Assembly (NCBI GenBank): GCA_000934665.2 | Contig: KZ538882.1 | Span: 1 to 42,401, forward strand | From: Catajapyx aquilonaris | Taxonomy: Eukaryota | Direction of reading: 5' to 3' | DNA: 42,401 nt | In this document: positions 1 through 42,401 of the stretch, piece after piece | Numbering within the stretch: position 1 is the first letter of the stretch | Layout of the letters: the number at the start of each line of letters is the position of its first letter | The notes under the pieces: model-generated | Told to the model about the DNA's origin: nothing | What the model saw: the letters and a program-made list of their open reading frames with translations, nothing else | Database searches by the model: none | Made by a program: the position numbers and the translations under genes

Positions 1-199
1 TAATCTTAATGGAAACTTTTTATCACATCCTGTGTATAACCCCACCACTCCATTTTTTGGGGGTGTCCCAATATTTTCAGATCAGAGCAAGTAGATATAC
101 CAAAATCTTCATATGGAATAATGTTTACAAAAATATGCATAAGGTGACAATGAGCATTGTTCAGTAATTCTATAAAACAAGGTATAAGTTTGTTACAAG

Positions 200-640
200 A
201 ACATAGATGCCGATATTAAAATTATTCTGACTTCATACTCACAATCAGCGCCTCCTAATACATAATAGACGCCAAAAACCAATGTTCCCCAATAAATGAA
301 TAATATTGAGCTATGCAAAGTAGGCCTACTCTCGGTAGAGTAAGGCCTGTTACAAGAAAATGGATAGCGATAGAAATATTTTGACTTCGAATTCAAATTC
401 AGCGCATACGAATACACAATAAAAAGTGAAAATTGCATATTTAACAAAACCATTGTTGACCATATATTAGTCACACTGAGCAATGTGCAGTGTACTTTCC
501 CCAAAATAACTATGGCTGTTTCAAAAAAAAGGAGAGTGATGGACACTTTCTGACTTCATATTCGGAATCAGCGCATATTAATGCATTAGAAACAGCTGAA
601 ATTGTTCATGTGCCAAAAACCCTGCTGACTATAGAAGTGT
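200..640. repeat. Three degenerate ~160-170-bp tandem units, probably a non-autonomous DNA transposon remnant
   Basis: The motif TT(C/T)TGACTTC..ATTC....TCAGCGC recurs at ~224, ~380 and ~548. Each is followed by an AAAACC..TG.T..C.A motif (~274, ~447, ~615). The transposon origin is inference. Confidence 0.55.
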
Positions 641-689
641 TATCTGAATAAATACGCGCCGTATTACACTGCAATATACAACTTTCTCC

Positions 690-1112
690 TACAATTACAT
701 CCTGAATCAAAAATTCCTTTCCATAATTCCAACACCCAAATTCTTGCGGTCAGTCAATGTTTTACCAGGCTCTTAAATCACATAAAAATTGTAGCCAAAA
801 ATAATTTATCAACTCCATGCACCCCCACTTTATAAGATACAATATATTTTGCATGCAGTTTTCATGTTAAATTTTCCAAGTTATTAGACCCTATTTGTTA
901 GAGCTTTTCATATAATTTTGTGCAACATTTTTTGTGAAAATTTATCGATCTATATTTTCCGCCATTTTTGGCAAGCTAACAAGAGTGCAAAAGAAAAGAA
1001 AAAAAAAGCCGGAAACTGTGTCCTCGATATTTCGTTTTCAGTCATGTGAAAAAGTGACATCAGAGAGAACCGCCCAATGTTATGCAATACAGTCACGTGA
1101 ATAACAGGAACC
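690..1112. repeat. Non-coding duplicated block, copy A (paralogous to ~7053-7480)
   Basis: Long shared stretches such as GAATCAAAAATTC, AAATCACATAAAAATT.TAGCCAAAAATAATTTATCAACT, CCCCACTTTATAAGATACAATATATTTTGCAT, GGAAACTGTGTCCTCGATATTT and CAGTCACGTGAAT occur in the same order and orientation. Confidence 0.9.
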
Positions 1113-3009
1113 ACCCACAAAAAAAACGTCGTAAAAATTCCGCGTCACACATTCAACTAATCAATAAATCAAGTAGACCTTGCACAAAATAATAATCAAG
1201 ATCGGAAGCTACCGGTGACTGTTGACATTTTAGACGTGGCATCGATAAGAAATGATAATAATTGGAAACCGAGTTCATTAATCCCTAGAGAGGAAATGTT
1301 ACAGGAAACGGGCACCTGACATTCTACACAAGTAATGACAGCATTATGACACTCATTTGCATGCGATAAATATTCACGTCATGCTGAGTACCGCCAATTG
1401 TTATCAGGTCATTCACCTAAAATTAAAGGGGCGATGTATATGCCCTGATCGGCACATTACCGAAAAGTTGGTAAATTTTGATTTCAATGCCGATAAAGTG
1501 CATTATCTCTACCTTGGACCATTTTTGCCACTAAAAATGCGAAGCAAATGGTATTACGTCACTGACAGTAATAGCCCGTAGCTTATTGGCACTCTTGCCA
1601 ACTACAGCGCACATGTTTTACTTACAATATATTGGTGTGAGGAAAATCACTTGTTCACTCTAAATTGGTGACAACAATCCAGTGCAAGGCGCTGTGTCCA
1701 CTTGTTCCAACGCACTTTCCACAGCGAGTGTTCCACTTCGACTGATTTAAACTCTAGCTGAGCTGCTAGCAGACGTACGTGGTCTCAAGGCTGCCAGAGA
1801 AGGAGTACTGGAAATAACGATTTGGGAGCCGGCTTTTATGTAATCCGCCCTCCTCTGATGATGACGACTCACGTGCCGTATATGCGCGCGCTTCATGTTT
1901 ATATGAGAGTTTCCTAGCATTCGTATGACTCATTCATGCTCCGTGGTGCAATGCAAAAGATCACGAGTCAATGATTTTGCCGAAGAAAAACAGCAATATT
2001 AACTCACTAGTCAGACGAAAAGTATGCAAACTTGTGTGATGATGAGTTTTTGCTAGTAGTTTTATTATGTAACTTACATGATGAAAATGTCACTATATTT
2101 TTCATTTTTTCATGCGTGGACATGTTTGCAAGCGCATTCATATTTATGCCATAATTTTATGGATCATTGAATAATATTCATGGTGCAGTTCTTCCGAAAA
2201 ATTCTAACAATAAATTCTCAATCTGTTTAATTTTAAATGCATGGTTTGCATCACAATTTTGGTTTGAAAATAAATTGTGTTTCACAATGAAGCATAGTAC
2301 TTAATTATGTTTTACAAAACATTTCTTAAATGAACAGGATTATGATACATACCGTAATTAAAATATACAAAAAAGTCTCAAACATAATAATTAGCGAAAA
2401 TGAACAATAAATTATCTGCCACATCCAGGTCCATTAAACAGTTAATTGCGAGAAAAAAACTACAATGAGATTAGCAATGGAGGAAACCCAAGTCACATAA
2501 TATCAATAAATATGTACATAGACGTATTTAAAAATTAGGACACAAATTGATGGAATAGCTTACCAAGTACAACATGCTGTTTAATTGCACTCTTAGTGGC
2601 AGTACGTCTACCACTAGTGTTTTCCGTCATTCATATAAGTGGTGTCTAATTTTTTAACCATTAATTCTTCTTCTTCTGTTAAGTGGTTCCCTTTGCCTTG
2701 GGTAATTCATCTCCTCTTTTAAGAAGTGAATCTGAATTGTCATCTTGCTCTTTTTGGCTACAATTATTATCAGGTCTCCTTAAGGACAATACACATTTTT
2801 TACCATTATTATTCACATTTTATTTTTCATATTGATGCAAATGTGCAATGCAAATCCTACAAAATAATACTAGCCTGCATTACATACAGAAATTTCAAGC
2901 AATGATTTAATTCTTGCAAGAATAAATAGAGCATAACAGGCAACTGCAAGAGTTTTTTAAAAAAAATATCACTCATGGTGCTGATTTTTAAATACAATAA
3001 GTCTAAACG

Positions 3010-3290
3010 CCAGGATGAGAGAATGTCCCAGGGAGACACGAATTTCAGGAGTGGCTTTAAGTTTATTACCTAGGGTGGGATGTGCTGGAAATAACCCAAA
3101 TGTGCATATCTAATGCATCAGAATATATCTTACACTGTAAACATGTCGATGTGTTCACACAGTGAACCATTTCACATTATTACAAGCTGGTAACATCTCT
3201 ATTAGCAAGAGTAGTAGAATAAGAACATTTCTAATAATATTGTAAAAAATATTTTACAAGGCAGTATTGCAGTCTTGTTGATACTTAATG
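3010..3290. repeat. 3' UTR/flank of VWA5A-like copy 1, paralogous to the 3' flank of copy 2 (~9683-9960)
   Basis: Shared motifs ACACGAATTTCAG, ATCAGAATA...TGTAAACATG, AGAATAAGAACATTTCTAATA and GCAGTCTT.TTGATACT in the same order. A minus-strand AATAAA lies at 3062-3067. Confidence 0.8.
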
Positions 3291-3329
3291 CTAGCAGATT
3301 ATACAAAAACATTTAATGTAATAAGTGAT

Positions 3330-6300
3330 TCAAATGGTCTTCTCAGTGATTCCCTTTGCCTTCAGGAATTCCTCAGCTTTCTTCAGAAGAGAATCTGAAT
3401 CTGGAGATGACTTGGACAACCACTTCTTGCTCTTGGCAGCAGCCAGTTCCCAGGTCTCCTTCCTGGACTCCATGGCCACCTCCATGAACTTGATGGCCAG
3501 GGCCGTCACCCAACAAGAAAGGTCAGCTCCACACTGTTTACCAGCTGAAATCATATTACCAACATTTTAGAATATACCGTACTGTATATATTACATCTGT
3601 AACCATATATCTTACCATCTTGCACTTCCTGCCAGTCGGCCCCTATGGCCTTGGCAAGCTCTGGATCAGCTGAAAAACTGCCATCAAATCTGATGAAGGA
3701 TAACACTTGCTCCAGTTTGTCTACTGGCTGTGGTTCAGTGGTAAACTTCACTTCCTCCTCCTGTACCTCCACATCATCCAATTCATCGTCAACGGCCGAT
3801 AGGCAGACTACCTTGAGACAGTCTGCCTTTTCCATTACAGGCGCACTAAAGCCGCGTCCACAACATAAAAACATTCCCTTTGGTGGTGCTGGTGCACATC
3901 TTTTATTCTTCCTCCTCGAGCTCATCACACATGGTGCCACGGCCAAGGACCCCATCCCCATGGCCCCCATCAAATCAAATCCATGTGCAATCTGACTGGC
4001 CACCTGCCTGGTCTGAATCGCCCACAGCTCCTTGTCTGAACCCTGTTTGTGAGGATCGATGGCCACGAATGAAGTGTGAGACGACACCAGTCCATACTTG
4101 ATCCCAAGCTTGACTATCTCTTCCTTTAGTTTTTCCTCAGAAGGTTCAGAGATGACTGAATGAAGCAGGCTCGTCCCTTCCTCCAAGTCACGGATCAGTT
4201 TGCGGGCTGCCAATCTGGAAACAAGATTTGCAATAATAAATTATAGGCATTGTTATTTTATTATTGAGTATGGAATTAATTGACATTTTCAGGATTGTTA
4301 GGTTTAGGCTTGAAGTGTGTTTTATTAAAGTCACAGTGTTACTAATGCAAAAATAACTTACTTGTGCACGAGGTCCCCTTGAACAACATCTTCCTCTTTC
4401 ACACTGACTGTAGTCGTCAGTGGTCCATCTGGTGACTTGGCCGTGATGGTGACACCTGTGGGAACACTCCCATCCTCCCAAATGCAGTACACCAGCAACC
4501 TGGAGCCATCAAACACTGGCGGAATCTGAAATGTACCGGGAATGTAATTAGTACTGACATTGTTACATAAACGCTACAGTTTACTCTGGTAGACATGAGA
4601 AGGCCTGGACATACATGAAATGGAGCTCCTTTTGGTCCCTTCAGTGCATCTTCAGTAGTATTTTTCTGCTCAGCTGGCTTCCGGTAACCCAACAATGTCT
4701 TTTCTGTCACAACTTTAGAATCTGGTTTTGACGAGGCAGAGGAGACTCCTTCCCAGCTCACAGACACCTCTGCAGAACACAAGGTAGTATAAATAAATTA
4801 TTGCTCATCTGACGTTTAACAGAGCTTCTGTCATCTTGAATATTTCCAATGACATGTACCAGTTGTGAATGTGATGAAGTGTGGATAATGTGGCAAAATG
4901 CATTGCAATTCTCACCTGAGAGTGACGGAAAAAGTGCGTTCTTGAGCTGCCTCTGCACCTTTGGCTCTAAGGCTTCCCTGTATGTTGCGTACTCTGCTGT
5001 TCCTCCTCCAGCACGAGCTATCCCTCCAATCAAGTGGTGAGAAGCACTGTCACCAATTCCGAGGGAGAAAACCCGGGTGTTGTGGCAGTTCTGCTTCACC
5101 AGTTTGATCACCTCGTTTGTGTTGCTGACCTGTGATGAAGAGGTGGGATGGTAAGCTTGAGTTCAAGAATTTAAATGCAGTAAAATATGACTCACCTTTC
5201 CATCAGTCAGTACAAAGAGTTGCCGGAGGTATCCCTTGACTGGTTCCTGTCCAAATATTTCCTTCAGTGGGTGGAATATCGCAGTACCAAATAGATCTGC
5301 ATCAAGACTACTGGCGTGACTGATGGCTGTCTTCAGTGACCCGTCCTCATACTTGACACTCTTTGGGAACAGAAGCTCGTGGCTGCTTCCGAAGCCAACA
5401 ATGTTAAAGTAACAGTCCATCGGCAGGGATCGAAGAAAGAGCTAAGGGAGGAGATAATATATCATTAGCATACTTTCCATTTCTCTGCTGGAACAGTCTT
5501 GCCAGCTCCTATTTCTACATACTGGTATTACTTACTGTATGTATAGCAAATGCTCATACACATGGTGAGTCATGTGAAGTTAAGAGAAATGAAACAGTAG
5601 CTGCCAAGAATACAGATCGGTACGGGACATTATAGTCACATTACTGTGGTGAAACAATGTGTAACATACAGTAAGAGCCCTCTTGGCCTGTTGAATGCTT
5701 TCGCCCATCATGGATCCTGATCTATCCAGGAGGAAAACTAGTTCGGCTGGCTGCTCATCCAAGTTGAAACTAGGCACGAGGCTCACGAAGGCAGCTGCGC
5801 TCATCTCTAGTCTCTGTAAAATGGAGTTATAATATGTATTAATACTTATAGTCTTCACTATGTTAATATTAATGTGGATGTTCCAGAAGCAAAAGCAGGA
5901 GGCTAACCTCGATGCAAACCCGTGGCTGATGAGGGTTCTCAGTGGCCACCAAGAGTATGAAATCCCTGTCCATGTCTGTTGTTTGACCTGTGAGAGACGC
6001 TTTTCCAGAATAAAAACCACCCTCACAAAGCAGGGTATTTGCAGTGTCTGTGGTGATTGTATGTGTTGGTGACTCCATGCTAACGATCTTGGACTTCATT
6101 TCACATTCGACTAAAATCTTCATGGGAGCTGGGGATGACCTGGAATGTTTATGACAGTGTTAACTTCTTGTAATGAAAATATACTGTCTGTCTAACTGCA
6201 TGCATGTAGATGTTCCTTACAACGAGTATGGAATGTCCCCAATTTCCTTCGCCTCCTGACTGGTGTCCGACTCTGGAATGTACCTAGGGGCGATGGTGGT

Positions 6301-6774
6301 TGGAAGGAAGAACCTGAGGGCCTTCCCCTCCGCGGATGTCTCTGTGAGATAGACCAGCCTGACCTTGGCCTGTGCCCCTGGAGAGAGGTTCCCCACCTTG
6401 ACCTGGAAGATGTCCGGCTTGTTCTCCGAGGCCAGGAAGGCCGTCTGCCTCTTCTCCATGGCCTCCTCGTACTGCTTCTTGGCCTCTTCTTTCTCCTTCA
6501 CCTCTCCCTTCACAGTCCTTCCGTCCAGTTCTGCCTGGAACTGGACCACGCTGGCCTCCTCGTCCAGTGGGAACATGTACACCGCCTCCACCGGACCCTT
6601 CTCCTTGTTCTTGTAAGTCTGCTCAAGGGTGACCTCCGCCACAAAGTCCACCAGACGAGCCTTAACAGACACTTCCTTCAGCGGAATGGGGACAATCTTC
6701 TCTTCCTCTCCGCACAAGATGATGACCAGGCCACATTCTCTGGGACATTTGCTCAGGGACACATTGGGAGCCAT
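3330..6774 (-). CDS. VWA5A: VWA5A-like protein (VIT-VWA-variable linker-C-terminal helical domain), array copy 1, ~840 aa, 9 coding exons
   Basis: Exons 6221-6774, 5908-6139, 5670-5813, 5196-5441, 4916-5129, 4615-4769, 4362-4525, 3616-4214, 3330-3544; all GT-AG and phase-consistent (2523 nt). VIT motifs PLKEVSV..EAVYMFPLD..DIFQVKVGNL. VWA MIDAS DRSGS..T..TDG. RVFSLGIG..ARAGGG. C-terminal W.TAL..WEL..K..KWL. No signal peptide. Confidence 0.92.
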
Positions 6775-7052
6775 GTTTTCTGTAAAATCCTAGTCACATA
6801 TATTAAAGCACGATAAGTCTGATGAGACAAACAGCATTTCAGTGTCAAGCAAAGACTATAAATATGGGAACTTCATCGTGTTCTCTCCAAATACCATGAA
6901 GCGAAACTCTGGACTCGGGAAGAGCCCCCCATTATCTGAATACCCGGTAAACGCCTGGCATAGCTTGGTTCACATAATTATGTGCGGCATAAATTTTTGT
7001 TTGGCAAAGTTGCCATAAATTACTCCTTGTGCAAAACCAGATGTTCTTATAT

Positions 7053-7480
7053 ATAATTCCATCTTGAATCAAAAATTCATTTCCATATAATTCCAAACCC
7101 AAATTCTTGCTGTCAGTCAACGTTTTATCAGACCCATAAATCACATAAAAATTATAGCCAAAAATAATTTATCAACTGTATGCACCGCCATGTACCCCAC
7201 TTTATAAGATACAATATATTTTGCATTCAGTTTTCATGTCATATTTTCCCTAAGTTATGACGTGTCTTAGACCATATTTGTTAGCTTCATATTTTGTGCA
7301 AAGCTTTGTGTGAAAATTTTCCAATCCATTGTTTCAGCCATTTTTGGCAAGCTAATGAGCATGCAAAAAAAGAGTTGGAAACTGTGTCCTCGATATTTAG
7401 TTTCAGTTGTGTGAAAAAGTTACATCAGAGAGAAACACCCAATGTTATGCAATATACAGTCACGTGAATTACAGGAACAC
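7053..7480. repeat. Non-coding duplicated block, copy B (upstream of VWA5A-like copy 1)
   Basis: Collinear near-identity with 690-1112 at an offset of ~6.4 kb. Confidence 0.9.
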
Positions 7481-8049
7481 CCCTTTCCAGTGACATTATA
7501 CATGAAGTGCACAACGTTCGTAATAGTAAGCCTAAGAAGTGAGGCGAATAAAGCCCCTCTTTTTTTGTCCTATAGCGACCCTTACCAATAATATTTTTTT
7601 TATATACATCATATTTCCATCAGCCACAATGAGACACAAATATTTATGCAGGATGGATACAAATATCGTCCTTCCCTTTGAGAACCAGGTTGCTCTCATG
7701 ATTTCTCTCATATTCATGTGTAGAGTATTGATATTTCCACATTAATAAAGGTAGCGAGCGCTGAAAAGGGGTTGCCGACCACCTTAAGGTTGAGAGCTGC
7801 TGATAATATGAAGGGCCTAAAAAATGGAAAATTCCATGTGTGTACACTTTCATAAAATTATCTGTATCTGTACGTATGCAAAATTATATTTAAACAATTA
7901 TCATAAGACTAACCTCCATATCAGGGCTAATGTATAACCCTCATTAGAAATGTGTATGAATATCGTGTTCAGGAATTAATCCAATTCCCAATTAGTTGTC
8001 CCATTTTATATAGACTACTACAGTATCAAAATACATAATTATGCAAATT

Positions 8050-8140
8050 AATTATATACAAATATTCCGACATCCTAAAAAAATTCAACATTTCCGGTTC
8101 CAAGCGTTTCGGATATCTGTATATCGGAAAGGCTAATTGA
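8050..8140 (-). mobile_element. Possible pogo/Tigger-like DNA transposon terminal fragment
   Basis: The minus strand reads ATATCCGAAACGCTTGGAACCGGAAATGTT...CGGAATATTTGTATAT, which resembles Tigger4/Zombi-type subterminal sequence as I recall it. No second end or TSD found. Confidence 0.35.
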
Positions 8141-9682
8141 GGTGAAATGGGCAATTTGGAATAGAACAACTTGATTAGTAATTGTAAATTCGATATTTCT
8201 GGATTGTGGTACATCCAATATTGTTTGAATACTGTCCAACATCTTTCCAATTCACACAGTACAAAGCAAGGGCAAGACTAGTAAATGCACTATAATAATA
8301 ATAATTCAATACTGAAGTAATCGTGGAAAACCAATAATATTACACCAATATTATTTCAGTGTACCTTGAATTCTGTAACAGGGGCGGCGCAGAGTAGAAA
8401 ACCTCAAAACACTCACACTGGACGCTATGCACTGCACTCTACCTTCACCAGCTGAATGCAACACTAACTTGCACAGTCTGGGAAGGTCCAAGATAGTGCT
8501 GGAGAACTTCCTTCCTTCCCATTTCTTTCCTCCTTTTCCTCCCCCTCTTTCGAAACCGATGAAGGAAATAGTGGAGGAAGCCCTGGTCCTATGATCCCAT
8601 CAACAGGAAACAAGGGCTTATGGAATGGTGATACCGCCCTTTTCCTCCCTTGAGCTTCCTCCTCTCAACTCTCAATCTTGTGCCTAAGCCTACTTCCTGT
8701 CTCGTAATTATTGATTATTATTTGTTTGCTATTTTGTATGCCTATTTGTCGCCCCTTGAAATCTGCCACCCTAGGCAACTGCCTAGGTTGCCTTGTCGTA
8801 AGTCCGGTGCTGATTGATACTGTATTACCTCACTTAAAGCGGCATGCCGGTATAACCCGAGGGTGGCCGGCATGCAGCATTAACAGAGGTAGATTTCCAT
8901 AATTTTCATCCTCATCAAATTTTTTGGAATGCTAAAATAATGTTACGGTGAAAAATGTGTGCATACAGGCTGTGAGAACATGGAAGTTCATCTGTTGCAT
9001 AGGGCATAGTGTGTGACCAATCCCATATTCAGGCTACTCTGAGAGAGGAACCCCCCGTAAACATGACAAAGGATCAATGCAAATTCCTTCAGTCCTTTGT
9101 TTTCCTCAATAGTTTGCTAGTAGTATATCACGTCATTTAGAGGATCACTTTGTGTAGTGGTATCAATTTGTCTGATAAGCCTCGTTACTCAGATAATAAA
9201 ATCCAAACTCAGCATATGAAATATCCTGGTAGGTATGCTTCCCTTCTTGAAGCCTTGAACTTTTAATTGAAAACGTTGCCGTGAATTTGAACTTAACGAA
9301 AGATCTTATGGGAGGTGTCATGCAATAGAAGTGTCATGGGCTGTATCCGCACCATAGAACATGATGTAATGCATTCATTTGAGTAATAATAATTTCCACT
9401 GAGATAGTTGTAATACATGCTGTGAAAGAAAACCTTGCCTTATACTGGCATACCTCGCTTAGACCGGCACGCCGGTATAGCCGCCAGATCATGCATTTCT
9501 TAAAACTGGTCGATCTCGACTACACTGACATGCCACTTTAACAAATTCTGTTTTGCATGAGGTACAGTGATGGTAAGCTATAATTTAATTTTTGGAGGAA
9601 TAAATTCTGTAGTGTCATATAGATAAAAGTTCTCATATCACTCAGAGTGCTGAATTGCAAGTACTGTACAACAAGGGTAAAA

Positions 9683-9960
9683 CCCAGGATAATGTACCAG
9701 AGGAACACGAATTTCAGCAGTGGATTTCAGTCTATCTAGACTGGGATGTGGTGATAAGGAGGTGCTAGAAATAATCAGAAAGTGCACGTCTAACTAATCA
9801 GAATACATTTTACATTGTAAACATGATGTATTCACCCAGTGAACAGTTTAAAATGATCAATCATGTAAAATCTCAGTCACAAAGAGGAGCAGAATAAGAA
9901 CATTTCTAATACTGTAAACAATATTTCCCAAGGCTCCAGCATGCAGTCTTCTTGATACTA
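9683..9960. repeat. 3' flank of VWA5A-like copy 2, paralogous to ~3010-3290
   Basis: Same ordered motifs as the copy 1 3' flank; offset ~6.7 kb. Confidence 0.8.
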
Positions 9961-10087
9961 CTTCTCGCAAGCAGCCAGATCATCCAGGCAAGACTTTAAT
10001 AAGGGCACTTTTGCATTTGGGTGCATATTAAGCTTTATATCACGCCGATAGGATGATTTGCTACTTGTAAAAATGCCTGTAAGTTAT

Positions 10088-13000
10088 TCAATCAGTCTTT
10101 TCCTTTGCCTTCAGGAATTCCTCAGCTTTTTTCAGAAGAGATTCTGAATATAGAAAGGACCTGGACAACCACTCCTTGCTCTTCTTGGCAGCCAGTTCCC
10201 AGATCATCTTGCTGGACTGCATGGTCATCTCCATGAACTTGATGGCCAGAGCTGTCATCCAACAGGACAGGTCAGCTCCACTTTGATTACCAGCTGAAAT
10301 AATGTTAGCAACATTTTAGAATATATAATTACGTCTGGAACTGTGCATCTTACCATCCTGCACTTCCTGCCAGTCGACCCCTATGGCCTTGGCAAGCTCT
10401 GGATCAGCTGTAAAATTCCCATCACATTTGATGAAGGACATGACCAGCGCAAGTTTTTTCCTAGACTCTGGTGCAACAGTAGGTGGCTCTGGACCATATC
10501 CACCTCCACACATGGGATATATCTTCCAACAAGAGGTGCCTCCCGTTGGAGATGTGACATAGTACATCAGCCTTATCATGCGCCCTTGTCCGCCCCAGCC
10601 ATTTGCGATCTGACTGGCCACCTGTCTGGTCTGAATGGCCCACAGCTGACCATTGTCTGACAAACACTGTCTGCGAGGATCGACAGCTATGAATGACGTC
10701 TGCGATGACACCAGACCATACTTGAGGCCCAGCTTAACTATCTCTTCCTTCAGTCTTTCCTCACAGCGTCCCAGAATTATGGAATGAAGCAGACTCGTAC
10801 CTTCCTCCAAGTCGCGGATCAATTTGCGGGCTGCCAACCTGGAATAAATGGTTGCAATTATAGGAAGGCCTGTTTACGATGGGGTTAGGTTCCAGCCAAG
10901 CTGGGTCGTCAAATGAAATACCATATTAAACCCTACATGTATACAAGTAGTGCTCGTTTTATGTCAGGGATGTGTTCCAGCATTAGAGCGGCATAAGTAA
11001 ATTAGCAATTATAGCGTACGTGAATGAGATTGGTTACAAAATTAAATGGCATAAAACTAGGCGGTATAAAATGGGCAATACTTATCCATACACATTTGGA
11101 GATCATTAAATGATAATTATACTAACTTATGCACAAGATCCCCTTGAACAAAATCTTCCTCTTTCACTCTGACCGATGTGGTCAGTGGTCCGCATTGTGA
11201 ATTGGCCGTGATGGTGACACCCGTGGGGACACTCCCATCCTCCCAAATGCAATATACGAGCAAGCGGGCTCCAAAATACATGGAGGGAATCTGAAAAATT
11301 ATTTTAGTGCCAATTTTACACAATAACAATTTCATAATCCATGAAAGAATATTAGTCCAGTTCATACGTGGAATGGAGCTCCTTTTGGTCCATTAAGTGC
11401 ATCTTCAGTCATATTTTCCTGCTCAGTTGGCTTCCGGTAACCCAGCAGAGTCTTTTCTCTCACAACTTTATATTTTGGTTTTGAGGCAGAGGAAAGTCCT
11501 TCCCAGCTCACAGAGACCTCTGAATAACCAATTCATAGCATTGGGCATGAGGCATTGAAGGTGTTTTAAAGGGGTTTAAAGTCTAATTTTTGGCACTTAG
11601 AGCCTTACGTATGTCTACTCGTCAATAATTATTCTCACCTGAGAGGGATGGATAAAGTGCGTTTTTGAGCTGCCTCTGCACCTTTGGCTCCAGTGTCTCG
11701 TTGAATGTTGCGTACTCTGCTGTTCCTCCTCCAGCACGAGCTATCCCTCCAACCAGGTGGTGAGAGACACTGTTACCAATTCCAAGGGAGAACACACGGG
11801 TGTTGTGGAAGTTCTGCTTCACCAACTTGATCACCTCGTCTGTGTTGCTCACCTTCAGAGATGAGGAACAGTGGCCAGATTGAGTTCAATGAAAATGTGG
11901 GAAATTATGACTCACCGCTCCATCAGTCAGTACAAATAGTTGTCGCAGGTACCCCTTGACTGGTTCCTGCCTGAATATTTCCTCGAGCGGGCGGAATATC
12001 TCGGTACCACCCAGATCTGCCTCAATCCTGCTCACGTGACTGATGGCTGTATACAGTGTCCCATCCTCATACTTGACACTCCTTTCGAATAAACACTCAT
12101 GATGGCTTCCGAAGCCAATGATGTTAAAGTAACAGTCTGTCGGCAGCGATTGAAGAAAGAGCTAGGAGAGGAAACATGTCGTTAGTACTTAGTAACATTA
12201 TGCGAATGTAGGCTGAGCACTCTTGCCAGCTCCTATTGTGTAATTGCAATATTATATATGTGTAATGGGAATATCTACAGTAGCGTTATAAGCGGGATGG
12301 CCTGCCTACACCACTCCTGCTGCCTCTACCGCTGGTACTGTATATCAGCCGTGTAATGTACAGGGATAAGAAAGGAAATAGCAGATGCCAATACTGCAGA
12401 TTGTAACAAGGCATTATTGGATTAAAACAATGTGCAACTTACAGTAAGAGCCTCCTTGGCCAACCTAATGCAGCCACTCATAGACCCTGATCGATCCAGC
12501 AGAAAAACTAGTTCGGCTGGCTGCTCATCCAGGATGAATCTAGGAACGAGGCTTACGAAGGCTGCTGTGCTCTTCTCTGATTTCTGTAAAACAAAGTTAT
12601 ATTCATCGATACTTATAGTTTTCATTATATTAATGCAGATGTTCGATTTGTAATAATAGGAAGCTTACCTCGACGCAAACCCTTGGCTGATGAGGGTTCT
12701 CAGTGGTCACCAAGAGAATGAAATCCCTGTCCATGTCCATACTTTGACCTGTGAGAGACGCACTGGCAGAATAAAAACCTCCTTCATGAAGCAGTGTGTT
12801 TCCTATGTCTGTGGTGACCGAATGTGTTGGTGACTCGATGCTGATGATTTTTGACTTCATTTCACATTCAACTGAAATCTTCATGGGAGCTGGGGATGAC
12901 CTGCAATGTTTTAAACGGTGCAATAAAATACTGATTGTTGCCTGCATGTAGATGTTCCTTACAATGAGTAGAGCATGTTGAAGATTTCCTTGCTCTCCTG

Positions 13001-13519
13001 ACTGGTGTCCGACTTGGGGATGTACCTACGGGCGATGGTGGTTGGAAGGAAGAACCTGAGGGCCTTCCCCTCAACGGATGTCTCTGTGAGATAGACCAGC
13101 CTGATCATGACCTGATCCCCTGGAGAGAGGTTCCCCACCTTGACCTGGAAGATGTCCGGCTTTTTCTGCATGGTCAGGAAAGAGGCCTGCTTCTTCTTCA
13201 ACGCCTCCTCATACTGCTTCTTGGCCTCCTCCTTCTCCTTAATTTCTCCTTTGACCGTCCTTCCGTCGCCCAAGTCCGCCTGGAACTGGACCACGCTGGC
13301 CTCCTCGTCCAGCGGGAACATGTACACCGCCTCCACCGGACCCTTCTCCTCGTTCCTGTAGGTCTGCTCAAGGGTGACCTCCGCCACGAAGTCCACCAGA
13401 CGAGCCTTAACAGACACTTCCTTCAGCGGAATGGGAAAGATCTTGTCTTCTTCTCCGCGCAAGAACATGACCAGGCCACATTCCAGGGGATAATCGCTGA
13501 GGACCGTCTTGGGGGCCAT
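10088..13519 (-). CDS. VWA5A: VWA5A-like protein, array copy 2, ~798 aa, 9 coding exons
   Basis: Exons 12963-13519, 12669-12900, 12443-12583, 11916-12161, 11639-11852, 11368-11519, 11127-11290, 10354-10838, 10088-10293; GT-AG, frame intact (2397 nt). MIDAS DRSGS..GGTE..TDG retained. Confidence 0.92.
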
Positions 13520-13539
13520 TGTCTCTGTAAATTCTGAGG

Positions 13540-13570
13540 CAGTGCTTCTCAACTGGGGTTCTGCAAGAAA
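13540..13570 (+). mobile_element. Possible hAT-type MITE terminus just upstream of the copy 2 first coding exon
   Basis: CAGTGCTTCTCAACTGGGGTTC resembles the CAGTG.TTCTCAA termini of hAT/Charlie non-autonomous elements. The matching end was not clearly found. Confidence 0.3.
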
Positions 13571-14061
13571 TAGTGATCAATATAGGCTATTGAGCAAACA
13601 AAATTCCTTTCTCTTACCAACTTTGGTGACAATGATTCTTTCGATTTTGCCTTGCACGAGAAAGTGTAAGGCGTCCCAATAGTTTTTGAGAAGTGAGAAA
13701 ATTTAGGCCAGTTCTTACTTTAGTTACTTACAACGTTGCTGTCACGAAAAATCACATGAAACCCATCACTAAATTTGGTGACATGCCTGCCCTGATTCCA
13801 GCATGGTCTGGTGGGCTGAAAAACAGCAACGCCGCTAATATGAATAGCTGCTAAAATATTTAGCAGTTCTCTAACCGATTCGAAGAAGATGCTATTCTGC
13901 TAATCTGCTATCATAGGGATTGTCTTGCTGACTGATCGACTAGAGTGTTCTGCAACTAATAATTATACTGCATATATACTAATATTGCACGATATTTACT
14001 AATAATAAAGTTTAATACTGGATTCGACATTGTATATACAGGAAGTATAATGTAATTAAAC

Positions 14062-17000
14062 TTAATCCGGCTTCTCCTCGGTGACTCCTTTTGCCTTCAG
14101 GAATTCCTCAGCTTTCTGCAGAAGAGAAACTGAATCTGGTGTTGACTTGGACAACCACTTCTTGCTCTTGGCAGCAGCCAGTTCCCAGATTGCCTTGCTG
14201 GACTGCATGGTCATCTCCATGAACTTGATGGCCAGGGCTGTCACCCAACAGGACAGGTCAGCTCCAGTCCGACCACCAGCTGGAATGTTGACCACATTTT
14301 TTTTTCACTGGGAATAAACAAACTTGACCTTGCTACAGTTCTGTGAATATCAACATGACAAGTATAGGCTACGTCCGGAAATTTTACGTGCATATATTAT
14401 GGTGGTGTTGTTTCTGGAACATCCCACTCACCATCATTCACCTCTTGCCAGTCGATCCCTATGGCTTTGGCAAACCCTGGATCGGCCAGAAATCCGCCAT
14501 CAAATTTGATGAAAGCCATGATCTCATGAAGAGTCTCCGACGTGTTCTCTTCGAGCTCGGCAAACGATTCCAACTGAGGCATGAACGAACTCCTACTCGC
14601 CTGTTTCTCCAGAATCCCTCCTGTCGTTGGAGCAATCGTTTCGTCAGGTTGGAAACTTACTGGTGGCATCAGCACTCTCTTATTGTTGGCACAAGTCGCC
14701 CTGCATTGTTGCGTTTGATCGACTGGCCCGGAAGTCAGCGTGAGTCTGTTAGGTCGAGCCATTGTCATGCGTCTAGTCATGTCAGATTCTAGCGACACTG
14801 GGATCGGCATGGCTCTAGTTACAGGAGCAGACAGAGCTACTGTTGCTAGAATGGCGTCTGCTGGACTGGCGCTGTACATCATCATCCTGGGCTGTATTCC
14901 GTGCCACCCGTGCGGGATCTGACTGGCCACATGCCTCGTCTGAATGGCATACAGATCCTTGTCCATACCATGTCTGCGAGGATCTACGGCCACGAATGAC
15001 GTGTGAGACGACACCAGTCCATACTTGATCCCAAGCTTCACAATCTCCTCCTTCAGTCTTTCCTCTGGAGGTTCAGAGATGACTGAATGAAGCAGGCTCG
15101 TCCCTTCCTCCAAGTCGCGGATCAATTTGCGGGCTGCCAATCTGTCCAATATATCAGATCAACTTCCCATTTTCTTTCAAATTAAAAAAAAAATTGTACT
15201 AATCCGAAAAAGTGCAGCGAATTGTTGAAAAAAAATATGGACATATACTTATGCAAGAGATCTCCTGTTAAGAGATCTTCCTGCGTGACCTTCACAGTCG
15301 TGGTCAGTGGTCCGTCTGGTGACTTGGCCGTGATGGTGACACCCGTTGGGACACTCCCATCCTCCCAAATGCAGTACACCAGCAACCTGGAGCCATCAAA
15401 CACTGGCGGAATCTGCAAACGCAAAAACAAAATGTCATTCCATACACAAAATATTGTACTGTCGGACTTGTCACACACGTGATGTGGAGCACCCTGTGGT
15501 CCTCTCAAGGCCTCTTCCGTTGTCTGTGTCTGGCCAGTTGGCTTACGGTATCCCAGCAGAGTCTTCTCGGTTGTAATTGTCGAGTGTGGTTTTAAGGCGG
15601 TGGACACTCCTTCCCAGGCCACAGACACCTCTGTATAGAGAATAGACGGAACAGTTTTCGCCAATGATCTCAGCAGACTGAATTGTCATGTGCCAATGAC
15701 CTGAAAGTGCAGGAAACAGAGCGTTCTTGAGCTGCCCTTGCACCTTTGCCTCCAAAGCCTCTTTGTATGTTGCGTACTCTGCTGTTCCTCCTCCAGCACG
15801 AGCTATCCCTCCAACCAGGTGGTGAGAGGCACTGTCACCAATTCCAAGGGTGAACACCCGGGTGTTGTGGGAGTTCTGCTTCACCAACCTTATAATCTCG
15901 TATGTGTTGCTCACCTTCAATAATGAGGAGCAACTGTCAGATGTGTTAAGACCAAAATGTTGAGACCCACCTGCCCATCAGTCAGAAGGAACATTTGTCG
16001 CAGGTAGCCCTCGATTGGTTCCTCTCTGAAAATGTGGCTTAGAGGCGTGTATATGTCAGTTCCGCCCATGTCAGCCTCGAGGTCTGAAAGCCACATTATT
16101 CATTATAGCAAACAAGTCAAATAATAGTCTGGGTGACTTATTTACTTGCGGCGTGACTTATGGCAGTCTTCAACGAGTCGTCGTCGTACTTGGCACTCTT
16201 CTGGAACAAAAACTCGTGTTCGTTTCCAAATCCAACGATGTTGAAGTAAGAATCTATTGGCAAGGATTGAAGAAATAGCTAAGGAAGATAAAAAGAAAGT
16301 TGACGTCATCCTGACGTCACTTTCCTCTCTGGAAATATGGCAAATAAAATATTTAAAAATGCAATTGTAACAATGCAGGCGTACAGTGAGGGCCTTTTTG
16401 GCTTGATCCAGGCTTTGGCCGGTCATAGATCCGGATCTGTCCAGAAGAAAGATCAGTTCCACTGGCTGCTCATCCAGATTGAAACTGGGGACAAGACTAA
16501 CAAGGGACGCCACACTCTCTCCCCATTTCTGATAATCAATTGCTCATTATTAGTACAGTACTACAATGAGTTGATTCACAGAGAATATGAACTTGCCTCG
16601 ACGCAAACCCGTGGCTGGTGAGGGTTCTCAGTGGTCACCATGAGTATGAAATCCCTGTCCATGTCCGTAGCTTGACCTGTCAAAGTCGCTTTGCCACAGT
16701 AGAAACTACCTCCGTGAAGCAGTGTGTTTCCTATGTCTGTGGTGACCGAATGTGTTGGTGACTCGATGCTAATGATTTTGGACTTCATTTCACATTCAAC
16801 TGAAATCTTAATTGGGGCCGAGGATGACCTGAAATGTTTTCAACCCTGCCAATCAACCGTAATGAGAACACAGTGCGTAATTGCAATATCCTTACAATGA
16901 GTACGCAATCCTTGAAATTCTTCTCACAGCAGAATTAGTCCTGGACAACTCCGGAGTGTACCTAGGGGCGATGGTGGTTGGAAGGAAGAACCTGAGGGCC

Positions 17001-17455
17001 TTCCCCTCCACGGATGTCTCTGTGAGATAGACCAGCCTGACCTTGGCCTGTGCCCCTGGAGAGAGGTTCCCCACCTTGACCTGGAAGATGTCCGGCTTGT
17101 TCTCCGAGGCCAGGAAGGCCGTCTGCCTCTTTTCCATGGCCTCCTCGTACTGCTTCTTGGCCTCTTCTTTCTCCTTCACCTCTCCCTTCACGGTCCTTCC
17201 GTCCAGGTCCGCCTGGAACTGGACCACGCTGGCCTCCTCGTCCAGTGGGAACATGTACACCGCCTCCACCGGACCCTTCTCCTCGTTCTTGTAAGTCTGC
17301 TCAAGGGTGACCTCCGCCACAAAGTCCACCAGACGAGCCTTGACAGACACTTCTTTCAGCGGAATGGGGACAATTTTCTCTTCTTCTCCGCCCAGGATGA
17401 TGATGACCATACCACATTCTCGGGGACATTTTTTGAGGGGCACCGTGGGAGCCAT
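14062..17455 (-). CDS. VWA5A: VWA5A-like protein, array copy 3, ~879 aa, 10 coding exons
   Basis: Exons 16896-17455, 16597-16828, 16385-16528, 16146-16278, 15971-16083, 15701-15914, 15479-15630, 15249-15412, 14432-15141, 14062-14279 (2640 nt). One GC-AG intron (donor GCAAGT at 16596). MIDAS DRSGS..GGTD..TDG. Confidence 0.9.
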
Positions 17456-18005
17456 TTTTAATGTAAATTATGTAATATTCTCTTGATTATTTTAGGGGAG
17501 AGCACACGACGATATTGATTGTATTGCAAAAGTTGAAAAAAATACCTAATTATGCTGAATGCAGCTCTCTACAGCTACCAAGAATCCATTTGTCCTTGCA
17601 GATACAAAACCTGCCAAGTTTTACTGGTTTCATATTTCCAACAATATACTGTTTATTGTCCGTAACTATAGCTAGAAAAAATATGTTCGACGCAACAATC
17701 ACCATACTGGATAATAATAATTTTGTGGCAAGACTTGTGGTTACTTTCAGTGATCTTTTAATTGCCTTAACTTTATTAATTGTGATAGATACAAAAGCAC
17801 ATGAAATTTTACTTGAAATTAATGAAATCCCTCACTTTCACACCTGTAAAATAACTGTGTCAAAAAAGGGCCTCTAATACAATTAGGCTATGTGAACCCC
17901 TCTCAAATGGTGACCATTATTACGATAAATCTTCTGGTCCGTTATATTTCTCCTTATTCACATTAATATAACTTTCGAATGACAAACAGTGTCAAACATT
18001 ATTAT

Positions 18006-21000
18006 TCAGAGAGTCGACAGATGTATTCCTTTCGACTTCAAGAAATCGCCAGCCTGTGTCAACAAGGAATCAGCTTCTGTCACTTGAGTGGACAACCACT
18101 TCTTGCTCTTCTCAGCGGCCAGTTCCCACATATCCTTACGTGAACCCAATTTCATTTCCAAGAAAGCCACACCCAGGGCTGTCAACCAGCATTCCATTTT
18201 GACTCCAACTTTATGTCCAGCTTTAAAAAAGACAAGAAAATGTGCACATTAAAATCCCAACAATTGATCAGAAAATCCAGAAAACATGTTTTACTGAATA
18301 TTTCCATTTTTTTAAACACACTATACCGGCCTGTATTTCTTCCCAGCAGATTTCAACTGCCTTTGCAAATCCTGGATCCGCCTTGTAGCCACCATCAAAC
18401 TCCATGAACGAAAGCAGTTCATGTGTCCTTCGTTCTAAAGGAGACATGCCCAAATTAGAACCACTGGAATCCAGTGTTCCAGTTGTTGTATCCACGGTTG
18501 TATCCGACAAGTCCCATATCTCTGTTAAAAATGGAGGCATCCTTTTGGCGGCAGGCATCCAACCATCGGAAGAACTGCTGCACTGTTGCGACCCAGTCTC
18601 TAGTCTTTCAGACTCTAGTCTTTCAAAACCCGGCCTTTTTGTGCCAATGGGTAATCTAAGACATTCTTTTATTCGGCAAAATTTGACTGGACCGCCATAA
18701 TTTGGAATACGACGCGTCTGTAAAATTGACAAACTGAAATCATTTTCTGCCGTCTGATTTTCAGGATCCACTGCTACGAAAGACGTGTGAGTCGATACCA
18801 TGTCTGTAAAGTGAGGCACTCATTTATACAAAATGTACAAGTAAAATGATCAGGACTACCGGATAATGACTTTTTACAATAATTGTATAATAATTCCTTA
18901 CTGTATTTGCAGCCAAGTTGAACAATCTCGTTGGCTACTACTTCTCTCAAGGGTGCATCATCCTTATTTTTATGCAGATAACTGCTTCCTTCTTCCAAAT
19001 CACGGATTAGCTTCCTGGCAGCGAGTCTGGAAGTGACAATTTAATCAATGTTTTTAATCAGATCACCACCTCACTAATCTGCACTAATCGGTTCGCTTAC
19101 TTATGCACAATGTCGCCTTGAAACAAGTCGTCTTCAGTGATGGTGACAGACGAAGAGAGAGGGCCATCAGGTGTTTTAGCAGTGATGGTGACACCTGTGG
19201 GGACAACACCTTTTTCCCAGATGCAATATACCAGCAGTCGTGATCCGTTGAACACTGGCGGAACCTAAAGTACAATAGTGCAATTTATTTATTTAATAAC
19301 TGACGTGTATTTAGCCATACATTGAATGGCGCTGGTTTTGGAGCAGATTCCTCTGAAGTCTTGACAGGTTCAGATTTGCTGGAAGATGTTCCTTCCCACT
19401 TCACCGCAATGTCTGCAAATACGCCATAATTAAAGCCATATTTTTATATATATAAAAACTTGTCACTTGGTCACCTGTCAGTGCTGGACACAATGCGTTT
19501 TTGAGCTGCCTTTGAACTTTAGGCTCCAACGACTCGTTGCGTGTGGCGAATACTGCAGTTCCTCCTCCAGCTCTAGCAATACCTGAAACTAAGTGATGCG
19601 AGACGTGATCCCCGATTCCCAAGGCGAAGACCCGTGACTTGTGACAATTCTGATGCACCAAACTGATCACCTGATCCGTGTTGCTCACCTTCGATATATG
19701 ACAACACCCGTCATTAACACAACTGAACCTGCCAGTAATTAATATAACAATTTACCCGTCCATCAGTCAGGACAAAAATCTGCCTGACGTATCCTGTGAT
19801 CTGCTCTTGAGAAAATATCGCTTCCAGTGGTTCGTAGATTTCTGTACCACCCAAATTGGCCCGAAGATCTGTGGTGTACAAAAGTGTTAACAACTTGTCC
19901 AGTATGTTTGTCAACACTTACTTACCGAATTGGACGTAATTTAAAGCAGTTTCCAAGGACGTGGAGTCATACTTCACGCTCCGAGGAAATAGTAACGAGA
20001 AACTGGATCCGAATCCAACAATGTTGAAGTAACAATCGGCCGGTAACGAACGAAGGAACAACTGTTGAAAAAGATAACATGTATTGCGTTACAATAATAT
20101 TACTGAAAGGCGTGGAAAGCAAGAAAAGCCAAATATTTGGCAAAAACTTTCACATACGTAAATATGAAAGTTTTTGCCAAATGGGGCTTTTCTTGCTTTT
20201 CTTGAATTTTCTGCTCTCCATAGATCTATGGAGAGCAGAAAATTCGCATTAGTTTTCATACTGTTAGAGCTCTTCGGGCCAACTCGGTGCTATCTCTTCC
20301 CATAGATCCAGATCTATCCGTAACAAAGACCAGTTCAGTCAGCTGTTCATACATTTTAAAGCTCGGCACAAGACTGACGAATGCAGCCACGCTCGACTCG
20401 AATTTCTGTGTTGTTAGAGAAACAATCAGTTGCATTTTCCTCTACTTTTTTTAAAAATATGCTATAAATTGTGCCTAACCTCAACACCAGCACGTGGATG
20501 GTGAGGATCATCTGTTGAGACCAAGAGGACAAAATCTCTGTCCATGTCCGTGGTCACTCCTTCCAACTTGGCTTCTCCTTTAAACATCTTCCCTCCAGCT
20601 TTGTCGTTCTGAGTGACTGCGATTATATCATGGCTAGGAGATGACATCTTGCAAATTCGTGACTTCATCTCGCATTGGACTTGGATTTTCATCGGAGCTG
20701 GCGAGAAGCTGAAATTATCTAATAAGTTAAAAAGTCGATGCAACCAGTACAGTATACGTACTTGCTGTAAGGAATTGATTGGATCTCTTGCGATTCAGGT
20801 GAAGTGTCTGTACTTGGCACGTAACGAGGTGCGACAGTCGTTGGTATGTAGAATCGCACGTTATTGTCTCCTTCAGCCTCCATTTCAGACAAATACGCCA
20901 GTTTGATCGTAGCTTCAGAACCAGGCGCCAAATTCCCAATCCTCACCTGCAGATTATTTAGAAACAAAACATCCGACAGAGAGAATAAGCCTATTAGGGA

Positions 21001-21365
21001 AAAAAATATACCTGAAATATGTCCGCCTTGCTTTGTCTGAGCAAAGCTGCAGCTCGTCTTTGTTGGATGGCATTATTATATTGCTTCTCAGCCTCATGCT
21101 TTTCCTTGACCACTCCATTGACCGTCCTTCCGTCCAGACGAGCCTCGAACTGGACAACACTGGCCCCTTCGTCCAAAGGGAACATGTAGATGGCCTCGAT
21201 TGGACCACCTTCGTCATTCCGGTACACCTGCTCTAGTGACACTTGAGCCACGAAATCCACCAGACGGGCCTTGACATCAACACTCTTCAGAGGAATCCGA
21301 GGTCCGTTTCCTTCAGGACATGATATGTACAATCCGCAAAAATTTGACACCAGATCTCCAGCCAT
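18006..21365 (-). CDS. VWA5A: VWA5A-like protein, array copy 4, ~815 aa, 12 coding exons
   Basis: Exons 21012-21365, 20762-20946, 20480-20708, 20262-20405, 19926-20061, 19756-19868, 19475-19688, 19321-19412, 19101-19264, 18902-19026, 18327-18803, 18006-18220 (2448 nt). Start GCCATGG. MIDAS DRSGS..GGTE..TDG. Confidence 0.9.
20116..20199. repeat. Long imperfect inverted repeat (hairpin) in an intron of copy 4
   Basis: AAAGCAAGAAAAGCC (20116-20130) pairs with GGCTTTTCTTGCTTT (20185-20199). ATTTGGCAAAAACTTTCA (20135-20152) pairs with TGAAAGTTTTTGCCAAAT (20165-20182), leaving a 12-nt loop. Confidence 0.92.
20204..20245. repeat. Perfect 42-bp palindrome in the same intron
   Basis: GAATTTTCTGCTCTCCATAGA|TCTATGGAGAGCAGAAAATTC is its own reverse complement. 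Confidence 0.97.
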
Positions 21366-22199
21366 GGCTCTGAAAGTACATATGACCTGCGTGTTTATAT
21401 ACACTGCGTACATCTGGCCTTGAAATGTGGCACTGACCATGAGCCTTGCAAATATTTCCTGCTTGTGACCTTGGCCTTAACCGATGCAGCCTGCCTGTCA
21501 ATCTGTCACAATTTGCATTAATATTATGTCCATTCAATGCTGGGTGACATGTCAACAATAATAATTGTACAAGTACCTTCCGATCTGAAGAGCTGTCGAT
21601 GCTCAACTAAACCGTAATATCATTCGCCCTGTGATCTAAACATGTGTGTGTCTATTTCCAACCCAACATTGTGCGAATATTTTTGCGAGATGTAGCCTTG
21701 GAAATAAAGTCGCTAAAATGATGATCCTCTTATCGTACGTATATGCATAAAATGTGTATACGCGTAAGTTACAACTCAAAAAATATGTTCAATCTTTAGG
21801 ATTAAGACATGAGAGATTAATTTTTGTCGCAAAAATTTGTAGGCTAATTAATTTTTTCACCATTTTAATATTGTTGATAATAAATTTTTTTGCTACCCTC
21901 TCATCAAAGCCTCTCATGGACTCGAAAAAATACGATCCAATGGAGCAAAAGTAAATTGGCAAAAAAAATTCGTCATATCCGATTTATATTTGCAGTGTTA
22001 CTTCTCCAGGCCATCAGCATTCGCAATAAACGATTTCATGTAAAAATAAATTAATATTGCAATTCGTTTACACTTGACAATGACTTTGACATGACACACT
22101 TGATTTTATGACAACAATCGGAGAGGTTCAACAATGATTGTCATTGTCACCAAGGAAACAGCTTGTTTTGAATGTCAGCTGCTCAGTTCTGGTGGAGTC

Positions 22200-22847
22200 A
22201 TGGCTGCTGATGAAGTGAGTATAATTAGCACTTTTAATTAGCATTAATGTTGGCTCATAAAGATAAGGATTGCTCGTCAATTGTAGTGTAAAATATTGTA
22301 ATATTTACAGGATCTTCATCTGATCCGTGCTCTGGTCACATCCCGTCCTGGTGTCCCTTTTAAACGTTTCCGCACCCCAGAGGATCAGGCTCAGTACAGG
22401 GTGATCCTGAAGGGCATGATAGACTCACTGGAGGAGGAAGAGAGGTTGGCGAAGGCAAGGATGGGTCAGAAGGGTGACACCGCAACACTGGTGGTGGGAG
22501 AGCAAGGTGACCACCCATCATCATCAGCAGGTCCTGCTCCTGATGGAAGCGGTGACATCCAGTCACAGCCTGGAGGATGCGGACAGAGCAGGGTTCCGGA
22601 GAAGAGGGGGTCAAGTGAGCTTCCGGACCCACCCAGAGAGGCCAAGGAGGCCAAGAGAGATGACTTGCCAGAGGATGACAGCTCCGACGCTACTGATGTC
22701 ATCGAGATGTCTGACGATGACATCAGTGACCTCACTGATGATGATGATAGCGACGTCATTATTATTGATGATGATGATGATAGTGACATCACCGACGACA
22801 ACGATGAGGATGTGGAGCTGCATGAGGAGCCTCGTCTGACTGGCTGA
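22200..22847 (+). CDS. Orphan acidic, largely disordered protein (~183 aa) with tandem SUMO-interaction-like motifs
   Basis: Exon 1 22200-22214 (GTCATGG context; MAADE|GTGAGT); intron ends TTTACAG; exon 2 22311-22847 is in frame. GC-rich coding-like composition against AT-rich flanks. AATAAA at 23048. The C-terminus contains VIEMSDDD, ISDLTDDDD and VIIIDDDDD. Confidence 0.75.
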
Positions 22848-23476
22848 GTTGCATCAATCCGGTTGATGTTACAAGAGTTCCATTTTTGTTATTTCGTATT
22901 TTGTGTTTCATGCCATGTTGGATGTATTCTGGCCTATTCTGGGTTCAGATTATTATTATTTTTTGTAAAGGCAAGAGGACAACAAAAGTGCAGTTTTTTT
23001 TTCTCATATAATATTACTCTTGGATCAACAACTTGGACAGCATGCAAAATAAATACGTACACAGTATATCAGCCTTAGACAACTTTATTAATATTTTAAA
23101 GTACAAGCTAGAATTATCAAACAATAACTTATTGACCAGCCCAGATAAGTTAGTGAAGCATGAAGCATCCTGTGTTATTGTAGAAAATATTAATCATATA
23201 TGTTCTTAGATAAATAATTTTAAATGCCACTCGTTACAACGACATGGCAGTCTTGTTAAATGTCCTCTTTAAAATAGGCTATCACATTATTATATTCCAC
23301 TGCATTATGCTTGGTTTGTAAGTCTGCAACAGTCAATATGTTTTCCGACAAGCTGCGACAAAAGCCCCATAGCTATTATGCGCATGCAATAAAGTTTTAA
23401 GGTCCCACGTGTAGTCATGTAAATTACATAAAATAATAATAATATCTGGTATTATTGATAATTTTTTTCACAGCCG

Positions 23477-26400
23477 TTACTTTTTGGATCGGAGAAATTC
23501 TTCGGCTTGTTTCAGAAGAGAGTCGTAGTCGCTGGGAATCTCTTTCTTGAGCCACTTCTTGCTCTTGAGGGCCACCAGCTCCCAGCTTTCTTTCTCGGAT
23601 GGCAATTCCAGCTCCATGTACGCCACGACCAAAGCGGTTAGCCAATACTTCAAGTCGACTCCACTTGCTCCTGTGGGGAAAAGTAATTGCGGGTTTTAAT
23701 ATTACAAGAAATGCCTCCTGGACAGTCGCGTATTTTTACCATCTTTCATATCTTCCCATTCGATTCCAATCACTTTGCTTATCCCTCCTGTTCCAGGATC
23801 AACACTCCCGTCGAAGTTTATCAAAGCAAGGAGTGACTCGAGTGGACCTGGCTCAATAAATGCATCTGTGTTTTGGACTCCAAAACCACTTGGCATCCCA
23901 AAAGTAAAACCTGTGCCAACTGCTGGCATTGGTTGTTGTATCGGACCACCAAATAATTGACCTTCATTATTGGCAGATCCATCAGAACCAAATGACGGTT
24001 GAGATGAGCGCAGGTGTTGGCACAATACAGAAAATCCGCTCTGTTGTTGGCTATTCGCACCAAAGGAAAATGCTGGAGTTGCTTCTGGTTTCGGTTGTGC
24101 TCCAAAAAGGCCGGAATTATTTGTTGCTGCTGTTTTTGCCGTGGTTGTGTCCTCGACAAGTGCAGATAGATTATGAGAATGAAGCTGCGGCTGGGGGGTG
24201 GCACCAAAGGAAAATCCAACAGGAGCTGATTGCATAGTTGATTGCGCTCCAAAAAGACTGGACTTAATAGCGACAGGTGCTGTCGTTACTGGAGCATATG
24301 CCGTACAACCAGAGGAATCCAAAAATAGAGAATGTTGTGTTGAAGAGCCGAATGGAGTGGCTGCTGGCCCACATTTCAGCTGCTGTTGCTGCTGCTGCTG
24401 GGGCTGGGGCTGTGCTCCAAATAATGAGCCAAAATTAGACTGATTTGCTGGAGCACCAAAACTAAATCCAGTGCCCGGCCAAAGCGGACCCTGTGAAACA
24501 GCCCCAAATGGTTGAGAGTAGCCATGCCCTAGTCCAAACTGATTTGGCACTTGACGAGTGTGAATCATCCATGATTTGCTCTGCTCAGCATGTACTCTCG
24601 AATCAACAGCCACAAATGATGTGTGTCTGGATGCCAAGCCTGTAATTCAACAAATATTAATTACTCATCCATAAAATACGCAGGCATAATTACAATCATG
24701 CGTATTTACCATATTGGCAGCCAAATTTGACGATTTCAGCTTCGACATCTTCCGGAAGAGGTATGCCAGTGACGCTATGCAAATAACTTGTCCCTTCTTC
24801 CAAATCACGAATTATCTTTCGGGCTGCGAGCCTGTAAAATCAAGATCGGTTCGTACGAAGTTGTATGATATTACACTGTCGACTTACTTATGCACCAGAT
24901 CTCCCTTTAATACGTCGTCATCTCCAATAGTGATGGATGCAGAGAGTGGACCATCAGGAGTTTGGGCAGTGATGGTGACTCCGCTGGGGACACTTCCGTC
25001 TTCCCAAATGCAGTAGACCAGAAGACGTGACCCATCGAATACAGGTGGGACCTGTACGGCCAGGTTATATATTAACGAAACATGTAATTAACATCGAAAC
25101 ATTATTAACTTGCATGAAATGGAGCACTCTTTGGGCCGATGCACCCTTTTTGTGCAGCATCTGGACTTTTCTTGGGCTTCCGATATCCCAACAGTGTCTT
25201 CTCCGTGACAAGCTCTACTTCAGGTTTGCTCACAGAAACATGCGGTGTTCCTTCCCATGTGACGGTCACGTCTGAAAAATCATCGCAGATCAGTTGTGCA
25301 CTACTAACAATGTGTTAAATACGAAGCTTACCTGTCAGGGTTGGAGACAGAGCATTTTTTAACTGCCTCTGCACTTTCGGTGCCAACGTTTCATTGTTAG
25401 TGACAAATACGGCGGTTCCTCCTCCAGCACGTGCTACACCTTCCACCAAATGATGCGAGGCACAGTCCCCAATGCCCAGTGCAAAGACGCGTGACTTGTG
25501 GCAATTACGATGAACCAAACTGATCACCTCTTCGGTGTTGCTGACCTACGAAATAAACTTCATGCGTCAATATATATTGTGCCATTTATTCCAAACTGAT
25601 CAGCTCACCTGTCCATCCGTGAGAAGGAACACTTGACGTAGATAGCCTGCGATAGGCTCCTTAGAAAAAATCGCTGCGAGAGGGTTATATATTTCTGTTC
25701 CGCCAAGATTGGCATCAACCCCTGAAAGTAATAAACTCTTTTAGACCATCACACATCTTGCCAATACTTGGCAGTAACTTACGATATGCAGTGTGATTGA
25801 GGGCTTTGTGCAAAGTACTTGAATCGTACTTGACGCTATTCGGAAACAGCATCTCAAAAATACTTCCAAAACCAACGACATTAAAGTAACAGTCGGTTGG
25901 TAACGAATGCAGGAAAAGCTGAAAGGAAAGCAATGTAATCAGACCGACATTACAGTAATGTTCATACAATTATTACCATTAGCGCTTGTTTAGCCTGACG
26001 AATACTCTGTCCACCCATAGATCCGGATTGGTCGAGAACAAATATCAGCTCCGCTGGTTGCTCATCCAGATTGAAGCTTGGAACGAGGCTCACAAAAGCA
26101 GCGACACTTGCTTCAGATTTCTAAACAACAATGTAGTAATTAGACTCCATAATAATTGTACAAGAATCGATAACAGTACCTCCACACAAGCTCGTGGTTT
26201 GTGAGGATCATCCATCGTCACCAACAGGACAAAGTCACGATCCATGTCCGTTGAGTGGCCAGCCAATGAAGCTTCTCCTCTGAATAACTTCGCATCGTTG
26301 TCTTTCTCGTTAATTATGTTAACGATAACCTTATGGCTCGGAGACACCATTTTATTAATCGCCGACTTCATCTCGCATTTCACCTCAATTTTCATCGGTA

Positions 26401-27177
26401 CTGGCATGTAACTGAAATGATAGTTTGTAGTTAATCATCCTCGTTAGCGTTCTGCGTAGTCTTACTGCGTATAAGGCACATTATGAATATCTTGCGCTTC
26501 TTCGGTGGTGTCCGTGCGGGGTATGTAACGAGGCGCTATTGTGGTTGGCAGGAAGAATCGTACCGCTTCTTCTTCACATGACATCTCGGCAAGGTACACT
26601 ATCCTTACTTTGGCCATAGCACCGGGAACTAAATTGCCAACCTTCACCTACGTTACCGAAAAGAAAAGCCGTCAGCATTTTGAATCTATTACAAGTTAGT
26701 AAAGTCTCACTTTGAAGATGTCAGGCTTGTTCTCCTCGGCCAAGAAAGCCGTTTGCCTGTTAGCGACAGCCTGCCGGTATTGCTGCTCAGCGTCTTCCTT
26801 CTTCTTGACGACACCGTGAATGGTACGTCCATCCAACTCAGCTTCGAACTGAATAACGCTTGCTGCTTCGTCCAGCGGAAACATGTACACGGCTTCAACC
26901 GGATTCGCCTCATAGTTCTTGTAGGTCTGCTCCAGCGTCACCTCCGCAATGAAGTCCACCAAATGCGCTCGTACCGACACATCTTTCAGCGGAATCTGAG
27001 CGCAGCAGGATCCGTCCGCTTTGGTAATACACAAACCGCTGAATTCCTCCTCCAGTCGTTTAGGTGTCCATGGTGTCCAACCTATAATTATCTGCCAGTT
27101 AACATACCGGTACACTGTATTATTATTTAAAAAATTTAAATCACTGCGGCATTACCTGTCGGTCCTTTCCCAAACAT
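23477..27177 (-). CDS. VWA5A: VWA5A-like protein, array copy 5, ~983 aa, 13 coding exons, with an FG-repeat linker
   Basis: Exons 27156-27177, 26711-27081, 26466-26647, 26180-26411, 25977-26120, 25783-25918, 25609-25721, 25332-25545, 25114-25271, 24888-25051, 24710-24831, 23740-24639, 23477-23670 (2952 nt). One GC-AG intron (donor at 25113). MIDAS DQSGS..GGTE..TDG. Confidence 0.9.
23879..24538 (-). repeat. Coding FG-repeat region (14 FG motifs) with a short polyQ
   Basis: QFG, PFG, FSFG, NFG, SLFG, PFG, SLFG, FSFG, GLFG, FSFG, SFG, QLFG, FTFG, GFG within ~220 aa rich in Q/S/T/A/P/G/N. CAG-type Q7 run at 24380-24400. Confidence 0.93.
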
Positions 27178-27242
27178 TGTGAGCCGCAATGAGTCTTCGT
27201 ACGCAACACGCTGAATGTCCTTCCTGGCTTCCCTTCCCCAGC

Positions 27243-27250
27243 ATTTATAC
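27243..27250 (-). promoter_or_regulatory. Putative TATA box of copy 5
   Basis: The minus strand reads GTATAAAT ~30 nt upstream of an Inr-like ATTCAG (~27211-27216) and ~67 nt upstream of the ATG. Confidence 0.5.
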
Positions 27251-27619
27251 CAAGAAATGTAAGTAGATCAAGCAACTTTTTGTGTGTACAGGACTTGCCA
27301 AAATGTCACACATGTTTATCAACATTGGAGCAAATCTAGTGTTGGAAGTACGGGCTCAGCCGGTCTGCCAATCAGAATAGAGATTGCACCTTAGCATGCA
27401 ATTAGGTCAATTAGAGGGCAAATTTTCATCACAAGTACGCAATCTGAAAAATATTAATTTCTGAAATTAAATTGGATGAAAATATTTTTCTGCATTGTCA
27501 GGAACAATGTAATTAAATGGCATTACCAAAATATTTATTTATTAGCTAACAAGTACACCATGAATTATTATCAAACATAAATTACAATATTCAGCGGTAC
27601 AGTACAAAAAAATTTGAGA

Positions 27620-28991
27620 TCACTTTTCTCCATCAAAGTTGGGCCATTCTATCGACATCTTGTGATCCGCTCCCATGAGATTCATTGCGATTGCCTATTT
27701 TTTTTAAAAAAAAAAATTAGAAAATGCAATGAGTCGGCACAATGCCCGCAATAATAAACCACAATGTATATTTACCATCGTTACCCATCGAAGATTCTCA
27801 GTGGACTCCCACGTGCGTGACTTCTTATGGGAAAATATGTCTTCGCTCACTTCATGACCTTTCCTGGGCAATCCGTGCAGCAGAATCCAATCCAATTGTG
27901 CTTCATCAACTTCCTGTAATTATTTATTTAATTATTATTACCCTCACGGTACATTTAAACCGACCGGTGTATACCTTGTTGGTCAGGCACAGTTCGCTCA
28001 TATCGTGCGGTCCTACAGTAATAACATGCGATCGGTACACAGCCTTTGCTGGACTGTCCGACTGGTGTATCTCTGTCCTGTGATGCATCCCAAGCTTCAT
28101 TCCTGCACCGAGTCGTTCCTGGCTTAATTCGTTACCCTGTAAGCAAACCTGCTGGTTACGCATACGGTATTATCCGCATTGCGATGAATATACCTGAGGA
28201 CAGAAGTACTGTAGATGAATCCCAAGTTTGGGCAGAAGTTCAACATAAGTCTGCAGTAGTGGTCCGGATGGTCCGACCCAACTGGCTTTTAACCGCTTCA
28301 GATATCCGTAATGCTCCAGGGCGGTCATAACATTTGCCATGGCCTGCAACGGCTTGAACTCATCCGAGCCGCAGTTGACAGTCGGAACATTAGAGCCATC
28401 GGCTACTTGTTCTAATGCTTTGTGTGAGTGGCTCTCCATGAATATCATTTGGCACAAACTGGCAGCCGTCCTGTCCATTAATATAAAATGAAAAGCTATA
28501 TGTGACATCCTCTAATAATAATTTAGTACCTTCCGATATCTTCATGATTTCCTGTATTGTCTGGAGAATAATTCATGTGGCACGCAGCACCTTCCAGAAG
28601 ATTAATTGCTGAGGAGACCCCCAAATGGCTTGCGATGCTCGTTGGCGACAGGAACGAAGCAGCAACTTTGCCTTTCAAGTACGGAAAAGTCTGCCAATTA
28701 ATTTTAAAAGTAATTAATAGTATGTCAATTAATTATAATTAAAATGCTATATTTATATTACCTTCTTCCCATCACGCACAGCAGTCTTCAGATCCAATGC
28801 GGACCACAGAATGAATTTTAATTCTGAACTGCTGTAGTCTACAGGCGACAAAAAGTCTCTCCCTCTAATATCACAATACCTACATTATAATTAATCATAA
28901 TTAATTAATCATTATTAATAAGTACAATGCATACAATTAAGACAAACCTGGTACAAAACGATCTAGCATTTCGTGATGTGATTCTCAACAT
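27620..28991 (-). CDS. OTC: Ornithine transcarbamylase-like protein (~324 aa), predicted mitochondrial, catalytic motifs degenerate (pseudoenzyme)
   Basis: Exons 28948-28991, 28762-28879, 28530-28690, 28194-28470, 27975-28136, 27776-27913, 27620-27694 (975 nt, no stops or frameshifts). Collinear with animal OTC: GRDFL..ILWSALDLK, LKGK, VPTVN..SD..PLQ..EHYG.LK.L..SWVG, DW..LH.LPRK..EV..DIF...S....EN..W..M. N-terminal MLRITSRNARSFC is presequence-like. Confidence 0.85.
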
Positions 28992-29117
28992 TTCTGAACA
29001 CGTTAGGCATCAGCCTGTCAAGTTAAGAAGACCTGAAGTTAATTTAAATAATTAATAATAATTAAATTACATTGATCACATGTGGCAGCAACAAGTTATT
29101 TCCAACGCTGTGCATAT

Positions 29118-29127
29118 GTGACGTCAC
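29118..29127. promoter_or_regulatory. Palindromic CRE/ATF-type site in the divergent OTC-like/DTD2 intergenic region
   Basis: GTGACGTCAC contains the canonical TGACGTCA. A near-match TGACGTCT lies at 29293. Confidence 0.4.
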
Positions 29128-29706
29128 GGGCCATTCGGACACACCCCACATTTTTCCACAGTTTTAAATGCGATAATTTAATCTCAATATTTACTGACAT
29201 TTTGTTAAAAGTCAGTACACAATTTATGTACATTTTAATTGCGTTTAATTAGTTTTTTTTTCAACCCCGGCTCATTTTCAAGTCTGAACTGGTGACGTCT
29301 GAAGTTTTCGGGGTCGTTTCAGGTCAAGTTTCAGTTCGATTGGGATTCAGTCAGTTCAGCGACGTGTGGAGGCCACTTCAGAAGGCTTCAGACCAAGCTT
29401 CAGACCCTGGACTATTAATATTGAGGGCAAGTTGGGAGTCCAAAAGGAAGCAAAAACATTCACATAAAACCTGAAAAAAACAGTTGTTTCCAACTCTGGT
29501 TGGTCACTTAATGTATTTTAAAATGTTTGGCGGGAAATTATAAATTGCTGATAAAATTATGTGTTAACAAAAAAAAAGGTCAATTGTTAACATATCTTCC
29601 CAGAAAATGGCTTAAGTACTAGGCAAGTACCGTACGCCACTAGTCGACGATTATACAGGTGGTACCGTGCGTTACATTAAACCGGACGTACTTCTAAAGG
29701 TAAAAA

Positions 29707-30309
29707 ATGAGCGTGCAGGGCAGGCTGGTCTTGCAGCAGTGCGTCAAGGCGCAACTGAAGCTGAGCGATGACAACATTCTGAAGGTGAATTTCTAAAATT
29801 GTGTTCATTTCGCACTGTTTAATCGCTCGATTTGTCTGCAGATTGGAAAAGGCATGGTGATTTTTGTGTGCTTCATGCAAGGAGCCACATGTGACGTCAT
29901 TAGTAAAATTGGTAATGTAACGTAAGCCAATGATGGTTTTAATAAGATATCCTAACTGGACTTACCGCTTGTTTTATTCACAGTAAAAACATTGGTTAAT
30001 GTACAACTGAGCGAGGATGTGAATGGGAAGCGACGATCTATCCTGGACATTCCAGGAGACTTGCTGATAATCCCGCAAGCCACCTTGGGTGGTAAGGTTC
30101 GTGGGAAGACGATGCAATACCATGGGAATGTGGAGAAGGAACTTGGACTCAAGTTGTACTCGGATTTGGTGCAACAAGTGAAGGACGCATGTGCGCAAAA
30201 TGCAGCGTGGCTTGAGGGAGGGTGTGTGGTCCACAGTGGTTCGTATGGTGAGAGGCAGGTGCTGTCTATGGATACCAATGGGCCTTTCACACATGTACTG
30301 GAATTTTAA
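29707..30309 (+). CDS. DTD2: D-aminoacyl-tRNA deacylase 2 / Animalia-specific tRNA deacylase (ATD), 157 aa
   Basis: Exons 29707-29784, 29842-29911, 29984-30309 (474 nt). Motifs LQQC..A.L, GMVIFVCF..GA, SILDIPG..LIIPQATLGG, MQYH.N, YG.RQVL..DTNGPFTH..EF* match human DTD2. AATAAA at 30580. Confidence 0.96.
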
Positions 30310-31674
30310 CACATGTGCCATTTACAGTTAATGAAATGCTACGGTGTGTAAGTGTATATTTTACAGTCCAGTGTTTTTTTTTAAAGCAAATGTAAACCGC
30401 ATATGTTATGGATTAATATCAAATTTTTATTTCTTCAGATATTTCCTCAGCATTCCAAAACTTTTACACAAACCTTGTCTCAGTTGTAGCCTAGCGTGTG
30501 ACAACAGCTGCTGTAAAATTTGTACTAATTTTCTCGTTGTTGACTAGATTGATTGGATTGTAGCATTTTTTTTTCATGTAATAAACCCTCTCTTTGTACA
30601 AGTACAATCAGTTTTTTTTTCTACATTTGATTTCTAGGTCAATTTCCTGAGGTGTGGAAAAAGGGACTTGCAGGAGCATATATTTTTTCTCAAAAAATGT
30701 TATAATTTGATATCAACTAGTAGAACTTAATTATGTCACAAATTATTTCACGCAGCATGTAAGTTAGTTGCCTGTTACCTCACCTGCACAATTAGTATGG
30801 ACTCGTCCATCTTGCAACTGAACCTAAGTCAGATTCTACTGTATTGACAAAAATATGACAGATATGATTTAATAATTTGCGGACATCAAAATTTTGTTTT
30901 CATTTAACTTACATGTAGTTAGATGGACTGGATATTTATTTCTATTTCGTGAAATTTAAATGACGTCAACATTCTAAATATGTCGCCATCTTATGCACAA
31001 TAAATGTGTAATTTTTTTAATTAATTGTTGCGTAAAAGATGCTTCATTCCTTCTTGGGTTTCTGTGGCGTCCAATGTGCTACATTACTTCATAACACAGA
31101 CGAAGAGCCTCCATACCAAGAAGTGTACATTTGGAATAATAATTATGAACATTTTATCAACGGGAATATGTGCTCTATTATGCATGTTTTGGGTGTAAGT
31201 GATTTTCATAACACAACCCAAACCTGAAAGACGTACTTGAATGAAGATTATTATACCATAAAGGAGAATTTTACATAAATAATCACTAATATTAATCTTT
31301 CAAGTCTCAATGCCAGCTAATATTGATATTATTCTTACATTTCAGGTAAGATGATGTCTTCATACATTAGTGAGGAGTGATGCATGTGATTCATTTCTGG
31401 AATTGGTGAGCTTCTGCTTGTCGTGATGTACAAAATGTGATGTAGCTTGCGTATACGCATGATATAAGTATAGGATTTTATATAACAACACCAATGAAAA
31501 CTAATGTCATCTAGAACCCAAGAGTTCAACTAACTGCCAGGCAAATGTGCTACATGATGCGACCTCACCCTATTAATGTGACGATCTTTCTTAAGAAAAC
31601 TTACGCCATATAAAATAAAACATTTATTGACTAGAGACCTGGGACTTTTCTACTGTACACACATGAGTTTTAGT

Positions 31675-34518
31675 TCACAAGGCAGTCTCTGGTGTCCTTG
31701 GCCTCGGTGCGGAAAGGCCACTTTCCACATGCAAATTTGGAGAGTCATTCCCACTTCTTCCCACCGAAGTCTCACAATCGTTCAAATCCACATCCTCGTA
31801 TATGTGCTCTTTCTTGTCAGTCATTCCTCCTTGAGCTTTGTCAGTCTTATAAGATTCAGGTACAACAACACTCACAACAGCTCTGTCGTTTCCAGCGTTG
31901 GCAGCAGACTTCACTTCTGGACAACCTATATAGTTTTTTTAAAAAAGGACCTGTTGTTATATAGTCACTTGCATTTATATTTTTGGCTCACCTTTATTTT
32001 GAGTTTGCTTCGGAACATTTCCATTGGTGATTGACCCTTTGCATGCACCATTTACACCATTTTTGGCTCCATGTTCTGTCGGTACATGTCCGTTGCAGTT
32101 CTCCTGCCTCTTCCGCTTGATAGATTGTCTTAACGGTGCAGGGAAACCTTTTATTTGGTTCTCCGGACACCCACTGATAGTCTTGGAATACTTAATATCA
32201 TATGATAACAGCATTCCTGCAAATAATTGATCAAAATTTATGAAAATGTTGATGATGAGAAATTTAATTACTAATTAATCACACCTTCTTCCATATCTTC
32301 AAAGTAGAGCCGCGGCCCATCAAAAGGCACAAATGACTGTTGATGCTTCTTTTTTCGACTCCATCGTCGGTTGTCAGCCCTGCCAAAAAAAAAAAAAAGA
32401 TGCAAAATTTGGCTAATGAAACCCACACGACAAGTGAATGGCAGCGGAATAATTTGCGAGCTGCACAATTTACCACTGGCGGTACCGCTTCAGGAGATAC
32501 AGAACTCCTCCTAGGCAAACTGCCAGAACTGCGACAGTGAAAAGGGCCACGACGAATTTTGGCACAGGTTCTGGATTGTCTGAAAAACAATTTAAAAAAA
32601 AAAAAAACAGGGACAACGGATGAGTTAAAGAGAAAAAAAAAAAAATCTGTGGAAGGTTCATTACACTCCATTTTTTGTGTGTGTGTGTTAGTTTGGGAGG
32701 CTTTGTTTGTTTGTAGTTCAAACACAGACCTTCATCTTCAGGGACTAGTAAAACAGGAGACACTTTGGGTTGAGTCAGGTTGGCCACACGAGCTTCAGAC
32801 GTGAACTCGGTGCATTCCTCCGAGTCTTCGTCCCAGTACAGGCTACTGCTGTCGAGTTAAGAAGAAAAAATAAAATAAATGTATTTGCGTGAGGAGCTAT
32901 ATTTGCAAAGATTTGCGTAATATGTCAAAGGGAAAAAGTTGGTGCTTACGATACACATAAGCAGGTCCCGTTGCATCGGAGTTTTGGGTCGTACAGGAGA
33001 CACTCTTCGTCTGTTCTGCAGTGGATTTCTGTCAATCCCAAATGTCTAAAGGTCTCAGAGGATATTCCTGCAAATAATTGTAATTGTATAATAATTGCCA
33101 ATTGGTGGTCACATTTCTAAGAAAGTACGTCGCGTTATACAGTGTTCAGTTCTGGAATTCGGCCAGAATGTATAGGCATACGTGACTTCTAAGCACGCCA
33201 ATTAATGCAGTACGACATCTATAATTGTCAACCTCAATTGAAAAAAAGGGTCACATGAACCCAAATCAGGCAATGGTCCATACCAATATATTGTTGCAAT
33301 TATCATCGTGACATCCCGAAAGATTGAAAGTGAAGTACCTGGTATACACTGTTGTATACATGTAGTGTATATGAAACCCACTCGTAAGGGTTAAAGAGAT
33401 TTGGCATTAGTGCGGAACAAGTTCTTAAAATATGTCGATACGATTTCTAAAAATATGTTTGGTCCATGTCATGATATAAGACGCATATTTTTTTAAGCCC
33501 TCCAAACGCGTCACTTTTATCGTCACTGATCTCTCTCAATGAGAACATTGGCTTCCTTAAATACGCAACATTTTGTGCATGCGTATAAAAGCAGATTTTT
33601 GACAAATTGTCAAAAATAACAATTGAAATATTGGCTGCTGTTGTGTTTTTCGATATTTTGAAAGTTGAAAGGAAGAAATAGTAAAGATAGGTCAATTTGT
33701 GTTACAATATGCTTACAATACATAGCAATAAATTAATATACAGTATAATTTATTTAAAAAAATTTAAATCCATATTTTCAACTCATCGTTTACTCTATTA
33801 GTACGTCCCATTCTAATAATGAAGGTGATGCCACATTTAAAAAAAGGGACACTGACGACATTTCGATTAATCACTCCGAAAATTCAGATACTTGACAATT
33901 ATTTTTTCTGGGAATCAATTAACTGTAATAACCTCTTCAATACCATAAAATAAGTTATCAAATTATTATGACTATTTCATGAAAAGGTCAACGACAAAAA
34001 ATATGCAAAATTAATATTTAAAAAATCAAGAAATTAAGAGATTCCATTTTTCCATCACACAGTTGGGTTAGTGTTTATTTATTTATTTAAAAAGCACGCA
34101 GCTGTAATTTTACCCTTGTTTACAAAAACCTATTCGAACAATTTCTGATGTAATATAGGTTATTATTTGTTCTGGGCGACGTAAAAATATTAATTGGCAA
34201 TTAATTTTCAATTAAGTAACAGCCTACAAATCACGGGGAGTTCAATTATTATATTTATTAATGATTAATGCTGATTCCATAATAAGCGAGTTCTGAGCCA
34301 TTTGAGTCAATTACTTTATGACGAATATAGTACATGTGCCAAAGAATGTGAGACGCGCAGTGTTGAACTTACATAACCCTCCTTGTCGATACTTTAGCTT
34401 TTGTCAACTACTGACCTTCGACCGAGTAGTCCACGTGACCTTCCTGGGGCATCGCCCTGACCCATAAGGAGCAGGTGACCCAGGTCACGACCCCAAGGCA
34501 CCACCACAGGAAGGACAT
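31675..34518 (-). CDS. Uncharacterised type I membrane protein (~335 aa): signal peptide, one 6-Cys EB/EGF-like module, TM helix, long cytoplasmic tail
   Basis: Exons 34416-34518, 32950-33067, 32730-32848, 32474-32579, 32285-32379, 31992-32216, 31675-31916 (1008 nt, phase-consistent). Signal MSFLWWCLGVVTWVTCSLWVRA; module CRTDEECLLYDPKLRCNGTCLCVSSSLYWDEDSEEC; TM FVVALFTVAVLAVCLGGVLYLL-KRYR; ends ETAL*. AATAAA at 31623-31628. The first exon is the least certain. Confidence 0.75.
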
Positions 34519-36300
34519 CCCTTCGTCTAGTCCTCCCAATAAACGTCCCACAGCAGGACCTCAACATCCGGACCAAACTTGTCCCCCTTTGTGTCTGCGA
34601 TGCCCAATTCGCACTGTATATTCTCTTCTTGGCACCGGTACCCTGTCGGGGGTGTTATAGTGTTAGGCACACAAGCAGGTCGTGGGGGACTTGTGGGCAA
34701 GTCCGCCCAATAATTCCAACTGAGGCCCCCCCCCCCCTACCAGCACCTCAGCTGTTCAAAATAGAATTTTCCTTTGGCCACATGCAGTCAATGTATTGCA
34801 CAGATTACTTTTTTTTTTGCTGGGTGCTGAATTTATTGATAGCGCTACTATTTTGTAAGGTGACGTAGGTCCAGATTTGGCAGGTGATGCTGGTGACATT
34901 TCTATATTAAGCACCCAGCAGTTTGTAGTGTTTTTCGTCAACACCTTATTTCACTGGAAGCTCCTTTTGCGTCACAACTTAGTGGCCGACTTATCCGGAA
35001 ATAGGCCTGGTTTTTTAGATGGATATAGAGAGCTGCTATTGCGAAAATGGGGTCGATGGAAATACCAGGTCATGGTTAAGATATCGCGAAATTTTAAATT
35101 GGCAGATTTTATTACAGGTTGATTAATGTTGGAATGCGGGTATGACACGTGTTGAACTTGGCCTCCGAATTTTTGTGGACATGGGCCAAACGTCTTTAAA
35201 CGAGTCGTATCAAGGTGGGGGGAGAACACTTGTCACATTGCTATCAGAACCTTTTTCTTTGAAGGCAACTTGCCCAAAGTCACTTGGAGGCCGTTTGGGA
35301 ACTCTTTAAAAAAAAAAGAGCAAAAGATGAGAAAAATTGTCTGTTTTATTTAATTGCAAGAAAGGGATACTGGGGATTAACATTGAAGCGTTTTAAAGGC
35401 GAGGTAAACATACGTTTGAAGGCTACGACGTTTTTATGTGTTTACAAACCTTTTTTTTTCCGGTATTTTTATTGCGATTTTTTTTCCCCGAACCGCTGGG
35501 GGCTTTGAATTATTTATATCCTCGTGGTTTAAAAATATTTTTGAGGTCATCATTCATCTGGATGTGCTAAGTGTTATTACCCACCTTATAAGTGGGAGTG
35601 ACATGACGTCACGACGTTGGTGACACTTCTGGACACCGTTTAGTTTCAGACTATTTTAAAAAAAATTGTCACATTCAGGATTTCAAATTAAATTGCAAAT
35701 TTGGAGTGCTTTAATTAAATTATTGTCATCCGCACTTTAGCAATGGAAGATTTAGAAGGACTTGACCTTGATATAAAATGCTTATGATCTTTTACATACG
35801 GTATATAAAAGGCGAAGTCTGCAGGTTTGTTTGTCCAAATAATGGCAGACATGGCAGGAAAAAACAAAGTGTTTCTTATGAAGTTTATTCGCAATTTTTA
35901 ACCGGTACTATTTGACACTCTGTAGCATTTTTTTGGTGACATTCAGTGTTTTAAGCAAAACCTGTGCATTTCTCTATTGTCGCCATGCTCTCTTTTGAAT
36001 GTACTCGAGTTGACGCTATCTGTACGTGTCAAGTTTTGTTGTTGAACTCCAGTCTATAAATCACCAGTTTATGCAACATTTTGTAAGTCGTAATCATGTT
36101 ACCTGCCAAGTTTGACTCCTGCGTAACCGACTTTTGCTGTGTTGTGATACGCTTCTTGTCGTTGCGACGACAATAGTTTCTTACAGATGACTACACCTTC
36201 TTCTTCCAAGATCGGATAACGTTCGCGCCGTAGGCGTTGCATAAGTTCAACAAACGGACTTTTTTTTTGGCCTGTGTGCCCTAGGTATTTTTTTTTTTTT

Positions 36301-36312
36301 NNNNNNNNNNNN
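36301..36312. other. Assembly gap (12 N) inside a poly-T tract
   Basis: Run of N flanked by T homopolymers. Confidence 0.99.
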
Positions 36313-36634
36313 TTTTTTTTTTTTGGAAATGTTCCCGTGGACTATACTGTACGGAACATGTCACCTTGGGTTGCTCTCCTGTCTCATGGCGCCCTTTTGT
36401 GTGTTTTTTTATGAGAATTTAAAGTGTCGGACTGACGTAACAGTGCAGGTCAGTAACGTCCACTTCTTAGAGGTTATACAGAGTACACATTATTTTGCGA
36501 CGTAAAATGTTTTTCATCAGTAGTTTTATTTGGCTGGAAAAAAATCACAGTGAGTCTCTCATTGATGTTGGTGGCTCAACTTTTTAGTGACTGGTTTTGT
36601 CGAGGCAAGAATTTTTTTTTGGATGAGAGTTCTT

Positions 36635-38514
36635 TTAGGCAGGAGTGAGACCCAGATCATTGAGGAACTTCTGGAAAAGCGCGTTGAACTGCTTGATCTC
36701 ATCCTCATGGTCCTTGTAGAACTGCTGAAGCTGCTGTTCCAGAGTGTTTGCTGCATCCTGAAGCTCCTGGAAGATATCCTGACCCAGTGCCTTCAGCTGC
36801 TCGACCAGGACTTGAAGCTTGGCCTTGATGGCAACCCACTCTTGCTTGGCCCATGCGATGAACTCCTCAACACGTTTCTTCAGGATGACAGCCAGATCCT
36901 CCAGGAGAGCCTTGCCCTTCTTTGCTGCAGACTCAAAGTCCTTCTCAGCCTCTGAAGCGTCTCTGGAAATAACATTTTCGCCATTACAGAGCCAGTTCAG
37001 AGATGTCTACAGTCCCTTTAAGCCAAAGAACGATCTGACGTCACAACAGCCATGCCACGTTCAGCCCTGCTTCCATCTTCCCTCCAATCACGAATCGCTC
37101 TGCAAGTATTCTTCTACGCATGCTCAGAAAACACCAGACGTGCTTTCTGAACATGCGCAGAGCGATTCTGGGACGTGATTGGAGGGAATAGCCTGGTGGA
37201 CGTGACGTCAGCTCGTTCTTTGGCTTAACGGACTGTAAGAACTTACCCCTTCTGCAGAGCGTGGATGCCATTGACGACGTCGGTCAGAGCAGAGTTGACA
37301 GCGTCCTTGTTGTCGTTGTAGAACTGGACAGTGTCGTCGATTTCCTCATTGCCGACCTTGTTAACCTCATCCAGTACCTCTTGTACGAACTTCTTCACCA
37401 CCTCAATATCAGCCTGGATTGTTGGCTGGATCTTCTTGTACTCAGCCTGTGCCCAGGCCAGCAGAGCATCAGCGTCCGCCTTGGCAGTTGGCTCGAAATC
37501 CTTAGCCAGAGTCTGCAGAATCTGGGCCATCTGCTCAGCATCTTGGATGGCAGGAGTCAGATCAGTGATGCTGCGAATAAAATCCGTTATAGAGATGTTC
37601 AGTCTGTTGTCATAATTTTAACTTACTCGTGGACTGGGATTCCAAGGGACTTGAGGACCTGAAGGATATCGCGCCACATGGCGGTGAACAGATCCTTGTG
37701 GGCCTCGAAGAAGTCGGCCACACTTTTCATCAGAGTTTGCCATTCGACGGCGAAATCGTTGCCGAACTATAGTAAGAAAATGAGTTGATTAGGACATGTC
37801 TAATTAGTACATTAGTTGTAGAGTAATCACATCGTTAGCAAGAGTCTCCAAGGCCTCAAGAGCTGAATCCAGCAGGGGCTTGAGGGCCTCCCACTTCTCC
37901 TCAACCCATGTCAGGAACATCTGGACATCATTCTTCAGAACAACACCAAGATCCTTCAGGACAACCTCCAAATCTCCAACGATAGCTTCGATATCCTTCT
38001 GCAAACCGGCAGTATCACTGGAATATACATGGTTAGGTTAACCTACAGTATGTTATACCAAAGAACGGGACCTACCCAGCGTCGATCTTCTTCATGGCAT
38101 CCTGAACAAGGCCGTAGATGTCCTTGACCTCCTTGGAGTGGTTTCCGATGAACATGAGGGCCTGGAGGGTGACATCGTGGTTGAACTCGATCACATCAGC
38201 CAGGACAGCCTTGCCCACTTGGACTAGGGCCTCTCCGGCCTTCTCAATCTCTGGTTGAAGATGTACTCCTTCGGCCTCGAGCCATTGGATGAACTGCTGG
38301 ATGTCCGTGGCACTGGCGTCCACAGCAGCTTCCACAACCTGGGTGAGGTCCTTGATAAAGTCGATGATTGGGTCATCCGCTACCTCTGCAAATAAGTGGG
38401 TCATAACCTGTGCTAATTGGAGTCATAAGGGGATTTAAAAAACGTACTTTTTGTAGGCAGGGCATTGCAGGTGCAAAGACCGACAGCGAGGAAAAAAGCG
38501 AGAAAGAACTTCAT
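36635..38514 (-). CDS. Secreted acidic amphipathic-helical protein with four ~105-aa repeats (~451 aa), apolipoprotein/lipid-binding-like, paralogue A
   Basis: Exons 38448-38514, 38076-38385, 37831-38017, 37627-37766, 37247-37570, 36635-36962 (1356 nt). Signal MKFFLAFFLAVGLCTCNA. Repeats carry F-h-x-W-h-x-x-E/K-like cores (FIQWLEAE, FLTWVEEK, LLAWAQAE, FIAWAKQE) and F-[FYI]-x-x-[HN] motifs. Visibly GC3-rich codons. AATAAA at 36525-36530. Confidence 0.85.
37010..37235. mobile_element. Tc1/mariner-type MITE (226 bp) in the last intron of paralogue A
   Basis: TA flanks at 37008-37009 and 37236-37237. ~35-bp TIRs: CAGTCCCTTTAAGCCAAAGAACGATCTGACGTCAC / GTGACGTCAGCTCGTTCTTTGGCTTAACGGACTG. Further internal inverted repeats: CCCTCCAATCACG/CGTGATTGGAGGG and GAATCGCTCTGC/GCAGAGCGATTC. 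Confidence 0.88.
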
Positions 38515-38581
38515 CTGTAAGGAAAATGTCGTCAGCAAACTTTCTTAATTGATGTGTTAAATGTACGGGCGCAGAACTCAC

Positions 38582-38644
38582 CTTGTCTGACTACCCAGTA
38601 CTCTGGAGTGGCGGACAAGGAACGTATCTCCATTCAATTTATAC
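38582..38644 (-). promoter_or_regulatory. TATA box and short non-coding first exon of paralogue A
   Basis: GTATAAAT at 38644-38637. Donor AG|GTGAGT at 38581. Acceptor TTACAG directly before the ATG at 38514. Confidence 0.6.
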
Positions 38645-41581
38645 CCCTTCATAAGAATTGATAAAATATTATCTCGAGTATAGTTGACGTCGAAGAAAGT
38701 TTTTTTTTTTTGGTTCTGATATATATTTAATCCGTTGGATCTGTAAGAATGGACTTTGCTACCTGAGATTTAAAAAAAAGGCATTGCAAAAATGCATTGC
38801 GCATTACACCTTCTTTTGGATATAGAGATATGAAGGGAGGGATGGACTCTTGGCAGACATCTCAGGGACATCCATGACCGGCTTCAGAACTGACCATTAT
38901 CAAACACTGTTTCGTCAAGACATGATATGTTAGACAGGTGTGCACTCATAAGTCGTTTCCCTTCCAATTAAAGAAATGGGTGTGATTATTATAATACAGG
39001 AAATATTGACCACATTACAGATTGCATAATTATTTTTGTTGCATTTATAACCTCTTCATTAATAATAGATTTGATGTAGACACGTCGTTAGAAGAGTATT
39101 GCCATCAAAAGCCATTAATTAGCTCAATTGTTGACATTATTTATTGTGAAGGTTGAACCAACAATCCTATACTTGTAGGATATATCTGTGCTTTAGATGC
39201 ATATCACGTGACTTTATTGGGAGCAAATCATGGGTGTGTTACTTACCCAGTTATTTTCGATACGTGTGCCTCAAAGGTTAAACTGTTTTAAAGTCGGTCA
39301 TGCAACATCAGGATGATTAATCCTGTCAGATATAACCAGTGGCGTCTTAGTGTCGCAAATGATTACACACGTAATCATCAAGTCCACGATAAAAATTTTT
39401 AATCCTATTGTTGTTCTTGCCGTCAATTTATCAGCATAAGGCGAAGAACCACTTTATCCAGGATGTCAGTACAGTACATCAGCGAATTGTATAATATCTA
39501 ATCCGTATTAATTATCTCATGTCACATATGCCTAGAAACTACTTTTATTTGGACAGTCTCTTTGCAATGTGACTTGCAGGACAGATTAAGTTGTGGACAT
39601 TGTGTACACCTTTGGAACCCGGAATTAGTATGATAAGCTAGTATTGCTATTTGCTTTCACGATTATAATAAGTTATACAGGCTTAAGCTTATAGGGTGTT
39701 GTTCGTACTATAGAAATCACTATCTGTATTTTTAAGTAAATTATATGCTGATATGACTAATGTTCATCTGAGGGCCATAACCTTTCCTATGTGTCAAAAG
39801 TTGCCTGCATGACCAAGGTGTAATTAAATTTATTTAAAAAAATTAAGTTGTAAGTAGTTTTGTACTGTTTAAGGTCACATGAACATATCAGTGTTCTAGA
39901 CAAAGTAGCTCTTAATTTCTTTCATTTTTTTCATTTTTATATACGCATTTTTCAGGTAATTATGTAAAGAATCGACAGTGTACAATGCATAAAGCTCACT
40001 GTCTAAGCACTCCCATCGTTTATAGACTGCAATGGGGTTAGTACATGATAATTTATATGAAGATGAAAATTATTAATAATTATTCTTCAGTGGTGGATTC
40101 ATCGCACGTTATTAATTTGTTCCCTTTCGATTTATGATAACCATAAGTATGTTGAGAATTTTTACAGCGCAAATTTGGGTCATGGAATGCAAACTGACCT
40201 ACAAGAGGAAGATTGTCGAATTACTTTGTAATGTAGGTTGTGAACTTATTGCAATTGATTTGCCGTTACAATATTCTTCGTACCCTTACTGCGATAATAA
40301 AAGTATGTGGAGAGATGTTGGAACAGATCAGGAGTGTCCTATAAAATAATCTGGACATCAAAATGAAGTGCAAGTAAATATTGATATCACTTCTGTGACC
40401 TGTTCTTATAACATCTCATTGTCTGGGTACAAATGTAATATTATTTGAAGTGCCGTGCCGGTATTTTATGTATACAGGGAGTGACTTTTAGAGAAGGGTA
40501 CGTTGTTAGGGTACGTTTTAAAGATACGGGCACTTGCCCTTATTTATGACAACAGTACCTGTCACAATAATGATGATCCCATTTTAACGGGTTACAAGTG
40601 CTGTTTTCGAAAAAAAAAATTATCTCGATTGTTAAGTTTCTCAATGACGTCGACTTTCTGATATACTGCTTTCCTGGTCTTATCCGTCAAATATGATAAA
40701 AATTCTGACATTGATTGCAACATATATGTTGGAACCCAATTAGGCATTTATGTAATTTTTTTGTTACACTTAACTTGCACCATTATGTGGTCACATAGCG
40801 GACATTTTTAAACATTGAAAATCAAAAAAATGCTACCAAGGAAGCTGTACTGGATGCCTTTATTTTTGTAGGCCTAATAAAAATTCTGTCATTGAAGTTG
40901 TGGAATCATATATGACCATCATTATTGATGTGAAATTGCTGAAAATGGCAACGACACAATGCGGATTTCTATATACATTTTTCAAACGTGTATTGTTTAA
41001 AAATTACACTTTAATAGACACAAAGTGAGTCATTTGCATAAGTTCATGTTACATGTAATATTCTCTTAAGTTGAAGGGCCATTCCTTTCTCTTCTCGCAG
41101 CAACATGAACCATCTTGGCTTCTTCAAAAGGCTGAAACATTTCAAGAAGAATGTCCTCTGCATTACAGTTCACTGTTTTTCAATATGGGATTAAACAGTA
41201 TATCTTCTCTACAATATTTGAGTGTGCTAATAAGTATGCCATGTCATCATCAAACCAGGCTGAAAACTTTGATCCATCTTCCAACGCCATAATTTTAATG
41301 TGCAGGAATATTCTCATCCACTTGACGAACTCATATGTAAACATATCCAGACATCATATGTAACATGATGCCCATATTATCAGTTCTGCAGAATTTTTTT
41401 GTTGCTGTAATTTCAGTTGGGTTAAATTGTGGGGGGGAAAGTAATAAGTTTTTTGTAATATATATTTTAAGTTTTATTCAGGCTTCATGGGGGACATCAC
41501 AATTGTTGGTGGATGGGATCGATTTTGTTGCGATCGTTTAAAAAATAGTCATTTCGGAGTCGAGATGGAGTATTTTTTTCT

Positions 41582-42350
41582 TTACTGCCCGAAACCCAAA
41601 TCCTTGAGGAACAGTTGGATTGTGTCGTGAAGCTTCTGCACCAGATCTTGATGGTCCTGGAAGAAACCCTCAACCTTTGAAGCGAGATCCTGAGACTCCT
41701 TGCCGATCTCAGCCACGGCCTGAAAGAGACAGATGTTCAGCAAAAGTCTCTCTTCAACAATTTGTACTGATCTTATTACCTCCTTGATGACCTTCTGGAC
41801 AACCTGGATGACCACTGGAAGCAGCTGCTTCATCTGAGCCATCTGAGCCTTGAACCATGCGATGAATTCCTTCACACGCGCAACCACCAGGACCTTAACC
41901 TCAGCCATGATTGCATCGAACATCTGCTCGGTCTTCTTGAGGTCAGCAATTCCCTGCTGGGTATTCCTGCAGGAAGGACATTGTTTCAATTATTGTCTCC
42001 AGAATATTGTGATGTGTATAACTTACCCCTGGAGGAAATCATTGACGGTGACGACGATCTGATGGAAGAGGTCGTGAATCTCCTGGTCATGCTGGTCGAA
42101 GAAGGCTGCAGTGTCGTCCAATGCCTCGCCGATGACCTTCTGAAGCTCGGTGTACAGGGCGTCTAAGAAAGCCTTCATTGCTCCCTTAATGAGGTTGAAC
42201 ATGGGCTGCATCTTCTGCTCCTCAGCCTTGACCCATGCGACGAAAGCCTGAATCTCATCCTCAACGAAAGGCTGGAAGTCTATGGCCAGGGCCTTGACCT
42301 GAGCGATCAGAGACTCCAAGTCGTTGATGGCTGGAGTCAGATCTGTAGGG
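41582..42350 (-). CDS. Helical-repeat protein, paralogue B (3' part only; the 5' end lies beyond the window)
   Basis: Exons 42027-42350 (324 nt, same length and phase as 37247-37570; TDLTPAI.D.E), 41780-41966 (187 nt, same as 37831-38017) and 41582-41719. Motifs FVAWVKAE, EFIAWFKAQ, FF..H.D, FLKDLG. AATAAA at 41473-41478. Confidence 0.85.
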
Positions 42351-42401
42351 CTGGACAACATGTTAGTTCAATGCTGTCATCTCCAAAACTGTATATACTT
42401 A

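Follow-up and report, generated by a model that had tools for sequence, protein, structure and literature searches.

A tandem array of five VWA5A-like VIT-vWFA genes in Catajapyx aquilonaris and the variable loop of their family

The window analyzed here is contig KZ538882.1 of Catajapyx aquilonaris, positions 1-42,401 (42,401 nt). It carries an array of five VIT-vWFA paralogues between positions 3330 and 27177; all five are intact, contain introns, lie on the minus strand and have open frames throughout. The original prediction for this DNA had claimed five intact paralogues within identical outer limits, and our gene models, built with our own spliced aligner and with junctions checked by hand, confirmed it. 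Gene A (3330-6774) has 9 exons encoding 840 aa; gene B (10088-13519), also with 9 exons, encodes 798 aa; gene C (14062-17455) has 10 exons and 879 aa; gene D (18006-21365) has 12 coding exons and 815 aa; gene E (23477-27177) has 13 exons and 983 aa, its first coding exon being 22 nt long. For gene D, part of gene E and the 3′-end of B, the models are accompanied by transcript contigs; A and C are represented by the spliced models. Intron boundaries were GT-AG in 46 of 48 introns and GC-AG in the remaining two (one in gene C, one in gene E). Exon counts across the array form an intron-loss series.

Searching the window by tblastn with the five proteins, we saw none of the 185 HSPs beyond the five gene spans; an apparent C-terminal relic at 2682-2819 was thus left without support. 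The neighbours of the array, an OTCase-like gene and a D-Tyr-tRNA deacylase, are housekeeping in appearance, and no immune-related genes were found beside it.

Transcript contigs came from run X5, whose library type is not recorded; we treated it as RNA since its contigs skip introns. The comparison covered a 20-kb stretch with gene A outside. For gene D, a contig of 2816 nt omits all 11 modelled introns at the model coordinates, and in addition joins 21369 to 21438, skipping the 68 nt of a 5′ UTR intron; it extends from 17737 to past 21438. The exon carrying the variable linker of D (18327-18803) is wholly present in it and unspliced. A contig of gene E joins 23091-23669 to 23739-24372, with the linker part 23843-24372 unspliced. 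A 330-nt contig of gene B spans its final exon with the 3′ UTR (10003-10293) and stops at the exon boundary of the model. Over the body of gene C (13970-16637) there was no contig among those listed; this gap, like that over gene A, says nothing on expression either way. The original prediction had named a majority of untranscribed copies as evidence against itself; that objection fails where transcripts were seen, namely over D, a portion of E and the 3′-end of B. The DNA run X1 yielded 11 differing sites, all exonic or intronic in B and C, with none in a linker; we left these sites unused, as several may stem from contigs of one paralogue aligned to another.

The Pfam scan covered five exons of A, the linker exon of each of B-E, and the full-length protein P0002, the closest named relative in the database. 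On exon 1 of gene A it found VIT (E 9.1e-39) and VIT_2 (E 8.5e-19), and on exon 4 VWA_3 (E 3.9e-12); the VIT region of genes B-E aligns with that of A. The metal-binding residues of the MIDAS (DxSxS, T, D), which had been claimed for all five proteins, were confirmed by a residue check: DxSxS is present in all five (as DQSGS in gene E), as is LTDG, and GGT is present in four, gene A reading FGT and so retaining the MIDAS Thr. The scan revealed VIT and vWFA only; there were no effector modules (death-fold, TIR, NACHT, CARD, protease, thioester), and neither the scanned exons nor P0002 had a match to A2M or MG families. The thioester motif CGEQ is absent from all five proteins, which are collinear with P0002 and have no additional domain besides the loop. 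Protein starts lie 25-40 residues before VIT, and Pfam sees only VIT on exon 1 of gene A. The maximum 19-residue hydropathy does not exceed 1.43 in any of the five, and a short hydrophobic run close to the start of A-C is the first, conserved strand of VIT. A signal peptide or membrane span is therefore not obvious, as judged solely by hydropathy and homology to an intracellular clade.

On the evidence of sequence, the genes are of the VWA5A/BCSC-1/Dictyostelium Vwa1 type, with VIT and MIDAS vWFA present. Their nearest named database matches are ‘VWA5A-like’ proteins of Darwinula, Daphnia and Collembola. In the tree the window copies make one clade (SH-aLRT 100), and Daphnia, Darwinula and Collembola expanded separately. 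For this family a disordered loop that links the core to a C-terminal domain (CTD), helical and of ∼100 aa, was already described (PMC10539598), and the variable linker of the window proteins is this loop; for Dictyostelium Vwa1 and human VWA5A the CTD was predicted in the same report to dock on vWFA and autoinhibit, and Vwa1 is described as working with an F-box protein. The layout given there for ‘clade B2’ (VWA5A/BCSC-1 and Vwa1-5), with VIT, MIDAS vWFA, helical region, loop and CTD, is found here too. Dictyostelium has its own lineage-specific amplification, Vwa1-5 (PMC10539598), a feature common to both systems, and as far as hydropathy and homology can tell a signal peptide is not obvious here either. 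What sets the present array apart from the VWA5A/Vwa1 proteins is the head-to-tail arrangement of five copies, the intron-loss series, the conversion among three copies and one FG-repeat loop.

By alignment, the helical CTD is encoded on the minus strand at 3330-3715 in A (with a phase-1 intron at 3545-3615), 10088-10453 in B, 14062-14531 in C, 18006-18426 in D and 23477-23842 in E. An HMM made from the five window CTDs recovered the domain in 109 of 162 sequences (157 from databases and the five of the window). Structure models were made for P0002, 58% identical in exon 1, as a stand-in for the window proteins. In the P0002 model pLDDT falls below 50 in the loop (646-674) and is ∼90 in the helical CTD; modelled alone, the CTD is all-helical with pLDDT 97.4, and the window CTDs align with it.

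We set the limits of the variable linker, or loop, from the residue after TR[QHR][VI] to the helix preceding [FC]DG; all five linkers are on the minus strand. Linker A (3716-4000, within exon 3616-4214) has 95 aa, six of them Cys (4.3× scaffold), and an acidic last third. Linker B (10454-10618, within exon 10354-10838) has 55 aa and is rich in Gly and aromatic residues (G10/Y4/W2); linker C (14532-14927, within exon 14432-15141) has 132 aa, with Met, Pro and Arg over-represented. Linker D (18427-18705) has 93 aa and is Ser/Thr-rich (S11/T9), and linker E (23843-24547) has 235 aa with a Q7 run and 14 FG dipeptides, compared with 3 in its scaffold. These limits agree to ∼10 nt with those predicted originally, and residue counts broadly bear out the predicted compositions. 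The idea that the proteins align nearly end to end except for one unrelated insert holds as far as there is a single variable segment; its first ∼12-15 residues, however, contain a shared GW[GHQ]G, a family motif seen in 68 of 99 family linkers and, intact or decayed, in A, B, C and E. To call the inserts ‘low-complexity’ was an overstatement: linker entropy is 3.76-4.01 bits versus 4.07-4.15 bits for scaffolds, 12-mers below 2.2 bits make up at most 6% of linkers, and only E is clearly repeat-like.

Linker cores did not show cross-gene DNA similarity (z ≤ 2.0 in 10 of 10 pairs), nor were they similar between genes as proteins or in alternative reading frames. The best candidate for kinship by frame shift, the gene E peptide against antisense A (E-value 1e-4, with composition correction off and a five-sequence database), we regard as compositional. 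As to linker origin, blastn found no similarity elsewhere in the window; tandem DNA repeats in the linkers were limited to two 15-nt units, one in the poly-Gln stretch of E (24379-24412) and one in linker D (18594-18625). The probability of encountering no stop codon in linkers A-E is 4e-3, 6e-2, 4e-3, 4e-3 and 2e-5, respectively, and each of the two other frames contains 1-11 stops; the open frames exceed chance, thus the frame is maintained.

Judging from database relatives, the variability of the loop at this site is common to all of the family and extends to its bacterial members. Among relatives with both flanks placed (animals, fungi and bacteria) linker lengths are 31-667 aa, and the loops of Daphnia, Darwinula and Orchesella paralogues are mutually dissimilar. 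Met is enriched 1.8× in window linkers, 2.2× in 22 eukaryotic relatives and 2.5× in 72 mostly bacterial relatives. Two motifs slightly exceed shuffled controls, [SCG]AP[VPA].[MC] (7 of 99 family linkers) and P[PV]M.M/PPMM (4 of 99); neither occurs in the five window linkers. FG-rich loops were seen in 3 of 157 database relatives (P0028, P0035, P0029); the Pfam family Nucleoporin_FG matches linker E at 22.7 bits (E 1.8e-4), below its cut-off of 32.2. With Cys and Met enriched, the composition is atypical for a disordered region, and simple disorder proxies fail to separate loops from scaffold.

In Daphnia the loop, by sequence comparison, evolves several times faster than the scaffold: near-orthologues are 93-94% identical in scaffold versus 55-60% in loop, and at ∼80% scaffold identity, the level of genes A, B and C, loops are merely 40-43% identical. 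Within the array, 7 of the 10 pairs, each including D or E, have reached saturation at synonymous sites. Depending on the part of the gene, pS lies between 0.03 and 0.67 in the A-C comparison and between 0.11 and 0.74 in B-C; this variation indicates gene conversion among A, B and C. Introns can be aligned in 5 of 8 cases for A-B, 1 of 8 for A-C and 2 of 8 for B-C. For A-B the five introns, as well as the 3′ flank, can be aligned with 75-85% identity (z > 10) and the linker core cannot (z 1.7); in this one informative pair the loop has therefore changed beyond most neutral sequence, an excess that fits indel turnover and also directional pressure. With D and E saturated and conversion blurring A, B and C, loop divergence faster than neutral is not demonstrated by these comparisons.

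The best sequence match in PDB was the VIT-vWA region of the vault protein PARP4, followed by ITIH. The family profile matches PARP4 605-1223, from VIT to the end of the core, with E 2.7e-117 and, in the same order, 1543-1643, where the C-terminal domain starts, with i-E 0.093. With a profile of the CTD only, two PDB sequences came up at E ≤ 10, one of them PARP4 1573-1642 (E 0.035). The P0002 CTD model fits the PARP4 MINT domain in the vault (9bw6_B 1570-1705) with Z 5.9 and rmsd 3.2 over 86 residues, a Z that, by the tool's own note, helical bundles can reach by chance; MINT ranked 4 among 48,161 chains in the VIA wide search with this model. In a Foldseek search of PDB with the CTD, PARP4 was not among the 50 matches listed, and a T. 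brucei chain alone stood out (E 0.047). Weakly but consistently, then, profiles and models suggest that the CTD is related to MINT. The loop therefore lies at the position of PARP4 exon 30, which was reported to be disordered and, in primates and bats, under positive selection (PMC4038475). The originally proposed likeness of VIT-vWA, loop and helical C-terminus to PARP4 is thus borne out and strengthened by these matches. There are differences: PARP4 has BRCT and PARP catalytic domains, whereas the window proteins have neither and begin at VIT, and its loop is >300 aa long versus 55-235 aa here. The vault-PARP4 structure paper has no occurrence of VWA5A; in the Dictyostelium paper (PMC10539598) MINT goes unmentioned and PARP4 appears twice, in the introduction and the abbreviations list.

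ITIH1 and ITIH4 have the VIT-hybrid-vWFA-helical core fold in common with the window proteins (P0002 model to ITIH1, 6fpy, E 2.4e-29; profile to ITIH4, E 3e-33); ITIH proteins, by contrast, are secreted and are described as being without this CTD (PMC10539598). The T. brucei axonemal ‘VWFA domain-containing protein’ (PDB 9e5c, 4s/4t) matches the full P0002 model with E 1.5e-23 and is the best structural match of the CTD (Z 11.2, rmsd 2.4, 93 residues). It is the nearest solved structure having the CTD, yet a flagellar doublet microtubule component of a protist. A portion of the thioester domain of complement C4 is similar in fold to the CTD as well (Z 6.6).

We consider it fairly probable that the array is a lineage-specific tandem expansion of ordinary intracellular proteins of the VWA5A/BCSC-1/Vwa1 type, with a flexible loop that tethers the CTD. 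In each protein VIT, hybrid domain, vWFA with intact MIDAS and three-helix region would be followed by the loop and the helical CTD; the loop would tether the CTD to the core and, as we infer, have a part in autoinhibition. The sole constraint on the loop would be to keep the frame and a loose Met/Pro/Ser(/Cys)-rich composition; a loop so constrained would therefore change by substitution and indel at a rate close to neutral. The scaffold would be kept by purifying selection, in A, B and C by gene conversion too, and the two together would give the look of a conserved scaffold with an exchangeable linker. Against this explanation speak the excess change of the A-B loop and a loop composition atypical of disordered regions; the retention of five intact copies, each with its own loop, suggests that the loops matter, and disorder and CTD docking were predicted on the stand-in P0002 only. 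Five intact copies, with transcripts seen over D, over a portion of E and at the 3′-end of B, would suit subfunctionalised adaptors as well, whose loop motifs or physical character would route one scaffold to different partners or compartments, no immune role being required. Candidate examples would be the FG loop of E (FG-type condensates or the nuclear pore), the Cys of A (lipidation or metal binding) and the Ser/Thr of D (phosphorylation). The FG bias of loop E over its scaffold, with FG-rich loops in a few relatives, the Met/Cys bias common across lineages and the reported partnership of Vwa1 with an F-box protein, fitting a hub or adaptor (PMC10539598), speak for adaptors; in the loop cores, however, no conserved motif was found ([SCG]AP[VPA].[MC] being absent from the window linkers), and the FG match of linker E stays under the Pfam cut-off. 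We hold this explanation unlikely.

The original prediction saw in the loop a diversifying recognition or bait module, akin to a tripwire. Worked out, the model would have a protease or binding protein of a pathogen release the CTD from vWFA, activating the protein, and the array would hold five decoy specificities. Its structural analogy to PARP4 stands, and the loop lies at the position of exon 30, for which positive selection in primates and bats was reported (PMC4038475); a CTD that is tethered and possibly autoinhibitory (PMC10539598) would suit a tripwire, the expansion is lineage-specific with a distinct loop per copy, the A-B loop aligns less well than five of the eight introns, and in a shrimp transcriptome a VWA5A-like contig had a log2 fold change of 1.85 after virus infection (PMC8804360). 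The diversifying bait and the defence locus, on the other hand, did not find support: the loop is family-wide and equally variable in bacterial members, the Pfam scan gave VIT and vWFA with no effector module, and the neighbours look like housekeeping genes; an excess above the neutral rate is not demonstrable. The likeness to the alpha-2-macroglobulin bait and the NLRP1/CARD8 tripwires is one of design only, a fast-changing exposed segment between conserved domains; the thioester motif of the former is missing here, as are, on the scanned exons and in P0002, its MG domains and the FIIND, CARD or other effector domain of the latter. We therefore rate the bait model as improbable and the immune sensor role as speculation. 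Quite improbable, too, is a broader version with the loop as an ancient, purpose-built exposed module of the whole family, PARP4 exon 30 included, and the five loops as intracellular decoys whose cleavage or capture would release the CTD and activate the MIDAS core. It is very improbable, finally, that the proteins are associated with vaults, the MINT-like CTD docking inside and the loop acting as a leash that lets the VIT-vWFA core into the lumen. The CTD profile match to PARP4 and the high rank of MINT in the structural search point that way; still, the Z is in the chance range, the top structural match is the axonemal trypanosome protein, and S1614 and K1618 of PARP4, reported as MVP contacts (PMC12280208), map to residues that count, in the family profile, as an insertion particular to PARP4.

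If the reading as an ordinary intracellular expansion is right, the value of the locus lies mainly in annotation and in caution. For annotation, it offers a well-resolved array of five VWA5A-like genes, supported in part by transcripts and marked by serial intron loss and by gene conversion. As to caution, a conserved scaffold plus an unalignable loop can here come from weak constraint on the loop together with conversion of the scaffold; an arms race, therefore, does not follow from such a pattern alone. Of the by-products, the most useful is the apparent kinship of the CTD with MINT, by which the family-wide loop corresponds to the fast-evolving exon 30 of PARP4. It offers a concrete route to asking whether the ‘host-virus interface’ of PARP4 is a peculiarity of that protein or a property inherited with a loosely constrained tether.

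The window is eukaryotic, and open reading frames called with table 11 were short and in all cases on the minus strand; exon-sized pieces of five similar proteins were visible in its stop-to-stop frames. Gene models were built with a purpose-written protein-to-DNA spliced aligner seeded with P0002, the closest database relative (a Darwinula stevensoni protein, 58% identical to exon 1), and each ambiguous junction was inspected by eye. The five VIT-vWFA genes lie head-to-tail on the minus strand. A (3330-6774) and B (10088-13519) have nine exons each and encode 840 and 798 aa; C (14062-17455) has 10 exons and encodes 879 aa, D (18006-21365) has 12 and encodes 815 aa, and E (23477-27177) has 13 and encodes 983 aa; no further copy or fragment of them was found elsewhere in the window. 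Their introns (53-288 nt) are GT-AG in 46 of 48 cases, the two GC-AG introns being in C after 16597 and in E after 25114. Eight intron positions, with identical phases, are common to all five genes; two more occur in D and E only, one in C, D and E only and one in E only. This pattern is an intron-loss series, in agreement with the gene tree ((D,E),(A,(B,C))).

Contigs of run X5, for which no library type is recorded, lack introns whose ends are CT..AC on the plus strand, GT..AG on the minus. One of 2816 nt skips each of the 11 coding introns of D at precisely the modelled coordinates, skips a further intron in the 5′ UTR (21369/21438) and contains whole the exon (18327-18803) with the linker, i.e. 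the variable segment between TR[QHR][VI] and the helix before [FC]DG. Another, of 1219 nt, joins the last exon of E to the linker exon and is unspliced as far as 24372, where a repeat cuts it; a third, of 330 nt, spans the last exon of B and stops at the modelled exon boundary. As these contigs match the models, D is transcribed and spliced as modelled, while for E and B transcription is shown for a part and for the 3′ end, respectively; as they carry linker exons, the loops of D and, in part, of E are present in mRNA. The stretch compared excludes gene A and C is without a listed contig, neither of which bears on expression of A or C.

Pfam recognized VIT in exon 1 (E 9e-39) and VWA_3 in exon 4; it gave no match for the last exon, and none for the loop exons save a sub-threshold Nucleoporin_FG in E. 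Dictyostelium Vwa1 and human VWA5A/BCSC-1 are described as VIT, hybrid, vWFA, hybrid, three helices, VITpt2, ‘a long disordered loop’ and a conserved 101-aa C-terminal domain (CTD), and the window proteins have exactly the architecture given in that description (PMC10539598). An AlphaFold model of P0002, taken as a stand-in for the window proteins (30-sequence alignment, mean pLDDT 79, pTM 0.79), agrees with this layout: the loop (residues 646-674) has pLDDT under 50, the CTD is helical at about 90, and the core matches ITIH1 (E 2.4e-29). The model has a second poorly conserved loop in the hybrid domain (residues 474-518, pLDDT under 50); in the window it corresponds to exons near 4615-4769 and 19321-19412 and their counterparts, and gene D lacks some 19 residues at this point. 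Database relatives include fungal proteins and many bacterial VIT-domain proteins. In a quick tree (42 rows, LG+G4) the five window copies form one clade (SH-aLRT 100), with separate expansions in Daphnia, Darwinula and Collembola; a lineage-specific amplification (Vwa1-5) has also been reported in Dictyostelium (PMC10539598). A-E clearly belong to the known VWA5A/Vwa1 family, as new members that form a lineage-specific tandem array. In the same tree VWA5A-like proteins of the fly Bradysia nest within a collembolan clade beside Orchesella (SH-aLRT 99), a placement suggesting that sequence in a public assembly comes from contamination or gene transfer.

The original prediction was of five proteins alignable end to end but for one segment, and alignment confirmed it; the MIDAS residues were found in all five. 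Absence of a signal peptide, also claimed, is suggested only by hydropathy and homology. Delimited by the landmarks of that prediction, the linkers (all minus strand) are 95 aa in A (3716-4000), 55 aa in B (10454-10618), 132 aa in C (14532-14927), 93 aa in D (18427-18705) and 235 aa in E (23843-24547). Their compositions are roughly as claimed, but the bias is mild and only E is truly low-complexity. The claim that linkers are mutually unrelated holds for their cores, which did not align across genes at the DNA level (z <= 2.0 in 10 of 10 pairs), at the protein level or in shifted frames, nor match the rest of the window; it fails for the first 12-15 residues, which hold the motif GW[GHQ]G carried by 68 of 99 family members. 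This start of the ‘insert’ is part of the scaffold, as we call the rest of the protein. The linker frames are open at chance odds of 6e-2 to 2e-5 each, the other two frames having 1-11 stops.

Has the loop diverged faster than neutral sequence? Scaffold dN/dS among A, B and C is 0.26-0.31 (dS 0.38-0.53). Whenever D or E is one of the pair, dS is at or close to saturation (pS 0.72-0.81), a distance at which a segment free of constraint could not be aligned in any case. Along the gene pS varies from 0.03 to 0.67 for A-C (0.03-0.07 over residues 51-150, 0.63-0.67 over residues 251-401) and from 0.11 to 0.74 for B-C; such a mosaic within A, B and C indicates gene conversion between tandem copies, so that mean dS understates how old the copies really are. 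Orthologous introns are significantly alignable in 1 of 8 cases for A-C, 2 of 8 for B-C and 5 of 8 for A-B. In A-B, the sole informative pair, the 3′ flank and five introns align (75-85% identity, z > 10) but the linker core does not (z 1.7): here the loop is further diverged than most neutral sequence, and the difference in linker length (95 versus 55 aa) indicates indel turnover. This divergence fits weak constraint combined with escape from gene conversion, but no better than it fits selection for change. At the 3′ end of exon 1 of C (about 16896-16960) a stretch of ~20 codons, ELSRTNSAVRRISRIAYSL, stands in place of the conserved ESDTSQEAKEIGDIPYSL of A, in frame and with one codon gained.

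Loops were compared across the family with two HMMs made from the five window proteins, one covering the 75 residues ahead of the loop and the other the CTD. Of 162 sequences (the five window proteins and 157 from the database) both flanks could be placed in 109; the 99 of these that passed flank-completeness and length filters entered the linker statistics. Loops of relatives are 31-667 aa long; in Daphnia pulex, Darwinula and Orchesella each paralogue has a loop unlike those of the others, and the loops of Acidobacterial-type members (53-112 aa) are variable too. Daphnia near-orthologues with scaffold identity of 93-94% have loop identity of 55-60%; at about 80% scaffold identity Daphnia loops are 40-43% identical, near noise. 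As the A, B and C scaffolds are 75-80% identical, unalignable loops are the family norm at that distance, and the variable loop is, by this comparison, a family trait. Of 157 database relatives, three have FG-rich loops. Loops of all three groups (window, eukaryotic and mostly bacterial) are enriched in Met, by 1.8-2.5x, and those of eukaryotic relatives in Cys, by 2.6x; this cross-kingdom bias argues for some compositional constraint and counts against loops being wholly ‘unrelated’.

The CTD appears to link the family to PARP4. The 30-sequence family profile matches PARP4 605-1223 (E 2.7e-117) and then, in the same order, 1543-1643 (i-E 0.093), where LLSLQTEDGFWKL is aligned to the family LVSLQxFDGSF. 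A CTD-only profile run against the whole PDB (E <= 10) found two sequences only, a T. brucei axonemal VWFA protein (E 0.017) and PARP4 1573-1642 (E 0.035). In a wide VIA search with the CTD model of P0002 (pLDDT 97.4; a stand-in for the window CTDs) the T. brucei protein was best (Z 11.2), complement C4 thioester-domain fragments came next (Z 6.6 and 6.3), and PARP4 MINT in the vault (9bw6_B 1570-1705) ranked 4 of 48,161 (Z 5.9); of these, the T. brucei chain alone was among the matches listed by Foldseek. The individual lines are weak but in agreement, and the CTD is probably homologous to PARP4 MINT.

Several side observations concern the CTD. Alpha-2-macroglobulin and TEP1r were among the lower structural matches (Z 4.3-4.6), and the CTD start, LxxLQxxDGS[FW], resembles helical-hairpin repeats of the alpha/alpha toroids of C4, alpha-2-macroglobulin and TEP1r; no thioester motif is present in the window proteins. 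The CTD (e.g. 3330-3715) is a mobile module of ~100 aa for which Pfam has no model. At E <= 1e-3, 4873 cluster representatives match its profile; tandem CTDs occur in some proteins (up to 18 copies in P0158, 2589 aa), and in others the CTD is found beside C2 domains (P0160, P0165) or together with a protein kinase domain (P0162).

Around the array, Pfam identified, on the minus strand, parts of a gene resembling aspartate/ornithine carbamoyltransferase (27707-28511) and, on the plus strand, an exon of a D-Tyr-tRNA(Tyr) deacylase (29956-30306; E 2.9e-19); 105 of 109 flanking ORFs had no match. In the DNA run X1 summed word depth is about 30 except over 8634-9967, where it rises to 1607 and 463, and over 20640-21306, where it reaches 292; loose ends are numerous near 8751-8855 and at 20998. 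The probable explanation is dispersed repeats, located between A and B and at the first intron of D. Between D and E, 22302-22888 holds long Ser-rich open frames on both strands (up to 181 aa, no Pfam match); a repeat at 22750-22820 seemingly cuts the reads, and 22967 is a loose end of an X5 contig. An assembly gap of 12 N lies at 36301-36312.

The original prediction took the linker for a diversifying bait or tripwire and the array for an intracellular defence locus. Its PARP4 analogy is borne out as to position: by profile order and the CTD-MINT matches, each weak, the loop corresponds to PARP4 exon 30, a disordered region of more than 300 aa in that gene's largest exon, as the loop lies in the largest exon of four of the five window genes, and one reported to be under recurrent positive selection in primates and bats (PMC4038475). 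As an analogy the bait reading is legitimate, and this match adds to its interest; several points speak against it, no immune marks were seen at the locus among neighbours recognized by Pfam, and we hold a bait function to be improbable. Loops giving paralogue-specific targeting would be somewhat less so, though still unlikely. Vault association is the least credible, scarcely to be expected: the MVP contacts reported for PARP4, S1614 and K1618 (PMC12280208), fall inside a stretch that the family profile handles as an insertion, which makes vault binding by the window proteins doubtful.

In Dictyostelium Vwa1 and human VWA5A docking of the CTD on the vWFA domain is an AlphaFold prediction; autoinhibition is proposed by the authors, and interaction of Vwa1 with the F-box protein FbxwD is reported (PMC10539598). 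We favor, as the likeliest mechanism and with reasonable though not strong confidence, a MIDAS-bearing interaction scaffold whose CTD would be tethered by a loosely constrained loop.

Follow-up and report, generated by a model that had tools for sequence, protein, structure and literature searches.

The FG-repeat segment described here is probably a paralog-specific form of the VWA5A/Vwa1 family loop, recomposed in place into what would be a cohesive FG domain. It lies in the fifth (copy 5) of five tandem VWA5A-like genes in the window, that is, the whole 42,401-nt stretch of DNA that was analysed. The main features of this gene are as follows.

23477 to 27177, minus strand: complete coding sequence of copy 5, the VWA5A-like gene with the FG loop, 13 exons, 983 aa
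26711 to 27081, minus strand: exon 2, VIT domain (Pfam VIT, E 8.7e-31)
25332 to 26120, minus strand: four exons jointly encoding the vWFA domain (collinear sub-threshold VWA and VWA_3 matches)
26019 to 26033, minus strand: MIDAS motif DQSGS at residue 299, intact as read from the sequence
23740 to 24639, minus strand: exon 12, 900 nt, carrying the VITpt2 strand, the FG loop and the first part of the C-terminal domain (CTD)
24602 to 24625, minus strand: HTSFVAVD, a VITpt2-like conserved strand directly before the loop, invariant in all five paralogs
23879 to 24538, minus strand: FG-repeat region, 220 aa with 14 FG motifs (translation and motif list), at residues 655-874 of the 983 aa predicted for copy 5
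23741 to 23845, minus strand: first part of the CTD (PLESLLALINFDGSVDP…IEWEDMKD), which aligns with all four paralogs
23477 to 23670, minus strand: last exon, second part of the CTD and stop codon, joined to exon 12 by a contig of sequencing run X1

Copy 5 encodes a predicted VIT-vWFA protein

The frame of copy 5 is open over all 983 codons in the 13 exons with no internal stop, and the introns of the gene model are 54-74 nt long, 11 of them bounded by GT-AG and one by GC-AG. Exon 2 matches Pfam PF08487 (VIT) at 106.8 bits (cut-off 26.5), and its nearest relative among PDB chains is the VIT region of PARP4 (E 1.6e-20), with ITIH4 at 4.8e-4. The vWFA fragments are collinear, covering positions 2-24 of PF00092 in the first of the four exons and positions 26-66, 72-107 and 111-155 of PF13768 in the next three; each is below its gathering score only because introns split the domain.

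In the part of PMC10539598 used here, the order of VWA5A/Vwa1 is given as VIT, Hyb1a, vWFA, Hyb1b, a 3-helix bundle, VITpt2, a "long disordered loop" and the CTD; for DdVwa1 and human VWA5A, docking of the CTD onto the vWFA domain is predicted. Copy 5 agrees with the layout of VITpt2 strand, long loop and CTD of about 100 aa set out in that part of the paper. As the FG region occupies the very position of the disordered loop described there, it is best seen as a recomposed family loop. The initial annotation had spoken of an FG domain "embedded" in a VWA5A-like protein; it was right about the VIT-vWFA gene, but the word would fit a foreign domain, which the segment does not appear to be.

Like VWA5A/BCSC-1 and Dictyostelium Vwa1, as portrayed in the same part of PMC10539598, copy 5 has a VIT domain at its N-terminus, and its vWFA domain carries the MIDAS motif DxSxS. 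It also shares with that clade a TSFVAV strand, a non-conserved long loop and a conserved CTD of about 100 aa, the CTDs being likened by layout. Its product may be intracellular: by eye, the N-terminus of the predicted protein has no hydrophobic stretch hinting at a signal peptide. Dictyostelium Vwa1 shows lineage-specific tandem amplification there, as does this array. What sets copy 5 apart from the clade is that its loop is an FG array (14 FG in 220 aa, 5% charge). In the literature on VWA5A, we found neither a link to FG repeats nor a member with an FG-array loop, and the literature on gene expansion yielded nothing naming VWA5A.

PARP4 (vault PARP) is the best solved-structure match both to the VIT exon of copy 5 and to the helix/VITpt2 segment of copy 1, in which the stretch equivalent to the HTSFVAVD region aligns with PARP4 residues 1122-1183 (…FTSFVAVE) at E 5.4e-4; a second PARP4 stretch (1532-1594) scored -2.4 bits against copy 1 and is not significant. 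PARP4 also has a long spacer from that strand to a C-terminal helical MINT domain, residues 1562-1724 (PMC12280208). Copy 5 differs from PARP4 in having neither BRCT nor PARP catalytic domains. The MINT domain was retrieved neither by the last exon alone nor by a profile of the five paralogs' CTDs, and the idea of the CTD as a vault-binding domain was therefore dropped.

The loop is the variable part of five tandem paralogs

The other four VWA5A-like genes of the array, identified from the ORF list, alignments and linker statistics, are located as follows.

about 3354 to 6789, minus strand: tandem VWA5A-like gene, copy 1
about 10103 to 13576, minus strand: tandem VWA5A-like gene, copy 2
about 14089 to 17467, minus strand: tandem VWA5A-like gene, copy 3
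about 18030 to 21476, minus strand: tandem VWA5A-like gene, copy 4

The five paralogs can be aligned on either side of the loop and are unalignable within it. Both ends of exon 12 are in frame with segments conserved in the other four, HTSFVAVD…TRQV upstream and FDG..DP…K…W…G downstream; about 99 aa C-terminal to the loop are conserved among the paralogs, and the last exon of copy 5 is 52-60% identical to theirs. The start of the loop, PNQFGLGHG, is matched in the alignment by PN-YGG of copy 4 and by HGF, NGW and HGW of copies 1-3. Copies 4 and 5 have their intron pattern in common. From copy 1 to copy 5, the linkers measure 96, 56, 133, 94 and 236 aa, have charged fractions of 26, 14, 17, 26 and 5.5%, and contain 0, 0, 0, 0 and 14 FG dipeptides. 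Judging from these alignments, it is in the loop that the proteins of this tandem array evolve fast and are least constrained. The initial annotation had placed the FG segment in frame inside one 900-nt exon with VWA5A-type ends and had described it as lacking from the other four copies; both statements hold, as exon 24639-23740 has paralog-aligned flanks and each equivalent linker has no FG.

FG motifs and composition of the segment

The translation puts the coding sequence on the minus strand, where the FG codon pairs extend from 24538, the start of the first, to 23879, the end of the final one, exactly the limits that had been proposed beforehand. Translation and shuffling also upheld the earlier description of 14 FG motifs of xLFG and FxFG types plus a Q7 run in some 220 charge-poor residues. 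The 20 phenylalanines of the segment include 14 that precede glycine and four that open an F[S/T]FG motif, and the remaining two (SLFL and GFSV) resemble decayed motifs. The LFG and FxFG types are SLFG (twice), GLFG, QLFG, FSFG (three times) and FTFG, and the others are NQFG, QPFG, SNFG, TPFG, PSFG and SGFG. The Q7 run is at 24380-24400 (minus strand), and TRF reports a CAG/GCT array at 24379-24412.

Only 11 of the 220 residues (5%) are charged (K+R 5, D+E 6, net -1), and Q, N, S, T, A, P and G make up 69% of the copy 5 linker. The FG density is 6.4 per 100 aa with a mean FG-to-FG spacing of 16.8 aa, and there is zero overlap between FG motifs and charge clusters. Composition-preserving shuffling gave 2.74±1.47 FG dipeptides (maximum 11) and reached 14 in none of 100,000 shuffles, a statistic that overstates independence, as eight of the 14 motifs lie within the four duplicated units described below. 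The 14 motifs do not represent 14 independent events, since internal duplication supplies part of the excess; six of them fall outside the duplicated LFG + FxFG cores. When the window is translated in six frames, the ORFs of 60 aa or longer add up to 22,065 aa with 56 FG; 14 of these FG are in the present ORF, and the runner-up has three.

AF2, run on the exon alone as a single sequence, gave a pLDDT of 36 (30-43 in the loop) and zero secondary structure; this is weak evidence of disorder, because it was a single-sequence run and the conserved flanks scored low too. Two further readings of the loop were rejected: endocytic motifs, as NPF, DPF and DPW are all absent from the sequence; and a GW/WG Argonaute-binding region, as there is a single Trp.

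Internal repeats and growth of the segment

The segment is built of units of about 50 aa with the pattern xLFG…F[S/T]FG, xLFG recurring at domain residues 39, 95, 144 and 195.

24257 to 24424, minus strand: repeat unit 1 (LFGAQPQPQ7…), which holds the Q7 run
24110 to 24256, minus strand: repeat unit 2 (LFGAQSTMQSAPVGFSFGA…), 147 nt (Smith-Waterman and DNA repeats)
23957 to 24109, minus strand: repeat unit 3 (LFGAQPKPEATPAFSFGA…), 153 nt (DNA and protein comparison)
23879 to 23956, minus strand: repeat unit 4 (LFGGPIQQPMPAVGTGFTFGMPSGFG), truncated

For units 2 and 3, the protein Smith-Waterman score is 62 against 38±6 for shuffled sequences, with 1 of 200 shuffles reaching 62, and the DNA-level comparison gives z = 5.4. 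At the DNA level, the segment has an exact 15-nt repeat at 144-nt spacing and a 25-nt repeat of 84% identity at 147 nt (repeats D2 and D3). Nucleotide identity between the two units is 40/57 in the motif core and 47/101 in the remainder; at synonymous sites, they are nearly identical in the motif cores and near random in the spacers. Selection on the motifs, gene conversion and codon bias could each produce this contrast between core and spacer.

Capture of a nucleoporin exon seems to us a less likely origin than growth in place, because the segment consists of units of about 50 aa, two of which still match in DNA, and because an internal duplication of about 147 nt is combined with a loop start that aligns with the linker starts of the paralogs. 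Thus, growth in place, and not copying from a pore protein, is the probable origin of the FG loop. This is judged from the locus alone, where a captured fragment that was already repetitive would look alike.

Growth in place could also have been neutral. In that case, the loop would be a flexible CTD tether in which an LFG/FSFG unit was amplified by slippage or unequal exchange, with the FG motifs unselected and having no FG-specific partner. Such low-complexity drift is consistent with the loop being the least constrained part in all five paralogs (56-236 aa, unalignable), with the CAG/polyQ slippage tract and the duplication of about 147 nt within the segment, and with the fact that the searches returned neither homologues nor conserved relatives of it. 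However, all 20 phenylalanines are in FG-type contexts, six FG motifs are found outside the duplicated cores, and units 2 and 3 have kept their motif cores while the remainder is near random. Moreover, charge has been purged to 5.5%, as compared to 14-26% in the sister loops, which is not expected of a drifting tether and disfavors this explanation. We therefore consider drift possible, yet on the unlikely side.

Resemblance to nucleoporins

Pfam Nucleoporin_FG (PF13634) is the sole family match of the exon ORF, at 22.5 bits (gathering score 32.2; E 2.1e-4). By features, the nearest ESM-Atlas clusters are Nucleoporin_FG (0.84), NUP98A (0.79) and Nup42 (0.76), all below 0.9 and treated merely as leads at this level. 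Compared by phmmer with every PDB chain sequence, a set in which full-length FG nucleoporins of solved pores are presumably present, the 220-aa FG region returned nothing at E<=10; a HMMER scan of the exon against 1.84 billion representatives returned nothing at E<=0.001; and word-indexed protein searches with the exon, one of them at E<=10, returned zero homologues. The VIT exon likewise had no homologue at the strict threshold of E<=1e-10. The searches with the FG region and its exon are weak negatives because of composition corrections and because few eukaryotic proteins are present in the databases.

Alternatively, part of an FG-nucleoporin gene (Nup98-, Nup62- or Nup58-like) might have been inserted or gene-converted into the loop-coding portion of the exon, which would make the segment a nucleoporin-derived mimic. 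The Pfam match and the nucleoporin-like Atlas clusters are in line with this, and so is the combination of xLFG with FxFG between uncharged S/T/A/P/Q spacers, as in Nup98-/Nup62-type domains. Nevertheless, capture seems very unlikely, as the PDB, representative and word-indexed searches gave no match, the Pfam score is under its cut-off, the repeat units resemble each other, the loop start resembles the loop starts of the paralogs, and neither the ORFs nor the scans revealed a nucleoporin gene elsewhere in the window. With the internal duplication of about 147 nt, these results do not support the "captured" origin raised in the initial annotation.

The product of copy 5 is not considered a nucleoporin because it lacks a pore-anchor domain: no coiled coil, autoproteolytic domain or propeller was present in the Pfam scans of its exons, and the exons besides the FG loop encode VIT, vWFA or family-specific segments. 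The resemblance is that of the FG region itself. Copy 5 combines xLFG and FxFG, as do the GLFG types of Nup98/Nup100/Nup116 and the Nup62/Nsp1 types, with a spacing of about 17 residues in copy 5, and it shares with cohesive nucleoporin FG domains the uncharged Q/N/S/T/A/P/G-rich spacers, the separation of FG from charge and the predicted lack of structure. In contrast, its net charge is about 0, whereas FG clusters of FG nucleoporins are slightly positive on average according to the part of PMC3774778 considered here. Also, nucleoporin FG domains form a free end, whereas that of copy 5 is an internal loop between folded parts.

The FG segment is present in spliced RNA-derived contigs

X1 is one public sequencing run, its kind not on record, made of intron-less contigs. 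These contigs are 100% identical to the window and bridge nine of the 12 introns of copy 5, at GT/GC-AG junctions. At the 3' donor of exon 12, an X1 contig bridges the intron (23739-23671), and the 5' acceptor (intron 24709-24640, GTAAAT..TTACAG) is placed from the frame and the consensus only. One contig of 1219 nt continues uninterrupted from the last exon through 23739-24372 and covers 10 of the 14 FG motifs. Thus, the FG segment is transcribed and kept in spliced RNA-derived contigs over 23739-24372. The main contig ends at the CAG repeat (24373-24417), where mapping omits repeats, and the zero contig cover at 24416-24796 is uninformative either way on the 5' quarter of exon 12. The contig depths (23.6 vs about 5) are unsuited to ranking isoforms.

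Low-complexity exons often harbor cryptic splice sites, and the RNA evidence stops short of the exon's 5' quarter and the upstream junction; still, it is extremely unlikely that copy 5 is a pseudogene or that the FG stretch is removed as an intra-exonic intron in most mRNA, as the 983-codon frame is intact over 13 exons with canonical splice sites, the unbroken contig is correctly spliced to the last exon, and the conserved segments flanking the loop share its frame.

Proposed function of the loop

The preferred explanation, recomposition of the family loop in place, can be outlined as follows: a loop present throughout the VWA5A/Vwa1-type intracellular VIT-vWFA proteins, long and intrinsically disordered, joins the VITpt2 strand to the helical CTD of about 100 aa; in copy 5, it would have lengthened to about 236 aa, shed charge and turned into an array of ~50-aa units, each with xLFG and F[S/T]FG; and at least part of this array would have come from internal tandem duplication in place, not from nucleoporin capture. 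The product would be a cytosolic VIT-vWFA protein of 983 aa with a cohesive-type FG domain between two folded parts. We infer that the loop is disordered and cohesive and that it may bind partners. It may make many weak Phe-mediated contacts, like the uncharged FG domains of Nup98/Nup62 and the repeats of GLH helicases, the likely partners being nuclear transport receptors and other FG domains. Through such contacts, the copy 5 protein could be drawn to the channel of the nuclear pore or to condensates that contain FG domains. A role as a cohesive FG domain with transport receptors as ligands would be plausible.

The FG regions of the C. elegans helicases are mostly of the GFGG type. According to the portion of PMC12669755 drawn on here, FG repeats occur outside nucleoporins in C. 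elegans GLH-1, GLH-2, GLH-4, DDX-19 and RDE-12, where, as in copy 5, a disordered FG region is attached to an unrelated fold, and FG regions of C. elegans germ-granule proteins tune condensate composition and nuclear-pore association. In that portion, the C. elegans proteins are DEAD-box helicases with terminal FG regions, whereas copy 5 is a VIT-vWFA scaffold with an internal LFG/FSFG loop.

A bolder proposal, which appears quite unlikely, is that the array as a whole represents fast-diversifying cytosolic VIT-vWFA scaffolds in which the loops are the specificity element, the loop of copy 5 being a nucleoporin mimic. The FG loop might then let a protein of about 108 kDa enter or dock in the FG phase of the pore unaided, or the protein might act in the cytosol as a sponge or decoy, taking up clients that bind FG, for instance transport receptors or FG-docking viral capsids. 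An association of vault-family proteins with nuclear pores was proposed long ago, and a connection of copy 5 to this idea, through PARP4 as the closest solved relative by sequence, is conceivable.

Significance

If the loop has only drifted into low complexity, it would be a cautionary case, showing that a nucleoporin mimic takes more than FG-like composition. If it acts as a cohesive FG domain, a scaffold outside the pore would have gained pore-type selectivity chemistry through remodeling of a disordered tether that was already there. Because four adjacent sister genes have no FG loop, a built-in comparison is available. A cohesive loop could show: how an FG domain originates de novo; and what the minimal pattern for partitioning into pores or condensates is. 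It would also offer a way into the function of the VWA5A family, which is poorly understood.

Gene model and transcript evidence

The FG-bearing gene, copy 5, belongs to an array of five tandem VWA5A-like genes, all on the minus strand (3354-27177). Using junctions from public contigs together with GT-AG and frame logic, its coding region was modelled as 13 exons and 983 codons, running from an ATG at 27177 to a stop at 23477 (minus strand). The introns are 54 to 74 nt long; 11 are GT-AG and one, 25052-25113 (minus strand, GCAAGT…ACAG), is GC-AG, its junction being spanned by an RNA-derived contig. Two features are central to what follows:

23702-24646, minus strand: FG-rich stop-to-stop frame, 314 residues
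24639-23740, minus strand: exon 12 of copy 5, exactly 900 nt, holding the FG region

X1, a public sequencing run whose kind is not on record, contains 46% of the words sampled from the copy 5 gene. Five X1 contigs over 23400-27200 are identical to the window and omit nine stretches of 56 to 74 nt that have GT/GC..AG borders when read on the minus strand; therefore, these contigs come from spliced RNA. They confirm nine of the 12 introns, the other three, including the one directly upstream of the FG exon (24709-24640), being inferred. One contig of 1219 nt links the last exon to 23739-24372 without a break, and thus 10 of the 14 FG motifs are kept in mature RNA. The initial annotation had left the FG exon to be confirmed in RNA, and this was achieved for that part of it; the contig ends at a CAG repeat, repeats being skipped in mapping, and the lack of listed cover over the remaining quarter of the exon is uninformative. 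The FG region is real and transcribed.

Word depth in X1 is 23.6 for the contig over the last and FG exons and approximately 2 to 6 over upstream exons, although parts of a gene cannot be ranked by the depth of their contigs. The difference could come from a shorter transcript of the 3' part or from 3' bias.

Exon 2 encodes a VIT domain (Pfam, E 8.7e-31), and vWFA pieces are collinear over four later exons, the first matching Pfam VWA and the other three VWA_3; the MIDAS motif, DQSGS, is intact. No hydrophobic leader was seen by eye at the N-terminus. Among solved structures, the VIT exon is far closer to the vault protein PARP4 (E 1.6e-20) than to secreted ITIH4 (4.8e-4), and PARP4 residues 1122-1183 match the pre-loop segment of copy 1. 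Given these features, "VWA5A-like", in the sense of an intracellular VIT-vWFA protein, is a fair name for copy 5.

Composition of the FG region

Translation of the stop-to-stop frame gives a Phe-Gly-rich centre between ends that resemble the window's other VWA5A-like genes. From 24538 to 23879 (minus strand; residues 655-874 of the predicted protein), 14 FG dipeptides occur in 220 residues: SLFG (twice), GLFG, QLFG, FSFG (three times) and FTFG, as well as NQFG, QPFG, SNFG, TPFG, PSFG and SGFG, together with a Q7 run. Gly follows 14 of the 20 Phe residues, and four more Phe open F[S/T]FG; only 11 of the 220 residues are charged. In 100,000 shuffles of these residues the FG count was 2.74±1.47 with a maximum of 11, although the 14 motifs are not independent events because internal duplication supplies part of the excess. 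Of 56 FG counted over 22,065 aa of six-frame ORFs (60 aa or longer) in the window, 14 are in the FG-exon ORF and three in the next best. The segment initially annotated at 23879-24538, in frame within a single 900-nt exon with VWA5A-like ends, is confirmed, coordinates included.

Cohesive FG domains, such as those of Nup98/Nup100 and the N-terminal parts of Nup62/Nsp1, mix xLFG and FxFG motifs with uncharged spacers rich in Q/N/S/T/A/P/G. The copy 5 loop has these same hallmarks, with a density of 6.4 FG per 100 aa, a mean spacing of 16.8 aa, and charged residues kept apart from FG motifs. Such separation is described in one study (PMC3774778), which also gives nucleoporin FG clusters a slightly positive average net charge, whereas that of the copy 5 region is about zero. 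The sole Pfam family matching the FG exon is Nucleoporin_FG (E 2.1e-4), at 22.5 bits, under the 32.2 cut-off. In the ESM-Atlas, the closest clusters are one of Nucleoporin_FG (0.84), NUP98A (0.79) and Nup42 (0.76), all below the 0.9 from which a score is more than a lead. AF2 predicted no structure for the FG exon alone (pLDDT 36), a result of little weight given that the flanks score low too. Pfam scans of the exons revealed no pore-anchor domain. In view of the sub-threshold Pfam and Atlas scores, the lack of a pore anchor and the near-zero charge, the copy 5 protein is not a nucleoporin.

A recomposed family loop

A paper on Dictyostelium Vwa1 (PMC10539598) gives the domain order of the VWA5A clade as VIT, Hyb-1a, vWFA, Hyb-1b, three-helix bundle, VITpt2, loop and C-terminal domain (CTD), where a "long disordered loop" joins the VITpt2 strand to a helical CTD of ~101 aa; AlphaFold docks this CTD on the vWFA domain in DdVwa1 and human VWA5A, suggesting autoinhibition. 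The FG region lies in this loop and is a recomposed form of it. The initial annotation was right that the other four copies lack the segment, but the domain that it saw embedded in the protein is a form of a family loop and not a foreign insertion.

In the paralogs, the homologous exons have HTSFVAVD…TRQV in common ahead of the linker and L..F..DG…DP…K…W…G behind it; the linkers themselves are unalignable with one another. In copies 1 to 5, respectively, linkers measure 96, 56, 133, 94 and 236 aa, with charged fractions of 26, 14, 17, 26 and 5.5% and FG counts of 0, 0, 0, 0 and 14. The last exon is conserved in all five genes (52-60% identity to copy 5), and over the aligned ORFs the VIT cores share 46-58% identity with that of copy 5. 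Each loop has a distinct composition, as if it were the diversifying element of the array.

The loop of copy 1 (3551-4240, minus strand) is rich in Cys, with six among its 96 aa, and has an acidic run at its end, DDELDDVEVQEEE. By intron structure the genes fall into two groups, copies 4 and 5 versus copies 1-3; two introns, one following DIF[KQ]V and one preceding xxSxHTSF, are present in the former and absent from the latter.

Other features of the window

28170-28511, minus strand: neighbouring exon with an aspartate/ornithine carbamoyltransferase N-domain match, Pfam E 1.5e-6, just under cut-off
29956-30309, plus strand: neighbouring exon with a D-Tyr-tRNA deacylase match, Pfam E 2.9e-19
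36301-36312: assembly gap, run of 12 N

An open frame of 181 aa that lies between copies 4 and 5 (22302-22847, plus strand) and has no Pfam match terminates in a highly acidic tract of Asp and Ser. With its short hydrophobic cores (…VIEMSDDD…, …VIIIDDDDD…), this tract recalls clusters of SUMO-interaction motifs. At 36566-42367 (minus strand), a series of helical open frames of 114-135 aa, 16-23% identical and sharing F[IV]AW.KAE…Q, matches no Pfam family above threshold; it is probably a gene of repeated helical modules.

Origin and possible role

Most likely, the FG loop would act as a cohesive, multivalent tether linking the VIT-vWFA core to the CTD. Its Phe residues would make weak contacts with transport receptors and with other FG domains, which may bias this paralog to the pore channel or to FG-containing condensates. 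Two reports bear on this mechanism: human VWA5A/BCSC-1 has been reported in the nucleus, in the cytoplasm and at the membrane (PMC12540739), and non-nucleoporin FG repeats in C. elegans GLH-1/2/4, DDX-19 and RDE-12 tune condensate content (PMC12669755).

The main alternative, which we consider less likely, is that the loop is merely a flexible tether in which slippage multiplied the FG pattern. As to origin, xLFG recurs at FG-domain residues 39, 95, 144 and 195, defining units of ~50 aa, and the DNA carries a 15-nt exact repeat spaced 144 nt apart and a 25-nt repeat (84% identity) spaced 147 nt apart. The protein alignment of units 2 and 3, TTA..SLFGAQ…FSFGA..Q.Q, has a Smith-Waterman score of 62 versus 38±6 for shuffles (reached by 1 of 200). 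At DNA level the two units score z = 5.4 against shuffles; identity is 40/57 in the motif core and 47/101 in the rest. The loop start, PNQFGLGHG, aligns to PN-YGG of copy 4 and, in copies 1-3, to HGF, NGW and HGW. The repeats, the unit similarity and this alignable start speak for expansion in place, starting from a Gly/aromatic seed. A bolder reading, with the loop as a pore-phase pass or FG decoy in an immune-type array that is diversifying, seems unlikely. Capture from a nucleoporin gene is very improbable: the window holds no nucleoporin genes, and the FG segment found no relatives in word-indexed homologue searches, in a HMMER scan of all 1.84 billion representatives or by phmmer among all PDB chain sequences (E≤10), negatives that are weak because HMMER corrects for biased composition and eukaryotic proteins seem sparse in the libraries.

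In line with the initial annotation, full-text searches found no earlier description of FG repeats in VWA5A; the papers retrieved on non-nucleoporin FG repeats, judged by title or abstract, did not concern VIT-vWFA proteins. Judged from its sequence, we rate the FG loop of copy 5 as a loop already known in the family whose composition is unusual and nucleoporin-like, one that would join the known class of non-pore FG-repeat proteins.

Follow-up and report, generated by a model that had tools for sequence, protein, structure and literature searches.

The closest described relatives of the gene analysed here are the catalytically stripped proteins related to ornithine transcarbamylase (OTC) in arthropods. 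According to the available text of PMC12419136 (Insect Mol Biol 2025), every arthropod protein that KEGG annotates as OTC, from 40 arthropod species, is devoid of the catalytic residues; these K00611 sequences lack D263, C303, R141, H168, Q171, L304 and R330 while keeping the overall fold, and D263 and C303 served as filter residues for recognizing them. The same text states that arthropods have no CPS1 and that the arthropod genomes analysed contain no canonical OTC, and cites older work in which OTC activity was absent from cockroach and silkmoth fat body. The KEGG species reported there to carry the stripped protein include no Diptera or Hymenoptera, and the part of the paper available leaves the function of the proteins open; its supplement presents an arthropod alignment and a structure overlay as figures. 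No papers on the function of the family were found in the literature outside subscription journals, and the literature on Lepidoptera and the urea cycle yielded nothing further on it. Papers treating OTC as a pseudoenzyme were not found either, the literature on inactive paralogues giving only the cases of ODC, AdoMetDC and DHS.

Among enzyme folds that have lost their catalytic residues and are retained by selection, the AdoMetDC prozyme, the dead DHS paralogue and the antizyme inhibitor AZIN, all from amino-acid and polyamine metabolism, are, in the accounts partly available, comparable cases. These proteins, however, act within the same cell on a paralogue that is active, or on its regulator, whereas the OTC-like family has no known active partner in its hosts. 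The pseudo-dihydroorotase of some bacteria and fungi, as covered in the accessible part of PMC4581275, is a non-catalytic relative whose role in a complex of the carbamoyl phosphate pathway is structural, as it aids ATCase assembly. It differs from the OTC-like proteins in having a DHOase rather than a transcarbamylase fold, as well as a known partner and architecture.

The gene described below, found in a window (the whole stretch of DNA analysed) of 42,401 nucleotides, is not peculiar to its genome, the stripped family having been reported in 2025 (PMC12419136). While the existence of such arthropod proteins is already known, the drift of the cleft, the fold prediction for the family member P0001, the N-terminal extensions and the correspondence of introns are new here.

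Gene model and genomic context

The OTC-like gene is located on the minus strand, from 28991 to 27620, and comprises seven exons. The features of the locus are:

Exon 1: 28948..28991, minus strand; residues 1-14 plus 2 nt, with the start codon (28991-28989) and the larger part of the putative basic presequence, from the gene model.
Exon 2: 28762..28879, minus strand; residues 15-54, with the remainder of the putative presequence followed by helix 1 of the carbamoyl-phosphate domain; OTCace_N matches weakly at profile positions 1-30, and tblastn with family and canonical OTCs.
Exon 3: 28530..28690, minus strand; residues 55-107 plus 2 nt, with the degenerate STRTR position, S-I-A-S-H (residues 72-76); gene model and alignment.
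Exon 4: 28194..28470, minus strand; residues 108-200, with E120 at R141, K-P-L-Q at HPxQ, G-P-S-G-P at GDGNN, and Q-T-Y at the "NTY" of the family; domain and homology searches, alignment.
Exon 5: 27975..28136, minus strand; residues 201-254, with G242 at D263 and the point at which 14 residues of the SMG loop are deleted; gene model and alignment.
Exon 6: 27776..27913, minus strand; residues 255-300, with H-G-L-P-R (from HCLPR) and E-N-L (from ENR); OTCace match of 30.8 bits against a cut-off of 29.4, and alignment.
Exon 7: 27620..27694, minus strand; residues 301-324 and stop codon TGA (27622-27620), last helix and C-terminal tail with the P-x-F pattern; gene model and alignment.
Six short AT-rich GT-AG introns: span 27695..28947, minus strand; 28947-28880, 28761-28691, 28529-28471, 28193-28137, 27974-27914 and 27775-27695.
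Possible upstream ORF: 28963..29010, minus strand; out-of-frame ATG at 29010, 15 codons and TAG, overlapping the main start, read from the sequence.
Putative shared promoter region: 28992..29706, no strand assigned; about 715 bp separating the start codon of the OTC-like gene (minus) from that of the divergently oriented ATD/DTD2 gene (plus), the promoter role being presumed.

The gene model as rebuilt from the window yields a coding sequence of 975 nt (324 amino acids and a TGA stop) without internal stop codon or frameshift, which bears out the intact seven-exon, 324-residue gene that an earlier note on this DNA had described. All six introns are of the GT...AG type, 57-81 nt in length and consistent in phase. 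Since an in-frame TGA is present 5' of it, the ATG at 28991 is the first in-frame start; an A occupies position -3. The upstream ORF would possibly matter, provided that the ATG at 29010 is within the transcript. A perfect TGACGTCA palindrome is situated at 29119-29126, inside the divergent intergenic region. Rfam and tRNA scans of the 42-kb window gave no match, and hence no indication of the taxon. For a neighbouring VIT exon, a look-up in the Atlas led to broad VIT clusters (Chordata, bacteria), which are uninformative as to taxon. Neither the identity of the neighbouring ATD exon to mouse ATD nor the distribution of ATD reported in PMC7302879 distinguishes arthropods from other animals.

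Introns 2-6 map, each in the same phase, to the equivalents of c.216, c.386, c.663, c.867 and c.1005 of human OTC. We take c.216 and c.1005 to be exon ends of the human gene. The exon ends c.386, c.663 and c.867 are confirmed in print. The C-terminal tail of the protein has a P-x-F pattern in common with animal OTCs, its P352 and F354 columns being occupied accordingly in 76% and 80% of the family rows. Together, intron positions and tail, as read from the sequence, connect the gene with the lineage of animal OTCs.

Homology, fold and N-terminal extension

Exon 4 alone, searched against the PDB, matched the OTCs of sheep (E 6.6e-11) and human (E 2.3e-10). The Pfam model OTCace (PF00185) recognized exon 6 with an E-value of 3.7e-7, above its cut-off, while OTCace_N (PF02729) reached 28.2 bits (2.4e-6) against a cut-off of 29.9 on exon 4, a fragment which covers profile positions 99-147. 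NCBIfam TIGR00658 scored 51.8 bits (6.5e-14) on exon 4 and 24.0 bits on exon 6, values which refer to single exons and not to the spliced protein as a whole. These matches are far beyond chance, in keeping with the true OTC homologue postulated in the earlier note, and the HMM alignment proposed there agrees.

Two family members, P0001 from Anabrus simplex, which is the nearest of the named relatives, and P0123 from Spodoptera littoralis, stay below the TIGR00658 equivalog cut-off of 280.85 bits, at 142.2 and 54.8 bits, in contrast to shark OTC (P0157) with 382.1 bits. The Pfam scores of P0001 are 77.2 bits for OTCace_N and 73.8 bits for OTCace. An AlphaFold2 model of P0001, which was built from the family alignment and serves as stand-in for the window protein, showed a pLDDT of 90.5 and a pTM of 0.88, with residues 1-27 disordered; its best match in the PDB was human OTC (1oth), with TM scores of 0.86/0.90. 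By way of this stand-in, the window protein is predicted to keep the two-domain transcarbamylase fold, and with both domain models matching it belongs to the aspartate/ornithine carbamoyltransferase superfamily.

The N-terminal 20 residues preceding a conserved G-R-D include five arginines, one acidic residue (D) and four Ser/Thr. N-terminal extensions of 19-58 residues, in which K+R are well above D+E, were found in the window protein and in 20 of the 24 other family rows.

Loss of the catalytic motifs

The motifs were inspected in a MAFFT alignment to canonical animal OTCs, with shark OTC P0157 as reference, whose STRTR and HCLP motifs begin at residues 90 and 302; the numbering is that of the human OTC review PMC8517447. 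The carbamoyl-phosphate motif S-x-R-T, defined in the available part of that review by S90, T91, R92 and T93, lies within STRTR, which is replaced by S72-I-A-S-H76. R141 is replaced by E120, and HPxQ reads K147-P-L-Q150, so that H168 is gone and Q171 is kept. G174-P-S-G-P178 occupies the place of GDGNN, with P178 at N199, and G242 that of D263. S267-M268-G269 and their neighbours are deleted over 14 alignment columns. HCLP has become H267-G-L-P270, with G268 at C303, and ENR has become E293-N-L295, with L295 at R330. The window protein retains only three of the 14 ligand-contact positions named in the literature (S90, Q171 and L304), and the motifs of functional OTC (EC 2.1.3.3), i.e., S-x-R-T with R141, HPxQ, N199/DxxxSMG and HCLP/R330, are missing. 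All motif changes listed in the earlier note (STRT, R141, HPxQ, GDGNN, DxxxSMG, HCLP and ENR) are thus present in the alignment, and the shortened SMG loop noted there corresponds to the 14-column deletion.

Judged from the aligned residues, neither site survives: that for carbamoyl phosphate has lost STRTR, R141, H168, C303 and R330, and that for ornithine has lost N199, D263 and the SMG loop in its entirety. The alignment supports the view that the protein is incapable of canonical binding of carbamoyl phosphate or ornithine, and by the same criterion it does not make citrulline and cannot be expected to. The window protein resembles human OTC (1oth/1c9y; EC 2.1.3.3) in its two-domain fold (TM 0.86-0.90 for the stand-in), basic N-terminal extension, helix-1 and C-terminal tail patterns and five intron positions, but differs from canonical OTCs in its contact residues, in the deleted SMG loop and, as represented by P0001, in its TIGR00658 score.

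A family of stripped OTC-like proteins

When exon 4 was searched with phmmer against 1.84 billion representatives, 307 matches were obtained at E<=1e-3, the best 150 of which were used. Among these listed matches were 68 proteins of at least 290 amino acids, 30 of which lacked all four motifs and nine of which had all four. The 14-column deletion of the SMG loop is common to the window protein and to 25 of the 30 motif-less proteins; one of the 25, P0033, ends soon after the deletion and, although aligned, was used neither in alignment A1 nor in the conservation counts or the trees. The five motif-less proteins without the deletion (P0036, P0066, P0070, P0109 and P0124) were set aside as a different group. 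All of the resulting 25 family rows, including the window protein, have the 14-residue deletion and lack STRTR, HPxQ and HCLP. The members are full-length proteins, mostly less than 40% identical to one another.

Stripped proteins are also the best matches of the window protein (P0001, 37% identity over 308 amino acids), ahead of canonical OTCs. In a maximum likelihood tree of 43 rows, the 25 family rows form one clade (UFBoot 100 / SH-aLRT 100; found in 100% of 200 bootstrap trees) on a stem branch of 1.05 substitutions per site, with the window protein near the base. Since the motif losses and the identical 14-residue deletion are common to the whole clade, they arose once, in its common ancestor. 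A single clade of canonical eukaryotic OTCs was not rejected by the AU test (p = 0.397), and the tree therefore fits a family inside or beside the animal OTCs, by orthology or ancient paralogy.

Of the 24 other rows, only the two proteins from A. simplex and S. littoralis are named; the Atlas cluster nearest to P0001 has 53 members, with Arthropoda the commonest group. In a profile search with the family alignment, P0001 and P0123 were the only family members among the 120 matches listed, the rest being canonical OTCs. The window protein lacks both D263 and C303, has the few contact residues given above, and shares with the named arthropod members the fully supported clade and the deletion, which places it among the stripped arthropod OTC-like proteins and argues for common descent. 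An arthropod origin of the window is presumed from this membership. It differs from the K00611 sequences in keeping Q171 and L304, both listed as lost in the available text of PMC12419136, and in its distance: relatives with more than about 47% identity over exon 4 were absent from the phmmer matches listed. A word-indexed search with exon 4 among longer proteins gave no match, and the organism's own protein and its close orthologues are therefore absent from that collection.

Constraint and rate of change

At the 23 columns of the cleft which do not vary among canonical OTCs, the entropy of the family is 2.50 bits, close to the 2.54 bits of canonically variable columns, compared with 1.89 bits at 63 canonically invariant columns outside the cleft. 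Members keep between zero and four of the 14 contact residues. The old cleft has thus drifted freely since the common ancestor, while the core columns stayed constrained. The window protein retains 36 of the 47 family-consensus columns, which is mid-range among members. Evolution in the family is about threefold faster than in canonical OTC, with a mean pairwise path of 3.15 versus 1.05 and a median terminal branch of 1.00 versus 0.27. Diptera and Hymenoptera are lacking among the KEGG carriers (PMC12419136), and any function is therefore weakly constrained or dispensable in many lineages.

These values agree with the claim of the earlier note that structural residues were kept while the active site was lost, and its view that the gene is not a decaying pseudogene is upheld by a clade of 25 full-length, divergent proteins which preserve the fold-defining columns and, for the most part, a basic N-terminal extension.

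Possible roles of the window protein

Sequence and model combined, it seems reasonably probable to us that this intact gene is under selection and encodes a protein which descends from the mitochondrial OTC of animals without being an OTC, belongs to the stripped family and has a role other than OTC catalysis. The urea cycle and CPS1 would have been lost and the body of the OTC protein kept. The N-terminal extension, basic and poor in acidic residues, would direct the import of the protein into mitochondria, and the protein would fold like OTC and would probably still form trimers through the carbamoyl-phosphate domain. It may have been retained for a role which needs the folded body rather than the cleft, most likely in protein binding or as a structural component, whether in the matrix or at the inner membrane. 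Such a role could be a leftover of the association of OTC with the inner membrane and partner proteins, which is mentioned in the accessible part of PMC8517447.

It appears unlikely that the protein is instead a remodelled enzyme or small-molecule binder, which uses the old cleft, or a new site formed by family-specific residues, for another ligand or reaction. Residues of this kind are well conserved, comprising G at 128 (96% of the rows), N-T-Y at 202-204 (72-84%), P209 (100%), S-P at 226-227 (76%) and H at 279 (76%), and some may point to a newly formed functional site instead of to structural compensation. N329, P305 and R306 are retained in 84-96% of the rows, the R94 position has Q in 60% and the H117 position E or D in 68%, both being semi-conserved, and the shift in net charge at the 14 contact positions from +1.5 to -0.6 would suit a cationic, not an anionic, ligand; transcarbamylases with unexpected substrates (YgeW, AOTC, SOTC and PTC) are described in the part of PMC4581275 available. 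However, the 14 contact positions show no new consensus, the frequencies of their top residues being mostly 20-50%, the mobile, cleft-closing SMG loop is deleted in 25 of 25 rows, and the carbamoyl-phosphate motif, kept by all known transcarbamylases, is absent. The "sensor of another ligand" suggested in the earlier note is disfavoured, because the cleft has no new family-wide consensus and its entropy equals that of unconstrained columns.

A dead, "prozyme"-like subunit that co-assembles with an active transcarbamylase, either canonical OTC or another trimeric relative, and modulates it, would be a natural means of regulation, since the active sites of OTC span subunit interfaces, with all subunit contacts made by the carbamoyl-phosphate domain (PMC8517447, available part). 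Dead paralogues which activate an enzyme are described for AdoMetDC and deoxyhypusine synthase of trypanosomatids in the accounts partly available, and the AU test is compatible with an old paralogue beside canonical animal OTCs. We nevertheless regard such a subunit as improbable: in the known hosts, which according to the available text of PMC12419136 lack canonical OTC and CPS1, there is nothing to regulate. Only one OTC-like locus was detected by tblastn within the 42-kb window. The animal ATCase (CAD) is cytosolic, whereas the window protein has a presequence-like N-terminus. Most improbable of all is a decaying relic, i.e., a non-functional gene which has yet to accumulate disabling mutations. 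The fast evolution of the family, its absence from some insect orders (PMC12419136, available text) and the possible out-of-frame upstream ATG overlapping the start would fit such a relic, but 324 codons without a stop, six intact GT-AG introns in consistent phases and a share of consensus columns typical of members speak against it, as do the full-length ORFs that persist in Orthoptera and Lepidoptera and core columns which are still more conserved than surface columns.

The favoured reading of a selected, non-catalytic OTC descendant can be extended, tentatively and with considerable doubt, to a job, for example a structural or partner-binding one at the inner membrane, which would have maintained the protein, folded and imported, over hundreds of millions of years in lineages lacking a supply of carbamoyl phosphate. 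The window gene would then come from a lineage unrepresented in current protein collections, and with it the family would reach either a deep branch of the arthropods or taxa beyond those listed to date.

Implications for annotation and pseudoenzyme evolution

Members of the family are labelled "ornithine carbamoyltransferase, mitochondrial", and the window gene would be mislabelled likewise. Because the protein does not, by its residues, make citrulline, this label misleads metabolic reconstruction. Such labels led to a complete arginine pathway being scored in some insects (PMC6444547), which was later corrected, as stated in the available text of PMC12419136.

With respect to the evolution of pseudoenzymes, the family is a clean case in which the pathway is gone and the protein body is kept, and the deletion of the SMG loop in all members, together with a drifting cleft and a conserved core, provides a testable picture of the selection that remains. 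Should the role now retained go back to a non-catalytic function of the ancestral OTC, it would have a bearing on the behaviour of human OTC at the inner mitochondrial membrane.

Gene model and loss of the active site

The model of the OTC-like gene was rebuilt by script from its coordinates, and comprises seven exons on the minus strand in a region that is eukaryotic in character, with short AT-rich introns.

Exons of the OTC-like gene
28991–28948, minus strand, exon 1
28879–28762, minus strand, exon 2
28690–28530, minus strand, exon 3
28470–28194, minus strand, exon 4
28136–27975, minus strand, exon 5
27913–27776, minus strand, exon 6
27694–27620, minus strand, exon 7

All six introns (57–81 nt) are bounded by GT...AG, and the coding sequence of 975 nt specifies 324 amino acids and a TGA stop, free of internal stops and frameshifts. 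Because an in-frame TGA lies upstream of the ATG at 28991, this ATG is the first in-frame start. The coordinates, exon count, length and intact frame described in the earlier note are all borne out by the rebuilt model. An out-of-frame ATG upstream, at 29010 on the minus strand, opens a 15-codon ORF (28963–29010) which overlaps the main start codon.

Homology searches were queried with single exons. Exon 4 (92 aa) matched the PDB sequences of sheep and human OTC (E values of 6.6e-11 and 2.3e-10, respectively), Pfam OTCace_N (2.4e-6) and NCBIfam TIGR00658 (6.5e-14), and exon 6 matched Pfam OTCace (3.7e-7; 30.8 bits, cut-off 29.4), in agreement with the proposed homology to OTC. For comparison of motifs, the spliced window protein was aligned by script with canonical animal OTCs, using as numbering reference the shark OTC P0157 (STRTR at residue 90, HCLP at 302), with which the human residues named in passages of PMC8517447 agree in numbering. 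In the window protein, STRTR is replaced by S-I-A-S-H, HPxQ by K-P-L-Q, GDGNN by G-P-S-G-P, HCLP by H-G-L-P, and ENR by E-N-L; the positions of R141 and D263 are occupied by E120 and G242, respectively, and a 14-column deletion takes out the SMG loop. Every motif replacement listed in the earlier note thus appears in the alignment. Of the 14 positions that the literature describes as ligand contacts, only S90, Q171 and L304 are kept.

A family of motif-less OTC-like proteins

A phmmer search of 1.84 billion cluster representatives with exon 4 returned 307 hits at E<=1e-3, the best of the 150 listed sharing 42–47% identity over the exon. Among the 68 proteins of at least 290 aa in these best 150 of 307 hits, the four motif patterns are all absent from 30 and all present in nine. 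The spliced window protein is closest to motif-less proteins, such as P0001 from Anabrus simplex (37% identity over 308 aa); canonical OTCs first appear in tenth place, with 30% identity. In a MAFFT alignment, the window protein and 25 of the 30 motif-less proteins lack the same 14 columns, those of the SMG loop. The remaining five (P0036, P0066, P0070, P0109, P0124) retain a full-length loop in spite of lacking STRTR, HPxQ, DxxxSMG and HCLP, are rich in A, R and G, and may represent a distinct set of degenerate transcarbamylases, possibly a bacterial one.

A maximum likelihood tree was computed from 43 rows, namely the window protein, 24 family members (P0033 was omitted because it is truncated), eight prokaryotic sequences, and ten canonical eukaryotic OTCs, five of which are unnamed and were taken as eukaryotic by similarity and N-terminal extensions. 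The 25 family rows, including the window protein, lie on one side of a single branch (UFBoot 100, SH-aLRT 100) with a stem of 1.05 substitutions per site, and this clade was recovered in 100% of 200 bootstrap trees. The window protein retains 36 of 47 family-consensus columns, in the middle of the members' leave-one-out values (60%–90%). P0001, annotated as "ornithine transcarbamylase, mitochondrial isoform X2", and P0123, an unnamed product of Spodoptera littoralis, are the only named ones among the 24 other family rows; the Atlas cluster nearest P0001 has 53 members, with Arthropoda as the commonest group. The P0123 record carries an N-terminal extension of 133 residues which is not presequence-like (20 K/R, 15 D/E), and OTCace is the only Pfam domain to pass; the extension may stem from a faulty gene model or from a fusion in the record.

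Proteins of this kind have been described before. As stated in parts of PMC12419136 (Insect Mol Biol 2025), KEGG K00611 includes OTC homologues of 40 arthropod species (25 Lepidoptera, 6 Coleoptera, 3 Hemiptera, 2 Thysanoptera, and one each of Phthiraptera, Odonata, Collembola and Thecostraca), all of which lack D263, C303, R141, H168, Q171, L304 and R330; the same parts report that CPS1 is absent from arthropods and that the AlphaFold model of a Helicoverpa OTC-like protein is similar to human OTC, and leave another role of the arthropod genes to further studies. An earlier genome paper (PMC6444547, in the section concerned) credited some insects with EC 2.1.3.3, and passages in two reviews (PMC8517447, PMC4581275) describe OTC as lacking in most insects. 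Given these publications, the stripped OTC-like family is already a known kind, to which the window gene adds a new and rather distant member.

Origin of the family

Introns 2–6 of the window gene fall at positions equivalent to c.216, c.386, c.663, c.867 and c.1005 of human OTC, with identical phases, as mapped by alignment; intron 1 is situated in the unalignable presequence. Positions c.216 and c.1005 are presumably human exon ends. For c.386 an exon end has been published, and a passage in PMC12351844 lists the variants c.663+1 (intron 6) and c.867+1 (intron 8). Together with the C-terminal P-x-F tail common to the window protein and animal OTCs, the intron matches argue for vertical descent of the family from an animal OTC gene. 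Both features oppose a bacterial transfer as its origin. The unconstrained tree nests the family among animal OTCs with weak support, and in the AU test a single clade of canonical eukaryotic OTCs remained acceptable (p = 0.397); the family may be directly orthologous to animal OTC, or it may be an old paralogue of it.

Constraint, fold and leader

Over the 25 family rows, mean entropy at the 23 canonically invariant cleft columns is 2.50 bits, about equal to that at canonically variable columns (2.54 bits), whereas the 63 canonically invariant non-cleft columns show a lower value of 1.89 bits. Site entropies of the family and of canonical OTCs correlate across 275 non-cleft columns (Spearman 0.33, p = 1.4e-8). 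In the family, the cleft is no longer constrained and the body still is. Family members retain 0–4 of the 14 ligand-contact residues, and mean net charge at these positions shifts from +1.5 in canonical OTCs to −0.6. Residues conserved specifically in the family are G at position 128 (96%), N-T-Y at 202–204, P209 (100%), S-P at 226–227 and H at 279; the window protein has Q-T-Y at 202–204, P188 for P209, S-Q at 226–227, and H244 for H at 279. The family evolves about three times as fast as canonical OTCs, with a mean pairwise path of 3.15 versus 1.05 and a median terminal branch of 1.00 versus 0.27.

An AlphaFold2 model of P0001, built on the 24-row family alignment, reached a pLDDT of 90.5 and a pTM of 0.88, with residues 1–27 disordered and the shortened loop modelled with confidence. 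Its top Foldseek match was human OTC (1oth; TM 0.86/0.90, 29% identity). P0001 exceeds both Pfam domain cut-offs; against the TIGR00658 equivalog cut-off of 280.85 bits it scores 142, below the threshold, and shark OTC scores 382, above it.

A basic, hydroxylated N-terminus of the kind noted previously recurs in the family: an extension of 19–58 residues, with many K/R and S/T and few D/E, precedes the body of the window protein and of 20 of the 24 other rows, and resembles in composition the leader of canonical animal OTCs. Such a composition would fit mitochondrial import.

Surroundings of the locus

Searching the window by tblastn with family and canonical queries detected one OTC-like locus. 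A tandem array of five genes (3551–27151) follows downstream on the same strand; each codes for a VIT domain and, after it, a VWA_3 domain (VWA5A-like). In the copy closest to the OTC-like gene, a long Q/G/F-rich exon (23702–24646) shows a weak Nucleoporin_FG match below the cut-off (2.1e-4). Upstream, a gene for a D-aminoacyl-tRNA deacylase of the ATD/DTD2 type is arranged head to head with the OTC-like gene, their start codons about 715 bp apart; it matches Pfam Tyr_Deacylase (E 2.9e-19), its last exon matches mouse ATD 5xaq (E 1.5e-36), and it shows the patterns P-Q-A-T-L and T-N-G-P-x-T-H. The shared upstream region contains a perfect TGACGTCA palindrome (CRE/ATF-like) at 29119–29126. Neither these neighbouring genes nor the palindrome tells anything about what the OTC-like protein does.

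Neighbouring features (E values of the five VIT exons, 1e-38 to 8.7e-31)
6217–6789, minus strand, VIT exon
12959–13576, minus strand, VIT exon
16892–17467, minus strand, VIT exon
20994–21476, minus strand, VIT exon
26696–27151, minus strand, VIT exon
about 29707–30312, plus strand, ATD/DTD2-type deacylase
36635–37006, minus strand, long-helix-like exon
37243–37617, minus strand, long-helix-like exon
38072–38422, minus strand, long-helix-like exon
41582–41989, minus strand, long-helix-like exon
42023–42367, minus strand, long-helix-like exon

The related long-helix-like exons, in series at 36566–42401 on the minus strand, gave no Pfam match above the cut-off, and the one compared with PDB sequences (41582–41989) gave no match there; a 40-nt stretch is common to 37329 and 42109 (73% identity). 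They probably form a small tandem family of unknown proteins. An open frame on the plus strand (22302–22847; 181 aa), without Pfam match, ends in a long acidic D/S/I-rich tract.

Possible role

Both substrate sites were lost once, in the ancestor of the family, after which the cleft drifted freely; by contrast, the core, leader and C-terminal tail are preserved, and full-length ORFs still occur in distant insect orders. This pattern best fits a protein retained for its folded body rather than its pocket. We moderately favour a putative role that is non-catalytic and exerted at the protein level, in mitochondria and probably by a trimer; we are far surer of the family assignment and of the lost OTC activity than of this role.

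The conserved family-specific residues could form a new site by which the proteins might bind or sense a small molecule, but the hypervariable cleft disfavours a conserved sensor, and we regard this as unlikely. The interpretation in the earlier note is supported in part: the missing active site behind an intact frame stands, and its suggestion of a sensor for another ligand loses ground. Regulation of an active transcarbamylase in the manner of a prozyme, structurally attractive but with no known partner in the hosts so far described, appears less likely still. Least probable is a decaying relic, given the intact gene model and a conservation of family-consensus columns typical of members.

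To the study of the stripped family, already noted in print, the OTC-like locus contributes a distant sequence and family-level observations only.
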